In this document: piece by piece, positions 1-33,361 of the stretch | Numbering within the stretch: the stretch's first letter is position 1 | How the letters are laid out: each line of letters opens with the position of its first letter | Source of the DNA: Amoebophrya sp. A120 | Lineage: Eukaryota; Protista; Dinoflagellata | Length of the DNA stretch: 33,361 nt | Assembly: GCA_905178155.1 (NCBI GenBank) | Contig: CAJINV010000026.1 | Location: 168,883 to 202,243, forward strand | Direction of reading: 5' to 3' | Notes under the pieces: model-generated | What the model was told of the DNA's origin: nothing | The model's database searches: none | The model's input: the letters and a program-made list of their open reading frames with translations, nothing else | Program-made: the position numbers and the translations under genes

Positions 1-3000
1 CCCCTCTGAATCCTCCCGTCGCCGCTCCGCCTACTCCGTACTGCAGGAGCGCGGGTGCTTTCGTCTTGTTCCCCGGATTATCAGATGGAAAAATGTCTGG
101 GTCTGGAAACTTGGAACTTGTGATGCTAACTTTGGACTCTTAGAGTCCAAAGTTAGCATCACAAGTTCCAAATTCTAGATTCTAGAAAAATTTGTATTGC
201 ATGACCAGCAAGAGGAGTCAAGTTTCTGCTACGCGGGGAGGCCATTTGTCATGCGGAATAGGCATCAATAAGCACTCGGAAAATCTGTGATGCCAGGGAA
301 TACATCACAGACGTCACGGGCCATGTAAAATCTGCATGACAAGTTCGGATCCTTCCAGACCCAGACATTTTTGCATTTGATACGGATGACATCATGATGA
401 ACTGGTGTTGTCCACCTCTCGTTCCGCATCTCGTCTTCTAATGCAAGTCTTGCATTACAAATCTTTCTTTTAAGGTAAATCCGCATTACAAATTTTATCT
501 CTCATGCTGAGGAAGTTTGTGATGCATTTATACGAGTACGATACTTTTGCAGTTCATAACTCTCGTTCCGCCAGCACTCCTATCCTGTGCAAAAGTATCG
601 TATTCGTATAAATGCAAGTCTTGCATTACAAATCTTTCTTTTAAGGTAAATCCGCATTACAAATTTTATCTCTCATGCTGAGGAAGTTTGTGATGCATTT
701 ATACGAGTACGATACTTTTGCAGTTCATAACTCCTGAGGTTGTAACTGCTGCTGTTTGGGGCGCCGCTGCTCTCCGCAACATTCATACTACTCCCCCGAC
801 CAACATCAGCCCCTGCGCGCGGCCCGAACGAATTTGTCCTGATCATGGCCTCCCGCACACTCCGATCTAACCAGGGATTCTGATCGTGAAACCGTTTGCG
901 TAGGCCCATCATCGAGCTCGTGGTGCTCCCAACGGTTTTTGTCGCGGACAACCTCTGCGAAGTAGAAGATTCCGGTGGACTACTGGTCGCGATCGAAGAG
1001 GGTCGTGCAGCTGGGCGAGTGTAAGAACTATGTGCTGGGAACAAAGGCGCGGCTGCTCCGGGCGGGGTGAGGAAAGAAGATGCAGGGTTGTTGACAGAAT
1101 TTGGCGGAAGATGGCCATGGCTAACATCTGCCTCCTCTTCTACATGGGTTTGTTCCTCATGCTCAACATCTTCGAACGCGATCCGACTCAACCTCCCCGC
1201 CGTGCTGTTCCGCAGAAACGCGGCGCCACCCGCGGTTTTGTACGCGGGGTTGGTTTATCAAATGCAAATGTGTCTGGATCTGGAAACTTGCGATGCTAAA
1301 ATGTGGATAATGGAAACACTTCCGAATGCAGTCCAGCATGACCACAACTATCCAGGACGCTTTCTCATAGGCAGTCCGCATGAGAACCTGCGTTCTTCTT
1401 GCTGCATGACAAAAATGGCTGCGACTTTTGCTTGTTATGCAATGCAGATATCCCAGGAATGTAAAGCTAGCATTACAAGTTCCAACTTTCCAGACCCAGG
1501 CTAGATATTTGCATTTGGTATGGTTTTGTACAGCAAAACCTGCCCGACGGGAAGCTCGTCCGGGGGCAGGTTGATCAGCTCTATCAGAAGGAAAAATCTC
1601 CCCACCCCATATCGAGACGAAGTTTCTCATGCTGGATTTCCGTACACAAATGCGCGCTGTCTTGCGATACCTACGGCATCGCAGCCGGATCCTCAGCCTA
1701 GGGCGGGGCGTTTGGGTCTAGTTGCTTAGCATTGCAAATGGCTGTCCTCGAGGCCCAACAGCATGGCAAATCGCTTCCATATGGGCGGGGAAGGCTTTGC
1801 ACTTGTCTTCATGCAAGACAGACGTGATTTGTGGCCTCAAATCAGCAAGACAAATTTTCGGAAACATGCCTTTTCAATATGGGGAGGGGAGATTTTTCCT
1901 GTCAATAAGCTCTTCAAAATCTTCGTTTTCCCCCCTGGATTTCAACACTTCCCGCCTCGTCCCCTGGACGTATGGATTGCAAATATGTCTGGGTCTAGAA
2001 GAGTGGAACTTGTAATGCTGTCTGCGAATTCTAAAAATATTTGTGTTGCATGAGCAGCAGGACGAGTCAGTTCTTGGCACGCGGAGAGAGCATAATTTCT
2101 CATGCGTAATTAGCATCAAGAAGCTTTCACAAAATCTGTGATGCTAGCACCAGCATCACAGACCTCACGGGTGGTCATGCAAAATGTGCATGACAAACCC
2201 CGACTTTTCCAGACCCAGACATTTTTGCAGTTGATAGGACGCCCCGTAGGTGTTTTTCCAAAAATTTTTCGTAGGTCCGCCAGCTGTAGTCGAATTTGCT
2301 GGTTAAAGAACAGTATCGAACGCAAAAATGTCGGGGTCTGGAAGGTTGCCAGGTTTGTCAAGCATATTTTGCATGACTCAGAATGTCTGTAATGCATGAT
2401 CTAGCATCACATATTTTTAGAGGCCTTCCCGATGCCTATCCCGCATGACAAATGCCCTCCCCGCGTAGCACAAACTGGGCTCCTCTTGCTGGTCATGCAA
2501 TACAGATTTTTTCAGAGTCCAAAGTTAGCATCACAAGTTCCAACCCTCCAGACCCAGACACATTTGCATTTGATAAACAGTGGGGGTATTCAAAATCAAC
2601 CATCAAGTCTGTCCAGGATTTCACCAACCCGGATAACAGCAAGCAGAGAACAAACAGCACGAAGAGAAACAGAAAAAGCGAAATCCACGGCATGTTTCCC
2701 CTATGCACTGCAAAAGTATCGCACTCGTATAAATGCATGACAAATTTCCGCAGCATGAGAAATAAAATTTGTCATGCGGATTTACCTTGAGAAAAAAATT
2801 TGTAATGCATGATTGCAATTACTACGAGTACGATGCTTTTGCATTGCATATCCCCACAACAGGTAGTCGTTCAACCCCAGCGGTCGGTACCAATATCAAA
2901 TGCAAAAGTGTCTGGGTCTGGGAAGATTGAACCTGTCTTGCGTGTCTGGCATTGCGGAAAAATCTGTATTGCATGAGCGGCAAAAGCAAAAAAAGCTCCG

Positions 3001-6000
3001 AACTTTCGTCGTGCAAAGTCGCAGCTTGTAATGCGTGCTACCAATGAGTAGAAAGCGTTTGAAAAATTTGTCATGCTTCACTGCACTTAAAGGCAAACCC
3101 AATCATGACCACTCAGCATTACAAGTTTCCAGACCCAGGCATATTTGCGTTTGATAACCAAACCCCGATCGCGATAAAGGCCGCTTCCCACGCGCCGATT
3201 TTCACAATCGCGATTTCCGCCCGCATATGAATTGCAAAAGTATCGCACTCGTATAAAAAATGCATTACAAATTTTTCCTCAGCATGAGAAATAATGAATT
3301 TGTAATGCTGATTTACCTATACGAAAAAAATTTGTAATGCATGATTGCAATACGAATACGATACTTTTGCACAGGATACCGCAGCCCCCGGTAGTAGCTG
3401 CTGTTTCCGACCAAGACGTGGCGGAATTTCAGCATCATTGACGCGCAGCACCAGATGTAGCAGATCAAAGCGAATAACCGGAGAAAGAGGGTAAGTATCC
3501 TGAGTAAAAACGTCCCCACACCATAGTCAACATGGAAAATCTGCTAGACAAATCAGCCAACTTTGGTTGTTTCGCATGACAAGTTTGTCCCCGTAGTGTA
3601 GTCCTGTTTAGCTAGTTCAGAAGCTGCATCACAGATCTGGCATATGATGCTATTTCTAGCATCACAAATCCCAAAACACGACCAGAAACTGCTTCTCATG
3701 GGTCTCCGCATCATCATCATCATGTAGTGGACACCCGCTCCCAGCGCCACAGGTCAAGGATCCCCTCCCCGGGGGGTGGGCGAGGAAGCACTTTCGGCGA
3801 CCTCAACATACAAAAGCCGAGCGCTACCACGGCAAGTCGCCCCAATAAAAGTACCAACCAGTCGGGAGCTACCCACCACACCTGATCAGCACAGCCCGGC
3901 CAGCTAGCCGAGCCCGACAGCCCAACATACAGAACGATCCAGGACCCGACCCATTTTACGCCATACGTTTTTGTTCTCACGGAAGAGACGACGCACCCCT
4001 TTGGGTTAAGGGGCGAGACTCTCCCTTAAGCCGCAACCCCACCCGGACAGGGGAGGCTGGACCATTTTTTTCAGCATGCAGATTTGCATGACAACTCTGG
4101 GGTGGGGATGTTTTTACACAGGATAGTAAGCGTCCAAAAGTTATCCCCGTTTTTGTTCGGTAGGAAGGGGGCGCACTTGATGAAATTATTGAAGCCGGAA
4201 TTGTACCAAAATTTGCCATCGTTGGTCAAGTTGTCGCAGTATTTGATCGGGTTGTAGTGGGCAAAGCTCGGTGGGATGCCCTGGGTTATCAAGGGAATGT
4301 TCGGTCCGGCCTGGTTTGGCTTCACCTTATCTTCTCCGATCACCACCGTGCCCGACGATCGGACGTACACATCGAAGCTCGCTCTTTGCACCAGCATCTG
4401 CCGCTCGAAGACCCATTCGAAAATGCCTTGATTCCAGTATTGTGACGAATAATCCCCCCCCCGTATCGGACAGCGGACTTGTGATGCTGGATTTGCGTAC
4501 GCATATGCGTTTGTATTGCTAGAAGGGCAAGAGACGCAGCTGTGGCCTTGTTTGCAGGCAATTTGTCATGCTGCTTTCCACTGCCAGTCTCCTCTAGTCA
4601 TGCTGAAGATGCAAGGCCTCTCCACGCCAGCCAGCACTACAGTGTCTACGTCTTTTGCATTCTAGCATGACAAAAGGATTTGCGGTCACAAATCAGCATC
4701 ACAAATTTCCAGTTTGAGTGTGGGGTGGGCAGATTTTTCATTTTGATATCCACCCGATCTCGCATCGCGCCCATAGGTCGAAAATGAAGCAGTATCAAAT
4801 GTAAAGATGTCTGGGTCTGGAAACTTGTGATGCTCTGTGGCGTATCATGAGGAAGCCACAATTGCTGGCTCAGCATGACAAGTTTCTGAGCTCCTAGGTG
4901 TTGCCTATTCTGCATGACAGACTGCGCTTCCGCATCACAGAAAAACGGAGCTCTTGGGTAACGCGCATGACAGATTTAAGAGTCATGCCAGACAAGCATG
5001 ACAGACATGAATTCTTCCAGACCCAGACATTTTTACACTTGATAAGCAGAGAAAGGAAACGACTCCGTTAAACCCGGCTATCCCAGTATGGTGAGCAAAA
5101 ACGTCCCCATCCCAGAGTCAAGATGGGAAATCTGCTACACAAATCGCCCGGCTCTGGCTGTTGCGCATGACAAATTTGGGCTCGCATTGTAGTCGTGCTT
5201 AGCTAGTGCAGCAGCATCACAGATGTAGCATACCATGCGGATTTGAGCATCACAAATATCAGAACACCAATAGAAACTGCTTCTCATGGGTTTCCGCATG
5301 AGAAAGAGAAACATATTCAGCATGCAGATTTGCATTACAACTCTGGGGTGGGGACGTTTTTACAAATGATACCCAGCAGCCCACCCGTGCCACGCGTCGG
5401 AAGTGAGAAAGGAAACGTTGCGGTTTCTTATGGAGGCGTCAGGATCAAAATCGACAAAGTTGAAATAAATAATTTGTGTTGCAAAAAACGGATACCAGTT
5501 GGCGCCCGGTTTTCAAGTGGCGCATGACAAATTGGGGTAGGACCGAGTTTCAGTTTGTCGTGCTGTTTGGGAAAGGAAGACGCTTCTTGTCATGCTACTT
5601 ACTTTATTAGCAGCTATATTTCTACCAGTCCACAGGCTTACAATCTGCCTCACTTGCCTACTCTGCAAGACAGGCACCTTGTGGGTTGCATTCTATGCAT
5701 CACAAGTTTTTCAACTTTCTCAATTTCGGTCCTGACACTCTCATATTTCTCAGGAGTAATTTTACCTCGTCGTCCGTAATGTCGTTCGGTAAATCGTAGG
5801 CCCAGTAATCCTTCCGCTTCTGTCTGGGGATAAACACGGAGAACATCAACCCTCCAACGAGCAAAAACACCCGGAGAATGTCGAAAGTGTATCGGAGAAA
5901 CGTCACAATTGGGTTAAACACTGCCGGCTGGTTCTGGCCGCACGCGTCGTCCTGCGCTGCTTGTCCCGCAGCGGCTCCGGCACCGGTGTCATCCGGCCCG

Positions 6001-7375
6001 TTCCCGGCCTCCTGGCAGGGGGCGGAGACCAAAGTGAGTTATCGCAAGAAAAAACTGTTTCACTGTGAACTTGTGATGCATAGAATGGAACACAGAACTA
6101 TTTGTCTTGCTACACCTGCAAGGCATTGGATTTTTAAGCATGTTTTCTCTTGGAAAGCGCGCATGGCAAATTTTCTGTGTCATCTGTAGCAAACTTGTGA
6201 CGCGGATCTTGCAAAACCATCACAGTGAAACAGATTTTTCGTGGGATATGAGTAGGTACGGCGGTAAAAAGTGCATCTCGAAGAAACTTACCTGCATGAA
6301 GAGCAAGCAGGCGACCAGCCAGGTACCCTTGAACACGCTAGACGGGGTTTCCTCTAGATCCGCCATCATCTCACTCATGTGCACTTCGCCGTAGGAAAGA
6401 ATGTTGTGGATGCAGATGGCTTTTTCTTCGTTGAGAAGCGCCTGCTCCTGCTTCAGAGCGTGTTCTAACTTCCTCCCCCTTTCCGTCTGCTGAAATTCTT
6501 GGTTTTGGAAAATGATTGGCAAATCCGTACCGGGGGTAGACTCGCCGGAAGAGGAGTGATCATCCGCAACCTCGTCGATCTGTTCAAGAAGAACGCGCGT
6601 TGACGTGTCGTTATGGAGCAGCCTCTCATGTTCATCTGGTGGTGGCAGCAAGCTGCTTGCTCCGTTTGTTCGATAGGCACCATTTGCCATGATTATACCA
6701 CTGTCCGGTAGATTGAGGTTAGCATCGTGGTCGAGTTGGGCGCTGTTGGTCGTGGGAAAATAGAGCTCGTCGTTGTCAAACAAGTGATTGTCTTCTCCAG
6801 CGGCAGCGACGGGACGAGGAGGTCCGAAGCCGCGTCCCCCGTTAGCATCCGCAGCCGCATTCATCGTCCGGGCTGCAACCCTGCGGCTGAAGAGCCCTAG
6901 GATTTTTTTCTGTTCCGTTTCCTTTTTGAGCTTGTAAATTTTCTCCTTCAATTTTTGGTCCCGTTCCCTCAAGTCGAAGTACCCGAAGGCGCGCATCAAA
7001 ATTCGACATTTTAGCGTTCCCCGCAAACTCTGGATTGTGAAAATGTCTGGGTCTGGAAGAATGCAAGTTTGTCATGCTTGTCTGGCATGGCTCGAGAATC
7101 TGTGTTGCATAGGCGCGAAAAGGCCCTCTTGCCTGTCATGCAAAACCGCAGTTTGCCATGCGGAATACGTAAAACATGGCAGCCAAAAAATTTGTCATGC
7201 ATAGGTGCGTATTGCAGTGCGTCTACCATTCACTTTTAGCATTACAAGTTTCCAGACCCAGACATTTTTGCAATCCATACCAACTCCGCAACGCACCCCG
7301 CATGCCGTAGAGTAGTAATGCTATGCCGACCAAAAGGGTGAACGAATTTCCAAAATTACGGAGAAAGTCCGTCAT
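1..7375 (-). CDS. Multi-pass membrane protein of unknown function, >=919 aa, 3' end beyond the window; split by 16 TIR/TSD elements and one duplication-derived intron
   Basis: First in-frame ATG at 7375 after TAA at 7478-7480 (MTDFLRNFGNSFTLLVGIALLLYGMRGALRS). Manual removal of each element plus one TSD gives one open frame. Example junctions: PYLL|TLVSAPC, KLLLR|NRNVSFLTSDAWHGWAAG|IAGFNGVVSFLC|FIFDLWARCEIGW|NQGIFEW, NFWTL|TLFLRLF, RGLR|AEIAIVKIGAWEAAFIAIGVW|YRPLGLNDYLLWG|NMPWISLFLF, EYPHC|SLTSKFDY, FEEL|INLPPDELPVGQVLLYKT|NPAYK, YNLRS|AGGTR|GGQHQFIMMSS|GEQDESTR. Spliced length is 2759 nt, with several hydrophobic segments. Confidence 0.88.
79..382. mobile_element. TIR introner, family A
   Basis: TATCAGATGGAAAAATGTCTGGGTCTGGAA...TTCCAGACCCAGACATTTTTGCATTTGATA; TSD CGGAT at 74-78 and 383-387. 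Confidence 0.93.
428..571. other. Intron-like segment made by local duplication of a family B element
   Basis: About 440-559 copies about 611-730. It is bounded by the 12-bp direct repeat CTCTCGTTCCGC (416-427, 560-571), and removing 144 nt restores the frame. Confidence 0.6.
581..729. mobile_element. TIR introner, family B
   Basis: TATCCTGTGCAAAAGTATCG...CGATACTTTTGCAGTTCATA; TSD ACTCC. Confidence 0.92.
1256..1520. mobile_element. TIR introner, family A
   Basis: Family A TIRs (right end GGTA); TSD TGGTT. Confidence 0.92.
1582..1907. mobile_element. TIR introner, family C
   Basis: TATCAGAAGGAAAAATCTCCCC...GGGGAGATTTTTCCTGTCAATA; TSD AGCTC. Confidence 0.92.
1971..2236. mobile_element. TIR introner, family A
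   Basis: Family A TIRs; TSD GGACG; reverse-complement sister of 23170-23428. Confidence 0.93.
2314..2575. mobile_element. TIR introner, family A
   Basis: Family A TIRs; TSD AACAG; opposite orientation to sister 79-382. Confidence 0.93.
2702..2850. mobile_element. TIR introner, family B
   Basis: TATGCACTGCAAAAGTATCG...CGATGCTTTTGCATTGCATA; TSD TCCCC. Confidence 0.92.
2894..3156. mobile_element. TIR introner, family A
   Basis: Family A TIRs; TSD ACCAA. Confidence 0.92.
3226..3378. mobile_element. TIR introner, family B
   Basis: TATGAATTGCAAAAGTATCG...GATACTTTTGCACAGGATA; TSD CCGCA. Confidence 0.92.
3496..4125. mobile_element. TIR introner, family D, with a nested insertion of about 350 bp
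   Basis: TATCCTGAGTAAAAACGTCCCCAC...GTGGGGATGTTTTTACACAGGATA; TSD GTAAG; extra sequence at about 3712-4063 relative to 5087-5371. Confidence 0.9.
4438..4748. mobile_element. TIR introner, family C (degenerate left TIR)
   Basis: Internal similarity to 9484-9794; TAT...ATA ends; TSD TCCAG/TCCAC. Confidence 0.85.
4793..5044. mobile_element. TIR introner, family A
   Basis: Family A TIRs; TSD AGCAG. Confidence 0.92.
5087..5371. mobile_element. TIR introner, family D
   Basis: TATGGTGAGCAAAAACGTCCCCA...TGGGGACGTTTTTACAAATGATA; TSD CCCAG. Confidence 0.92.
5429..5745. mobile_element. TIR introner, family E
   Basis: TATGGAGGCGTCAGGATCAAAATCGACAAAGTTGAAA...TTTCAACTTTCTCAATTTCGGTCCTGACACTCTCATA; TSD TTTCT. 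Confidence 0.9.
6040..6248. mobile_element. TIR introner, family F
   Basis: TATCGCAAGAAAAAACTGTTTCACTGTG...CACAGTGAAACAGATTTTTCGTGGGATA; TSD TGAGT. Confidence 0.92.
7029..7279. mobile_element. TIR introner, family A (left end TCT)
   Basis: Family A TIRs; TSD CAAAC/CCAAC. Confidence 0.85.
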
Positions 7376-7459
7376 TTTCGTAGTGTATCTATTTCTATTT
7401 TTATTTTGGCGAGTTAAAAATAAAAACGACTTGACGGGTTGTACTTGTTGTAAGGGTCG

Positions 7460-8085
7460 TTCCGCTAGATGTAGTACTTACTTTTTACCGAGAGGAAAAC
7501 AAAAGCGCCAAACGGCAGAAGTAGACGAAGGTGAAAGAGTATAAAAAAGATAACTTTGGTGTATTTCGTAAGCTCAACATCCGTAGCCGTAGAGCGGCAT
7601 GTTGTAGGCGGGTAAAGAAAATGCTATATCCTGCAACTGCTGAGGTCAGCACAACTTCCTTTTTATTGCTTTTGAGCGCCGAGGAATGTTATTCACGGTG
7701 ACTCTATTGAATCCACTTGTCGTTCTCTATTTCCATCAAATCCGCACAGGAATTACAATTTCCTGACCGACATATCCTCTTGAGCAGGCGCAGACAGACG
7801 TTTTATCTTCTTCTTGCACGAGCCATTGCCATGGAGGTTCGCAATACAAGGTCTACTGACAGAGGGATGATCCTTCTTCAGGGCAGCAAACCGAATTCGA
7901 TGTCGTGTCGAGGAAAAAAGTTTTCCAACTACTTCTAAGTACTCTAAGAATAAGCACATCAAACAACGACAGATCATGTTCTTGCACGGATGTTGTGTTT
8001 TATCGTGCTGTCGTGCCTATCAATCATTGAGACGTCGTGTTCAGTAGCACAACACCTTCTTCTTCTTCAACCGATCATACCGATT
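7460..8085. repeat. Degenerate dispersed repeat, copy 1
   Basis: Colinear similarity to about 12497-13100, for example the shared GCGCAGACAGACGTTTTATCTTCTTCTTGCAC and CGCAATACAAGGTCTACTGACAGAGGGAT. Confidence 0.8.
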
Positions 8086-8583
8086 TTCAGTGTTGTTCAC
8101 AGGATGTTCACACCTATCTTCATCGGTCAAGATCTTGTTTTTCTTCTTGGTCGTTGCTACTCGGTTTCGCTTTTTTCTGTATCGTGTACATCGTACTACT
8201 ATCGTAGAGTCGCATGATGAAGTCCTTTTTTGGGGAATGTTTTTTTTACTTGTGTCTACCCGTTTTTTTGCCAATCGGCCAGTAGGTTTTAGTTCCGAGA
8301 TTCACACTTAGATAGACCCTGGAACATGTGAAACACACTACAACCTGTACAATGATGTTGTGAGCCGTTGGCTCAAGATTGAGCAAAACAATCAGGAAGA
8401 AGTTTTTTGTCACCCCCGGGCATACGCAATACAAACGTGTTCAAGTGGCAAGATCTACCGATCAACAGAGTTATGAGCCTCCGTATACAGTAAGCCACTT
8501 CTTGCATGCACCCCAAGAACACGAGTAAATCTTACGACATCTTTTCCCAGCAGAATAAGACACTATATGCATCAAAAGTAAAG

Positions 8584-8905
8584 ATGGTGCCACCTGAGAA
8601 TTCTCGTGCCCCGCAGAACAAGATTGGCGGCCTAGCCACCATAAACGCGGCGAAGTACGTGTACCTGGCCGGTTCCAAGGACCAGGTTTGGCAGATCTTC
8701 ACCCGCAAGGCCGGCGCCAGTGCGGTGAACGATCAGAACAAGCACCAGTTCTTGAAGGTCAACGAAGAATACTACTTCTTGAAGCTTGTCGCCAGGGTGG
8801 CGAACAACATCCGGGCCACCGAGGGGAACGTAGACCCGAACGAACTGAGCAAGGAGAATTTGAAGGAGCTGAAGCAGCAGGCGTTCGACCTGCTTGAAAA
8901 CAACG
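8584..8905 (+). pseudogene. Intronless coding-like gene fragment (MVPPENSRAPQNKIGG...QQAFDLLENN)
   Basis: GC3-rich codons for about 107 codons, then runs into a repeat fragment; no homology recognised. Confidence 0.4.
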
Positions 8906-9045
8906 TGTTCAGTAGCACAACACCTTCTTCTTCTTCAACCGATCATACCGATCTTCGAAAACATGTCCATTTCATCTTGTTCACGATTGTGGTTTCTGTC
9001 ACTGTTTCTGATTTGGATTCTACGTACATCACAACTTTAGTGCGG
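8903..9045. repeat. Fragment of the same dispersed repeat
   Basis: CGTGTTCAGTAGCACAACACCTTCTTCTTCTTCAACCGATCATACCGAT is shared with about 8036-8084; similar to about 13046-13210. Confidence 0.75.
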
Positions 9046-10563
9046 CGTTCTCCCTTGTTTCCACCCCCGACCAGCGGAACCCCAGCCACTTGCGTGCCGA
9101 AAGCCACAAACACCAGCGTCTTCGGAGGTTTCGCCACCACTACTTGCCCCGCACCCGCCGCGGCGCCCGAGGTGGTGGGCCCGGCTCCTGCGCCGGCAAC
9201 TGCCAGCGCTTCGAGCTCCGCGACTTGGGGCGCCACGTCAGTTGCAGCTTCCGGTTCTCCGGCAGGCGGAGCACCGCTGTTCAGCCAGAACACCCGCTTC
9301 GCAAACGCCGGATCGTCACCGGCGAACAGCGAGTGCACCGGCTCGCCGGCTGTCCCTGCGACGAGTCTTTCGTACCCACCTCCCGCCAGCGCCGCGTTGT
9401 CGCGCGGAAACCAGGGCAGCGCGGAGCAGATCCGATCGACCGGAAACCAGTCCGGGAAGGGGCAGGAAACCTCTTCTCCCTCGTATCAAACGGAAAAATC
9501 CCCCCTCCCCATATCGAAATGGAAATCTGTGATGCAGGATTTGAGGCACCAAGTCGACTTGTCATGCTAGAAGGCCAAGAGCCGCAGTCGTGGTCTCGTT
9601 TGCAGGCAATTTGTCATGCTGTTTCCCACTCTCAGCTGCCTCCTGTCATGCTGAAGATGCAAGGCTCCCCCACGCCACCCAGCACTACAGTCCGCATATT
9701 TTCCCGCGTAGCATGACAAAGCTGATTTGTGACAACAAATCTGCATCACAGATTTCCGTTTTGATATGGGGAGGGGGGATTTTTTCTTTTGATACCTCGC
9801 TCGGGCAGCCGGGCAGACTGAGCACGCTCCGGACGATGGCGGCGACGTCCCCGCCTCCCGGGAGATAGGGACCGGTCGGCGCGGCGAATATTATCTTGTG
9901 CATGTCGGCTACGGCAGCTGCGTCGGCCGTTGCAGCTGAGCCCATCCAGGGGGACATCATCGCCGCGACATACGGATTGCCCGCCCACCCAAACAGCTTG
10001 CCGCCCGCCGGAAAGACGCCGGGGTCCTCCAGAAACTCGGCTAGGAGGCCAAGAAAAGCGCCCCCCGGGTAGTGGACGTCCAACACGATATGGATGGGGC
10101 GTCGCGCCTCGTCCCGCGGACTCTTTTCGTCCAACGGCACGCCCCAGGCGGCGAGCAGCTGCTGCGCGATCCCACGTCGCTCTTCTTTCAACGGGACTAC
10201 GGCGCGGAAGGCGGAAAAGAACTTCCAAAGCGCGGGCTGCGACACCTCCACGTACCTAGCGACCACCTCTCCGAGAGGCGTTGCGCCGTCGGCCGCTGCT
10301 ACGAAGGGAGCTTTGTCACCAAGGGTTAGCAACTCCATCAGCATTGCCCCGAATGGCGACTCCGACGGCAGACCGAGCCCGAGGGGCTTGGGCTCGAACA
10401 ACGTGGCGATACTGTTGAAATTTTGGAGGATCGTCGCATCGTCGTTGTACCCATGAAAGGCACGCAGCGCGTCCTTAACGGGAGCCATCTGATTCAGCTC
10501 CGTCCCGAACGTCTCCACGAAAACCAGCTTCGGGCGCAGCGGCCTTGGAGTAGAAACGCGAGC
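8943..10563 (-). pseudogene. Gene or gene fragment, Ala/Gly/Pro-rich, with one introner; probably truncated at both ends
   Basis: ORF 9685-10518 joins ORF 8943-9338 in frame after removing 9484-9794 plus one TSD (LPGCPSE|GEEVSCPFPDWFPVDRICSALPWFPRDNAALAGGGYERLVAGTAGEPVHSLF). An upstream TAG lies at 10564-10566, and the 3' end runs into the repeat fragment. Confidence 0.65.
9484..9794. mobile_element. TIR introner, family C
   Basis: TATCAAACGGAAAAATCCCCCCTCCCCATATC...GATATGGGGAGGGGGGATTTTTTCTTTTGATA; TSD CCTCG. Confidence 0.93.
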
Positions 10564-10624
10564 CTAGAAATTTGATTGCGAATGGAGTCTTCACATGAAA
10601 AAAGAAACATAATCTTAGCCGCAA

Positions 10625-10777
10625 ACTACTACTACTCCTACTACTCCTACTACTCCTACTACTCCTACTACTACTCCTACTACTCCTACTACTCCTACTA
10701 CTCCTACTACTCCTACTACTCCTACTACTCCTACTACTCCTACTACTCCTACTACTCCTACTACTACCACTACTACT
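10625..10777. repeat. (TACTACTCC)n microsatellite
   Basis: About 16 near-perfect 9-bp units. Confidence 0.97.
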
Positions 10778-11506
10778 GACTGCTTTATCCGAATATTTTC
10801 TTGGAGGCTTTTTGTAGCCGCAAACTTATACATAAAGATCACAAGAGCAACATCAGATCGGATTTTTGAAGAGAATAATCGGAGTTCGCTGCCGTCGTGT
10901 TCTTCACAAGTTCTGTGGGTACGATCCCGGGATCCAAGTGTTGTCGAATTTCTTCATCAACATTTGAACATTGGTTTCCCTCTCCACTCCGCTGGCTCTA
11001 CGGTTGCTCGCACGGGACCCGGTCCGGAGTGAGCAACACCACCGCGGCAAGAAAACCTTCGCTGTGCATAGGTTCTGTCGCCAATTGACAGTGTTGCATC
11101 AGTTCGCCGCTACGTCGTCCCAACGTATGTAAGTCGTTGTCGGTGATGAAGCCTTAGTAGTACCTTTCGGATACTAAAAAGTACTTCCGGAGGGAAAGAC
11201 AAGTCCCTACTAGGTTGACCGGTCTGCGTCCTCCACGGTACTCCTATTACACTACCTCGCCCCCTGACACCTCCTAACTACCCTAAAGGACGGGAAGCCA
11301 GCCTGGTCTTTGCAATTTTGTGGACTCTAGAGCTAAGTCATCTACTGCTAACTACTAACACAATAAATCCGCTACAACCAGAAGAAAAAGTGATAAGTAC
11401 TCGAAGCCTGCTATCGACACCCAAAATTGCCAGAAAGCCCAACACGGACACCACGGTCGTGGGCACCAGGCGGAAAGGAGTAGCGAAATTGAGCATCGTG
11501 CGTCGA

Positions 11507-12020
11507 TATGCATGGCAAATATGTCTGGGCCTGGAAGATTAAAACTTGTCATGCTAAGTTGTAATGATGATTCAAATCTGTTCGACTCTAAGCCTTAGAT
11601 TGTCCCTTATCGACTCCTATTCTTCTACGTCCCTGGAGTCTCATTATAGCTTGAATAGGTAGTTGTTGGTTTTGGAAAGACGCGGCGGAAGAAGTGCTGT
11701 CGTTTTGTGCTGTTTTTTGGGTGCCTTGCTGCGCCCCTTTTGTTATTTGTCGCCAAAGATTCCGGTCGAGACAGTCGCGAATAATAACATGCTAAGTTGT
11801 AATAATCTGAACGATGCAAAAATCTGTGTTGCGTCAGTACCAAAAGCTGTCCGCTTTCGACCAAGTTGAGAGGGGGTCTCTCATACAGGAAAGGCATGAT
11901 AGAGACCTCAAAGAATCTGTCATCATGCTCAGTCTCGCATTCCAGACCTCATGGGTCATGGAAAACCTGCATGCCAAGTCTTGCAACGTTCCAGACATCC
12001 AGGAGTATTTGCGCTCGATA
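11507..12020. mobile_element. TIR element, family A, with nested insertion
   Basis: TATGCATGGCAAATATGTCTGGG...TATTTGCGCTCGATA; TSD GTCGA. Confidence 0.85.
11566..11787 (+). mobile_element. Nested 222-bp insertion, retroposon-like
   Basis: Flanked by the 16-bp direct repeat CATGCTAAGTTGTAAT (11550-11565, 11788-11803); ends in AATAATAA. Confidence 0.7.
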
Positions 12021-12110
12021 GTCGAAAGCCCGACATTTTTTGACTTGTCGTGTCGCGCGACGGATCACTGGGATTCAAAGCCAAGGTATTTGGCTTTCAG
12101 TTTCTTTCCT

Positions 12111-12389
12111 TCTCCTGAGTAAAAACGTCCCCACCCCAGAGTTGTCATGCAGAATTGCAAGGACAGGAACGTTTGCAATGCGCATCCCCAAGAGAGACAT
12201 TTTCAATCGGATTTCGGGATTTGTAATGCTGCAAACAGGATAAGGGGACGGCTTTGTCATTCGGCTGTGCTTGCTAAGCAGCACTACAATACAGCGAGAA
12301 ACTTGTCATGCGTGATTCTCAAAACTTCTGGATTTGTGTTGCAGAGATTCCAACTTGACTATTGGGTGGGGACGTTTTTACACAGCATA
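12111..12389. mobile_element. TIR element, family D, no TSD visible
   Basis: TCTCCTGAGTAAAAACGTCCCCACCC...GGGTGGGGACGTTTTTACACAGCATA; flanks TTCCT and CAACT differ. Confidence 0.82.
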
Positions 12390-12496
12390 CAACTGGTGGA
12401 AGTGCTACTACTGCTAGTGGTGGTTGCGCGACGAGCCCTTGTACAACTTCTAGGCGGGGTATTGCTTGCTAAATAGGGGTATCGTGCGCTAATTTT

Positions 12497-13210
12497 CCCG
12501 CTAGATTGATGTACGTACCTACCAAGAGGAAAACAAAAAAGCAGAAGGTTTTCAAATACTTGTACTTCTACTTCAGTATATATAAAAAAGTTAACTTTGT
12601 TGTATTTGGTAACCTTATCGATCCGTAACCGTAGAGCGGTATCAAAAAGAGTAAAAAATTGTAATTTCTGCAGCTGCTGAGACCAACTTCTTTCTTCACT
12701 GCTTTGAAGCTGCGCCCAGAGATAGTCAACTTGGTGACAACTTCAATTGCATCAAACATTTGCCATTCATCTCTACATCTACTTAGTACATCACATCCGC
12801 ACATAAATTTGCTGACCGAGACCGACAAATCTTCTTCAGCAAGCGCAGACAGACGTTTTATCTTCTTCTTGCACAACCGCCGCATATTCGCAATACAAGG
12901 TCTACTGACAGAGGGATCCTTCTTCGCGGTAGCAAACCGAATTGGATGTGTTGGAGAAAAAACGTTTCCTACTTCTACTCTAAGAAGAGGCAGAAACAAG
13001 TAGTACAGATGTTTTTCACGTGTCGTCGTCGTGCTCATCAATCACCTTGAGAAAAATCTTTGATACGTATTCAGTTGTACCACAGCACCTTCTTCAACCG
13101 ATACCGAACTTCAAAAACGTTTCATCATTATTGTGCTTTCTGTAGTTTACTGCCACTGTTACTTATAGTTTCTGTTATCTGATCGTGATTCTGCATGACA
13201 ACTTTAGTGC
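12497..13210. repeat. Degenerate dispersed repeat, copy 2 (decayed minus-strand ORF)
   Basis: Similar to 7460-8085; the minus-strand translations share PSVSRPCIAN...CKKKIKRLSA. Confidence 0.8.
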
Positions 13211-14099
13211 TCCTAGCGTGGCGGACCAATGATGATGTAAATCTATTCGAGGTAGTCCCCTTAGATTATCCTCTTCCGTCCTCTAAGTCTCATGATTGCT
13301 TGGATTGGTAGTCTTTCGTTGTTGTTGTTTGTTTGAAAGGAGAGTGCTGAAGATGTATTGCTGCTGCTTGTTGTTTTTGCTGATCCTGTTGTTGCGCCTG
13401 TGGTGATGTCTCGCCATAGATTTCGATCAAGGCAGTATGCGCATAATTCCCATTTGCTTACCGTCCGATCATACCTGCAGTGCATGTCGTTGTCAGTCCT
13501 ATCGATTCTTCAATACCAGTCCGCATCAGGCAACGCAAAGTTGCCCTTGGTTGCCAAGCGTTCAAAAACATTTCATCATGATATTAGTTGTGCTTGTGTC
13601 GTCGTTCACGTGTAGTGAGAAAATAATTCATCTTCGCATGGAAAAATTACTTATTGCGGTAGAATACGTATCAGCATCGTCTGAAACAGTGGCACTGGCA
13701 TCAAGAACCGATCTTCATAATTGAGCGTGACGTGAGTGTATTGCCATCCGGCGTGACAAATTCCTCTTCCACAGAACCATCCGCGGCGGCCTTTGCCTTT
13801 TCCTGCTGTAGATCAAGCGCAAGAATCTCCATTGCATTTCTCGCATGACAGATCTGATTCGTGTTGCTGGATCTTCATCATGATACTGGTCGTTGCAGTA
13901 GGATTGTATTCCCTTGATAGTGATACGACTCCTAATTTGGTGCATAGGTAAGTCGACCGTGGAGAGAGAAATTTGATTTCCGCTTCAACCGGCATCCCAG
14001 TCGACAATTTGCCATGCTAAAAGCAATGACACGTCACTGAAAGGAATGTTTGACAAATGAAGCGATACTGATCTGGCTGTCGATTAAGTATCTGGCTTT

Positions 14100-16400
14100 T
14101 GATGTAGACATTTTCTTGCGATTTGTGGCTGCAGGCCGGGCGGACTCTCGTTTTTATGGAAAATTCACTTTCGAAAGAAAGCAATTCAAACCTACACTTT
14201 ACTTTCAGAAACCGCTCCTGTGAGTTTCCCAACGCAGAAAAGAGCTAGCACTCCATCAAAACGCGAAATAACGCCGCGGGCCGGCGGTATGCTCATTTTC
14301 ATGCTGCGGGTAAAACAGCAAGAAAAGCAAGCACCGCCAAAAGCTCTTTTTTGCTTCCAGGGCGGGATTAGCTGCAAAAGCAAAACCTTGCTGGCTTTCG
14401 CAGACCTTTTCTTGCGATTTCTGGCTGCGGGCCGAGCGGACTCTCGTTTTTATGTAAAATCCATTTTCGCAAAAAAGCAAATCAAACGTATACTTTACTT
14501 TCAGAAACCGCTCCTGCAAGTTCCCCGATGCGGGAAAGAGCTAGCACTCTTCCAAAACCTAAAACAACGCCGCGGGCCGACGGTATGCTCATTTTCATGC
14601 TGCGGGTAAAACAGCACGAGAAGGAAGCACCGCCAAAAGCTTTTTTTTGCTTCCAGGGCGGGATTAGCTGCAAAAGCAAAACCTTGCTGGCTTTCGCAGA
14701 CCTTTTCTTGCGATTTCTGGCTGCGGGCCGAGCGGACTCTCGTTTTTATGTAAAATCCATTTTCGCAAAAAAGCAAATCAAACGTATACTTTACTTTCAG
14801 AAACCGCTCCTGCAAGTTCCCCGATGCGGGAAAGAGCTAGCACTCTTCCAAAACCTAAAACAACGCCGCGGGCCGACGGTATGCTCATTTTCATGCTGCG
14901 GGTAAAACAGCACGAGAAGGAAGCACCGCCAAAAGCTTTTTTTTGCTTCCAGGGCGGGATTAGCTGCAAAAGCAAAACCTTGCTGGCTTTCGCAGACCTT
15001 TTCTTGCGATTTCTGGCTGCGGGCCGAGCGGACTCTCGTTTTTATGTAAAATCCATTTTCGCAAAAAAGCAAATCAAACGTATACTTTACTTTCAGAAAC
15101 CGCTCCTGCAAGTTCCCCGATGCGGGAAAGAGCTAGCACTCTTCCAAAACCTAAAACAACGCCGCGGGCCGACGGTATGCTCATTTTCATGCTGCGGGTA
15201 AAACAGCACGAGAAGGAAGCACCGCCAAAAGCTTTTTTTTGCTTCCAGGGCGGGATTAGCTGCAAAAGCAAAACCTTGCTGGCTTTCGCAGACCTTTTCT
15301 TGCGATTTCTGGCTGCGGGCCGAGCGGACTCTCGTTTTTATGTAAAATCCATTTTCGCAAAAAAGCAAATCAAACGTATACTTTACTTTCAGAAACCGCT
15401 CCTGCAAGTTCCCCGATGCGGGAAAGAGCTAGCACTCTTCCAAAACCTAAAACAACGCCGCGGGCCGACGGTATGCTCATTTTCATGCTGCGGGTAAAAC
15501 AGCACGAGAAGGAAGCACCGCCAAAAGCTTTTTTTTGCTTCCAGGGCGGGATTAGCTGCAAAAGCAAAACCTTGCTGGCTTTCGCAGACCTTTTCTTGCG
15601 ATTTCTGGCTGCGGGCCGAGCGGACTCTCGTTTTTATGTAAAATCCATTTTCGCAAAAAAGCAAATCAAACGTATACTTTACTTTCAGAAACCGCTCCTG
15701 CAAGTTCCCCGATGCGGGAAAGAGCTAGCACTCTTCCAAAACCTAAAACAACGCCGCGGGCCGACGGTATGCTCATTTTCATGCTGCGGGTAAAACAGCA
15801 CGAGAAGGAAGCACCGCCAAAAGCTTTTTTTTGCTTCCAGGGCGGGATTAGCTGCAAAAGCAAAACCTTGCTGGCTTTCGCAGACCTTTTCTTGCGATTT
15901 CTGGCTGCGGGCCGAGCGGACTCTCGTTTTTATGTAAAATCCATTTTCGCAAAAAAGCAAATCAAACGTATACTTTACTTTCAGAAACCGCTCCTGCAAG
16001 TTCCCCGATGCGGGAAAGAGCTAGCACTCTTCCAAAACCTAAAACAACGCCGCGGGCCGACGGTATGCTCATTTTCATGCTGCGGGTAAAACAGCACGAG
16101 AAGGAAGCACCGCCAAAAGCTTTTTTTTGCTTCCAGGGCGGGATTAGCTGCAAAAGCAAAACCTTGCTGGCTTTCGCAGACCTTTTCTTGCGATTTCTGG
16201 CTGCGGGCCGAGCGGACTCTCGTTTTCATACAAAATTCACTTTCGCAAAAAAGCAACTCAAGCGCACACTTTACTTTCAGAAGCCGCTCCTGTGAGTTCC
16301 CCGATGCGGGAAAGAGCTAGCACTCTTCCAAAACCTAAAACAACGCCGCGGGCCGATGGTATGCTCATTTTCATGCTGCGGCAAAAACAGCAGAAAAAAG
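14100..16400. repeat. 296-bp tandem satellite, subfamily 1 (about 8 units)
   Basis: Identical ORFs recur every 296 bp (14528, 14824, 15120, 15416, 15712, 16008); degenerate outer edge. Confidence 0.97.
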
Positions 16401-18800
16401 AGACACCGCCAGAAGTTTTTTTTGGCTAGCAGGGGGGGACAATAGCTGCGGGAGCAAAAGCTGCCTGGCTTCTGCAGGGATTTTTTTGCGATTTGTGATC
16501 CGCGGACGAGCTAACTCCTGTTTTTGTGCAAAATCTGCTTTCAAAGAAATCCCGGCGAAAGCGCCAGCGCATCTCTAGAAACAGCTCCTATTTGTCATCC
16601 GAAAGATACAGGAGCTACAACACCTGAAAAACCTAAAACGACACCCGCGGACGGTGGCATGCTCATTTTCCTGGTGTGGGTAAACCACCGGGAAAATAAA
16701 AGCAACATCCGCAGGAAGTCTTTTTTGCTAACAGGGGGGGAATCGCTCTGGGAAGAAAAGCTGCCTGTCTTCTGCAGGGCTTTTTTTGCGATTTGTGATC
16801 CGCGGACGAGCTAACTCCTGTTTTTGTGCAAAATCTGCTTTCAAAGAATGCCCTGCAAAAGCAACATCGTACCTCTAGAAACAGCTCCTATTTGTCACCC
16901 GAAAGACACAGGAGCAACAACACCCGAAAAACCTAAAACGACACCCGCGGACGGTGGCATGCTCATTTTCCTGGTGTGGGTAAACCACCAGGAAAAAGCA
17001 ACATCCGCAGGAAGTCTTTTTTGCTAACAGGGGGGGAATCGCTCTGGGAAGAAAAGCTGCCTGTCTTCTGCAGGGCTTTTTTTGCGATTTGTGATCCGCG
17101 GACGAGCTAACTCCTGTTTTTGTGCAAAATCTGCTTTCAAAGAATGCCCGGCAAAAGCAACATCGTACCTCTAGAAACAGCTCCTATTTGTCACCCGAAA
17201 GACACAGGAGCAACAACACCTGAAAAACCTAAAACGACACCCGCGGACGGTGGCATGCTCATTTTCCTGGTGTGGGTAAACCACCAGGAAAAAGCAACAT
17301 CCGCAGGAAGTCTTTTTTGCTAACAGGGGGGGAATCGCTCTGGGAAGAAAAGCTGCCTGTCTTCTGCAGGGCTTTTTTTGCGATTTGTGATCCGCGGACG
17401 AGCTAACTCCTGTTTTTGTGCAAAATCTGCTTTCAAAGAATGCCCGGCAAAAGCAACATCGTACCTCTAGAAACAGCTCCTATTTGTCACCCGAAAGACA
17501 CAGGAGCAACAACACCTGAAAAACCTAAAACGACACCCGCGGACGGTGGCATGCTCATTTTCCTGGTGTGGGTAAACCACCAGGAAAAAGCAACATCCGC
17601 AGGAAGTCTTTTTTGCTAACAGGGGGGGAATCGCTCTGGGAAGAAAAGCTGCCTGTCTTCTGCAGGGCTTTTTTTGCGATTTGTGATCCGCGGACGAGCT
17701 AACTCCTGTTTTTGTGCAAAATCTGCTTTCAAAGAATGCCCGGCAAAAGCAACATCGTACCTCTAGAAACAGCTCCTATTTGTCACCCGAAAGACACAGG
17801 AGCAACAACACCTGAAAAACCTAAAACGACACCCGCGGACGGTGGCATGCTCATTTTCCTGGTGTGGGTAAACCACCAGGAAAAAGCAACATCCGCAGGA
17901 AGTCTTTTTTGCTAACAGGGGGGGAATCGCTCTGGGAAGAAAAGCTGCCTGTCTTCTGCAGGGCTTTTTCTGCGATTTGTGATCCGCGGACGAGCTAACT
18001 CCTGTTTTTGTGCAAAATTTGCTTTCAAAGAATGCCTGGCAAAAGCAACATCGTATCTCTAGAAACAGCTCGTATTTGTTACACGTAAGACGCAGGAGCT
18101 ACAACACCTGAAAAACCTAAAACGACACCCGCGGACGTTGGCATGCTCATTTTCCTGGTGTGGGTAAACCACCAGACAAAAGCAACATCCACAGGAAGTC
18201 TTTTTTGCTAGCAGGGGGGCAGCCGCTCTGAAAAGAAAAGCTGCCTGTGTTCTGCAGGGCTTTTTTTGCGATTTGTGATCCGCGGACGAGCTAACTCCTG
18301 TTTTGGTGCAAAATCTGCTTTCAAAGAAATCCCGGCGAAACCGCCAGCGCATCTCTAGAAACAGCTCCTATTTGTCACCCGTAAGATACAGGAGCTGCAA
18401 CACCTGAAAAACCTAAAACGACACCCGCGGACGGTGGCATGCTCATTTTCCTGGTGTGGGTAAACCTCCATGAAAAAGCAACACCCACAGGAAATCTTTT
18501 TTGCTAGCAGGGGGGAGCCGCTCTGGAGAGAAAAGCTGCCTGTCTTCTGCAGGGCTTTTTTTGCGATTTGTGATCCGCGGACGAGCTAACTCCTGTTTTT
18601 GTGCAAAATCTGCTTTCAGAAAAAGACCGCTGAATGCTACACCCAACCTCTACAAACCGCTCCTGTGCGGCACCAACGACATAAAGGAACTGGGAGAATC
18701 CACAACCGCAAACGACACCCGCGGACGACCTACAGCTCATTTTCCTGACGTGGGTAAAGCAGCAAGAGAAAGAAGCAACCAGAGAAGCTTTTTTCTGCTC
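16400..18800. repeat. 296-bp tandem satellite, subfamily 2 (about 8 units)
   Basis: 296-bp period (16824, 17120, 17416, 17712); shares AAAACCTAAAAC, ATGCTCATTTTC and TTGCGATTT in register with subfamily 1. Confidence 0.97.
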
Positions 18801-19327
18801 GCAGGACCGACAACTTCGCATGAAAATACTTCCTCGCCACGCAACTTCGGCAGAAGACCGACGAAAAAACCGACACTTATGGCATTTTTGGGGTAGGTGG
18901 ACATTCATAAAGACCTTGCTCACCGACATAAAGTAAGTACTCAAACTAGAAGTACCTTCTTCATTTTCTGTTAGGTTACTCACCTACGGCCAAGAAGTAC
19001 TCGTTCTTTATCTCCGCAAGACTGAACAAACGTTTCCAGCTGTCTTCCACGTGTCTCCCGCACTACAGGGAGTCCAAATCCATTGCCATTGAAATTATCG
19101 TCGTGACCACTTGTGTGAAACAAAACTACTTTATTACGTCAGACTTTTCCTGCAGTGTCTGAAATTTCTTCTAATGCTGGTCAAGAAGCACGTACTGACT
19201 ACATGGCACTGCTTCATCGAGTTCGTGATCTTGGCAAAGTGAAGGAGACTGATTAAATACTGAACAACGCCTCGTATATAAAATTTTGCCTCTTTTGCTT
19301 TTGAATTTGGAAATCCCGACCCAGATG

Positions 19328-20093
19328 CAGAACACAGAAATTGATGTATACGAAAAAAACAACACAGGACATGATGAAAACGAATGTACATACTGAATGA
19401 CTGCCCTCTTCTGGTAAGTATAATACTCTACTTGATACTACGGCTCTGGTTCCTCCAGGAAAAAGAAATAAAGTAGTACGATTTGTGAGAATGAAATGTG
19501 GCGGAAACAGCCGATATAACTTATGGAATTTGATTTCGACAAAGAAAAGGAAAACAATAACAAATGAATGCTGTACTTGAGAAAAAGAAAAAACCTGCTG
19601 TATTCCACCAAAACGTCACTGTGTTCTGCAAGCGGAAGCTGCAGTTCCGACCGTATTTAAGTTTATCAAAAGGTCACAGCTGCTCAAATGTGCTCCGGCT
19701 CCTGCGGCGCGTCATGCTCCGGCTCTTCCGACGCGTAGGTCTCCAGGTCATAAGACGGGTCCTGCATCTTTTGCAGCCTCCGCCCGCCATTGTCCGCTGA
19801 CCGAGAGGACTTCTGACGCCCCGCCCGATAGCTGCGGGTACCCGCGGGCACCTTGGCCGCGTCGTAGCTGTGTTGATGTTATATTTTTTTTTGTCATGCA
19901 ACAAAACCAGTATAATATTAAGAGACAGGACTTTGTCATGCTCGAAGAACTACGAGTACGACATAATTTTTACACGTATATAATCAGCCGATTGCTATAA
20001 TACCTGTCCTCGTACCCCCCAGCGTAATACCCGGTTTGCACGTCGTCCAACGCCTGCGGCTTGCGCTTCTTGCGGGAAGCCTCGCCCAGAGAG
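19328..20093 (-). pseudogene. 5'-truncated paralogous copy of the 3' end and 3' flank of the CTL-like gene, lacking three introners
   Basis: Colinear with about 22745-24488. It encodes LGEASRKKRKPQALDDVQTGYYAGGYEDS-YDAAKVPAGTRSYRAGRQKSSRSADNGGRRLQKMQDPSYDLETYASEEPEHDAPQEPEHI* (stop 19684-19686) with a GT-AG intron at 19868-20003. Confidence 0.85.
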
Positions 20094-21251
20094 TATGGCG
20101 ATGGCAGAAACTTTTTGCTTCAAAACTTTTTTTTTTTTGGGCATGCAATTCACCCATCATGAGAACTAGACACCTGCTGGGCGGTGAATATTCCGCGCAT
20201 GAACAGGACGGCATTTCGTGTAGGCTGAGCTAGCTAGTCTAAATGCAGGGACAGGGTCGGCCTGCCTATCGGCTGCGTCACGGATTCGTCCTGAGCGCTT
20301 TGACCTCCAGATGCGTGACAGGTAAGTCCCCCGCCGCGGCCTTGGCGTGTCGAGAAGTAGTTCATGATATGGCAGCGCAATTCTGACTGTTCGCACAAGG
20401 GCGGCAGTCTCAAACGAGCATGGCCACGGGACCTGGCGCCCTATAGCTTCCAAAATACTCTGTGAGCCACTGATAGTGTAGGCGCACAGAGCCAATAAAG
20501 TCGCCCGCTTTATTCCGGGCCCGACTGTGTAACACCCGTCCTTGCCGGGTTCGCGTGATCATTTTTCCTGACATTGCTTTTGAAAAGCTGCAAACTTGCG
20601 GAAGAAAAAAGGGGGCTCGGCCCCCCCCTTGAGGGGGGGGTTTGGGGGACCCCCCTTCGTGGAGATACTAAGGGGGAGCACCCTTCTGCGAAGACCCAAA
20701 AGGGGGGGGGGGTTTGGGGAAGGGCCTGGGGGTACCCCTTGAGGGTTTTTGCTTGCTTCCGAAGACGCAAGATTCTTTTGCTCTTTGTAAAACAACCAGG
20801 GCTGAAAAGCGCTGGCCCGAGCCCAAGACCCGAAGTCGTGGCGTATCCGCGGCGCCTATGTCATTGGGGCCGTCGCGCTTAGCTTTGAATTGTTTGACAA
20901 CCGGACGTGGCCACCTGTTTTGCCTACCGGGGCAAGGGCCAGCTGTTTGCCACGAGCCGCGGCACAGACGGCCTCGGCTTGGCTGCGTAATTCTTTTATC
21001 CGACCAGCGCCATTCCATACTGTGTCTGTCCGGCTCCTGCGCCTGCCGTCACGGACCGGACCCGGGACGCAACCGGCGGCAAGGTCCGTCCTGTTCCTGC
21101 ATGCAGACCAGCAAATTTGACATGGGCATAAAGCCGCAGCGCGCACGCGTGAGATAGTCGCAGCTGAGACGATATCTACTTTTCGCGCTGGGTGATGCGC
21201 ATGGCGAAAAAAAAAAAAGTTTTGCAGGAAAAAGTTTCTGCCACTGCCATA
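20094..21251. mobile_element. 1.16-kb non-autonomous TAT...ATA TIR element (family G)
   Basis: TATGGCGATGGCAGAAACTTTTTGCTTCAAAACTTTTTTTTTTTT pairs with AAAAAAAAAAAAGTTTTGCAGGAAAAAGTTTCTGCCACTGCCATA; no 5-bp TSD and no transposase ORF recognised. Confidence 0.8.
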
Positions 21252-21872
21252 ACCCCCCAGCGTAGTACCCAGTTTGCACGTCGTCCAACGCCTGCGGCTT
21301 GCGCTTCTTGCGGGAAGCCTCGTCCAGAAATTCCCAAGTCTGAAAGGCCTGGTCCGCCAGTATGGCCAGCCTTCTTGCAGCCTGTTCCGGGGATCGCACA
21401 CACCTGCCCAGCATTTGCACAACCCGCACGGCAGCCCGGGAGAGATCACTGTCCGGGAGGTTGCGGCCGGTTACGGAAGAAAGGTCCATCCACGGGACCT
21501 GGCACAGGACGACGGCGGCGAGGTTTTCCGGGGGGTTCCATCCGTTCTTCACTGTTAATACACTGCAGGCAGCATATCGCGTTCTCAACTCCAGACGTAC
21601 GGCATATCGCGTTCTCAACTGTTAATACACTCTCAACCTGTGGTCTGCGGTAGCGGTCATCCGCGCCAACTTCGATCCCGGCGGAGACCCAAGGGACCGC
21701 TTGCATGGCCAATCAATGTCTGAAAAACCCTGGCCGAACGAAAAGAAGAGAGCGGCTTGCTCGCGGGAACTTTCGCTTCAGCGTCATATTTGAGGCGTGT
21801 GTGTGTGAGTGTGTGCGCAGCTGCGGCATCTCGCTGCTCAAGATTGCGCAGCGACAAGCTCTATATGCAAAC

Positions 21873-21957
21873 TCTCTCTCTCTTCTTTTCTCCTTTTTTC
21901 TCTCTTTTTCTTTTTCTCTCTTTTTCTCTTTTTTTCTCTTTTTCTCTCTTTTTTTTT
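21873..21957. repeat. Polypyrimidine (C/T) tract
   Basis: About 85 nt of only C and T. Confidence 0.9.
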
Positions 21958-22041
21958 AGTGTGTTCTATTTTTCCTATAGCTCCTTCTTGCCGAGCCAGA
22001 TCCAGAACGCCGAAATTGATGTGTACGAAAAAAACAACACA

Positions 22042-22745
22042 TTTCGTCCAGATCCTATGCATTGCAAATACCGATCCGGGTCTGGAAGGATGGAACTTGT
22101 CATGGTACCTTTGGATTCGTTTTAAAATGTGTATTACTGCAGATATGTCTGGCTCTGGAAAAGTCGGGGCTTGTCATGCACATTTTGCATGAGCCCTCAG
22201 GTCTGTGATGCTGGTGCTAGCATCACAAATTTTCTGAGAGCTTCTTCATGCTAATTACGCATGACAAATGCCCTCTCCACGTGCCACGAGCTGACTCCTC
22301 TTGCTGCTCATGCAACACAGATATTTTTAGAATCCGCAGACACCATTACAAGTTCCACTCATCCAGACCCAGACATTTTTGCATTTGATAGACGTCCTCC
22401 CCCGACAAAAGAACTCGGGGATTTTTTACGCATTGGTGATTGCTCATATCGCACGAAAAAACTGTTTCACTGTGAACTTGTGATGCATAAAATGGAACAC
22501 AGACGCATTTGTCTTACTACACATGCAAGACAATGGATTTCTAGCTGTGTTTTCCCTTAGGATCCCCGCATGACAGATTTTCAGTGTCATGCGTGTCAAA
22601 CTTGTGATGCAGATTTCGCACAACCACCACAGTGAGCCAGTTTTTTCGTGGGATAGCTCATGTCAAGAGTGTGGTCCCAATAGCACCAATCGCACCCGAT
22701 GCCGTTCGAAAGGACAGCAGAATAATAGTTACAGCGATACGCGCC
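22042..22745 (-). pseudogene. Mosaic of unspliced CTL-gene fragments
   Basis: 22042-22135 is identical to 26181-26274; 22136-22390 is the body of a family A element; 22391-22745 is a diverged copy of 30065-30419. Confidence 0.85.
22447..22655. mobile_element. TIR element, family F (duplicated with its flanks from the 30121-30329 site)
   Basis: Family F TIRs; TSD GCTCA. Confidence 0.9.
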
Positions 22746-23098
22746 AGAACGCCGAAATCGATGTGTACGAAAAAAACAACACAGGGCATGATGAAAACGA
22801 ATGTACATACTGAATGACTGCCCTCTTCTTGTAAGTATTACTTATTACTACGACTCTGGTTCGTTCCTCTTCGTTTGAAGAAAAATACGGTTTGTGAGGA
22901 TGAAATGTGGCCGCGGAAACATACGGTTTGTGAATTTATGGAATTGCGATAAATAAAAGGAAAACGAATAACAAATGAATGCTGCAATTGAGAAAAAGAA
23001 AACTAAACCTGTACATAATCCATCAAAACGTCCGCATGTTCTGCAAGCGGAAGTTGTAGTTCATCCAACCGTGACGTTGATCAAAAGGTCACAGCCGC

Positions 23099-26000
23099 TC
23101 AAATGTGCTCCGGCTCCTGCGGCGCGTCATGCTCCGGCTCTTCCGCCGCGTAGGTCTCCAGGTCGTAAGTATCAACTGCAAAAGTGTCGGGGTCTGGGAG
23201 AGTCGGGGCTTGTCATGCACATTTGCATGACCCGTGAGGTCTGTGATGCTGGTGCTAGCATCACAGATTTTTTGAGAGCTTCTTGATGCTAGTTACGCAT
23301 GAGAAATGCCCTCTCCGCGTGCCAAGAACTGACTCCTCTTGCTGCACATGCAACACAGATCTTTTTAGAATCCGCAGACAGCAGTACAAGTTCCACTCTT
23401 CCAGACCCAGACATGTTCCCCCTGCATAATAAGACGCGTCCTGCATCTTTTTCAGCCTCCGCCCGGCATTGTCGGCTGACCGAGAGGACTTCTGTATCAA
23501 CTGTAAAAATGTCTGGGTCTGGAAGAATGTGAACTTGTCATGCAGGTTTTCTATGACCCTTGAGGTGTGGAATGCGGGACCTAGCATGACAGAGGCTGTG
23601 AGGTCTCTTTCATGCCTATTCTGCATGAGAAACTGCCTTTAAACTTGTTCAAAAGTGGACCTCTTTTGGTAATCATGCAACACAGATTTTTGCATGATTC
23701 GGATTTAGCATGACAAGTTGCAATCTTCCAGACCCAGACATTTTTGCAATCCATATTCTGCCGCCCCGCCCGATAGCTGCGGGTACCCGCGGGTACCTTG
23801 GCAGCGTCGTAGCTGTGTTGATGTTTTTTGTTTATCACGCATGACCAGTATCTTAAGCTTAACAGACGGAATTTCGATTTTCTCATGCTCGAACGACATA
23901 TTTGTACATCATGTCAGATTGTTGACATTGACTGTAGCGGACTCCTATATATACCTGTTCTCGTACCCCCCAGCGTAGTACCCGGTTTGCACGTCATCCA
24001 ACGCCTGCGGCTATCAAATGCAAATATGTCTGGTGTTTTGTCTGGAAACAAGACCTTGATACAGCACGGGGAAGAGAACGACTTCAACTTTTTGAAGAAA
24101 CAAAAGTAAAAGAGAACTACGCTGATGCACTATGTAGAGAGAGACTAAAAGCATGCTATGATGTCCACCGGTGGAACTAACTACTGCTACTTATACTGTC
24201 ATGTCTGGGTCTGGAAGAATGCAATATGTCATGCAGATTTTCCATGACCCATGAGGTCTGAAATGCGGGGCCTAGTATGACAAAGTCTGCCAGGTCTCTG
24301 TCATGCCTATCCTGCATGAGAAATCCCCTCCCAACTTGGTCGAAAGTGGACAGCTTTTGGCACTGATGCAACACAGATTTTGGCATGATTCAGATTGAGC
24401 ATCACAACTTACTGTGGTCTTCCAGACCCAGACATATTTGCAATGCATAGCGGCTTGCGCTTCTTGCGGGAAGCCTCGTCCAGAGAGGTTATAACCCGCT
24501 CAGGTGTTACAATCTCAAACGTTACAATAGAATCTGGAATTTGTGTTGCAAGAAGTGCATGACCTACCCTACTCCCACAGGATTGCGCATGACAAGTTCT
24601 GGAGTCCCAATCCGCACTACAATCTGGCGAAATTTGTATTGCAAATAGTGGAACGCTGTCCGAGTCTGTCATGTTGGTCATGCAAGACAAATCTCAGATT
24701 CTATTGTAACGTTTGAGATTGTAACACCTGAGCAGGTTATAGAGGTGCGTCCGCGTTTCTGAGATCCAGATCTGTTTCCACGACCTTGCGCGTCGTAGGA
24801 AGATGAACCGTAGCCTGCGTAGTGGTCGTCGGCGTAAGATGAACCGTGGTTATAATTCCAATCGTCGTCATGCCAGTCGTCATCCCCTCCACCAACTTCA
24901 ATCTCCGCCATTTCAATTGCCTCCCCTTCCGCGTCGTGAAATTTGTGGTCTGGCGACGCCGTTGTAGAAGAATTATTTGTCGGGTCAGCAAATGTTGATC
25001 CCATCGGCTTCGGCAGGTTGTTTTTCATGTTTTCGTTCGCAGCTTTCATGTCGTAGGACACCAAGTCATTGGTCGTCATGATGCCCTCCCCGGTGGCGCC
25101 CGGGGCGTCCGCGGGCCCGAGGATATCGAATGCAAATATGTCTGGGTCTGGAAACTTGTGATGCTAAAATGTGCATGATGAAAGCACTTCCTCATGCAGG
25201 AAAGCATGACAAGCTTGCAGAACGCTTTCTCGTACGAACTCCGCATGAGAAACTGCGTTTCTGTCTGACATGAGACGAGGCTGCCACTTTATTTGTTGGT
25301 CATCATGCAATACAGATTTCACAGGAATGTAAGAACAGCATTACAAGTTCCAACTTTCCAGACCCAGACATATTTGCAATGCATAGAGGAGACCCTTGAC
25401 GGATTTGCGCTGGTCTCGTCCCGCCTCCTTGCCCTCGGACCGGAGAAGGGCGTCGTATCGTGTGTAAAAACCACAGGGCCCAGGAGCACACCAGAGTAAT
25501 CTTCAAGATAGGACGTTTGCTACATAAATCAGCAGGCTTTGGCTGTTGCGCATAACAAGTTCTTTGGGTACACTCTGGTGTAGTTGTAGTGGTCGTGTTT
25601 GGCTAGTACATTAAAGCCGCATCACAAAATAGAATCTAGCTGCTCCCTATCCTGATTAGAGCAGGACAAAGTTCTTGTACCAAGCAGCATGGGAAAGTGC
25701 TGCTCATGAAATTGCGTGCATGAGAAACATTTTAGGCATGCAGATTTGCATGACATCTAACTCTGGGCAGGTCGTGTGGGCCCCGGTTTTTCCTCAGGAT
25801 ACGTGGCAGTACAAAATCGCGTTGGTACTGTAAACGATCAGCATCTGCACAAACTGGAAGATGACGGCACAGGCACAGCCGACAAAGATTCCGGTAATAT
25901 CAAATGCAGAAATGTCTGGGTCTGGAAACTTGTGATGGTGCAAGTCAGTGATCAATAAGTGAACTGTAATGCGCAGCCGAGCATGACAAGTTTTTTTCGT

Positions 26001-29000
26001 GCTTCTGTGCCGCCAATTCCGCATGAGAAACTGCGTTTTTGCATGACACGCGAGAGAGGCTGTTCGTGGCCACGCAATACAGATTGCAGAGTCATGCCAG
26101 ACTAGCATGTCAAATCTGGCAATCTTCCAGACCCAGACATATTTGCCTTTGATATGTAAACAAACCGTGCAAAACGTTGTTTTCGTCCAGATCCTATGCA
26201 TTGCAAATACCGATCCGGGTCTGGAAGGATGGAACTTGTCATGGTACCTTTGGATTCGTTTTAAAATGTGTATTGCATGAACAGCAAAAGACATCCAGTT
26301 TTTTGCTACGCGGAGAGGGCATTTCTCGTGCGGTATGGGCATCAGAAAGTCCTCGCAGAGTCTGTGATGCTACGGCTTGCATCACAGACATCATCGGGCA
26401 GGCAAAATCTGCATAACAAACTCCAGCAAGCTTCCAGACCCAGACGTATTTGCATTTGATAAATCCTTGATGGCATTCCAGTCGGCGATATCAAATGTAA
26501 AAATGTCTGGGTCTGGAAGATTGCAACTTGTGATGCTGTCTCTACATTCTAAAAAAATCTGTATTGCATGAGTAGCAAACGGAATGCAATTTTTGCTACG
26601 CTGAGAAGACATTTGTCATGCGGAATAGGCATCAAGAAGCCCTCAAAAAATCTGTATTGCTAGGGTATGCATCACAGACATCATGGCTCATGCAAAACGT
26701 GCATGACAAGTGTCAGAATCTTCCAGACCCAGACATTTTTACATTTGATACGCGATCAGGATGAGCAGGATCAAGCCGAAGATGGGCCCAAAGCCGAGGC
26801 CGATCACGAACATTATCGCAAGAAAAAACTGTTTCACTGTGAACTTGTGATGCAGAAAATGGAGCACAAAACTATTTGTCTTGCTACACCTGCATAGAGC
26901 ATTGGAGTTTCAACCGTGTTTTCCCTTTTGGAATCGCGCATGGCAAATTTTCTGTGTCATGTGTATACAAACTTGTGATGCGGTTCTTGCAAAATCATCA
27001 CAGTGGAACAGTTTTTTCTTGCGATAAACATCCACATAAGGATGATGAGAACGAAGAGAACAAACACGCTCACGTCAAAATTGTCGTTTCCGAAGACGCC
27101 CTGTTCGATTTGGTTATCCATGTAGACCCAAGCCATCATGCCCTATCAAACGCAAAAATGTCTGGGTCTGGAAGATTGCGAGATTTGTCATGCTTGTCTG
27201 GCATGACCAAAAAGTTTGTGATGCGTGTCCAAGGAGGGACCCTTTTGCCTGTCATGCTTGTCATGCGAAAAACGCAACACAAAGAAGCGCAGATATTTAT
27301 CATGCTTGCCTGTGCATTACAGAGCATTCACTGTTCCCAACGCAGCATTACAAGTTTCCAGACCCAGACATATTTGCAATCCATATGCCCATGCCGGTCG
27401 CAACCAGCACCCGGTGCACCGTAAAAGTGGACGTCAGTGCGTAGTCCTGCACGGCTAAACCCAGCACGCCCTGGTTGCTATCGTCCTGAAACAGGTTAAA
27501 CACTTTCATCGCCGTGGCGCAAATCGGGCCGGAGTGAATCGTATGAACTGCAAAAGTATCGTACTCGCATAAATGCATTACAGATTTCCTCAGCATGAGA
27601 AAAAAGATTTGTAATGCGGGTTTACCTTGACAAAAAGATTTGTAATGCATGATTGCAATACGAGTACTATACTTTTGCACAGGATAAATCGTGTGACCGA
27701 CGACCAAGTACTTGGTGAAGGGTTCGACGAGACACTTGATTCCCATCCAGAGCTATCAAATGTAAAAGTGTCTGGGTCTGGAAGGTTGGAAGACTTGTCA
27801 TGCAGGTTTTCCATGACGCTTGAGGTCTGTAATACATGACCCAGCATGACAGCTTCTTCTCGACCTCTATCATGCCTCGTCTGCATGAGAAAGTCCCTCT
27901 CAGCTTGGTCAAAAGAGGAGAGCTTTTGGTAATCATGCAACACAGATTCTTGCACTATCGAGAATTAGCATGACAGGTTGCATTCTTCCAGACCCAGACA
28001 TTTTTACAATCCATAAGAGCGCGAAGCACAACAAGTCCGTGCAGCAAAACCCGAAATTCCAACAACAGCAAAGAATCGGGTTTGCGGCCACGTTCTCCGC
28101 CCGCCGGCGGATCTCGTACGTCAACGAAACAATGATGGACGCGAACATGTTAACCCCGGCAGAGGTCGTGTACGCCATGGAAAACCCGACGGCTCCGGGG
28201 TTGCGAATCGCCGGTGTGTTTCCGTACAGCTTTGCTGCGGTTCCCGAGTGGAAGGTCCAGTTGGCGACGCCGGTTGTGCAAATGATGAGAATCACCTGGC
28301 GCAGAAAGATTACCAGCGGAAAGAAGACGAGCCAGAGCATGGTCTGACAGAAAACACTCGCGCTCGTTGTCTTCAGCTCACACAGGCTGGCGCTGTTGTT
28401 TGTGGGGTTCGCGTGCCGAATAAGCGTTCCAGTATACCGCCACTCCACCCAATTTCCGGACTCGATGAACCCAACGAGCCAAAAGGCGAGAAAACCGCCG
28501 AAAACCAAAAACTGCAGCATGGAAAACAATATCACGTCTTTGGCTTTGTTCAGACACGACATGGCCTTGCTCGCACTGTCGGCCGCTTCGGAGACTTGCT
28601 TGAAGTAAAGAATGGTCACCACGGTGACTACCACAGCGGGAATCATATCAAATGCAAATATCGATCTGGGTCTGAAAGATTGCAGGAGTTTGTCATGTAT
28701 CTACTTCTGGATCACGCAACTGGTCCCTCGTGCTGCACGCAAAAGCATCACAGGATTTGCGCACGCCTCCTGATGTCTATCCCACATGAGAAATCCCCTA
28801 TTTGCGTAGCAAGAAATGGGAAGCTTTTGGTGCTTCTGCAATACAGATTTTTGTCTAGTCCAGACTTAGCATGACAAGTTCCAATTCTTCCAAACCCAGA
28901 CAGATTTCCAACTGATAAATCAGCAGGTACCATAAATGTTTCGGGTCGACGCAGAATAGCGCAATCATGGCGATCACACCCAGGGCGATGGTGCCAAAAA

Positions 29001-32000
29001 TCATCACCTTCGGGGCGTAGTAAAGCGCCAACAGCCACAAAACCAGCAGCCAGGTGAAGGCGAGAAAAGAGATCAGCGGCACCTCCCACTGCTCCGCCAT
29101 CGTTTCCCACACCGTCTTCCGATCGTCGCTCGCGCTCAGTTATCCTGTGCAAAAGTATCGCACTCGTAGTAATCGCAATTATGCATTACAAATCGTTTTC
29201 CTAAGGTCAATCAGCATGAGAAATTTCATTTGTAATGTTTCGCAAATTTGTAATGCGAGTTCTACTAGTACGATACTTTTGCACCGCATATCAGCCGCCG
29301 CCGCAAGTGCCGCGCTTCTTGCAGCAGCCGCTTCGCCTGCAGCCGTTTTTGCAAGTGCCGCTCTTCCAGTTCCGCCCGCTGTTGTAGTTCTTCCTCCCCG
29401 TACGAACTAGGCAGGAACTTGAAATCTTCATGGCTTTCGAGTTCGTGCTATGCATTGCAAATATGTCTGGGAGGTCTGGAATAAACTTGTAATGCTGAGT
29501 TGCGTAGCATGAGGAGGCCAAGAATGATGGCCCAGAATGACAAGTTTCCGAGCTTCTAGGTGTAGTTGCCTACACTGCATGACAAACTGCGTTTCAGCAT
29601 CACAGAAAAATCGGCCTTTTGAGTAATCGGTGCATGACAGACTTGAGAGTCTTGCTAGCCGAGCGAGACAAATTTCGCATTCTTCCAGGAGACCGCCCAG
29701 ATCCATATTTGCAGTTGATACGTGCACTTGTTGCAGTAATTGGCGGATTCTCAAATGGCCTGCATCTCCGCGCTCCTGCAAATCGTCTTCCTCACCACCA
29801 GGAGCGACGTTATGCGTTGCAAATATGTCTGGGTCTGGAAACTTGTGATGCTAATTTATGAATTGCGGGGACACGGCAATAGGCAGCCACGCATGACAAG
29901 TTTCTGGGCTCCTATGTGTTTCGCTTTCCGCATGACAAACTACATTTTTGCATGACAGGCAAGAGGGTCTTTTGCTGCTCACGCATTACAGGTTCAAGAA
30001 TCATGTGAGACAAGCATGACAAACATCTGCATTCTTCCAGACCCAGACACTTTTGCATTTGATAGACGTCCTCCCCCGACAAAAGAACTCGGGGATTTTT
30101 TACGCATTGGTAATTGCTCATATCGCACGAAAAAACTGTTTCACTGTGAACTTGTGATGCATAAAATGAAACACAGAAGCATTTGTCTTGCTACACATGC
30201 AAGACAACGGATTTCTAGCTGTGTTTTCCCTTAGGATTCCCGTATGACAGATTTTCAGTGTCATGCGTAACAAACTTGTGATGCAGATTTCGCACAACCA
30301 CCACAGTGAACCAGTTTTTTCGTGGGATAGCTCATGTCGAGAGTGTAGTCCCACTGGCACCAATCGCACCCAATGCCGTTCGAAAGGACAGCAGCATAAT
30401 AATTACAGCGGTACGCGCCCATCGCACCTCCCCCGGGGCAGATGCAACCCGTCGACGGTGCTATGACAGTGCACAACTCCTCCTCCCCCTCATTTGTCGT
30501 GCGAAATCCCAACTCCAGTCGCTGCATTGTGGCACTGTGTGCATGACAAAAAATTCCGGAGGGGGCCAAAAAGTACTACATGATCAGGCACTACGTAGAT
30601 TTGTCCATGCATAGGCTCCACATGTGGTGCGCGGGTGTTTGTATTGCTGTTCATGTCATACATAGAAGTGGGAGGGGGAGTTGTGCCCTCTCATAGGTGC
30701 GACCGTGCTTGTAGAAGTCGAGGCTGAATCGGGAACGCATTGCATCGTAAGGAAAAATCCCCCCGCCCCATATCGAAAAGGAAATTTGTGATGCTGATTT
30801 GTGGCCACTGCGTACACAGCAAACGGCACTCCTGCGGCGCATTGTAAGTACAGCGAGTCTGTCACGCGTTTTCGCATATGCCAGACTTGCTTCTCATGCT
30901 CAGTTGCTAGCCGGATGCGTACCCGAGTGGGCGTAGAACATGCCGCCACGCTCTTGCTGCAATAGATGAAAGCTCCTTTGTGTACACAAATCCAGCAACA
31001 CAAATTGTCTTTTGAATATGGGGTAGGGGCTTTTTTCACGTTGATACATTGGTAAAGGTTAGGTGAGTTACTGCGTGTGTAGCCGATATTACAGCCTCCA
31101 CACCCGACTCCGTTCGTCAGCGTGCCGTAGACACTTCTGCACTATCAAATGCAAAAATGTCTGGGTCTGGAAGAATGCAACTTGTGATGCTGCATTAGCA
31201 TTTGGATGTCTAAAACTAAAATTAAAAGAATTGTGTTGCATGAGCAGCAAAAGGAGTCTAATTTTTGCTACGCGGTAGTAGTAGTAGTCACCATTTGACT
31301 CCTGGCGGGTCGGCGTTAGAACAGATTTAGCCTCTGCGAATACAGCCTGGGCGTTAGAACAGATTTAGCCTCTGCCAATACCACCTGGGCGCTAGAACAG
31401 GTTTAGCCTCTGCCAATGCCCCTAGGTGGATATCCGATCCACTTCCTAACTACCACCCGGCCGCAACCGCAATACCGCTATCGATTGCTTACGCGTATCT
31501 ACGGCCAGTGGGCGTGACGTGTGGCAGACCCATCTTACCATCCAAGCCCGCAAGCAAGGCGGAGCTTCGGAGTAGCCTTGAAGGGTTGGTCTTACAAACT
31601 TGTTCGCAATCATACTTCTGTGTACGCGCAGAGGGCATTTGTCATGCGGGATAGGCATCAAGAATCCCTGAAAAAAATTGTGACGCTAGGGCATGCATCA
31701 CAGACATCATGGCTTATGCAAACCGCGCATGACAAGTCTCAGAATCTTCCAGACCCAGATCGATTTTTGCATTTGATAGGCACACACTGCTAGTGAGCGG
31801 AGTTCCATTCGGACAGGTGCAGATACCATAACCGGGACTGCTAACGCATTGCATCGTGGCCTGACTCACTGCGTAGTTGGGATCGCAGTAGTCGCACCCG
31901 ATGCCGTTTGTCAGCGAGCCCATGCTGGTGTACATGCCGCAAAATGAGTTATCCTGAGTAAAAACGGGGCCCGCACACCAGAGTCAAGATGGGATGAAAT

Positions 32001-32760
32001 CTGCTAGACAAATCCACCAGCTTTGGTTGTTTCGCATGACAAGTTTCGATCCTCGTAGTGTGATCCTCGATTTAGCTAGTTCAGCAGCATCACAGATCTA
32101 GGACATGATACTGGTTCTAGCATTACAACAAATTCCCAAACACGACAAGAAAATACTTCTCATGGGGCGCCGCATGAGAAACCTTTTTCGCATGTAGATT
32201 TGCATGACAACTCTGGGGTGGGAACGTTTTTACTCAGAATATGAGTCGGTGAGCGGAGTTCCATTCGGGCACGTGCAGGTCGCCGTGGGCGCCGGCGACG
32301 GCGCATATCAACTGCAAATATCGATCTGGGTCTGGAAGTAGAGTGTAAACTTGTCATGCAGGTTTTCCATGACCCACGAGGTCTGGAAATATTCAAATGC
32401 GGGACCTAGCATGACAGACTCTGCGAGGTGGTCTCTGTCATAGTACTTTTCCTGCATGAGAAACTCCCTCCCAACGTGCTCGAAAGTGGACACCTCTTGG
32501 AAGACTCATGCAACACAGAGGGCTTTTGTAAGATTCAGATTTAGCATGACAAGTTAGCGCCCTACTTCCAGACCCAGACATTCTTGCATTTGATAGCGCA
32601 GGGGTTCCCCCGCCGATGTTGGCAACGCATTGGTAATTGCTGATGTCGAGCGCGTAGCCGGCGTTGCACAAAGAACAGCCGATTCCACCCTGCAGGCTCG
32701 GTTGCATCATTCCGCAGGTGTAGTCGATCATCGGCACTCCATTCGGGCAGGTGCAAGAAC
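23099..32760 (-). CDS. Choline transporter-like (SLC44/CTL/Pns1 family) membrane protein with Cys-rich CxCPNG repeats; >=1007 aa, 5' end not in view
   Basis: Removing 23 elements (each plus one TSD) and one GT-AG intron (23813-23954) gives 3026 nt of open frame ending in TGA at 23099-23101. CTL-like segments: ICTTGVANWTFH, AYTTSAGVNMFASIIVSLTYEIRRR, CCCWNFGFCCTDLLCFALWMGIKCLVEPFTKYLVVGHTIHSGPICATAMKVFNLF, IVYSTNAILYC. The family was assigned from remembered motifs, not from a search. Confidence 0.87.
23170..23428. mobile_element. TIR introner, family A
   Basis: TSD GTAAG/ATAAG; empty site in the paralog at about 19750. Confidence 0.93.
23495..23755. mobile_element. TIR introner, family A
   Basis: TSD TTCTG; empty site in the paralog at about 19811. 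Confidence 0.94.
23813..23954 (-). other. Canonical GT-AG spliceosomal intron
   Basis: Minus strand AG|GTATAT...CACAG|C; removal joins YEN-S-YDAAKV in frame; same position in the paralog (19868-20003). Confidence 0.82.
24012..24449. mobile_element. TIR introner, family A, with a nested 167-bp insertion
   Basis: TSD GCGGC; empty site at about 20056; insert 24034-24200 is flanked by ATGTCTGG repeats. Confidence 0.92.
24490..24741. mobile_element. TIR introner, family H
   Basis: About 47-bp near-perfect TIR TATAACCCGCTCAGGTGTTACAATCTCAAACGTTACAATAGAATCTG; TSD GAGGT. Confidence 0.94.
25124..25385. mobile_element. TIR introner, family A
   Basis: Family A TIRs; TSD GAGGA. Confidence 0.93.
25456..25801. 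mobile_element. TIR introner, family D-like (diverged)
   Basis: TATCGTGTGTAAAAACC...GGTTTTTCCTCAGGATA; TSD CGTCG/CGTGG. Confidence 0.85.
25898..26154. mobile_element. TIR introner, family A
   Basis: TSD GGTAA/TGTAA. Confidence 0.92.
26195..26461. mobile_element. TIR introner, family A
   Basis: TSD GATCC/AATCC. Confidence 0.92.
26489..26750. mobile_element. TIR introner, family A
   Basis: TSD GGCGA/CGCGA; only 27 nt from the previous element. Confidence 0.92.
26814..27026. mobile_element. TIR introner, family F
   Basis: TSD AACAT. Confidence 0.93.
27144..27385. mobile_element. TIR introner, family A
   Basis: TSD TGCCC. Confidence 0.93.
27542..27686. mobile_element. TIR introner, family B
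   Basis: TSD AATCG. Confidence 0.93.
27754..28015. mobile_element. TIR introner, family A
   Basis: TSD AGAGC. Confidence 0.93.
28646..28917. mobile_element. TIR introner, family A
   Basis: TSD AATCA. Confidence 0.92.
29141..29290. mobile_element. TIR introner, family B
   Basis: TSD TCAGT/TCAGC. Confidence 0.92.
29449..29720. mobile_element. TIR introner, family A
   Basis: TSD CGTGC. Confidence 0.92.
29811..30064. mobile_element. TIR introner, family A
   Basis: TSD GACGT. Confidence 0.93.
30121..30329. mobile_element. TIR introner, family F
   Basis: TSD GCTCA. Confidence 0.93.
30462..30695. mobile_element. TIR introner, family I
   Basis: TATGACAGTGCACAACTCCTCCTCCC...GGGAGGGGGAGTTGTGCCCTCTCATA; TSD GGTGC. 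Confidence 0.9.
30743..31046. mobile_element. TIR introner, family C (left end CAT)
   Basis: CATCGTAAGGAAAAATCCCCC...GGGGCTTTTTTCACGTTGATA; TSD CATTG. Confidence 0.9.
31143..31778. mobile_element. TIR introner, family A, with a nested 348-bp insertion
   Basis: TSD TGCAC/GGCAC; insert 31275-31622 lies between TACGCG repeats. Confidence 0.9.
31950..32241. mobile_element. TIR introner, family D
   Basis: TSD TGAGT. Confidence 0.92.
32306..32595. mobile_element. TIR introner, family A
   Basis: TSD GCGCA. Confidence 0.93.
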
Positions 32761-32905
32761 TATCCCACGAAAAAAGTGTATATCGTTTACACATTTATAG
32801 TCAATTCAGCAACACAAATTTCTCAGCATGAGAGAGAAAACTTGTCAAGTGGTCCAAGTTCCCAAGATGATCTTACGCATGTAACCGATTTTAAAAATTT
32901 CGCGC
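32761..32905. mobile_element. Family F-like element, right end missing or interrupted
   Basis: Starts TATCCCACGAAAAAA (reverse complement of the family F right end); no closing ATA plus AGAAC in the window. Confidence 0.6.
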
Positions 32906-33361
32906 CCCGGGTTCGCGCAAATGTGACCAAGCGCGTAGGCAGGTTCTAGCGCTGCTTTCCTCGCGCCTTGACATAGTGCGCCGAAGTGGATGCGTCCGTC
33001 GCAGTGGTACAAGTGCGACGCTCGACCACTTTCTGTTGGTCACAGGTGCGCACGCAAATTCACAGGGGCCGGGCCCCCAGCAGCGCCACACAGTGCCACA
33101 CCCGCGCCAGAAGCTCACAAAACTTCTCACGCAGCCGCAACCAATCGGAACAACACTCGGCGCTCTCGGTCATGGTGCCCCCGAAGCCCGAAGTCGTGAC
33201 CCAGCTTCGCACCCGCGCTCACTCAGAGCGCGGGCACAGATAAATAAGCTGGCAGGATCGGGGGCTCCTGATCTTACGAGCAAGAGCCCCCAACCTCGTC
33301 CCGGCACCATAGCGAGATCCACGAAAGCGGACTCCCGATCTCGCTGATCTCGTGCCGATCA

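What the first reader, a model, noticed from the sequence alone, without database searches (positions are those of the whole stretch)
79..3378. Excision appears independent of orientation
Sister elements sit in opposite orientations within the same gene: 79-382 versus 2314-2575 (family A), and 581-729 versus 3226-3378 (family B). 1971-2236 is also the reverse complement of 23170-23428, and both host genes are on the minus strand. A strand-specific donor, branch point and acceptor could not work both ways, so the signal is likely the symmetric TIR stem plus the direct repeat.
Basis: partly seen in the sequence, partly recalled or inferred. Interest (0 to 1): 0.8.

Follow-up and report, generated by a model that had tools for sequence, protein, structure and literature searches.

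The report
Transposon introns spliced in both orientations
In the marine parasite Amoebophrya A120, already-published hairpin-ended transposon inserts lie either way round inside the same genes and are missing to the base from probable transcript assemblies in both orientations, with the cut likely set one base before and four bases after the paired ends, likely by an altered spliceosome.

Summary
The inserts are the published introner elements of Amoebophrya A120 (Farhat 2021); two exons match A120 proteins at 100%. 32 of 42 elements are missing from probable-RNA contigs (19 seen directly, 13 by exact length sums); a DNA-like run keeps them. Three families are removed in both orientations from one transcript. 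Among 190 elements, all ten families with three or more members lie both ways. 79-382 itself was never seen spliced, and efficiency by orientation could not be measured. The inverted ends are symmetric, so any end-borne signal is offered both ways, and ordinary spliceosomal introners in Polarella also work in either orientation (Roy preprint). What excludes normal splicing is that 0 of 32 junctions can be GT/GC-AG. The cut is polar, not symmetric: eight mismatched target duplications fit one register, 1 nt before and 4 nt after the element in transcript direction. One of them argues against the direct repeat guiding the cut. The scan found this register before on other pieces of this genome. 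I found neither it nor orientation independence for A120 in the passages I read. The enzyme is unknown.

The parts
1..7375 (-). Host gene 1 (membrane protein of unknown family; ATG at 7375). Its frame runs off the window start only if 416-559 is also removed
   Evidence: matches A120 protein P0002 over 879 residues; X1 contigs of 1369 and 1571 nt equal the predicted spliced lengths
79..382 (.). Family A element, orientation class +, duplication CGGAT
   Evidence: removal not seen in RNA rows
440..558 (.). Truncated copy of the family B element (440-562 identical to 611-733); keeps only the arm that comes first in the transcript; flanked by a 12-nt repeat at 416-427 and 560-571
   Evidence: the X1 contig ends at 560 and two contigs carry the same loose end at 581, which suggests a mix of removed and kept forms (inferred)
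581..729 (.). Family B element, class +
   Evidence: Removed: X1 loose ends join 575 to 730 and the contig length fits; the deposited protein P0002 reads into it instead
1256..1520 (.). Family G element; first end in the transcript is TAC, not TAT
   Evidence: Removed by exact length sum
1582..1907 (.). Family K element
   Evidence: Removed by exact length sum
1971..2236 (.). Family A element, class +; 89% reverse complement of 23170-23428
   Evidence: removed by exact length sum
2314..2575 (.). Family A element, class -
   Evidence: removed by exact length sum
2702..2850 (.). Family B element, class -
   Evidence: removed by exact length sum
2894..3156 (.). Element with A/D-type ends, interior unassigned in the window
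   Evidence: removed by exact length sum
3226..3378 (.). Family B element, class -
   Evidence: removed by exact length sum
3496..5745 (.). Five further elements of gene 1: 3496-4125, 4438-4748 (duplication mismatch at transcript position 1), 4793-5044, 5087-5371, 5429-5745
   Evidence: removed by exact length sums; a retained-form contig over 4407-4717 has depth 9.6 against 419
6040..6248 (.). Family F element
   Evidence: Contiguous contig pieces 6034|6249
7029..7279 (.). Family D element; last end in the transcript is AGA, not ATA; duplication mismatch at transcript position 4. The key case for the register
   Evidence: Contiguous pieces 7023|7280 with no other letters; Trp in P0002 needs a cut after position 4 or 5
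19661..20100 (-). Partial paralog of the 3' end of gene 2 with empty sites for 23170, 23495 and 24012; it has its own intron at the GT-AG position
23099..32758 (-). Host gene 2, choline-transporter-like protein with cysteine-rich repeats; continues beyond the window
   Evidence: Pfam PF04515 E=3e-9; A120 protein P0001, 1007 of 1007 residues
23170..23428 (.). Family A element, class -; duplication mismatch at transcript position 5
   Evidence: Joint 23165|23430 in 4 of 4 runs
23813..23954 (-). Ordinary GT-AG intron in the same transcript
   Evidence: Joint 23812|23955; sequence shown
25456..26750 (.). Four elements with mismatched duplications: 25456-25801 (position 2), 25898-26154, 26195-26461, 26489-26750 (position 5); the last two are family A, class +
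   Evidence: Joints 25450|25802, 25893|26156, 26190|26463, 26484|26752; empty or shared sites in L073
27144..30064 (.). Opposite-orientation sisters removed from one 2265-nt contig: B 27542-27686 vs 29141-29290; D 27144-27385 vs 29449-29720 and 29811-30064; A class - 27754-28015 and 28646-28917
   Evidence: Joints and contiguous pieces; orientation
23495..32595 (.). Remaining elements of gene 2: 23495, 24012, 24490, 25124, 26814 (joints seen); 30121, 30462, 30743, 31143, 31950, 32306 (outside the laid stretch)
   Evidence: removal of the last six is implied by the match to P0001

Best explanation
These short transposon copies with paired TAT...ATA ends sit in exons in either orientation, stay in the DNA and are absent from probable transcripts, with a cut that likely falls one base before and four bases after the element in transcript direction and is likely made by an altered spliceosome reading the symmetric ends. 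Shown: insertion with a 5-nt target duplication (empty sites); removal of the element plus 5 nt in both orientations; no GT/GC-AG ends. Inferred from eight junctions: a single -1/+4 register, which assumes that all elements share one register. This offset takes out exactly one copy of the duplication, so a new insertion at any site and either way round would restore the message. Inferred, untested: the signal is in the end 25-30 nt (sequence, pairing or both), the duplication is a by-product and not the guide, and the catalyst is the U2/U4/U5/U6 core working without U1.
For: Joints for 14 elements and contiguous pieces for 2 more in X1-X3 at depth 294-540; 13 of the 14 joints also appear in X4 at depth 8-18. 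Contig lengths 1369 and 1571 equal the prediction. DNA-like run X5 reads across exon-element junctions at depth 21-29. Register (U = upstream copy, D = downstream copy of the duplication): RNA keeps U1 (29141; 4438 by contig break), U2 (25456), U4 (7029) and D5 (23170, 25898, 26195, 26489); only a cut after U4 fits all eight. 23170 and 26489 are opposite-orientation sisters and both keep D5. In the allele L073, 14 of 23 window sites are empty, 6 shared, 3 unresolved. Where the copies differ, the changed base is in the removed part in 4 cases and is a synonymous exon change in 26489. Of 32 junctions, 0 can be GT-AG or GC-AG and 2 can be GA-AG; duplication bases are near uniform. 37 of 39 elements would stop or shift the frame if kept. 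For the spliceosome: nearly all its proteins and U2, U4, U5, U6 were found in A120, U1 was not, and 15% of canonical introns carry the same repeats (PMC7789003 sections 10, 11); a GT-AG intron is removed from the same contig.
Against: Nothing here identifies the enzyme. The RNA evidence is assembled contigs of one study (2 samples), labelled RNA by guess, which drop minor forms; two raw-read runs gave only 6 and 2 reads. Six of the eight junctions allow any cut from after U1 to after U4; the exact position rests on 7029 (one case) together with the four D5 cases. 79-382 was not seen spliced. Deposited protein P0002 reads into 581-729 and keeps both repeats at 4793. A 297-nt contig over 26166-26409 at depth about 800 keeps most of element 26195 and then leaves the window sequence (unexplained). 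The one-armed copy 440-558 may be partly removed without a stem. No G-U excess supports RNA pairing. Family D is skewed 5:17 (p=0.017 uncorrected).
Confidence: 0.55

Rival explanations
1. A non-spliceosomal nuclease plus ligase recognises the RNA hairpin and cuts it with a fixed stagger (1 nt out on the 5' side, 4 nt out on the 3' side), like the unexplained route proposed for euglenid nonconventional introns. This is closest to the first reader's idea.
For: No conserved splice-site base at either end. Arms are predicted to pair in both orientations for most elements. U1 was not detected in A120. Euglenid introns have a stem offset from the junctions and are released as circles (review passage, PMC11282704).
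Against: No G-U bias on the transcribed strand. Arm positions 4-8 pair in only 110 of 195 cases, and several removed elements have low predicted in-register pairing (28646: 0.21; 1256 and 23170: 0.43). A nearly full spliceosome is present. No candidate enzyme was tested.
Confidence: 0.3
2. The ends are read on the DNA or during transcription by a protein that binds the inverted repeats (for example a domesticated transposase) and brings them together, so RNA pairing is incidental.
For: The shared end motif (TAT, G at position 9, A-run at 11-13) looks like a protein-binding site and is symmetric; no strand bias in wobble pairs.
Against: The -1/+4 asymmetry follows the transcript. The original paper found no transposase in A120. 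Retained-form contigs exist at low depth, as expected of a precursor RNA.
Confidence: 0.07
3. The elements are cut out of the DNA in some life stage (like ciliate IESs), or the runs come from an allele that never had them.
For: Insertion sites are polymorphic between alleles; X1-X4 are RNA only by guess.
Against: X5 contigs cross the junctions unbroken. X1-X4 also lack a GT-AG intron, lack elements that both alleles share, show no other letters in exons, and keep the derived base at 26484 where the empty allele has the ancestral one.
Confidence: 0.04
4. Reverse transcriptase jumps between the direct repeats across the hairpin, so the junctions are library artefacts.
For: A hairpin flanked by direct repeats is the known substrate for template switching (recalled).
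Against: 37 of 39 elements would break the protein if kept. At 7029 the junction needs a jump on 1 nt of homology, ignoring a 3-nt match. Element interiors fall to 1.7-8.7 against 294-412 in clean bins.
Confidence: 0.03

Closest known systems
Introner elements among the non-canonical introns of Amoebophrya sp. A120 (Farhat et al. 2021, PMC7789003; read: outline, sections 10, 11, 12, 16, 32, term passages, supplement part 2 of 5 plus a term search; figures not held)
   Same: Same organism; TAT + 7 nt + A-run ends; inverted and direct repeats; repeated families; RNA-supported removal without GT-AG.
   Different: The paper calls splice positions relative to the hairpin variable or unknown (Fig. 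[quoted passage not shown] Its uses of 'orientation' concern genes only. Added here: removal in both orientations, a family-by-family tally, a -1/+4 register and empty alleles.
Polarella glacialis and Aureococcus introner-like elements (Roy et al. preprint 10.1101/2020.10.14.339549; passages read. The Aureococcus paper itself was not held and is known only through this preprint)
   Same: Transposons with inverted ends and target duplications that create introns in either orientation, often with a bias to one.
   Different: They use GT/GC/GA and AG ends carried by the element or recruited from the duplication; here no such ends are possible in 30 of 32 junctions.
Euglenid nonconventional introns and hemistasiid diplonemid noncanonical introns (PMC11282704, PMC12621601; passages read)
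   Same: No GT-AG; paired ends; junction repeats; MITE origin proposed; mechanism unknown.
   Different: Different end motif (CAG/CTG at +4 to +6 and -8 to -6, pyrimidine|purine junctions); euglenid ones are known to leave as circles, which is untested here.
Non-autonomous TIR DNA transposons (MITEs)
   Same: Short, inverted ends, constant 5-nt duplication, empty allelic and paralogous sites, high copy number.
   Different: Tolerated in exons because they are removed from RNA; no mobilising transposase identified.

Membership tests
Amoebophrya A120 introner elements | Occurs in the A120 genome | tested here: met
   Two exons 100% identical to proteins named Amoebophrya sp. A120
Amoebophrya A120 introner elements | Ends: TAT, about seven variable bases, then a run of A | tested here: met
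   TAT at 38-39 of 39 per position; A at positions 11-13 in 35-37 of 39; three families lack the A-run
Amoebophrya A120 introner elements | Direct repeat of 3-5 nt at the junction | tested here: met
   5 of 5 matching in 33 and 4 of 5 in 9 of 42 elements
Amoebophrya A120 introner elements | Removed from RNA without canonical ends | tested here: met
   32 of 42 absent from probable-RNA contigs; 0 of 32 GT/GC-AG
MITE / non-autonomous TIR transposon | Inverted ends and a fixed-length target duplication shown by empty sites | tested here: met
   14 empty sites in L073, 9 L073 insertions empty in the window, 3 empty paralog sites, each 5 nt
MITE / non-autonomous TIR transposon | Cognate autonomous transposase and superfamily | not tested
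   No genome held for this window
Canonical spliceosomal introner (Polarella/Aureococcus type) | GT/GC/GA donor and AG acceptor in some equivalent register | tested here: not met
   Possible in 2 of 32 (GA-AG only)
Canonical spliceosomal introner (Polarella/Aureococcus type) | Branch point and lariat | not testable with these tools
   Branch-like motifs show no strand bias in 190 elements, but a symmetric one in the arms cannot be excluded
Euglenid nonconventional intron | Stem joining the two ends | tested here: inconclusive
   Predicted for most elements in both orientations, weak in register for some; no G-U bias
Euglenid nonconventional intron | CAG/CTG motif and pyrimidine|purine junctions | tested here: not met
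   Ends are TAT/ATA; junction bases near uniform
Euglenid nonconventional intron | Released as full-length circle | not testable with these tools
   No raw RNA reads of this strain were available
Ciliate-type IES (DNA excision) | Element-free DNA form | tested here: not met
   X5 contigs cross the junctions unbroken; one run, life stage unknown

The most novel reading that the evidence does not exclude
A120 runs a second, sequence-blind splicing route that measures from the base of a terminal hairpin (cut at -1 and +4, polarity given only by the transcript) and is not the spliceosome. It would turn any transposon with paired ends and a 5-nt duplication into a clean intron at any site and in either orientation, and so license the ongoing invasion seen between alleles.
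Probability: 0.3. Interest if true: 0.85.

Novelty: already known. Interest (0 to 1): 0.42.

Why it matters
How A120 removes tens of thousands of non-GT-AG introns has been open since 2021. Orientation independence places the signal in the symmetric ends. The -1/+4 register says where to look for lariat or circle ends and what a test substrate must contain. It also explains why insertion is nearly free: two alleles of one gene differ by at least 23 insertions while their exons are about 93-100% alike. The elements themselves are published, and either-orientation introners are published for Polarella, so the gain is a testable rule, not a new system.

Tried and rejected
Efficiency by orientation: not measurable. 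No run on record as RNA was listed as a holder.

An apparent excess of synonymous duplication mismatches (7 of 9, p=0.001) and of position-5 mismatches (5 of 39 vs 4 of 156, p=0.017) in the window did not replicate. In 103 elements of other loci, 9 of 23 mismatches were synonymous, with 9 at position 1 and 2 at position 5. L073 shows that several of the changes are intronic. Rejected.

An apparent one-way bias in family E (9:0) vanished with more elements (13:7).

G-U excess as a sign of RNA-level pairing: not significant. Strand-biased k-mers or branch motifs: none after correction.

A GT-AG reading (438-560) of the truncated copy does not fit the contig break at 560; the alternatives stay unproven.

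Two weak candidates from the motif-free scan (12577-13069, 19419-19917) and decayed copies near 12113-12390 and 22130-22390 were left out of all counts.

Pfam found no family above cut-off for four gene-1 exons. No whole genome is held for the window. The Aureococcus paper was not held.

Literature searches and term look-ups in PMC12130899, PMC9860276, PMC11282704, PMC13326754 and PMC12621601 (passages only) gave no statement on orientation or register for A120. Figures, four of five supplement parts (term-searched only), bioRxiv supplements and subscription papers were not seen.
Full report
What is there. The window holds 42 short elements (145-636 nt) that begin with TAT and end with ATA, have 25-30 nt inverted arms and are flanked by a 5-nt duplication (40 from motif-guided scans, 2 more from a motif-free scan). 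The duplication is perfect in 33 and has one mismatch in 9. The motif-free scan finds 38 TAT/ATA pairs in the window and at most 1 in each of 30 Markov controls. Two exons are 100% identical to proteins named Amoebophrya sp. A120, and the end motif matches the one published for A120 introner elements (PMC7789003 section 11). These are the published elements.

With 30 nt trimmed from each end, the three named pairs align far better as reverse complements (170 vs 60, 101 vs 34, 313 vs 36). Full-length identities are 71%, 88% and 89%. Clustering gives conflict-free orientation classes: families A, B and D have both classes in the window, E and F one. Both host genes are on minus. Removing each element plus 5 nt, and one GT-AG intron, gives a frame that matches P0001 at 1007 of 1007 residues. 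Gene 1 matches P0002 over 879 residues.

Are both orientations removed? In one search (stretch 23000-30100, runs X1-X4, one study, two samples, RNA by guess) the 15 printed joints are 14 elements and one GT-AG intron; 6 more joints were not printed. Two more elements show as contiguous pieces and one by record coordinates. One 2265-nt contig lacks both classes of families A, B and D. 23170-23428 is removed in 4 of 4 runs. In one search (stretch 1-10500), X1 has contigs of 1369 and 1571 nt, exactly the lengths predicted if all 15 elements from 581 to 7029 are removed. 6040, 7029 and 581 are seen directly and the other 12 rest on these sums. In all, 32 of 42: 19 directly, 13 by length. 79-382 appears in no printed row; 9484 was in the laid stretch without a printed joint; the other eight lay outside both stretches. 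Run X5 behaves as DNA: its contigs cross exon-element junctions at depth 21-29, with element depth thousands of times higher. The RNA-like runs are not an element-free allele. They also lack the GT-AG intron and elements shared by both known alleles, and they keep a derived base at 26484. Against: deposited P0002 reads into 581-729 and stops there, and a deep contig keeps most of 26195-26461. Efficiency by orientation could not be measured.

A wider tally. Of 358 distinct elements, 152 in 49 loci lay in a spliced frame of at least 180 codons on one clear strand, with no locus giving mixed calls. With 39 window elements and one shared site dropped, there are 190. All ten families of three or more lie both ways: A 23:31, B 16:10, D 5:17, E 13:7, F 5:13, K 3:6, and four small ones. 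Only D is skewed (p=0.017, not surviving correction for ten families). At a stricter clustering cut, one five-member subgroup was 5:0. These strand calls rest on reading frames, not RNA.

Does orientation independence show that the signal is stem plus repeat? Not by itself. The arms are the same in transcript sense at every position (lowest p 0.22, 0.11), so whatever they carry is offered both ways. Polarella classes make ordinary spliceosomal introns in either orientation (preprint passage). What rules out ordinary splicing is the junction sequence. Sliding each junction through all equivalent positions, 0 of 32 can be GT-AG or GC-AG and 2 can be GA-AG. No 4- or 5-mer or branch-like motif is strand-biased after correction. 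Pairing of the arms is predicted for most elements on both strands, but G-U pairs do not significantly exceed A-C mismatches on the transcribed strand (33 vs 35; 108 vs 84, p=0.10), so selection on RNA pairing is not shown.

The cut is polar. Call the upstream copy of the duplication U1-U5 and the downstream copy D1-D5, in transcript direction. The RNA keeps U1 at 29141 and (by the contig break) 4438, U2 at 25456, U4 at 7029, and D5 at 23170, 25898, 26195 and 26489. A single register fits all eight only if the cut follows U4: the intron is one base, the element, and four bases. Opposite-orientation sisters 23170 and 26489 behave alike. At 7029 the junction ignores the longer matching stretch, which argues against guidance by the repeat and against reverse-transcriptase jumping; this is one case. 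Empty sites in L073 show that the removed copy changed at 25456, 25898, 26195 and 29141 and the kept copy changed synonymously at 26489, as the register predicts. I derived the register before consulting the scan's notes (notebook). Those notes report the same rule on other pieces of this genome, which is not independent support.

Mechanism. The element inserts with a 5-nt duplication (shown by 14 + 9 allelic and 3 paralogous empty sites). In the pre-mRNA its ends are likely recognised and cut at -1 and +4, which removes one copy of the duplication at any site and in either orientation. I favour an altered spliceosome (0.55): A120 keeps nearly all of it but lacks detectable U1, 15% of its canonical introns have the same repeats, and a GT-AG intron is removed from the same transcript. 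A hairpin nuclease-ligase of euglenid type is the main rival (0.3); DNA-level recognition, DNA excision and artefact are unlikely. No result here identifies the enzyme.

Novelty. The system is already known. Either-orientation introners are known from Polarella and Aureococcus, with canonical ends. For A120, the text I read leaves the splice position open and does not discuss element orientation. Seven searches and passages of five other papers gave no such statement, but figures and closed papers were not seen. The value lies in a concrete rule that makes an open mechanism testable: interest 0.42.

Noticed in passing
window 416-571: A 123-nt exact copy of part of the neighbouring element and its flank (440-562 = 611-733), with one arm only and a 12-nt flanking repeat. 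The RNA contig breaks exactly where the -1/+4 rule would cut. A natural test of whether a stem is needed.
   Followed up: partly
window 26166-26409: A contig in X1-X4 (depth about 800 in X1-X3) holds exon plus the first 215 nt of element 26195 and then foreign sequence. It may be another locus whose one-armed copy is kept in RNA.
   Followed up: partly
L073 vs window 23076-31949: Allele of gene 2 with 14 empty sites, 6 shared elements and 9 insertions of its own: very active, recent insertion.
   Followed up: yes
window 3496-4125, 11507-12020, 24012-24449, 31143-31778: Elements with extra 180-360 nt inserts inside; 3496 and 24012 are still removed cleanly, so the interior seems not to matter.
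   Followed up: partly
window 24490-24741, 5429-5745, 30462-30695: Three families that share only TAT...ATA and paired arms, without the A-run; the first two are removed from RNA like the rest.
   Followed up: partly
window 4793-5044 and 581-729: The deposited A120 protein for gene 1 disagrees with the RNA contigs at two junctions (two extra residues; reading into an element): likely annotation errors caused by the repeats.
   Followed up: partly
window 14106-18772: Tandem array of about 15 units of 296 nt in two subtypes.
   Followed up: no
window 18637-22760: Mosaic of partial duplicates of gene 2 and its 3' flank (19661-20100, 21252-21326, 22037-22130, 22356-22760), including decayed elements.
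   Followed up: partly
window 9484-9794: The only element of 42 with GT-AG ends in the -1/+4 register; lies in a minus-strand frame of 414 codons once removed.
   Followed up: partly
window 10625-10775: CTACTACTC-type simple repeat of about 150 nt.
   Followed up: no
window 32761-33361: A further element appears to begin at about 32761 and run off the window; protein P0001 continues upstream of it.
   Followed up: no

Follow-up and report, generated by a model that had tools for sequence, protein, structure and literature searches.

Introner elements that split genes in a contig of Amoebophrya sp. A120 are probably removed from pre-mRNA as non-canonical introns

The window, meaning the whole analyzed stretch of 33,361 nt (Amoebophrya sp. 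A120, contig CAJINV010000026.1, positions 168,883-202,243, forward strand), contains 40 TAT...ATA inverted-repeat elements of 145-636 bp each, which make up 33% of its length. With a probability of about 0.9, they are the introner elements already described for A120, namely non-autonomous terminal-inverted-repeat (TIR) transposons that are removed from pre-mRNA as non-canonical introns. The A120 introners (Farhat et al. 2021, BMC Biol 19:1, PMC7789003) are marked by TAT, seven less-conserved nucleotides and at least three As together with 5-bp direct repeats, have no splice consensus and a predicted hairpin, and account for 29,850 repeated introns, or 17% of the genome. They fall into strain-specific families, and genes carry tens of these introns each (PMC7789003); the A120 elements were treated again as introners by Gozashti et al. 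2025 (PMC12130899). What distinguishes the present elements from those of Farhat et al. (2021)? Nothing essential: the genome and the elements are the same, and the termini in the window read TATSNNNNGNAAAAA. The elements, their 5-bp repeats and the lack of a splice consensus were already known from that work. The first-pass annotation had cited Amoebophrya introners as a comparison; the window is in fact that published A120 case itself.

A strict scan for TAT...ATA with identical 5-nt flanks and termini complementary at at least 18/30 positions detected 28 elements in the window, whereas none appeared in any of 20 dinucleotide-shuffled versions. When a single repeat mismatch or gapped arms were tolerated, and two elements recognized by eye or through RNA (4438-4748 and 30743-31046) were included, the count rose from 28 to 40, which recovers the number of TIR elements with 5-bp repeats originally reported. 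The flanking repeats are perfect at 32/40 elements and have one mismatch at 8/40; as had been claimed, they show no consensus over the 40 sites. Across the genome, a search for the family A terminus gives 23,064 hits and a control pattern gives 0. GCATGACAARTT arrays are present in every element family, a common feature that the window adds to the published description. A U-rich tract, the complement of the A-run, lies 11-16 nt before the element 3' end in either orientation, and both orientations are represented (8 vs 12 in family A, 2 vs 3 in family B), all within minus-strand genes. Predicted folds show end-to-end pairing of 21-39 pairs in 40/40 elements (median z -6.2); the hairpin is a prediction that follows automatically from inverted repeats, and covariation cannot separate an RNA need from a transposase need.

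The strict scan returned the family A elements 1971-2236 (repeat GGACG), 2314-2575 (AACAG), 2894-3156 (ACCAA), 4793-5044 (AGCAG), 23495-23755 (TTCTG), 24012-24449 (GCGGC), 25124-25385 (GAGGA), 27144-27385 (TGCCC), 27754-28015 (AGAGC), 29449-29720 (CGTGC) and 29811-30064 (GACGT). The relaxed scan added 1256-1520 (TGGTT; right end TAC.. in place of TAT), 23170-23428 (GTAAG/ATAAG), 25898-26154 (GGTAA/TGTAA), 26195-26461 (GATCC/AATCC), 26489-26750 (GGCGA/CGCGA; arms 30/30 matching), 28646-28917 (AATCA) and 32306-32595 (GCGCA); RNA contig pieces begin exactly at 28918 and 32596. Family A also includes 79-382 (CGGAT; scan) and the 636-bp element 31143-31778 (TGCAC/GGCAC), which has an internal insertion and is skipped in an RNA contig. 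Family B comprises 581-729 (ACTCC), 2702-2850 (TCCCC), 3226-3378 (CCGCA) and 27542-27686 (AATCG) from the strict scan and 29141-29290 (TCAGT/TCAGC), which is skipped in an RNA contig. In family C, the strict scan found 1582-1907 (AGCTC; arms ..CCCCACCCCATA) and 9484-9794 (CCTCG); the other members are 4438-4748 (TCCAG/TCCAC) and 30743-31046 (CATTG), the latter having C instead of T as its first base and being detected from the RNA contig only. Family D consists of 3496-4125 (630 bp; GTAAG), 5087-5371 (CCCAG) and 31950-32241 (TGAGT) from the strict scan and 25456-25801 (CGTCG/CGTGG) from the relaxed scan. All family E elements came from the strict scan: 6040-6248 (TGAGT), 26814-27026 (AACAT), 30121-30329 (GCTCA) and 22447-22655 (GCTCA), which lies in a duplicated gene 3 fragment and matches element 30121 in site and repeat. 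Three elements are singletons, namely F (5429-5745; TTTCT; strict scan), G (24490-24741; GAGGT; arms 29/30 matching; fold z -18) and H (30462-30695; GGTGC), which has no A-run terminus and yet is removed in an RNA contig.

The window also provides three empty sites as an addition to the published account. A paralogous copy of the gene 3 3' end (19328-20090, minus strand) is without elements 23170, 23495 and 24012, and carries at the corresponding positions a single ATAAG (19750-19754), a single TTCTG (19811-19815) and a single GCGGC (20057-20061), respectively. These three paralog sites show that element insertion creates the 5-bp duplication.

Removal of each element plus 5 nt opens three minus-strand frames that together contain 36/40 elements: 961 codons (32794->23948) with 21 junctions, 434 codons (10563->8946) with 1 junction and 878 codons (7071->531) with 14 junctions. 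If nothing is removed, or if the cut takes +0, +1, +3, +4, +6, +7 or +10 nt, frames reach at most 255-477 codons; the long frames open at +5 and at its phase equivalent, +2, alone. One repeat copy is kept at 36/36 testable sites. The first-pass annotation held that the frame is restored at all 40 sites; this stands for the 36 junctions in the long frames and for 23170 and 23495 in a short C-terminal frame, and the other two elements (22447, in the duplicated gene fragment, and 79-382) lie outside these frames. Its further observations were reproduced: element-plus-repeat lengths are not multiples of 3 at 29/40 elements (including 154, 331 and 271), no exon is shorter than the 22 nt of 26488-26467, and when the cut is slid through the repeat, 9484 is the sole site that yields GT-AG, while 581 and 26195 are the two that yield GA-AG.

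Gene 3 (23948-32794, minus strand; 22 exons, 21 elements) encodes a choline-transporter-like protein whose N-terminal part is Cys-rich. Exon 28023-28643 matches PF04515 (E 2e-9), and in the alignment with P0001, the ortholog from A25, 8 gene 3 exons are colinear, the 22-nt and 35-nt exons included. The short C-terminal frame (23102-23890, minus strand; ...EEPEHDAPQEPEHI*), which is interrupted by elements 23170 and 23495, is open through both junctions once element plus 5 nt is removed and may represent the last exons of gene 3; the paralog has this frame uninterrupted at 19620-19870. Gene 2 (8946-10488, minus strand), split by element 9484-9794, encodes a 409-aa protein with no assigned function. 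The gene 2 model, with the element and one repeat removed, is identical over all 409 aa to the deposited A120 protein P0008 ('unnamed protein product [Amoebophrya sp. A120]'), which shows 100% identity to gene 2 exon 1; this match supports the assignment of the window to A120. Gene 1 (531-7071, minus strand; 15 exons, 14 elements; 878-codon frame) encodes a predicted membrane protein of ~850 aa that had no match in a Pfam search; its start is probably the ATG near 6996-7000, and its 3' end is uncertain.

Are the elements removed from RNA or from DNA? Contigs of run X6, which is probably RNA (the label is a guess), join 29135|29291 (155 nt skipped = 150 + 5; TCAGC carried), 30456 | 42-nt exon | 31047 (across elements 30462 and 30743) and 31138|31780 (641 nt skipped = 636 + 5; TGCAC carried), with 0 other letters at these joins. 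Four gene 3 junctions are confirmed in this manner, 1 junction is supported by the deposited protein, and the other 31 are supported by frame restoration and ortholog colinearity. One of the skipped segments, element 30743-31046 plus its repeat (309 nt), is in frame and stop-free. Raw RNA reads from 2026 with an identical species label failed to map (2 and 4 reads), so the RNA support is at the level of contigs. Contigs of run X1, a single DNA sample, bridge 28917|28918, 29290|29291, 29720|29721, 30695|30696, 30742|30743 and 31949|31950, with a depth of 21-38 at these six element-exon borders and an exon-only depth of 28-30. Because the X6 contigs skip the elements and the X1 contigs retain them without loss of depth, RNA removal is favored over DNA elimination. 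The first-pass annotation had allowed for either; its RNA option is upheld, and ciliate-like DNA elimination is unlikely. Precise removal without GT-AG, as it had claimed, is supported by the frames, the RNA contigs, the deposited protein and the ortholog. Removal occurs in both element orientations, with unrelated termini and with arbitrary junction sequence. Moreover, the exon-proximal base of each repeat copy is found in the mRNA at both RNA-resolved imperfect repeats. The junction falls inside the repeat on both sides, an addition from this window that is based on one imperfect repeat per side.

We propose that short non-autonomous TIR transposons insert into genes, duplicating the 5-bp target site, and that each element is transcribed within the pre-mRNA and then lost from the RNA as a non-canonical intron. 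The inverted repeats may pair in RNA to form a long hairpin that juxtaposes the two repeat copies. A machine would then cut at fixed offsets from the hairpin base, within the repeat on both sides, and the exons would be joined so that exactly one repeat copy stays. In the literature to 2026, we found no paper that settles the removal mechanism, in agreement with the first-pass annotation; the 'dedicated machinery' that it invoked is neither shown nor excluded. Two catalysts are weighed below, and the remaining probability falls on others.

The catalyst could be the major spliceosome, permissively adapted so that it needs neither U1 nor fixed splice-site dinucleotides, for which the hairpin just presents the ends and a lariat is formed; we put this at somewhat short of even odds. 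A120 has nearly all spliceosomal proteins as well as U2, U4, U5 and U6, but no U1, and canonical introns constitute ~37% of A120 introns, and 15% of these canonical introns also have direct and inverted repeats (Farhat 2021, PMC7789003). The U-rich tract before the element 3' end in either orientation also counts for the spliceosome. A precedent is found in Fritillaria borealis, whose transposon-derived introns, as summarized from Henriet et al. 2019 in PMC11282704, resemble the window elements in inverted repeats, target-site duplications, species-specific positions and non-GT-AG borders, and are reportedly removed by the spliceosome. However, the Fritillaria introns in that summary retain mostly AG-AC or AG-AT borders, whereas the window elements favor no dinucleotide and their junctions fall in an arbitrary 5-nt target without consensus. 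Spliceosomal introners (Gozashti 2022, 2025; Roy 2023), present in Micromonas, Aureococcus, Polarella and Symbiodiniaceae, are likewise intron-creating transposable elements, often with target-site duplication, but they carry or co-opt canonical GY-AG, whereas GT-AG is readable at 1/40 sites in the window. Element H also argues against the spliceosome, as it is removed without the A-run terminus. The one-copy outcome at every site would need a hairpin-set ruler, and to our knowledge such a ruler is used by no described spliceosome.

Alternatively, and more tentatively, removal may be independent of the spliceosome: a structure-specific, structure-measuring RNA endonuclease would cleave the two repeat copies, both of them single-stranded, at defined distances from the base of the hairpin, after which the exons would be joined by an RNA ligase. 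Such a process might be likened to tRNA or HAC1/XBP1 splicing and to the suspected removal of euglenid nonconventional introns. It accommodates junctions that are wholly sequence-independent and lie within the repeat on both sides, an outcome that differs neither between orientations nor between unrelated termini, and the retention of exactly one repeat copy at all 36 testable sites. Euglenid nonconventional introns (Milanowski, Guminska et al.; PMC11282704) have non-canonical borders, pairing inverted repeats near their ends, duplication-like junction repeats and circular RNAs with full-length ends; they likely originate from short non-autonomous transposons, and their removal mechanism is not known either. 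They differ in that CAG/CTG pairing occurs at +4..6 and -8..-6 and in that they are excised as circles (PMC11282704), whereas the window elements combine TAT/ATA termini and a strict 5-nt repeat with long arms; the two lineages are unrelated. The endonuclease-ligase route lacks an enzyme candidate, cleavage intermediates, circles and a demonstrated bulge-helix-bulge geometry. We know of no nuclear mRNA endonuclease/ligase system of such scale.

Ciliate internal eliminated sequences are TA-ended, transposon-derived and precisely removed from coding DNA by a domesticated transposase. Excision of the window elements from the DNA of a nucleus or life stage that is expressed, which the RNA would merely reflect, would explain the TA at both element ends and the single repeat copy left, as in precise transposon excision with repair, and one DNA sample was examined. 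This explanation is very improbable: ciliate sequences are cut from DNA, whereas the window elements stay in DNA at unique-exon depth across six borders and are absent from the RNA contigs, and the published Illumina and Nanopore DNA assembly retains ~29,850 such introns. We also know of no nuclear dualism in Amoebophrya. The reading that the genes are dead transposon targets with meaningless restored frames has insertion density and nothing further in its favor, and is refuted by the restoration of 961-, 878- and 434-codon frames solely in the +5 phase, the Pfam domain, the colinear A25 ortholog, the transcript-based deposited protein and the RNA contigs.

The true 5' end of gene 3 is beyond 32761. 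The RNA contig match breaks at 32760, with 93 more letters unplaced, and a further intron starts at 32762-32799 with the family-E-like terminus TATCCCACGAAAAAAG; its far end was sought in the window and not found. Two large integrase-containing elements with introner ends were considered as autonomous drivers and rejected; a further addition from this work is that in both examples of such an 'inverted repeat + integrase' structure, retrotransposons are nested in a short element. Finally, a putative extra (41st) element of family A, read from the sequence at 7031-7279 (repeat GTTGG/GTTTG; one degenerate end, ..CCAGA), would lie immediately upstream of the gene 1 ATG.

The coding regions of the window are split by discrete inverted-repeat elements that run from TAT to ATA and are flanked by a 5-nt direct repeat. 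A strict scan, which demanded TAT and ATA 60-900 nt apart, the same 5-nt sequence on both flanks and complementarity at no fewer than 18 of the 30 terminal bases, identified 28 elements in the window and none in 20 dinucleotide-preserving shuffles. Ten more were recovered once one repeat mismatch or gapped arms were permitted, and two were added by sequence reading and RNA contigs: 4438-4748 (repeat TCCAG/TCCAC) and 30743-31046, which has C for T at its first base. The resulting 40 elements, the number counted in the first-pass annotation, range from 145 to 636 bp and account for 33% of the window. Their repeats, of which 32 are perfect and eight contain a single mismatch (elements with left coordinates 4438, 23170, 25456, 25898, 26195, 26489, 29141 and 31143), have no consensus. 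As the same annotation had stated, sliding the cut within the repeat yields GT-AG at one of the 40 sites (9484) and GA-AG only at 581 and 26195. By sequence, the elements fall into families A (20 elements), B (five), C, D and E (four each) and three singletons, with copies 66-96% identical. The termini of families A-E (37 of the 40 elements) conform to TATSNNNNGNAAAAA, and the three singletons retain TAT and lack the A-run; element H (30462-30695) has unrelated termini without an A-run. No transposase gene is found within the elements and their copy number is high, with 23,064 genome-wide copies of one family A terminus against none of a control pattern. More introner-type elements lie beyond the three split genes, namely 11507-12020 (514 bp, repeat GTCGA) and, at 12389, the right end of a family D element.

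Deletion of each element together with 5 nt opens three minus-strand frames: gene 3, with 961 codons in 22 exons (32794 to 23948); gene 2, with 434 codons (10563 to 8946); and gene 1, with 878 codons in 15 exons (7071 to 531). The longest frame is 255-477 codons when nothing is deleted, when the element alone or the element with two repeat copies is deleted, or when 1, 3, 4, 6 or 7 extra nt are removed. The frames are opened only by 5 extra nt and its phase equivalent of 2, and they were never attained when 0-10 extra nt were drawn at random for each site. Element-plus-repeat lengths are distributed over the three residue classes modulo 3 (11, 17 and 12 elements), so that most insertions would cause a frameshift if retained, and the shortest exons measure 22, 35 and 42 nt. 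All figures in the first-pass annotation were reproduced, the lengths that are not multiples of 3 and the exons of about 22 nt included. The further claim that the frame is restored at all 40 sites holds for the 36 elements located within the three long frames. Of the other four, 23170 and 23495 split a short C-terminal frame (...EEPEHDAPQEPEHI*) whose paralog counterpart is unbroken, 22447 lies in a duplicated fragment of gene 3, and 79-382 lies beyond the end of the 878-codon frame at 531. The observation that precisely bounded elements split coding frames is confirmed.

To identify the products, exons were searched singly, and the joined frames were translated and compared separately. The gene 2 exon 9802-10563 matches a 409-aa 'unnamed protein product [Amoebophrya sp. 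A120]' with 100% identity, and this deposited protein, P0008, is identical over its full length to the gene 2 model from which element 9484-9794 and one repeat have been removed. Gene 3 encodes a choline-transporter-like protein with a PF04515 match on exon 28023-28643. Its sole clear relative among 1.84 billion representatives is a 783-aa protein of strain A25 (CAD7974338.1, 44% identity), which in tblastn is colinear with eight consecutive gene 3 exons, including those of 22 and 35 nt. Searches with the A25 ortholog, whole or as residues 615-705, found no deposited A120 protein for gene 3. At the gene 1 3' end and in the frame across 79-382, no convincing additional intron was recognized, and no intron with a 5-nt repeat connects gene 3 to the C-terminal frame. 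Two tandem family B copies, 22 nt apart, occupy 430-729 at the ambiguous 3' end of gene 1; the left terminus is missing from the first copy (about 430-558), and CTCGTTCCGC occurs at 418-427 and again at 559-568. The stretch that separates the gene 3 stop (23948) from the conserved C-terminal frame, 23822-23950, contains GCATGA motifs, and its paralog counterpart (19860-19990) has a degenerate family-B-like arm. It may represent an introner that has decayed until neither inverted repeats nor a direct repeat can be clearly seen, and may match the published 'singleton' type of non-canonical intron.

Removal of the elements was compared with sequencing reads and contigs over 26800-32799. The run X6, whose RNA label is a guess, comes from a study other than that of the DNA run and covers 29% of the sampled words. 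One X6 contig joins 29135 to 29291 with no other letters, a skip of 155 nt that equals the 150-nt element plus 5. Another consists of 30330-30456, 42 unplaced letters, 31047-31138 and 31780-31876 with nothing else, and thereby skips element H, element 30743-31046 next to the 42-nt exon, and the 636-bp element 31143-31778 plus 5 nt. Both element H, which lacks the A-run, and 30743, which begins with C instead of T, are therefore absent from RNA. In addition, two X6 contig pieces begin precisely on the first base past another element, one at 28918 and the other at 32596. Removal is thus supported at five junctions, four of them resolved by X6 contigs and the fifth by the deposited protein, and the remaining junctions are deduced from the reading frames. 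The claim of precise removal without GT-AG signals is supported. Raw RNA runs X9 and X10 (2026, same species label) were uninformative, with 2 and 4 reads mapped. An RNA contig breaks at 32760, beside a family-E-like terminus (TATCCCACGAAAAAAG at 32762) for which the sequence through 33361 shows no matching far end or repeat. In gene 3, intron 1 may be long, or only one of its ends may be recognizable.

Two imperfect repeats place the cut. At 29141 (TCAGT/TCAGC) the mRNA reads TCAGC, and at 31143 (TGCAC/GGCAC) it reads TGCAC. In each case, the exon-adjacent base derives from that exon's own repeat copy, so the intron is neither 'repeat + element' nor 'element + repeat', and the junction lies within the repeat. 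If a single register holds for all elements, 1-4 nt separate the junction from the hairpin on each side, with one case per side. A signal of selection on the repeat was considered and is not claimed: seven of the eight mismatches in the window are outermost (binomial P about 0.009), yet in 35 elements elsewhere mismatches are evenly spread, with four of six central. In folds of the sense RNA, the ends are paired in all 40 elements, with 21-39 pairs linking the initial and final 45 nt and a median z of -6.2. Arm positions 1-3 always match, as the scan demanded TAT/ATA there; positions 4-7 are the least complementary, with 20-35 of 64 elements mismatched, and good pairing extends from position 9 onward. 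In the predicted structure, UAU/AUA forms a closing helix of 3 bp, a long stem follows, often after a 4x4 internal loop, and the two repeat copies are single-stranded tails at the helix base. Within the minus-strand genes, family A elements lie in both orientations (8 versus 12), as do family B elements (2 versus 3). Removal is therefore independent of element orientation, and it is likewise independent of junction sequence and terminus family.

Which machinery removes the elements? The first-pass statement that the mechanism is not established still stands, and the enzymatic step is divided between a spliceosome and an endonuclease with a ligase. In outline, the inverted repeats would pair in the pre-mRNA and bring the two repeat copies side by side, and cleavage and joining at fixed offsets from the helix base would leave one copy behind. 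A permissive spliceosome that operates without U1 has close to an even chance of being responsible: Farhat et al. (2021, PMC7789003) did not find U1 and report a nearly complete spliceosomal protein set, and Fritillaria supplies a precedent. Our genome search matched neither U1 nor U2 snRNA, but U2 is published as present and was missed as well, so the U1 negative is uninformative and carries no weight. A structure-specific endonuclease acting with a ligase is a candidate that we rate as somewhat less probable; it would accommodate an arbitrary junction sequence and the need for a ruler and has a parallel in euglenids, where circular products are formed.

A second feature shared by the elements lies in their interiors. 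All families, regardless of their termini, contain one motif (consensus GCATGACAARTT) in arrays, with 1-8 copies and in both orientations. The 40 elements contain 192 occurrences of GCAT[GCT]A (78 sense, 114 antisense), with one or more in each, GCATGA/TCATGC is 20 times denser in element interiors than in exons, and the exact 12-mer has 23,724 genome copies versus 7 for a control. The motif is restricted to one RNA orientation in six elements and to the other in six, an arrangement more consistent with a double-stranded DNA site than with an RNA signal. It could be a subterminal repeat to which a protein, for example a transposase, binds. We found no mention of it in the consulted sections of Farhat et al. 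(PMC7789003), to which it is an addition, and a literature search returned primer sequences only.

A speculative model is a spliceosome-independent pathway that would measure structure: an endonuclease would cut within both repeats at fixed distances from the hairpin, a ligase would join the exons, and the GCATGACAARTT arrays common to all families would be putative binding sites of a mobilizing or recognizing factor. We assign this complete model a probability of about 0.3. If it is true, nuclear mRNA introns would here be removed by a separate system, convergent with the nonconventional introns of euglenids.

The first-pass annotation had left open whether removal takes place on RNA or, as in ciliates, on DNA. 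The DNA run X1, a single sample whose joint table was swamped by repeats, contains both exons and elements. Six element-exon borders are spanned by its contigs, each by 31 or more letters to either side; the depth is 21-38 there and 28-30 in exon-only sequence. Together with the skips in X6, this indicates that the DNA retains the elements at full stoichiometry and that the RNA is without them. The earlier interpretation is thus partly supported: removal occurs at the RNA level, and elimination from DNA is very improbable given the six borders bridged at full depth. That the genes are dead targets of transposons is practically excluded.

The origin of the 5-nt repeats is recorded in a tandem paralog of the gene 3 3' end (19328-20090), from which three elements (23170, 23495 and 24012) are absent. 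The paralog has ATAAG, TTCTG and GCGGC once each at the exact sites where the gene 3-side copy has an element between two copies, which directly demonstrates insertion with a 5-bp target-site duplication. Therefore, the product of removing an element with one repeat is the pre-insertion sequence. Next to the paralog, an approximately 1.16-kb TAT...ATA element (about 20092-21251, arms TATGGCGATGGCAGAAACTTTTTGC / TATGGCAGTGGCAGAAACTTTTTCC) is flanked not by a 5-bp repeat but by a 77-bp direct exon duplication (20014-20090 = 21252-21328, 96%). Further along, 22042-22745 is a gene 3 fragment copy joined across a chimeric family A element (22056-22390), whose left flank and end correspond to 26181-26274 (100%) and whose right end and flank correspond to 30030-30419 (94.6%); about 3.7 kb of gene 3 is absent between the two halves. 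This arrangement suggests that the fragment copy arose by rearrangement through repeated elements.

Comparison with known systems places the elements in a published class. Farhat et al. (PMC7789003) describe A120 'introner elements' with inverted repeats at their ends (TAT, about 7 less-conserved nt and at least three As), direct repeats of 3-5 nt over the exon/intron borders ('Direct repeats of 5 bp' in Fig. S19) and non-canonical borders without consensus, and count 29,850 repeated introns, or 17% of the assembly. Gozashti et al. (2025, PMC12130899) revisited A120 introners, with tens in a single gene. The window elements share with the system of Farhat et al. the termini, 5-nt repeats, consensus-free borders, removal from RNA, lack of a transposase and high copy number, and TATSNNNNGNAAAAA fits the published terminus. 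Amoebophrya introners had been offered earlier as a comparison; the resemblance was right, but the identity was missed, as P0008 and the matching termini make the window the published A120 case. The elements are therefore the type case published for this genome, already known and not a new kind of object. They differ from the spliceosomal introners of Micromonas, Aureococcus and Polarella, which obtain GT/GC-AG from the element or the duplication, and from ciliate IESs, which have an element-free DNA form, whereas the window elements are kept in X1 DNA. The end pairing and duplication-like junction repeats of euglenid nonconventional introns recur here as an architectural likeness only. The euglenid CAG/CTG pairing at +4..6 and -8..-6 is absent from the window elements, whose arms are least complementary at positions 4-7; euglenid introns are excised as circular RNA. 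tRNA and HAC1-type splicing are marked by a bulge-helix-bulge or paired stem-loop cleavage motif and by 2',3'-cyclic phosphate intermediates; the predicted fold of the window elements has a UAU/AUA helix, often a 4x4 loop, and a long stem.

With tens of thousands of transposon insertions in coding sequence, removed to the exact nucleotide without splice-site sequence, this intron system is among the strangest known, and its removal mechanism is a question of high interest. The locus is a good and compact place to address it: three genes contain 36 junctions, some elements are separated by micro-exons as small as 22-42 nt, the eight imperfect repeats would fix the position of the cut to a single nucleotide given mapped reads, and three natural empty sites are present.

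An autonomous partner was sought among 12 genome loci that match the Pfam integrase rve (PF00665), three of which looked bracketed by family A/B termini and identical 5-bp flanks; none proved to be autonomous. The first (L031:148-8499; G000:C1:15330547-15338898) as a whole resembles an 8.35-kb inverted-repeat element with 5-bp flanks GACGA. It is instead a Copia-type LTR retrotransposon nested in a 150-bp family B introner; the retrotransposon has LTRs at 248-471 and 8220-8441 (224-bp, 96-98% identical), TG..CA ends, its own 5-bp duplication CTGAG and a 905-aa integrase-SH3-RVT_2 frame. The second (L011:7096 to L023:7290; G000:C2:9169095-9179289) is a family A introner split by a 9.9-kb insertion with a poly(A) end and a 17-bp target duplication (TTTAGCATGACAAGTTC), inside which lie an LTR pair (276 bp, 95%) and the integrase. 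The third (L018/L030) is two separate short elements that share a flank. On this structure, the two large integrase-bearing elements are short elements with nested retroelements and do not qualify as autonomous partners. Similar caution may be due for the reported A120 inverted-repeat elements with Copia/Gypsy-like frames (PMC12130899), and it bears on claims that inverted-repeat elements with integrase or reverse transcriptase are intron-generating transposons in A120.

Two other features of the window are recorded here. A plus-strand frame of 352 codons (8584-9865) runs antisense to gene 2 and is also open across the removed element; it has no Pfam match, and its first approximately 125 codons (8584-8958), outside the gene 2 coding sequence, have a protein-like look. 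Between genes, 14092-18805 is a tandem array, not an introner, in which a 296-bp unit recurs about 16 times; the array has repeated 177-codon plus-strand frames, adjacent copies are 93% identical, and identity declines with distance.

What the first reader, a model, noticed from the sequence alone, without database searches (positions are those of the whole stretch)
4433..31783. Mismatches between the two TSD copies are mostly synonymous and avoid the centre
Nine of the 40 TSD pairs differ by one base. Seven are synonymous in the rebuilt frame: GGG/GGC (4438), TAT/TAC (23170), ACA/ACC (25898), TTG/CTG (26195), GCG/GCC (26489), CGG/CGA (29141) and CGA/AGA (31143). Only 7029 (W/L) and 25456 (H/D) are not. 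Seven fall at TSD positions 1 or 5 and none at position 3. A freely mutating intronic copy should give mostly non-synonymous differences. Either both copies can end up in the product (variable junction), or the excised copy is constrained by the mechanism. This also indicates that the genes stayed under protein-level selection after insertion. The sample is small.
Basis: partly seen in the sequence, partly recalled or inferred. Interest (0 to 1): 0.75.

Follow-up and report, generated by a model that had tools for sequence, protein, structure and literature searches.

The report
Mismatched repeats reveal fixed splice register
In a marine parasite whose genes are riddled with transposon-derived introns, the mostly silent differences between the two short repeats flanking each intron are likely ordinary selection on the copy kept in the mRNA, but they show where these unusual introns are cut: the sites that could be read all fit one fixed offset from the hairpin, which likely needs only a U at the second intron position.

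Summary
The nine mismatches and their codon pairs are real. The window is Amoebophrya sp. A120 DNA (its rebuilt protein equals a named A120 protein). The elements are the published TAT…ATA introners. In 342 framed elements of a sister genome, 53 of 103 mismatches are silent, and 13 of 74 single mismatches sit at the centre. So '7 of 9' and 'centre avoided' are largely small-sample effects, though mild constraint on the excised copy is not excluded. Spliced contigs show no sign of a variable junction. All seven directly read sites fit one register: repeat positions 1-4 come from the upstream copy and position 5 from the downstream copy. The intron is thus N-TAT…ATA-NNNN. The T that becomes intron +2 never varies (0 of 380), while its mirror base does (11 of 380). 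G+1 and a final AG are not needed. The source paper left the border unresolved, although its Table S4 lists only NT-NN sites. Minor junction variants could not be tested.

The parts
23102..32758 (-). Choline-transporter-like (PF04515) gene, residues about 193-1199 of protein P0001; 23 introners plus one GT-AG intron; its 5' part lies beyond the element end at 32761
   Evidence: PF04515 37.6 bits, cut-off 26.9; 100% to a protein named Amoebophrya sp. A120; 1002 of 1002 residues identical after 4|1 splicing
531..7477 (-). Second gene: 928-codon stop-to-stop frame across 15 introners; no family above cut-off for the two exons scanned
   Evidence: 6 spliced joints between 4432 and 7280
4433..4753 (-). 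Element 4438-4748 with repeats; mismatch at gene-orientation position 1 (GGG kept, GGC excised); intron 4434-4749 in the 4|1 register
   Evidence: joint 4432>4749, 4 letters slide, runs X3 and X6
7024..7284 (-). Element 7029-7279; mismatch at position 4 (Trp kept from the upstream copy, Leu excised); sets the lower bound of the cut; 3' end reads AGA instead of ATA
   Evidence: joint 7023>7280, 1 letter slides, X3 and X6; X1 covers both repeat copies with no other letter
23165..23433 (-). Element 23170-23428; mismatch at position 5 (TAC kept from the downstream copy, TAT excised); the kept base is the derived one
   Evidence: joint 23165>23430; element-free duplicate carries the excised version
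25451..25806 (-). Element 25456-25801; mismatch at position 2 (His kept from the upstream copy, Asp excised)
   Evidence: joint 25450>25802, 3 letters slide; His in P0001
25893..26159 (-). Element 25898-26154; position 5 (ACC kept, ACA excised)
   Evidence: joint 25893>26156
26190..26466 (-). Element 26195-26461; position 5 (CTG kept, TTG excised)
   Evidence: joint 26190>26463
26484..26755 (-). Element 26489-26750; position 5 (GCC kept, GCG excised); folds as a long terminal hairpin
   Evidence: joint 26484>26752; fold z=-11.4
29136..29295 (-). Element 29141-29290; position 1 (CGG/CGA); upstream copy probably kept
   Evidence: indirect only: the X3 contig piece ends at 29135 (table 8); the joint row was not shown
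31138..31783 (-). Element 31143-31778; position 5 (AGA/CGA); kept base not read
   Evidence: joint not among the rows shown
23813..23954 (-). Canonical GT-AG intron of 142 nt (donor begins GTATAT), position within the 4-letter slide approximate
   Evidence: joint 23812>23955
19687..20092 (-). Element-free duplicate of the gene's 3' end: empty sites for elements 23170, 23495 and 24012
   Evidence: 94-97% identity across the empty sites

Best explanation
These are transposon-derived introns with true 5-bp target-site duplications; at the seven sites read, the mRNA keeps repeat positions 1-4 from the upstream copy and position 5 from the downstream copy, so the silent skew likely comes from ordinary purifying selection on the kept bases while the excised bases drift nearly freely. 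Shown: the duplication arises on insertion (empty sites), the element is present in DNA-like contigs and absent from spliced contigs, one 4|1 register fits all read sites, and the first T of TAT is invariant only at the intron's 5' end. Inferred: the intron is N-U-A-U…A-U-A-N-N-N-N, the terminal hairpin holds the two ends together, and a U2-type spliceosome that has relaxed G+1 and the final AG but kept U+2 cuts at a fixed distance from the base of the stem (1 nt on the 5' side, 4 nt on the 3' side). Because the inverted repeat is symmetric, an insertion in either orientation and at any target would splice out and restore the frame. The window's 7 of 9 and empty centre are a small-sample excess.
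For: Register: joints at 23170, 25456, 25898, 26195, 26489 and 4438, 7029, each seen in runs X3 and X6 (two samples, one study); 7029 forces at least 4 bases from upstream and the four position-5 sites force at most 4. The rebuilt protein matches P0001 at 1002 of 1002 residues. X1 shows depth 0 at all six spliced joints. Terminal asymmetry: 0 of 380 changes at the 5' T against 11 of 380 at the mirror A (P=0.001); 0/1, 0/6 and 0/4 in three subsets, on both strands; no other of 25 terminal positions differs between the ends at P<0.1; 9 of the 11 have perfect repeats. Farhat 2021 Table S4 lists nine predominant A120 sites, all NT-NN, and nine A25 sites, all TT-NN. No base preference in the repeat: only 10 of 380 would be GT-AG. 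Selection: 53 of 103 silent in the sister set, P=0.12 against the one-copy null at a transition weight of 3 (31 transitions to 20 transversions in the first set). The kept copy is the derived one at 23170. Empty sites: three in the window duplicate and three in L156; L155 and L156 carry their own elements at sites empty in the window.
Against: Each site gives only a bound, so a register that varies between sites is not excluded; the lower bound of 4 rests on one site (7029). X3 and X6 are assembled contigs whose RNA nature is a tool guess, and contigs drop minor variants. One sister site (L018:6484, position 3) has an A120 orthologue residue that matches the downstream copy (Gln), where 4|1 would keep Pro; the region has an indel. 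The other informative site in that gene (8387) fits 4|1. The silent share exceeds the one-copy null in some settings (P=0.0004-0.13 when the kept copy tolerates 20% of amino-acid changes; P=0.008 with no transition bias). The window itself is still at P=0.012-0.076. No lariat, snRNA or protein evidence for the spliceosome was obtained. The statistics come from a sister genome about 96% identical in exons, not from A120 itself; 174 frames rest on a codon model that agreed with long-ORF frames in 183 of 187 calls.
Confidence: 0.72

Rival explanations
1. The register is fixed, but the excised repeat bases are also moderately constrained (the two copies splice better when they match, or bases next to the hairpin matter), which raises the silent share above the one-copy expectation.
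For: Estimated rate of the excised copy relative to silent sites 0.23-0.8; the upper limit is below 1 in two of six settings. Third-position mismatches 64 of 607 against 39 of 1103 at first and second positions. In the first sister set position 1 had 0 of 84 against 16 of 84.
Against: 50 non-silent mismatches and 26 double mismatches persist. The position-1 pattern did not repeat in the held-out set (3 of 88 against 8 of 86, with the excess moving to position 4). No pairing excess between the two bases flanking the stem (41 observed, 51 expected). With a GC-to-AT mutation bias the null fits (P=0.31-0.41).
Confidence: 0.3
2. Variable junction: either copy's base can enter the mRNA, so both copies are under protein selection.
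For: 7 of 9 silent in the window. Farhat 2021 Fig. 3 legend calls the splice sites variable relative to the hairpin. One sister site agrees with the downstream copy. Minor variants would be invisible in contigs.
Against: Seven read sites fit one register in two samples. In the 3.5-kb lay at a 2% threshold no alternative joint or other letter at a repeat appeared among the rows shown (15 joints were not shown). Non-silent mismatches occur at every repeat position in the sister set (9, 8, 11, 12, 10).
Confidence: 0.08
3. Same 4|1 register, but made by a non-spliceosomal route: a structure-specific endonuclease and ligase acting at the base of the hairpin, or a polymerase jump between the direct repeats.
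For: No G+1, no AG and no repeat motif; strong hairpin; U1 not found in A120 (PMC7789003); Euglena non-conventional introns also use a fixed offset from a stem (PMC12501133 abstract passage).
Against: The single invariant base falls on intron +2, as in GU, and the same geometry with real G and AG occurs in Polarella class 12 introners (bioRxiv 2020.10.14.339549). Mismatches at positions 2-4 are tolerated, which a template jump would disfavour. Unspliced contigs exist at about 3% of spliced depth (9.6 against 333), though DNA could explain them.
Confidence: 0.22

Closest known systems
Amoebophrya sp. A120 introner elements / non-canonical introns (Farhat et al. 2021, PMC7789003)
   Same: Same organism by protein identity; inverted repeat starting TAT, seven looser bases, then AAA; 3-5 nt direct repeats over the borders; hairpin; about 240 nt; strain-specific positions.
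   Different: The sections I read report no clear dinucleotide signature and leave the border unknown; they contain no analysis of repeat mismatches ('synonymous' occurs 0 times in the main text). The 4|1 register and the invariant U+2 are not stated there, though Table S4 and the remark on four repeat bases upstream of the 5' end agree with them. Figures could not be seen.
Polarella glacialis class 12 introner-like elements (Roy et al., bioRxiv 10.1101/2020.10.14.339549)
   Same: 5-nt duplication; in the NNAGG form the donor is the last repeat base plus the first element base, and the acceptor is repeat positions 3-4: the same 4|1 geometry.
   Different: Class 12 needs G and AG from the target and works in one orientation. 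The A120 elements show no target preference, and their phase bias is not predicted by target sequence.
Euglena non-conventional introns (PMC12501133)
   Same: Hairpin-closed introns with flanking direct repeats that blur the junction; the register was found from non-slidable introns.
   Different: Signature N3CDG…CH'GN5-6|R, so offsets of 3 and 5-6 nt and a purine at the exon start; here 1 and 4 nt with U+2.
Fritillaria borealis MITE-derived non-canonical introns (seen only through the review PMC11282704)
   Same: Introns with terminal inverted repeats and target duplications removed despite non-GT-AG ends.
   Different: Ends are mostly AG-AC and AG-AT, and spliceosome involvement has support there; it is untested here.

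Membership tests
A120 introner elements (Farhat 2021) | Terminal inverted repeat starting TAT + about 7 nt + AAA | tested here: met
   logo of 580 termini
A120 introner elements (Farhat 2021) | 3-5 nt direct repeats across the exon/intron borders | tested here: met
   42 of 42 window elements with at least 4 of 5 matches
A120 introner elements (Farhat 2021) | Removed from transcripts as non-GT-AG introns | tested here: met
   joints in X3 and X6 (RNA status guessed by the tool), four raw RNA reads of X10 at one joint, none in X1
A120 introner elements (Farhat 2021) | Repeated through the genome, strain-specific positions | tested here: met
   X1 depth over element ends thousands of times the unique depth; empty sites against the sister genome
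A120 introner elements (Farhat 2021) | Host is Amoebophrya sp. A120 | tested here: met
   100% identity to a protein so named; 1002 of 1002 residues
MITE (non-autonomous TIR transposon) | Target-site duplication made on insertion | tested here: met
   single copy of the 5-mer at empty sites
MITE (non-autonomous TIR transposon) | Cognate autonomous transposase | not tested
   no genome held; PMC12130899 passages mention Ginger-like candidates in A120
U2-type spliceosomal intron | GU donor | tested here: not met
   only U+2 is fixed; +1 is G in 56 of 206
U2-type spliceosomal intron | AG acceptor | tested here: not met
   AG in 20 of 206
U2-type spliceosomal intron | Lariat with a branch adenosine; dependence on snRNAs | not testable with these tools
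   no usable raw reads of this strain (X9, X10, X11 gave almost no exon coverage)
DNA-level excised sequences (ciliate IES-like) | Joined form present in DNA | tested here: not met
   X1 depth 0 at six spliced joints; one run of unrecorded kind, contigs only

The most novel reading that the evidence does not exclude
A120 has a spliceosome without U1 that reads almost no sequence: it takes the base of any TAT…ATA hairpin as a ruler, cuts 1 nt before and 4 nt after it, and checks only U+2. This makes every 5-bp-duplicating insertion a precise intron in either orientation. A25 (TT-NN sites, repeat starting TTA) would share the same N-U-A donor code, so one minimal code would underlie tens of thousands of apparently signal-free introns in both strains.
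Probability: 0.4. Interest if true: 0.78.

Novelty: already known. Interest (0 to 1): 0.45.

Why it matters
What remains useful is the mapped cut. How Amoebophrya splices the more than 60% of its introns that lack GT-AG has been open since 2021, partly because direct repeats hide the junction. Mismatched repeats remove that ambiguity. They give a register (4|1) and one polar, invariant base (U+2), which turn the question into direct tests: where the lariat 5' end must lie, which base to mutate, and what U6 should pair with. Six literature searches found no paper stating this register for Amoebophrya. The library lacks most subscription journals, and I could not see the figures of the source paper.

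Tried and rejected
These are biased to contigs carrying one element family. The viral collection gave 0 matches. No run on record as RNA holds the stretch. Raw RNA runs X9, X10 and X11 gave almost no exon reads (132, 7 and 0 laid), so minor junction variants were not testable. A first codon model trained on unfiltered ORFs mis-called 13 of the 38 window frames and was dropped. A striking position-1 pattern (all 18 mismatches at third codon positions) failed in a held-out set and is treated as chance. Pairing between the two bases that flank the stem was not enriched. Excised bases show no drift towards GT or AG, and no direction by GC content. Polarising sister mismatches with orthologous proteins: the L052 search found nothing; the representative search gave the contig's own ORF and two distant proteins that were uninformative; L018 gave one site for and one against. 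Earlier scan notes: none found. PMC13326754 does not mention Amoebophrya.
Full report
What the window is. The window holds 42 elements of 145-636 bp that begin TAT, end ATA (three have one changed end base) and are flanked by 5-bp direct repeats. Removing each element with one repeat opens two minus-strand frames, of 961 codons across 21 elements and 928 codons across 15. The first encodes a choline-transporter-like protein (PF04515 above cut-off). An exon of it is 100% identical to a 1199-residue protein named Amoebophrya sp. A120, and the rebuilt gene matches that protein at 1002 of 1002 residues. The ends fit the published description of A120 introner elements (PMC7789003, section 11; logo). 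The repeats are true target-site duplications: a duplicate of the gene's 3' end at 19687-20092 lacks three elements and has one copy of each 5-mer. In a sister genome about 96% identical in exons, three window elements are absent, one is shared, and other sites carry elements that the window lacks.

The observation. Against random mutation 7 of 9 silent has P=0.001-0.007. That null is wrong, because one copy stays in the mRNA and adds silent changes while rejecting most others; the expected silent share is then 39-49% and the window's P is 0.023-0.076 (0.012-0.044 if the kept copy tolerates a fifth of amino-acid changes). An empty centre has P=0.17 and seven outer sites P=0.033.

A larger sample. 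A motif scan gave 166 loci (536 kb after merging) of the sister genome. Elements were called from their termini alone, without looking at the repeats: 443 pairs, of which 23 with two or fewer matching bases were dropped; 320 were perfect, 74 had one mismatch and 26 had two. Single mismatches fall 17/13/13/19/12 across the five positions, so the centre is not avoided. Frames were set for 168 elements by long open frames and for 174 more by a codon model that agreed with the long frames in 183 of 187 calls; 78 stayed unframed. The two sets gave 25 of 51 and 28 of 52 silent, together 53 of 103. This is far above random mutation (P<=1e-4). It is compatible with the one-copy null under the observed transition bias (P=0.12; 0.31-0.41 with a GC-to-AT bias) and above it in other settings (down to P=0.0004). 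The excised copy's rate relative to silent sites is 0.23-0.8, with intervals reaching 1 in four of six settings. Mild constraint is therefore possible and strong constraint unlikely. A position-1 pattern seen in the first set did not repeat in the second.

Where the cut lies. Contigs of two runs that the tool guesses to be RNA (X3, X6; two samples, one study) skip the elements, while a DNA-like run (X1) shows none of the six spliced joints tested and confirms both repeat copies at 7029. In gene orientation the kept base comes from the upstream copy at position 1 (4438), 2 (25456, His) and 4 (7029, Trp), and from the downstream copy at position 5 (23170, 25898, 26195, 26489). Site 29141 agrees indirectly through a contig piece boundary; 31143 was not shown. 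One register fits all: four repeat bases stay with the upstream exon, and the intron is N-TAT…ATA-NNNN. At 23170 the element-free duplicate carries the excised version, so the kept copy is the one that changed, silently. Limits: each site is only a bound, the lower bound rests on 7029, contigs hide minor variants, and independence of these runs from the transcripts behind the annotation is not established. One sister site points the other way (L018:6484) and one agrees (8387).

Independent support for the register. It puts the first T of TAT at intron +2. Across 380 oriented elements that T never varies, whereas the mirror A at the 3' end varies in 11 (P=0.001), in all three subsets and on both strands; the other 24 terminal positions show no asymmetry, and the variant ends have good repeats. 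No repeat position shows a base preference; G at +1 occurs in 56 of 206 and AG at the end in 20 of 206. Table S4 of the source paper lists nine predominant A120 sites, all with T second, and nine A25 sites, all TT-NN, although the text reports no clear signature and an unknown border.

Mechanism. Shown: insertion with a 5-bp duplication; removal seen in spliced contigs; one register at the sites read; polar constraint on U+2; a strong hairpin for the one element folded (z=-11.4). Inferred: the hairpin joins the ends and a U2-type spliceosome with relaxed G+1 and AG cuts at fixed distances from the stem. That U+2 is the least dispensable donor base in spliceosomal introns is recalled knowledge, not from a call. 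Polarella class 12 introners use the same geometry with real G and AG, which makes the spliceosomal reading the more likely one. An endonuclease-ligase route is not excluded, given the missing U1 and the fixed offsets of Euglena introns.

Papers seen. PMC7789003: passages, sections 10, 11, 16 and 25 in full, supplement legends and Table S4 rows, no figures; Figs 3 and S19-S25 may show the register. PMC11282704, PMC12130899, PMC12501133 and bioRxiv 10.1101/2020.10.14.339549: passages only; their supplements were not seen. PMC13326754: term search only. The Fritillaria paper was seen only through the review.

Verdict. The system is already known. The lasting result is the 4|1 register with an invariant U+2, which I did not find stated in six searches.

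Noticed in passing
380 oriented elements (window and loci L001-L166): Under the 4|1 register 186 fall between codons, 85 after the first base and 109 after the second (P=3e-10), repeated in all subsets. Target sequence predicts only about 35% for the first class, unlike the explanation given for Polarella. Unexplained.
   Followed up: partly
window 19687-20092 and 21253-21328: Element-free DNA duplicates of the transporter gene's 3' end; the first keeps the canonical intron region, so it is probably a pre-insertion duplicate and not a cDNA copy.
   Followed up: partly
window 22013-22800: Patchwork of post-insertion duplicates of gene pieces (similar to 26166-26250 and 30060-30420) including a copied element with the same repeat at 22447 and chimeric ends near 22056-22390.
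   Followed up: no
L155 and L156 (contig JACKZZ010010628.1): Orthologue of window 24865-25449 and 27124-28177; most elements differ in position between the two genomes despite about 96% exon identity, so insertion is fast and recent.
   Followed up: partly
window 14100-18770: Satellite of about 15 copies of a 296-bp unit in two subtypes, about 63% alike.
   Followed up: no
window 10625-10780: Array of a 9-bp unit rich in ACT/CCT.
   Followed up: no
window 8946-10563 (minus strand): 434-codon frame across element 9484 with a competing 352-codon frame on the plus strand; no Pfam match for its larger exon.
   Followed up: no
window 12111-12389 and 439-558: A decayed element whose flanks match at only 2 of 5 bases, and a partial duplicate of element 581-729, both outside the two long frames' element lists.
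   Followed up: no
window 32761: An element end that interrupts the transporter gene at about residue 193; its other end was not called inside the window.
   Followed up: no
window 23813-23954: The one canonical intron begins GTATAT, matching the N-TAT start of the introners at +2 to +4; a single example.
   Followed up: no
loci L046:17921, L004:2123: A few elements have the 5-mer separated from one end by about three extra bases, suggesting imprecise insertion or later small insertions.
   Followed up: no

Follow-up and report, generated by a model that had tools for sequence, protein, structure and literature searches.

The introner elements (IEs) of the marine parasite Amoebophrya A120 are described by Farhat et al. 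(2021; PMC7789003), in the accessible text of that paper, as elements with inverted repeats starting in TAT, direct repeats and non-canonical borders, which form repeated families of ~240-260 nt; the direct repeats are given as 5 bp in the legend of Fig. S19. The same text calls the exact IE borders unknown, names repeats of four bases upstream of the 5′ end as the commonest and reports no transposase in A120, while ORF-bearing TIR introners in A120 are described in the accessible part of PMC12130899. Since introners and their 5-bp repeats are already published, the empty sites presented here are, taken alone, a confirmation. The literature that we searched, from which subscription papers, figures and bioRxiv supplements were outside reach, yielded no report that fixes the Amoebophrya splice register or describes a spliced IE lacking a direct repeat.

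Here we analyzed one stretch of 33,361 nucleotides (hereafter, the window), the elements of which agree with the published A120 introners in their TAT repeats, direct repeats, non-canonical borders and family structure. As the best explanation of the whole, covering the history of two gene copies, a chimeric tail and the splice register, we consider the following probable. The 3′ end of a choline-transporter-like gene is present in two copies at the DNA level, and MITE-like TAT...ATA introners would later have hit the full-length copy, each insertion creating a 5-bp target duplication. The element-free copy would have remained at the ancestral position and become the tail of a transcribed chimeric gene.

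Results

The relevant part of the window holds the following features, numbered from its first letter.

19328..20093, minus strand: copy 1, comprising the 3′ UTR, last two coding exons and GT-AG intron of the choline-transporter-like gene
19750..19754: empty site 1, ATAAG
19811..19815: empty site 2, TTCTG; likewise empty in the related lineage L001
19868..20003, minus strand: GT-AG intron of copy 1, 136 nt
20056..20060: empty site 3, GCGGC; likewise empty in L001 and in the third copy
20094..21251: TAT...ATA element of 1,158 bp with 77-nt, 82% terminal inverted repeats
21252..21328, minus strand: third copy of a 77-bp exon piece, with an empty GCGGC site
21329..21892, minus strand: transcribed 5′ exon of the chimeric paralog, unrelated to the transporter, with a weak Helicase_C_2 (PF13307) likeness
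21991..22744: mosaic of DNA duplicates before the copy 2 UTR, bounded by a 40-bp direct duplication
22745..24489, minus strand: copy 2, the 3′ end of the full choline-transporter-like gene (database protein P0001)
23170..23428: introner 1, 259 bp, flanks GTAAG/ATAAG
23495..23755: introner 2, 261 bp, flanks TTCTG; absent from L001
23813..23954, minus strand: GT-AG intron of copy 2, 142 nt; common to L001
24012..24449: introner 3, 438 bp, flanks GCGGC; absent from L001
24490..24741: introner 4, of another family, 252 bp, flanks GAGGT; absent from L001

When each element and one of its flanks were stripped from the interrupted gene, 19328-20093 matched it colinearly at all three sites. The alignment thus bore out an earlier note on this DNA, which had placed single ATAAG, TTCTG and GCGGC sequences in copy 1 exactly where the interrupted gene has elements, and had described the GT-AG intron as retained; this intron lies at 19868-20003 in copy 1 and at 23813-23954 in copy 2, both on the minus strand. 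The note had also described every element as flanked by two copies of its 5-mer, which holds for 23495 and 24012 (5/5 bases identical) and fails for 23170, where GTAAG faces ATAAG (4/5). Copy 1 is without introners and its position, adjoining the downstream flank, is the ancestral one; rather than ending at 20093, as had been supposed, it forms the 3′ part of a transcribed chimeric gene. Beside it, the third copy at 21252-21328, with 2-3 differences from each of the other two, provides a second empty GCGGC site that the earlier note did not include.

Copy 1 was recovered in DNA run X1, which may be the data from which the window was assembled, as exact contigs covering 19383-19711, 19682-19848 and 19819-20063 at a depth of 36-48. 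The second of these bridges sites 1 and 2; the third covers site 3 and stops just 3 bases beyond it. Unique parts of the interrupted gene had a comparable depth of 41-46. At this scale, the contigs support copy 1 at single-copy depth, against the assembly chimera that the earlier note had considered. An artefact of allelic haplotypes was also rejected, because both copies lie at the depth of unique sequence.

Copy 2 belongs to a gene that runs rightward past 32758 and encodes P0001 (1,199 aa, PF04515); the 100% identity to this protein matches the window to Amoebophrya A120. The left ends of its elements 23170, 23495 and 24012 read TAT, seven bases and then at least three A, and their terminal bases pair at 11/20, 16/20 and 17/20 positions, respectively. 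Their nearest relatives within the window lie at distances of 9%, 15% and 15%, which mark a repeated family and are upper bounds only on element age; introner 3 exceeds the length of its family by an internal insert. Three introners in 267 coding bases are ordinary for this gene (expected 1.9, P(≥3) = 0.31). Directly outside the stretch described in the earlier note, introner 4 (24490..24741) was found spliced in RNA run X3. The mosaic at 21991..22744 was built from parts of 26181-26274 and of 30030-30419, the second of which came with its introner. That a younger DNA duplicate within this block, at 22356-22745 and with 5.4% divergence, has kept its introner speaks for insertion after the copies separated.

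We then compared the window with L001, where the orthologous locus is single-copy and colinear with the flank left of copy 1. A single metagenome scan with a 26-mer found in both window copies returned one locus, which is weak evidence that the L001 assembly has one copy of that region. Lineage-specific elements were frequent, amounting to 11/15 in the window and 9/13 in L001, and at 18 of the 20 lineage-specific sites the empty counterpart has one exact flank 5-mer; insertion with a 5-bp duplication, as read earlier from three sites, is therefore supported well beyond them. The survey of a related lineage that the earlier note had proposed showed L001 to be empty at sites 2 and 3 and to carry 23170 at the corresponding position, where the flank mismatch recurs and 4/259 bases differ. 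The absence of 23495 and 24012 from L001 marks both as recent insertions, and gains are frequent enough for this (P(≥2 new in 267 nt) = 0.34). That these two entered the full-length copy after the copies separated is well supported; for 23170, the same history is probable. Flank mismatches (7/195 bases in a hand-curated set of 39 elements) were not used as a clock because of bias, some elements having been found through a matching flank and several others omitted.

The paralog extends beyond 20093 through the 1,158-bp element into the helicase-like exon. The flanks of this element are unmatched (GAGAG versus ACCCC, 0/5), so that the direct repeat of the A120 IEs is missing, although the element behaves as an IE does; it starts with TAT but is without the A run at its usual place, and 18/20 of its terminal bases pair. 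In RNA run X6, one contig of depth 9 joins 20089 to 21253, skipping 1,163 bases (1,158 + 5) with zero positional ambiguity, so that the element leaves the RNA together with 20090-20093 and 21252. Both sides of the joint are unique to the locus, the joint is missing from DNA run X1, and it restores an in-frame reading of 168 codons. No contig crossed the joint in X3 or X4, and X3 gave an unspliced contig over 20055-20420 (depth 4.4). In the database model P0003, the 1,163-base gap recurs but lies 27 bases away. Across the GT-AG intron, X3, X4 and X6 yielded no contig specific to copy 1 at 97% likeness, these contigs being ones that drop variants, and the raw-read RNA runs X10 and X11 matched element fragments only, not the gene. 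A search for the parent gene of the helicase-like exon found none; P0004 and P0005, which are plectin-repeat and integrase proteins with weak repetitive matches, were rejected for this role. The unequal flanks would derive from target sites 80 bp apart, by recombination between two insertions or by aberrant transposition. The ends of the element also occur with other flanks in X1, as befits a member of a repeated family.

On the coding strand, the 1,158-bp element is cut out with one extra base ahead of its 5′ TAT and four extra bases behind its 3′ ATA. Independently, the unequal flanks of 23170, 25456 and 25898 in X3 permit only a cut 2-4 bases into the upstream repeat, and the prevalence of four-base upstream repeats in the accessible text of PMC7789003 fits the same register. 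Contigs in X3 and X6 show introners spliced at non-GT-AG borders, and under this register, GT..AG occurs in 0/32 introns. Position counts over the 32 introns revealed an invariant A at −7, with TAT at +2..+4 and ATA at −7..−5, while the first and the last four intron bases vary freely. The GT-AG intron of the gene also begins with GTAT and has an A at −7; this single canonical intron may be an aged introner. Because an element without a direct repeat is spliced at defined cuts, it is likely the element ends, rather than the repeat, that determine the register. The cut position may nevertheless slide sometimes, given that six of the seven flank mismatches are synonymous in either version, and the 1,158-bp element may be a special case, given that in the folded pre-mRNA its unmatched flanks pair with each other through G-C and G-U pairs.

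Discussion

The earlier note had named later insertion, precise loss and an RNA-derived copy as three fitting explanations. Later insertion now stands for 23495 and 24012, precise loss is to be considered at site 1 only, and the RNA-derived copy is contradicted by its position. At site 1, copy 1 has A (19750), the first base of an ATAAG that equals the intronic flank of 23170, and the copy 2 mRNA contig keeps G. Both cDNA-mediated loss and deletion between the shared four bases would leave G, so the A of copy 1 favors later insertion, which we regard as considerably likelier than precise loss. Nevertheless, 23170 could predate the duplication, and copy 1 could have lost it precisely, either through gene conversion by a short cDNA, the element being the 3′-most intron, or through exact DNA excision, with sites 2 and 3 still later gains. 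We consider this unlikely, even though copy 1 is at the ancestral position, single-copy L001 shares the element and its flank mismatch, copy 1, copy 2 and L001 are about equally far from one another at synonymous sites, and at one informative site L001 and the third copy group against copies 1 and 2. Such a loss requires a substitution in addition, because both routes predict G at 19750; another TAC-to-TAT change in copy 1 makes a back change there conceivable, and the intronic copy was the altered one at three of the four position-1 flank mismatches that could be polarized, which would make G ancestral at site 1 and the A of copy 1 later. Synonymous divergence between copies 1 and 2 (7/62 = 0.113, CI 0.05-0.22) is no greater than between the window and L001 (63/507 = 0.124) and thus does not order the duplication and the split. 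However, private non-coding changes were fewest in L001 in 9/9 alignment settings (one-sided p 0.01-0.25 for the six settings with merging). A duplication after the split predicts the reverse, so this result argues against the copies being younger than the split. A duplication before it implies that L001 lost or collapsed the duplicate or that copy 1 derives from an empty allele. Once neighboring differences are merged, the 25% divergence of the copy 1 intron comes down to a small number of block events, and it was not used as a date. It is very improbable that copy 1 arose by retroposition of an RNA that had already lost the three introners while the GT-AG intron was still in place. Copy 1 lacks the three elements yet has the canonical intron, and retroposition is reported from dinoflagellates in the accessible part of a review. 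But copy 1 runs unbroken into 690 bp of ancestral downstream flank and so has not moved elsewhere in the genome, the second and third elements are missing from L001 and never had to be removed, and its site-1 base differs from the spliced mRNA junction; moreover, in Euglena, the nearest studied analogue, nonconventional introns leave after spliceosomal ones in the accessible literature. Given the site, the junction base and the retained intron, we rejected the retrocopy.

With later insertion as the preferred history, the splicing evidence raises two further alternatives. In the first, a strong hairpin would have misled reverse transcription or assembly at the 20089-21253 joint, and the paralog would be improperly spliced; the single contig from a single run, the 77-nt inverted repeat, the unspliced X3 contig and the mismatch with the database model speak for it. 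We think this quite improbable, since the joint is without microhomology, its skip equals the element plus 5, the reading frame survives, the register lies within the limits given by three other junctions and the transcript-based database model shows a gap of identical length. As for the machinery, we favor a relaxed spliceosome that would read T-A-T as donor positions +2 to +4 with +1 free and set the acceptor by its distance from the A at −7, without AG. A non-spliceosomal, hairpin-guided nuclease and ligase that measures from the terminal-repeat stem, of the kind proposed for the nonconventional introns of euglenids and leaving the site history unchanged, is a doubtful though weightier possibility. 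It would suit the free terminal bases and the 0/32 GT..AG introns, the paired ends of the folded 1,158-nt pre-mRNA, and U1 snRNA not being detected in these genomes in the accessible text of PMC7789003. That text, however, also reports U2, U4, U6 and most spliceosomal proteins as present; the cut takes unequal numbers of bases at its two ends (1 and 4) and leaves T-A at +2/+3 and A at −7, just as the GT-AG intron has them, and 23170 is spliced although only 11/20 of its terminal bases pair. On balance, we lean toward a fixed register given by the element ends alone, with GT, AG and the direct repeat dispensable and rearranged ends able to yield introns and chimeric genes.

The comparison of filled and empty sites provides direct evidence for introner insertion and shows that each lineage gained ~10 introners in 2.2 kb of coding sequence over a synonymous distance of 0.12. 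The repeat-less element serves as a natural experiment on where and how tens of thousands of non-canonical introns are cut, in an organism without detected U1 snRNA. If the fixed register is true, gene models would be corrected and a lariat branch is predicted at −7. Joining two element ends in a suitable phase would then make a working intron and stitch together chimeric genes, the example here being a helicase-like exon fused in frame to a transporter tail.

Relative to known systems, the locus adds to the accessible account of A120 IEs in PMC7789003 both filled and empty orthologous sites and a repeat-less element spliced at a defined register. The window elements are MITE/TIR-like in that the target was duplicated on insertion at 18/20 sites. 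The introners of Aureococcus, Polarella and Symbiodinium, as far as described in the accessible parts of Roy et al. (bioRxiv 10.1101/2020.10.14.339549) and PMC12130899, are MITE-derived and likewise non-autonomous, intron-creating TIR elements; they duplicate their target site on insertion, and one of the two copies is removed with the intron, as happens here. They differ in that the element or the duplication supplies donors beginning with G and acceptors of the AG type, whereas the elements here have no fixed terminal dinucleotide. The nonconventional introns of euglenids (accessible parts of PMC11282704 and PMC6221363) share non-canonical borders, terminal pairing in a fixed, asymmetric register and frequent junction repeats with those of the window. 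Their lineage is unrelated, however, and they pair CAG at +4..+6 with CTG at −8..−6 (PMC11282704), whereas the window introns carry TAT and ATA and not CAG/CTG.

Copy 1 Is an Element-Free Paralog of an Introner-Rich Gene

The interrupted gene, whose product is choline-transporter-like (PF04515, 37.6 bits; cut-off 26.9), has 25 exons and 1,007 codons inside the window, and over the tested exon it is identical to P0001, a full transporter protein source-named Amoebophrya sp. A120. Nearly all of its exons are set apart by TAT...ATA elements that carry 5-bp repeats at their flanks. We aligned the paralog at 19328-20093 (copy 1) with the 3' end of this gene at 22745-24489, reverse strand (copy 2), which contains elements 23170, 23495, and 24012 (introners 1, 2, and 3, at sites 1, 2, and 3). 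After subtraction of each element and one flank, the copies were colinear, and ATAAG, TTCTG, and GCGGC were each single in copy 1 at sites 1, 2, and 3, confirming the three empty sites of an earlier note. Copy 1 also retains the GT-AG intron, as that note had stated (19868-20003 vs. 23813-23954 in copy 2). However, its description of two identical flank copies per element fails for 23170-23428, which lies between GTAAG and ATAAG. Three elements per 267 coding bases is ordinary at the gene's density (expected 1.9, P(≥3) = 0.31).

Copy 1 is unlikely to be a chimera, the artifact that the note had named, or a collapsed allele. Contigs from DNA run X1, possibly the source data of the assembly itself, matched it exactly at a depth of 36-48, similar to the gene's unique parts; this support comes from contigs rather than long reads. 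A single contig (19682-19848) spanned sites 1 and 2, and that covering site 3 stopped three bases beyond it. The copies differ at 7/62 synonymous and 6/205 nonsynonymous sites (Fisher p = 0.014), and by 13% in the UTR and 25% in the intron, so copy 1 has experienced some constraint.

Introner 3 (24012-24449) exceeds the family length by ~175 bp owing to an internal insert beside its left terminal repeat, and the long elements 3496-4125 and 31143-31778 (630-636 bp) have normal ends and apparently hold captured or nested sequence. One contig of run X3 (depth 755) matched the exon-plus-element stretch 26166-26409 exactly before running into sequence outside the window; an exact copy seems to lie at another expressed locus.

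Introners 2 and 3 Were Gained on the Window Lineage

A scan of metagenome contigs returned a single locus, L001, the orthologous locus of a related lineage. It carries one intact gene copy joined directly to the flank found left of copy 1, which places copy 1 at the ancestral position. Among 15 window elements tested against L001, 4 were common and 11 empty; conversely, 4 of 13 L001 elements were common and 9 empty in the window. A single exact flank 5-mer remained at 18/20 empty sites, the two exceptions being diverged. Since elements 23495 and 24012 are missing from L001, they are gains on the window lineage and were never in copy 1; two gains within 267 bases is in line with expectation (P = 0.34). 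Insertion after duplication, one of the note's explanations, is well supported for these two and probable for site 1, which is filled in L001. Its proposal that copy 1 came from an RNA with introners removed first, i.e., as a retrocopy of partly spliced RNA, is rejected, since copy 1 sits at the ancestral position and L001 lacks elements 2 and 3.

A tandem array (14106-18772; 296-bp unit, two homogenized subtypes ~63% alike) adjoins the copy 1 flank, and the start of L001 aligns with its last part. The shared element 28646-28917 differs by 17% from L001 5411-5688 at the same site, against 1.5-6% for other shared elements, which suggests conversion from another family member.

Later Insertion or Precise Loss at Site 1

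In L001, element 23170 shows an identical flank mismatch and differs at only 4/259 bases, so this element predates the window/L001 split. Synonymous difference was 63/507 (0.124) between window and L001 and 0.113 (CI 0.05-0.22) between copies 1 and 2; these are about equal and fit either order of duplication and split. By our judgment, not by computation, later insertion at site 1 is probable, while precise loss of element 23170 from copy 1 is rather unlikely. The site 1 base is G in copy 2 mRNA but A in copy 1; precise loss predicts G, because cDNA conversion or a deletion between the four shared bases would leave G, and the A thus favors an ancestral empty state. Against this, of four comparable mismatches for which the ortholog is empty, three had changed on the intronic side, a pattern under which G would be ancestral, and later insertion requires loss or collapse of the duplicate in L001, or derivation of copy 1 from an empty allele. 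Yet private noncoding changes, which duplication after the split predicts to be most numerous in L001, were fewest there in 9/9 alignment settings (p 0.01-0.25 in six merged settings), again favoring an ancestral empty site.

Among flank mismatches (23170, 25898, 26195, 26489, 31143, 25456, and 29141), 5/7 fall at the same position, the plus-strand first base, and four of the changes polarized with L001 fall at the base adjoining the element end; this suggests integration errors or constraint from splicing.

A Repeat-Less Element Links Copy 1 to Further Exon Sequence

The note had copy 1 end at 20093; instead, it continues through an element to further exon sequence:

20094-21251: TAT...ATA element of 1,158 bp, adjoining copy 1; inverted repeats of 77 nt, 82%
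21252-21328: third copy of a 77-bp exon piece, also empty at GCGGC
21329-21892: unrelated exon beyond that piece, with weak Helicase_C_2 likeness (Pfam E = 0.023, below cut-off; 30/30 Atlas hits, best 0.93)

The element has unmatched flanks, GAGAG and ACCCC; in a predicted fold they can pair together. Both are the gene's own sequence, from points 80 bp apart, which suggests that the element may have arisen by recombination between two insertions or by aberrant transposition.

A 96-base contig of transcript run X6 (depth 9) connects 20089 to 21253, a skip of 1,163 bases (1,158 + 5). Zero letters fit both sides of the joint, each half is unique to this locus, and the joint was absent from DNA run X1; it is represented by one contig in one run. 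The join keeps frame, giving a 168-codon ORF, the length of the chimeric database protein P0003, which implies a gap equal in length to the skip but shifted by 27 bases; published A120 gene models were derived from BLAT transcript alignments (PMC7789003). Runs X3 and X4, taken as RNA by guess (X3 includes spliced joints of the full gene), gave exact contigs over the copy 1 UTR and 5' exon and left most of the element uncovered, and X3 also held an unspliced contig at this locus (depth 4.4).

Nearby, 21991-22744 is a mosaic of a 100% copy of 26181-26274, a 95% copy of 30030-30419, and an element 90% like 23170. A 40-bp direct duplication bounds it, and short local duplications of a similar kind occur at 440-562/611-733 and 8036-8088/8904-8956. 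In the same block, the younger DNA duplicate 22356-22745 (5.4% from 30030-30419) had its introner copied along.

Splice Register

On the coding strand, the X6 joint takes out the single base preceding the 5' TAT and the four that follow the 3' ATA, placing the cut 4 bases into the upstream repeat. As identical repeats leave the cut unplaceable, mismatched repeats were used to constrain it: X3 mRNA retains the first base of the left flank at 23170 and 25898, and at 25456 the fourth base of the right flank, confining cuts to 2-4 bases into that repeat. In A120, repeats lying upstream of the 5' end most often span four bases (PMC7789003). Applied to 32 elements, this register gave no GT..AG introns and left the first and last four bases free; T-A at +2/+3 and A at -7 occurred in all, invariants that follow from the element ends. 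Flank mismatches were synonymous in either version in 6/7 cases, so the cut may occasionally slide. Our preferred mechanism is a relaxed spliceosome, which would ignore +1 and set the acceptor by distance from a branch A. The main rival, by analogy with removal discussed for euglenids (PMC11282704), would be a hairpin-guided nuclease-ligase route. No coverage of the gene came from the raw-read RNA runs X10 and X11.

The gene's GT-AG intron also resembles introners at its borders, with a GTAT start, A at -7, and GCTGT/CCTGT flanks (plus strand). It weakly resembles the 150-bp element family, with a score reached by 1, 0, and 9 of 200 shuffles (copy 1, copy 2, and L001), and may be an introner that has aged and become canonical.

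Relation to Known Introners

The three empty sites are genuine, and ordinary later insertion explains most of the finding. In the Amoebophrya literature searched, with figures, subscription papers, and bioRxiv supplements that may bear on the point outside its scope, we found no paper showing empty sites at orthologous positions, giving a fixed splice register, or describing an element spliced without a direct repeat. The window's TAT...ATA elements correspond to the introner elements that Farhat et al. described (PMC7789003); such elements, their 5-bp repeats, and their inferred insertion are already published for Amoebophrya. Beside these, the neighboring element without a direct repeat represents a new variant, with which the splicing question becomes directly testable.
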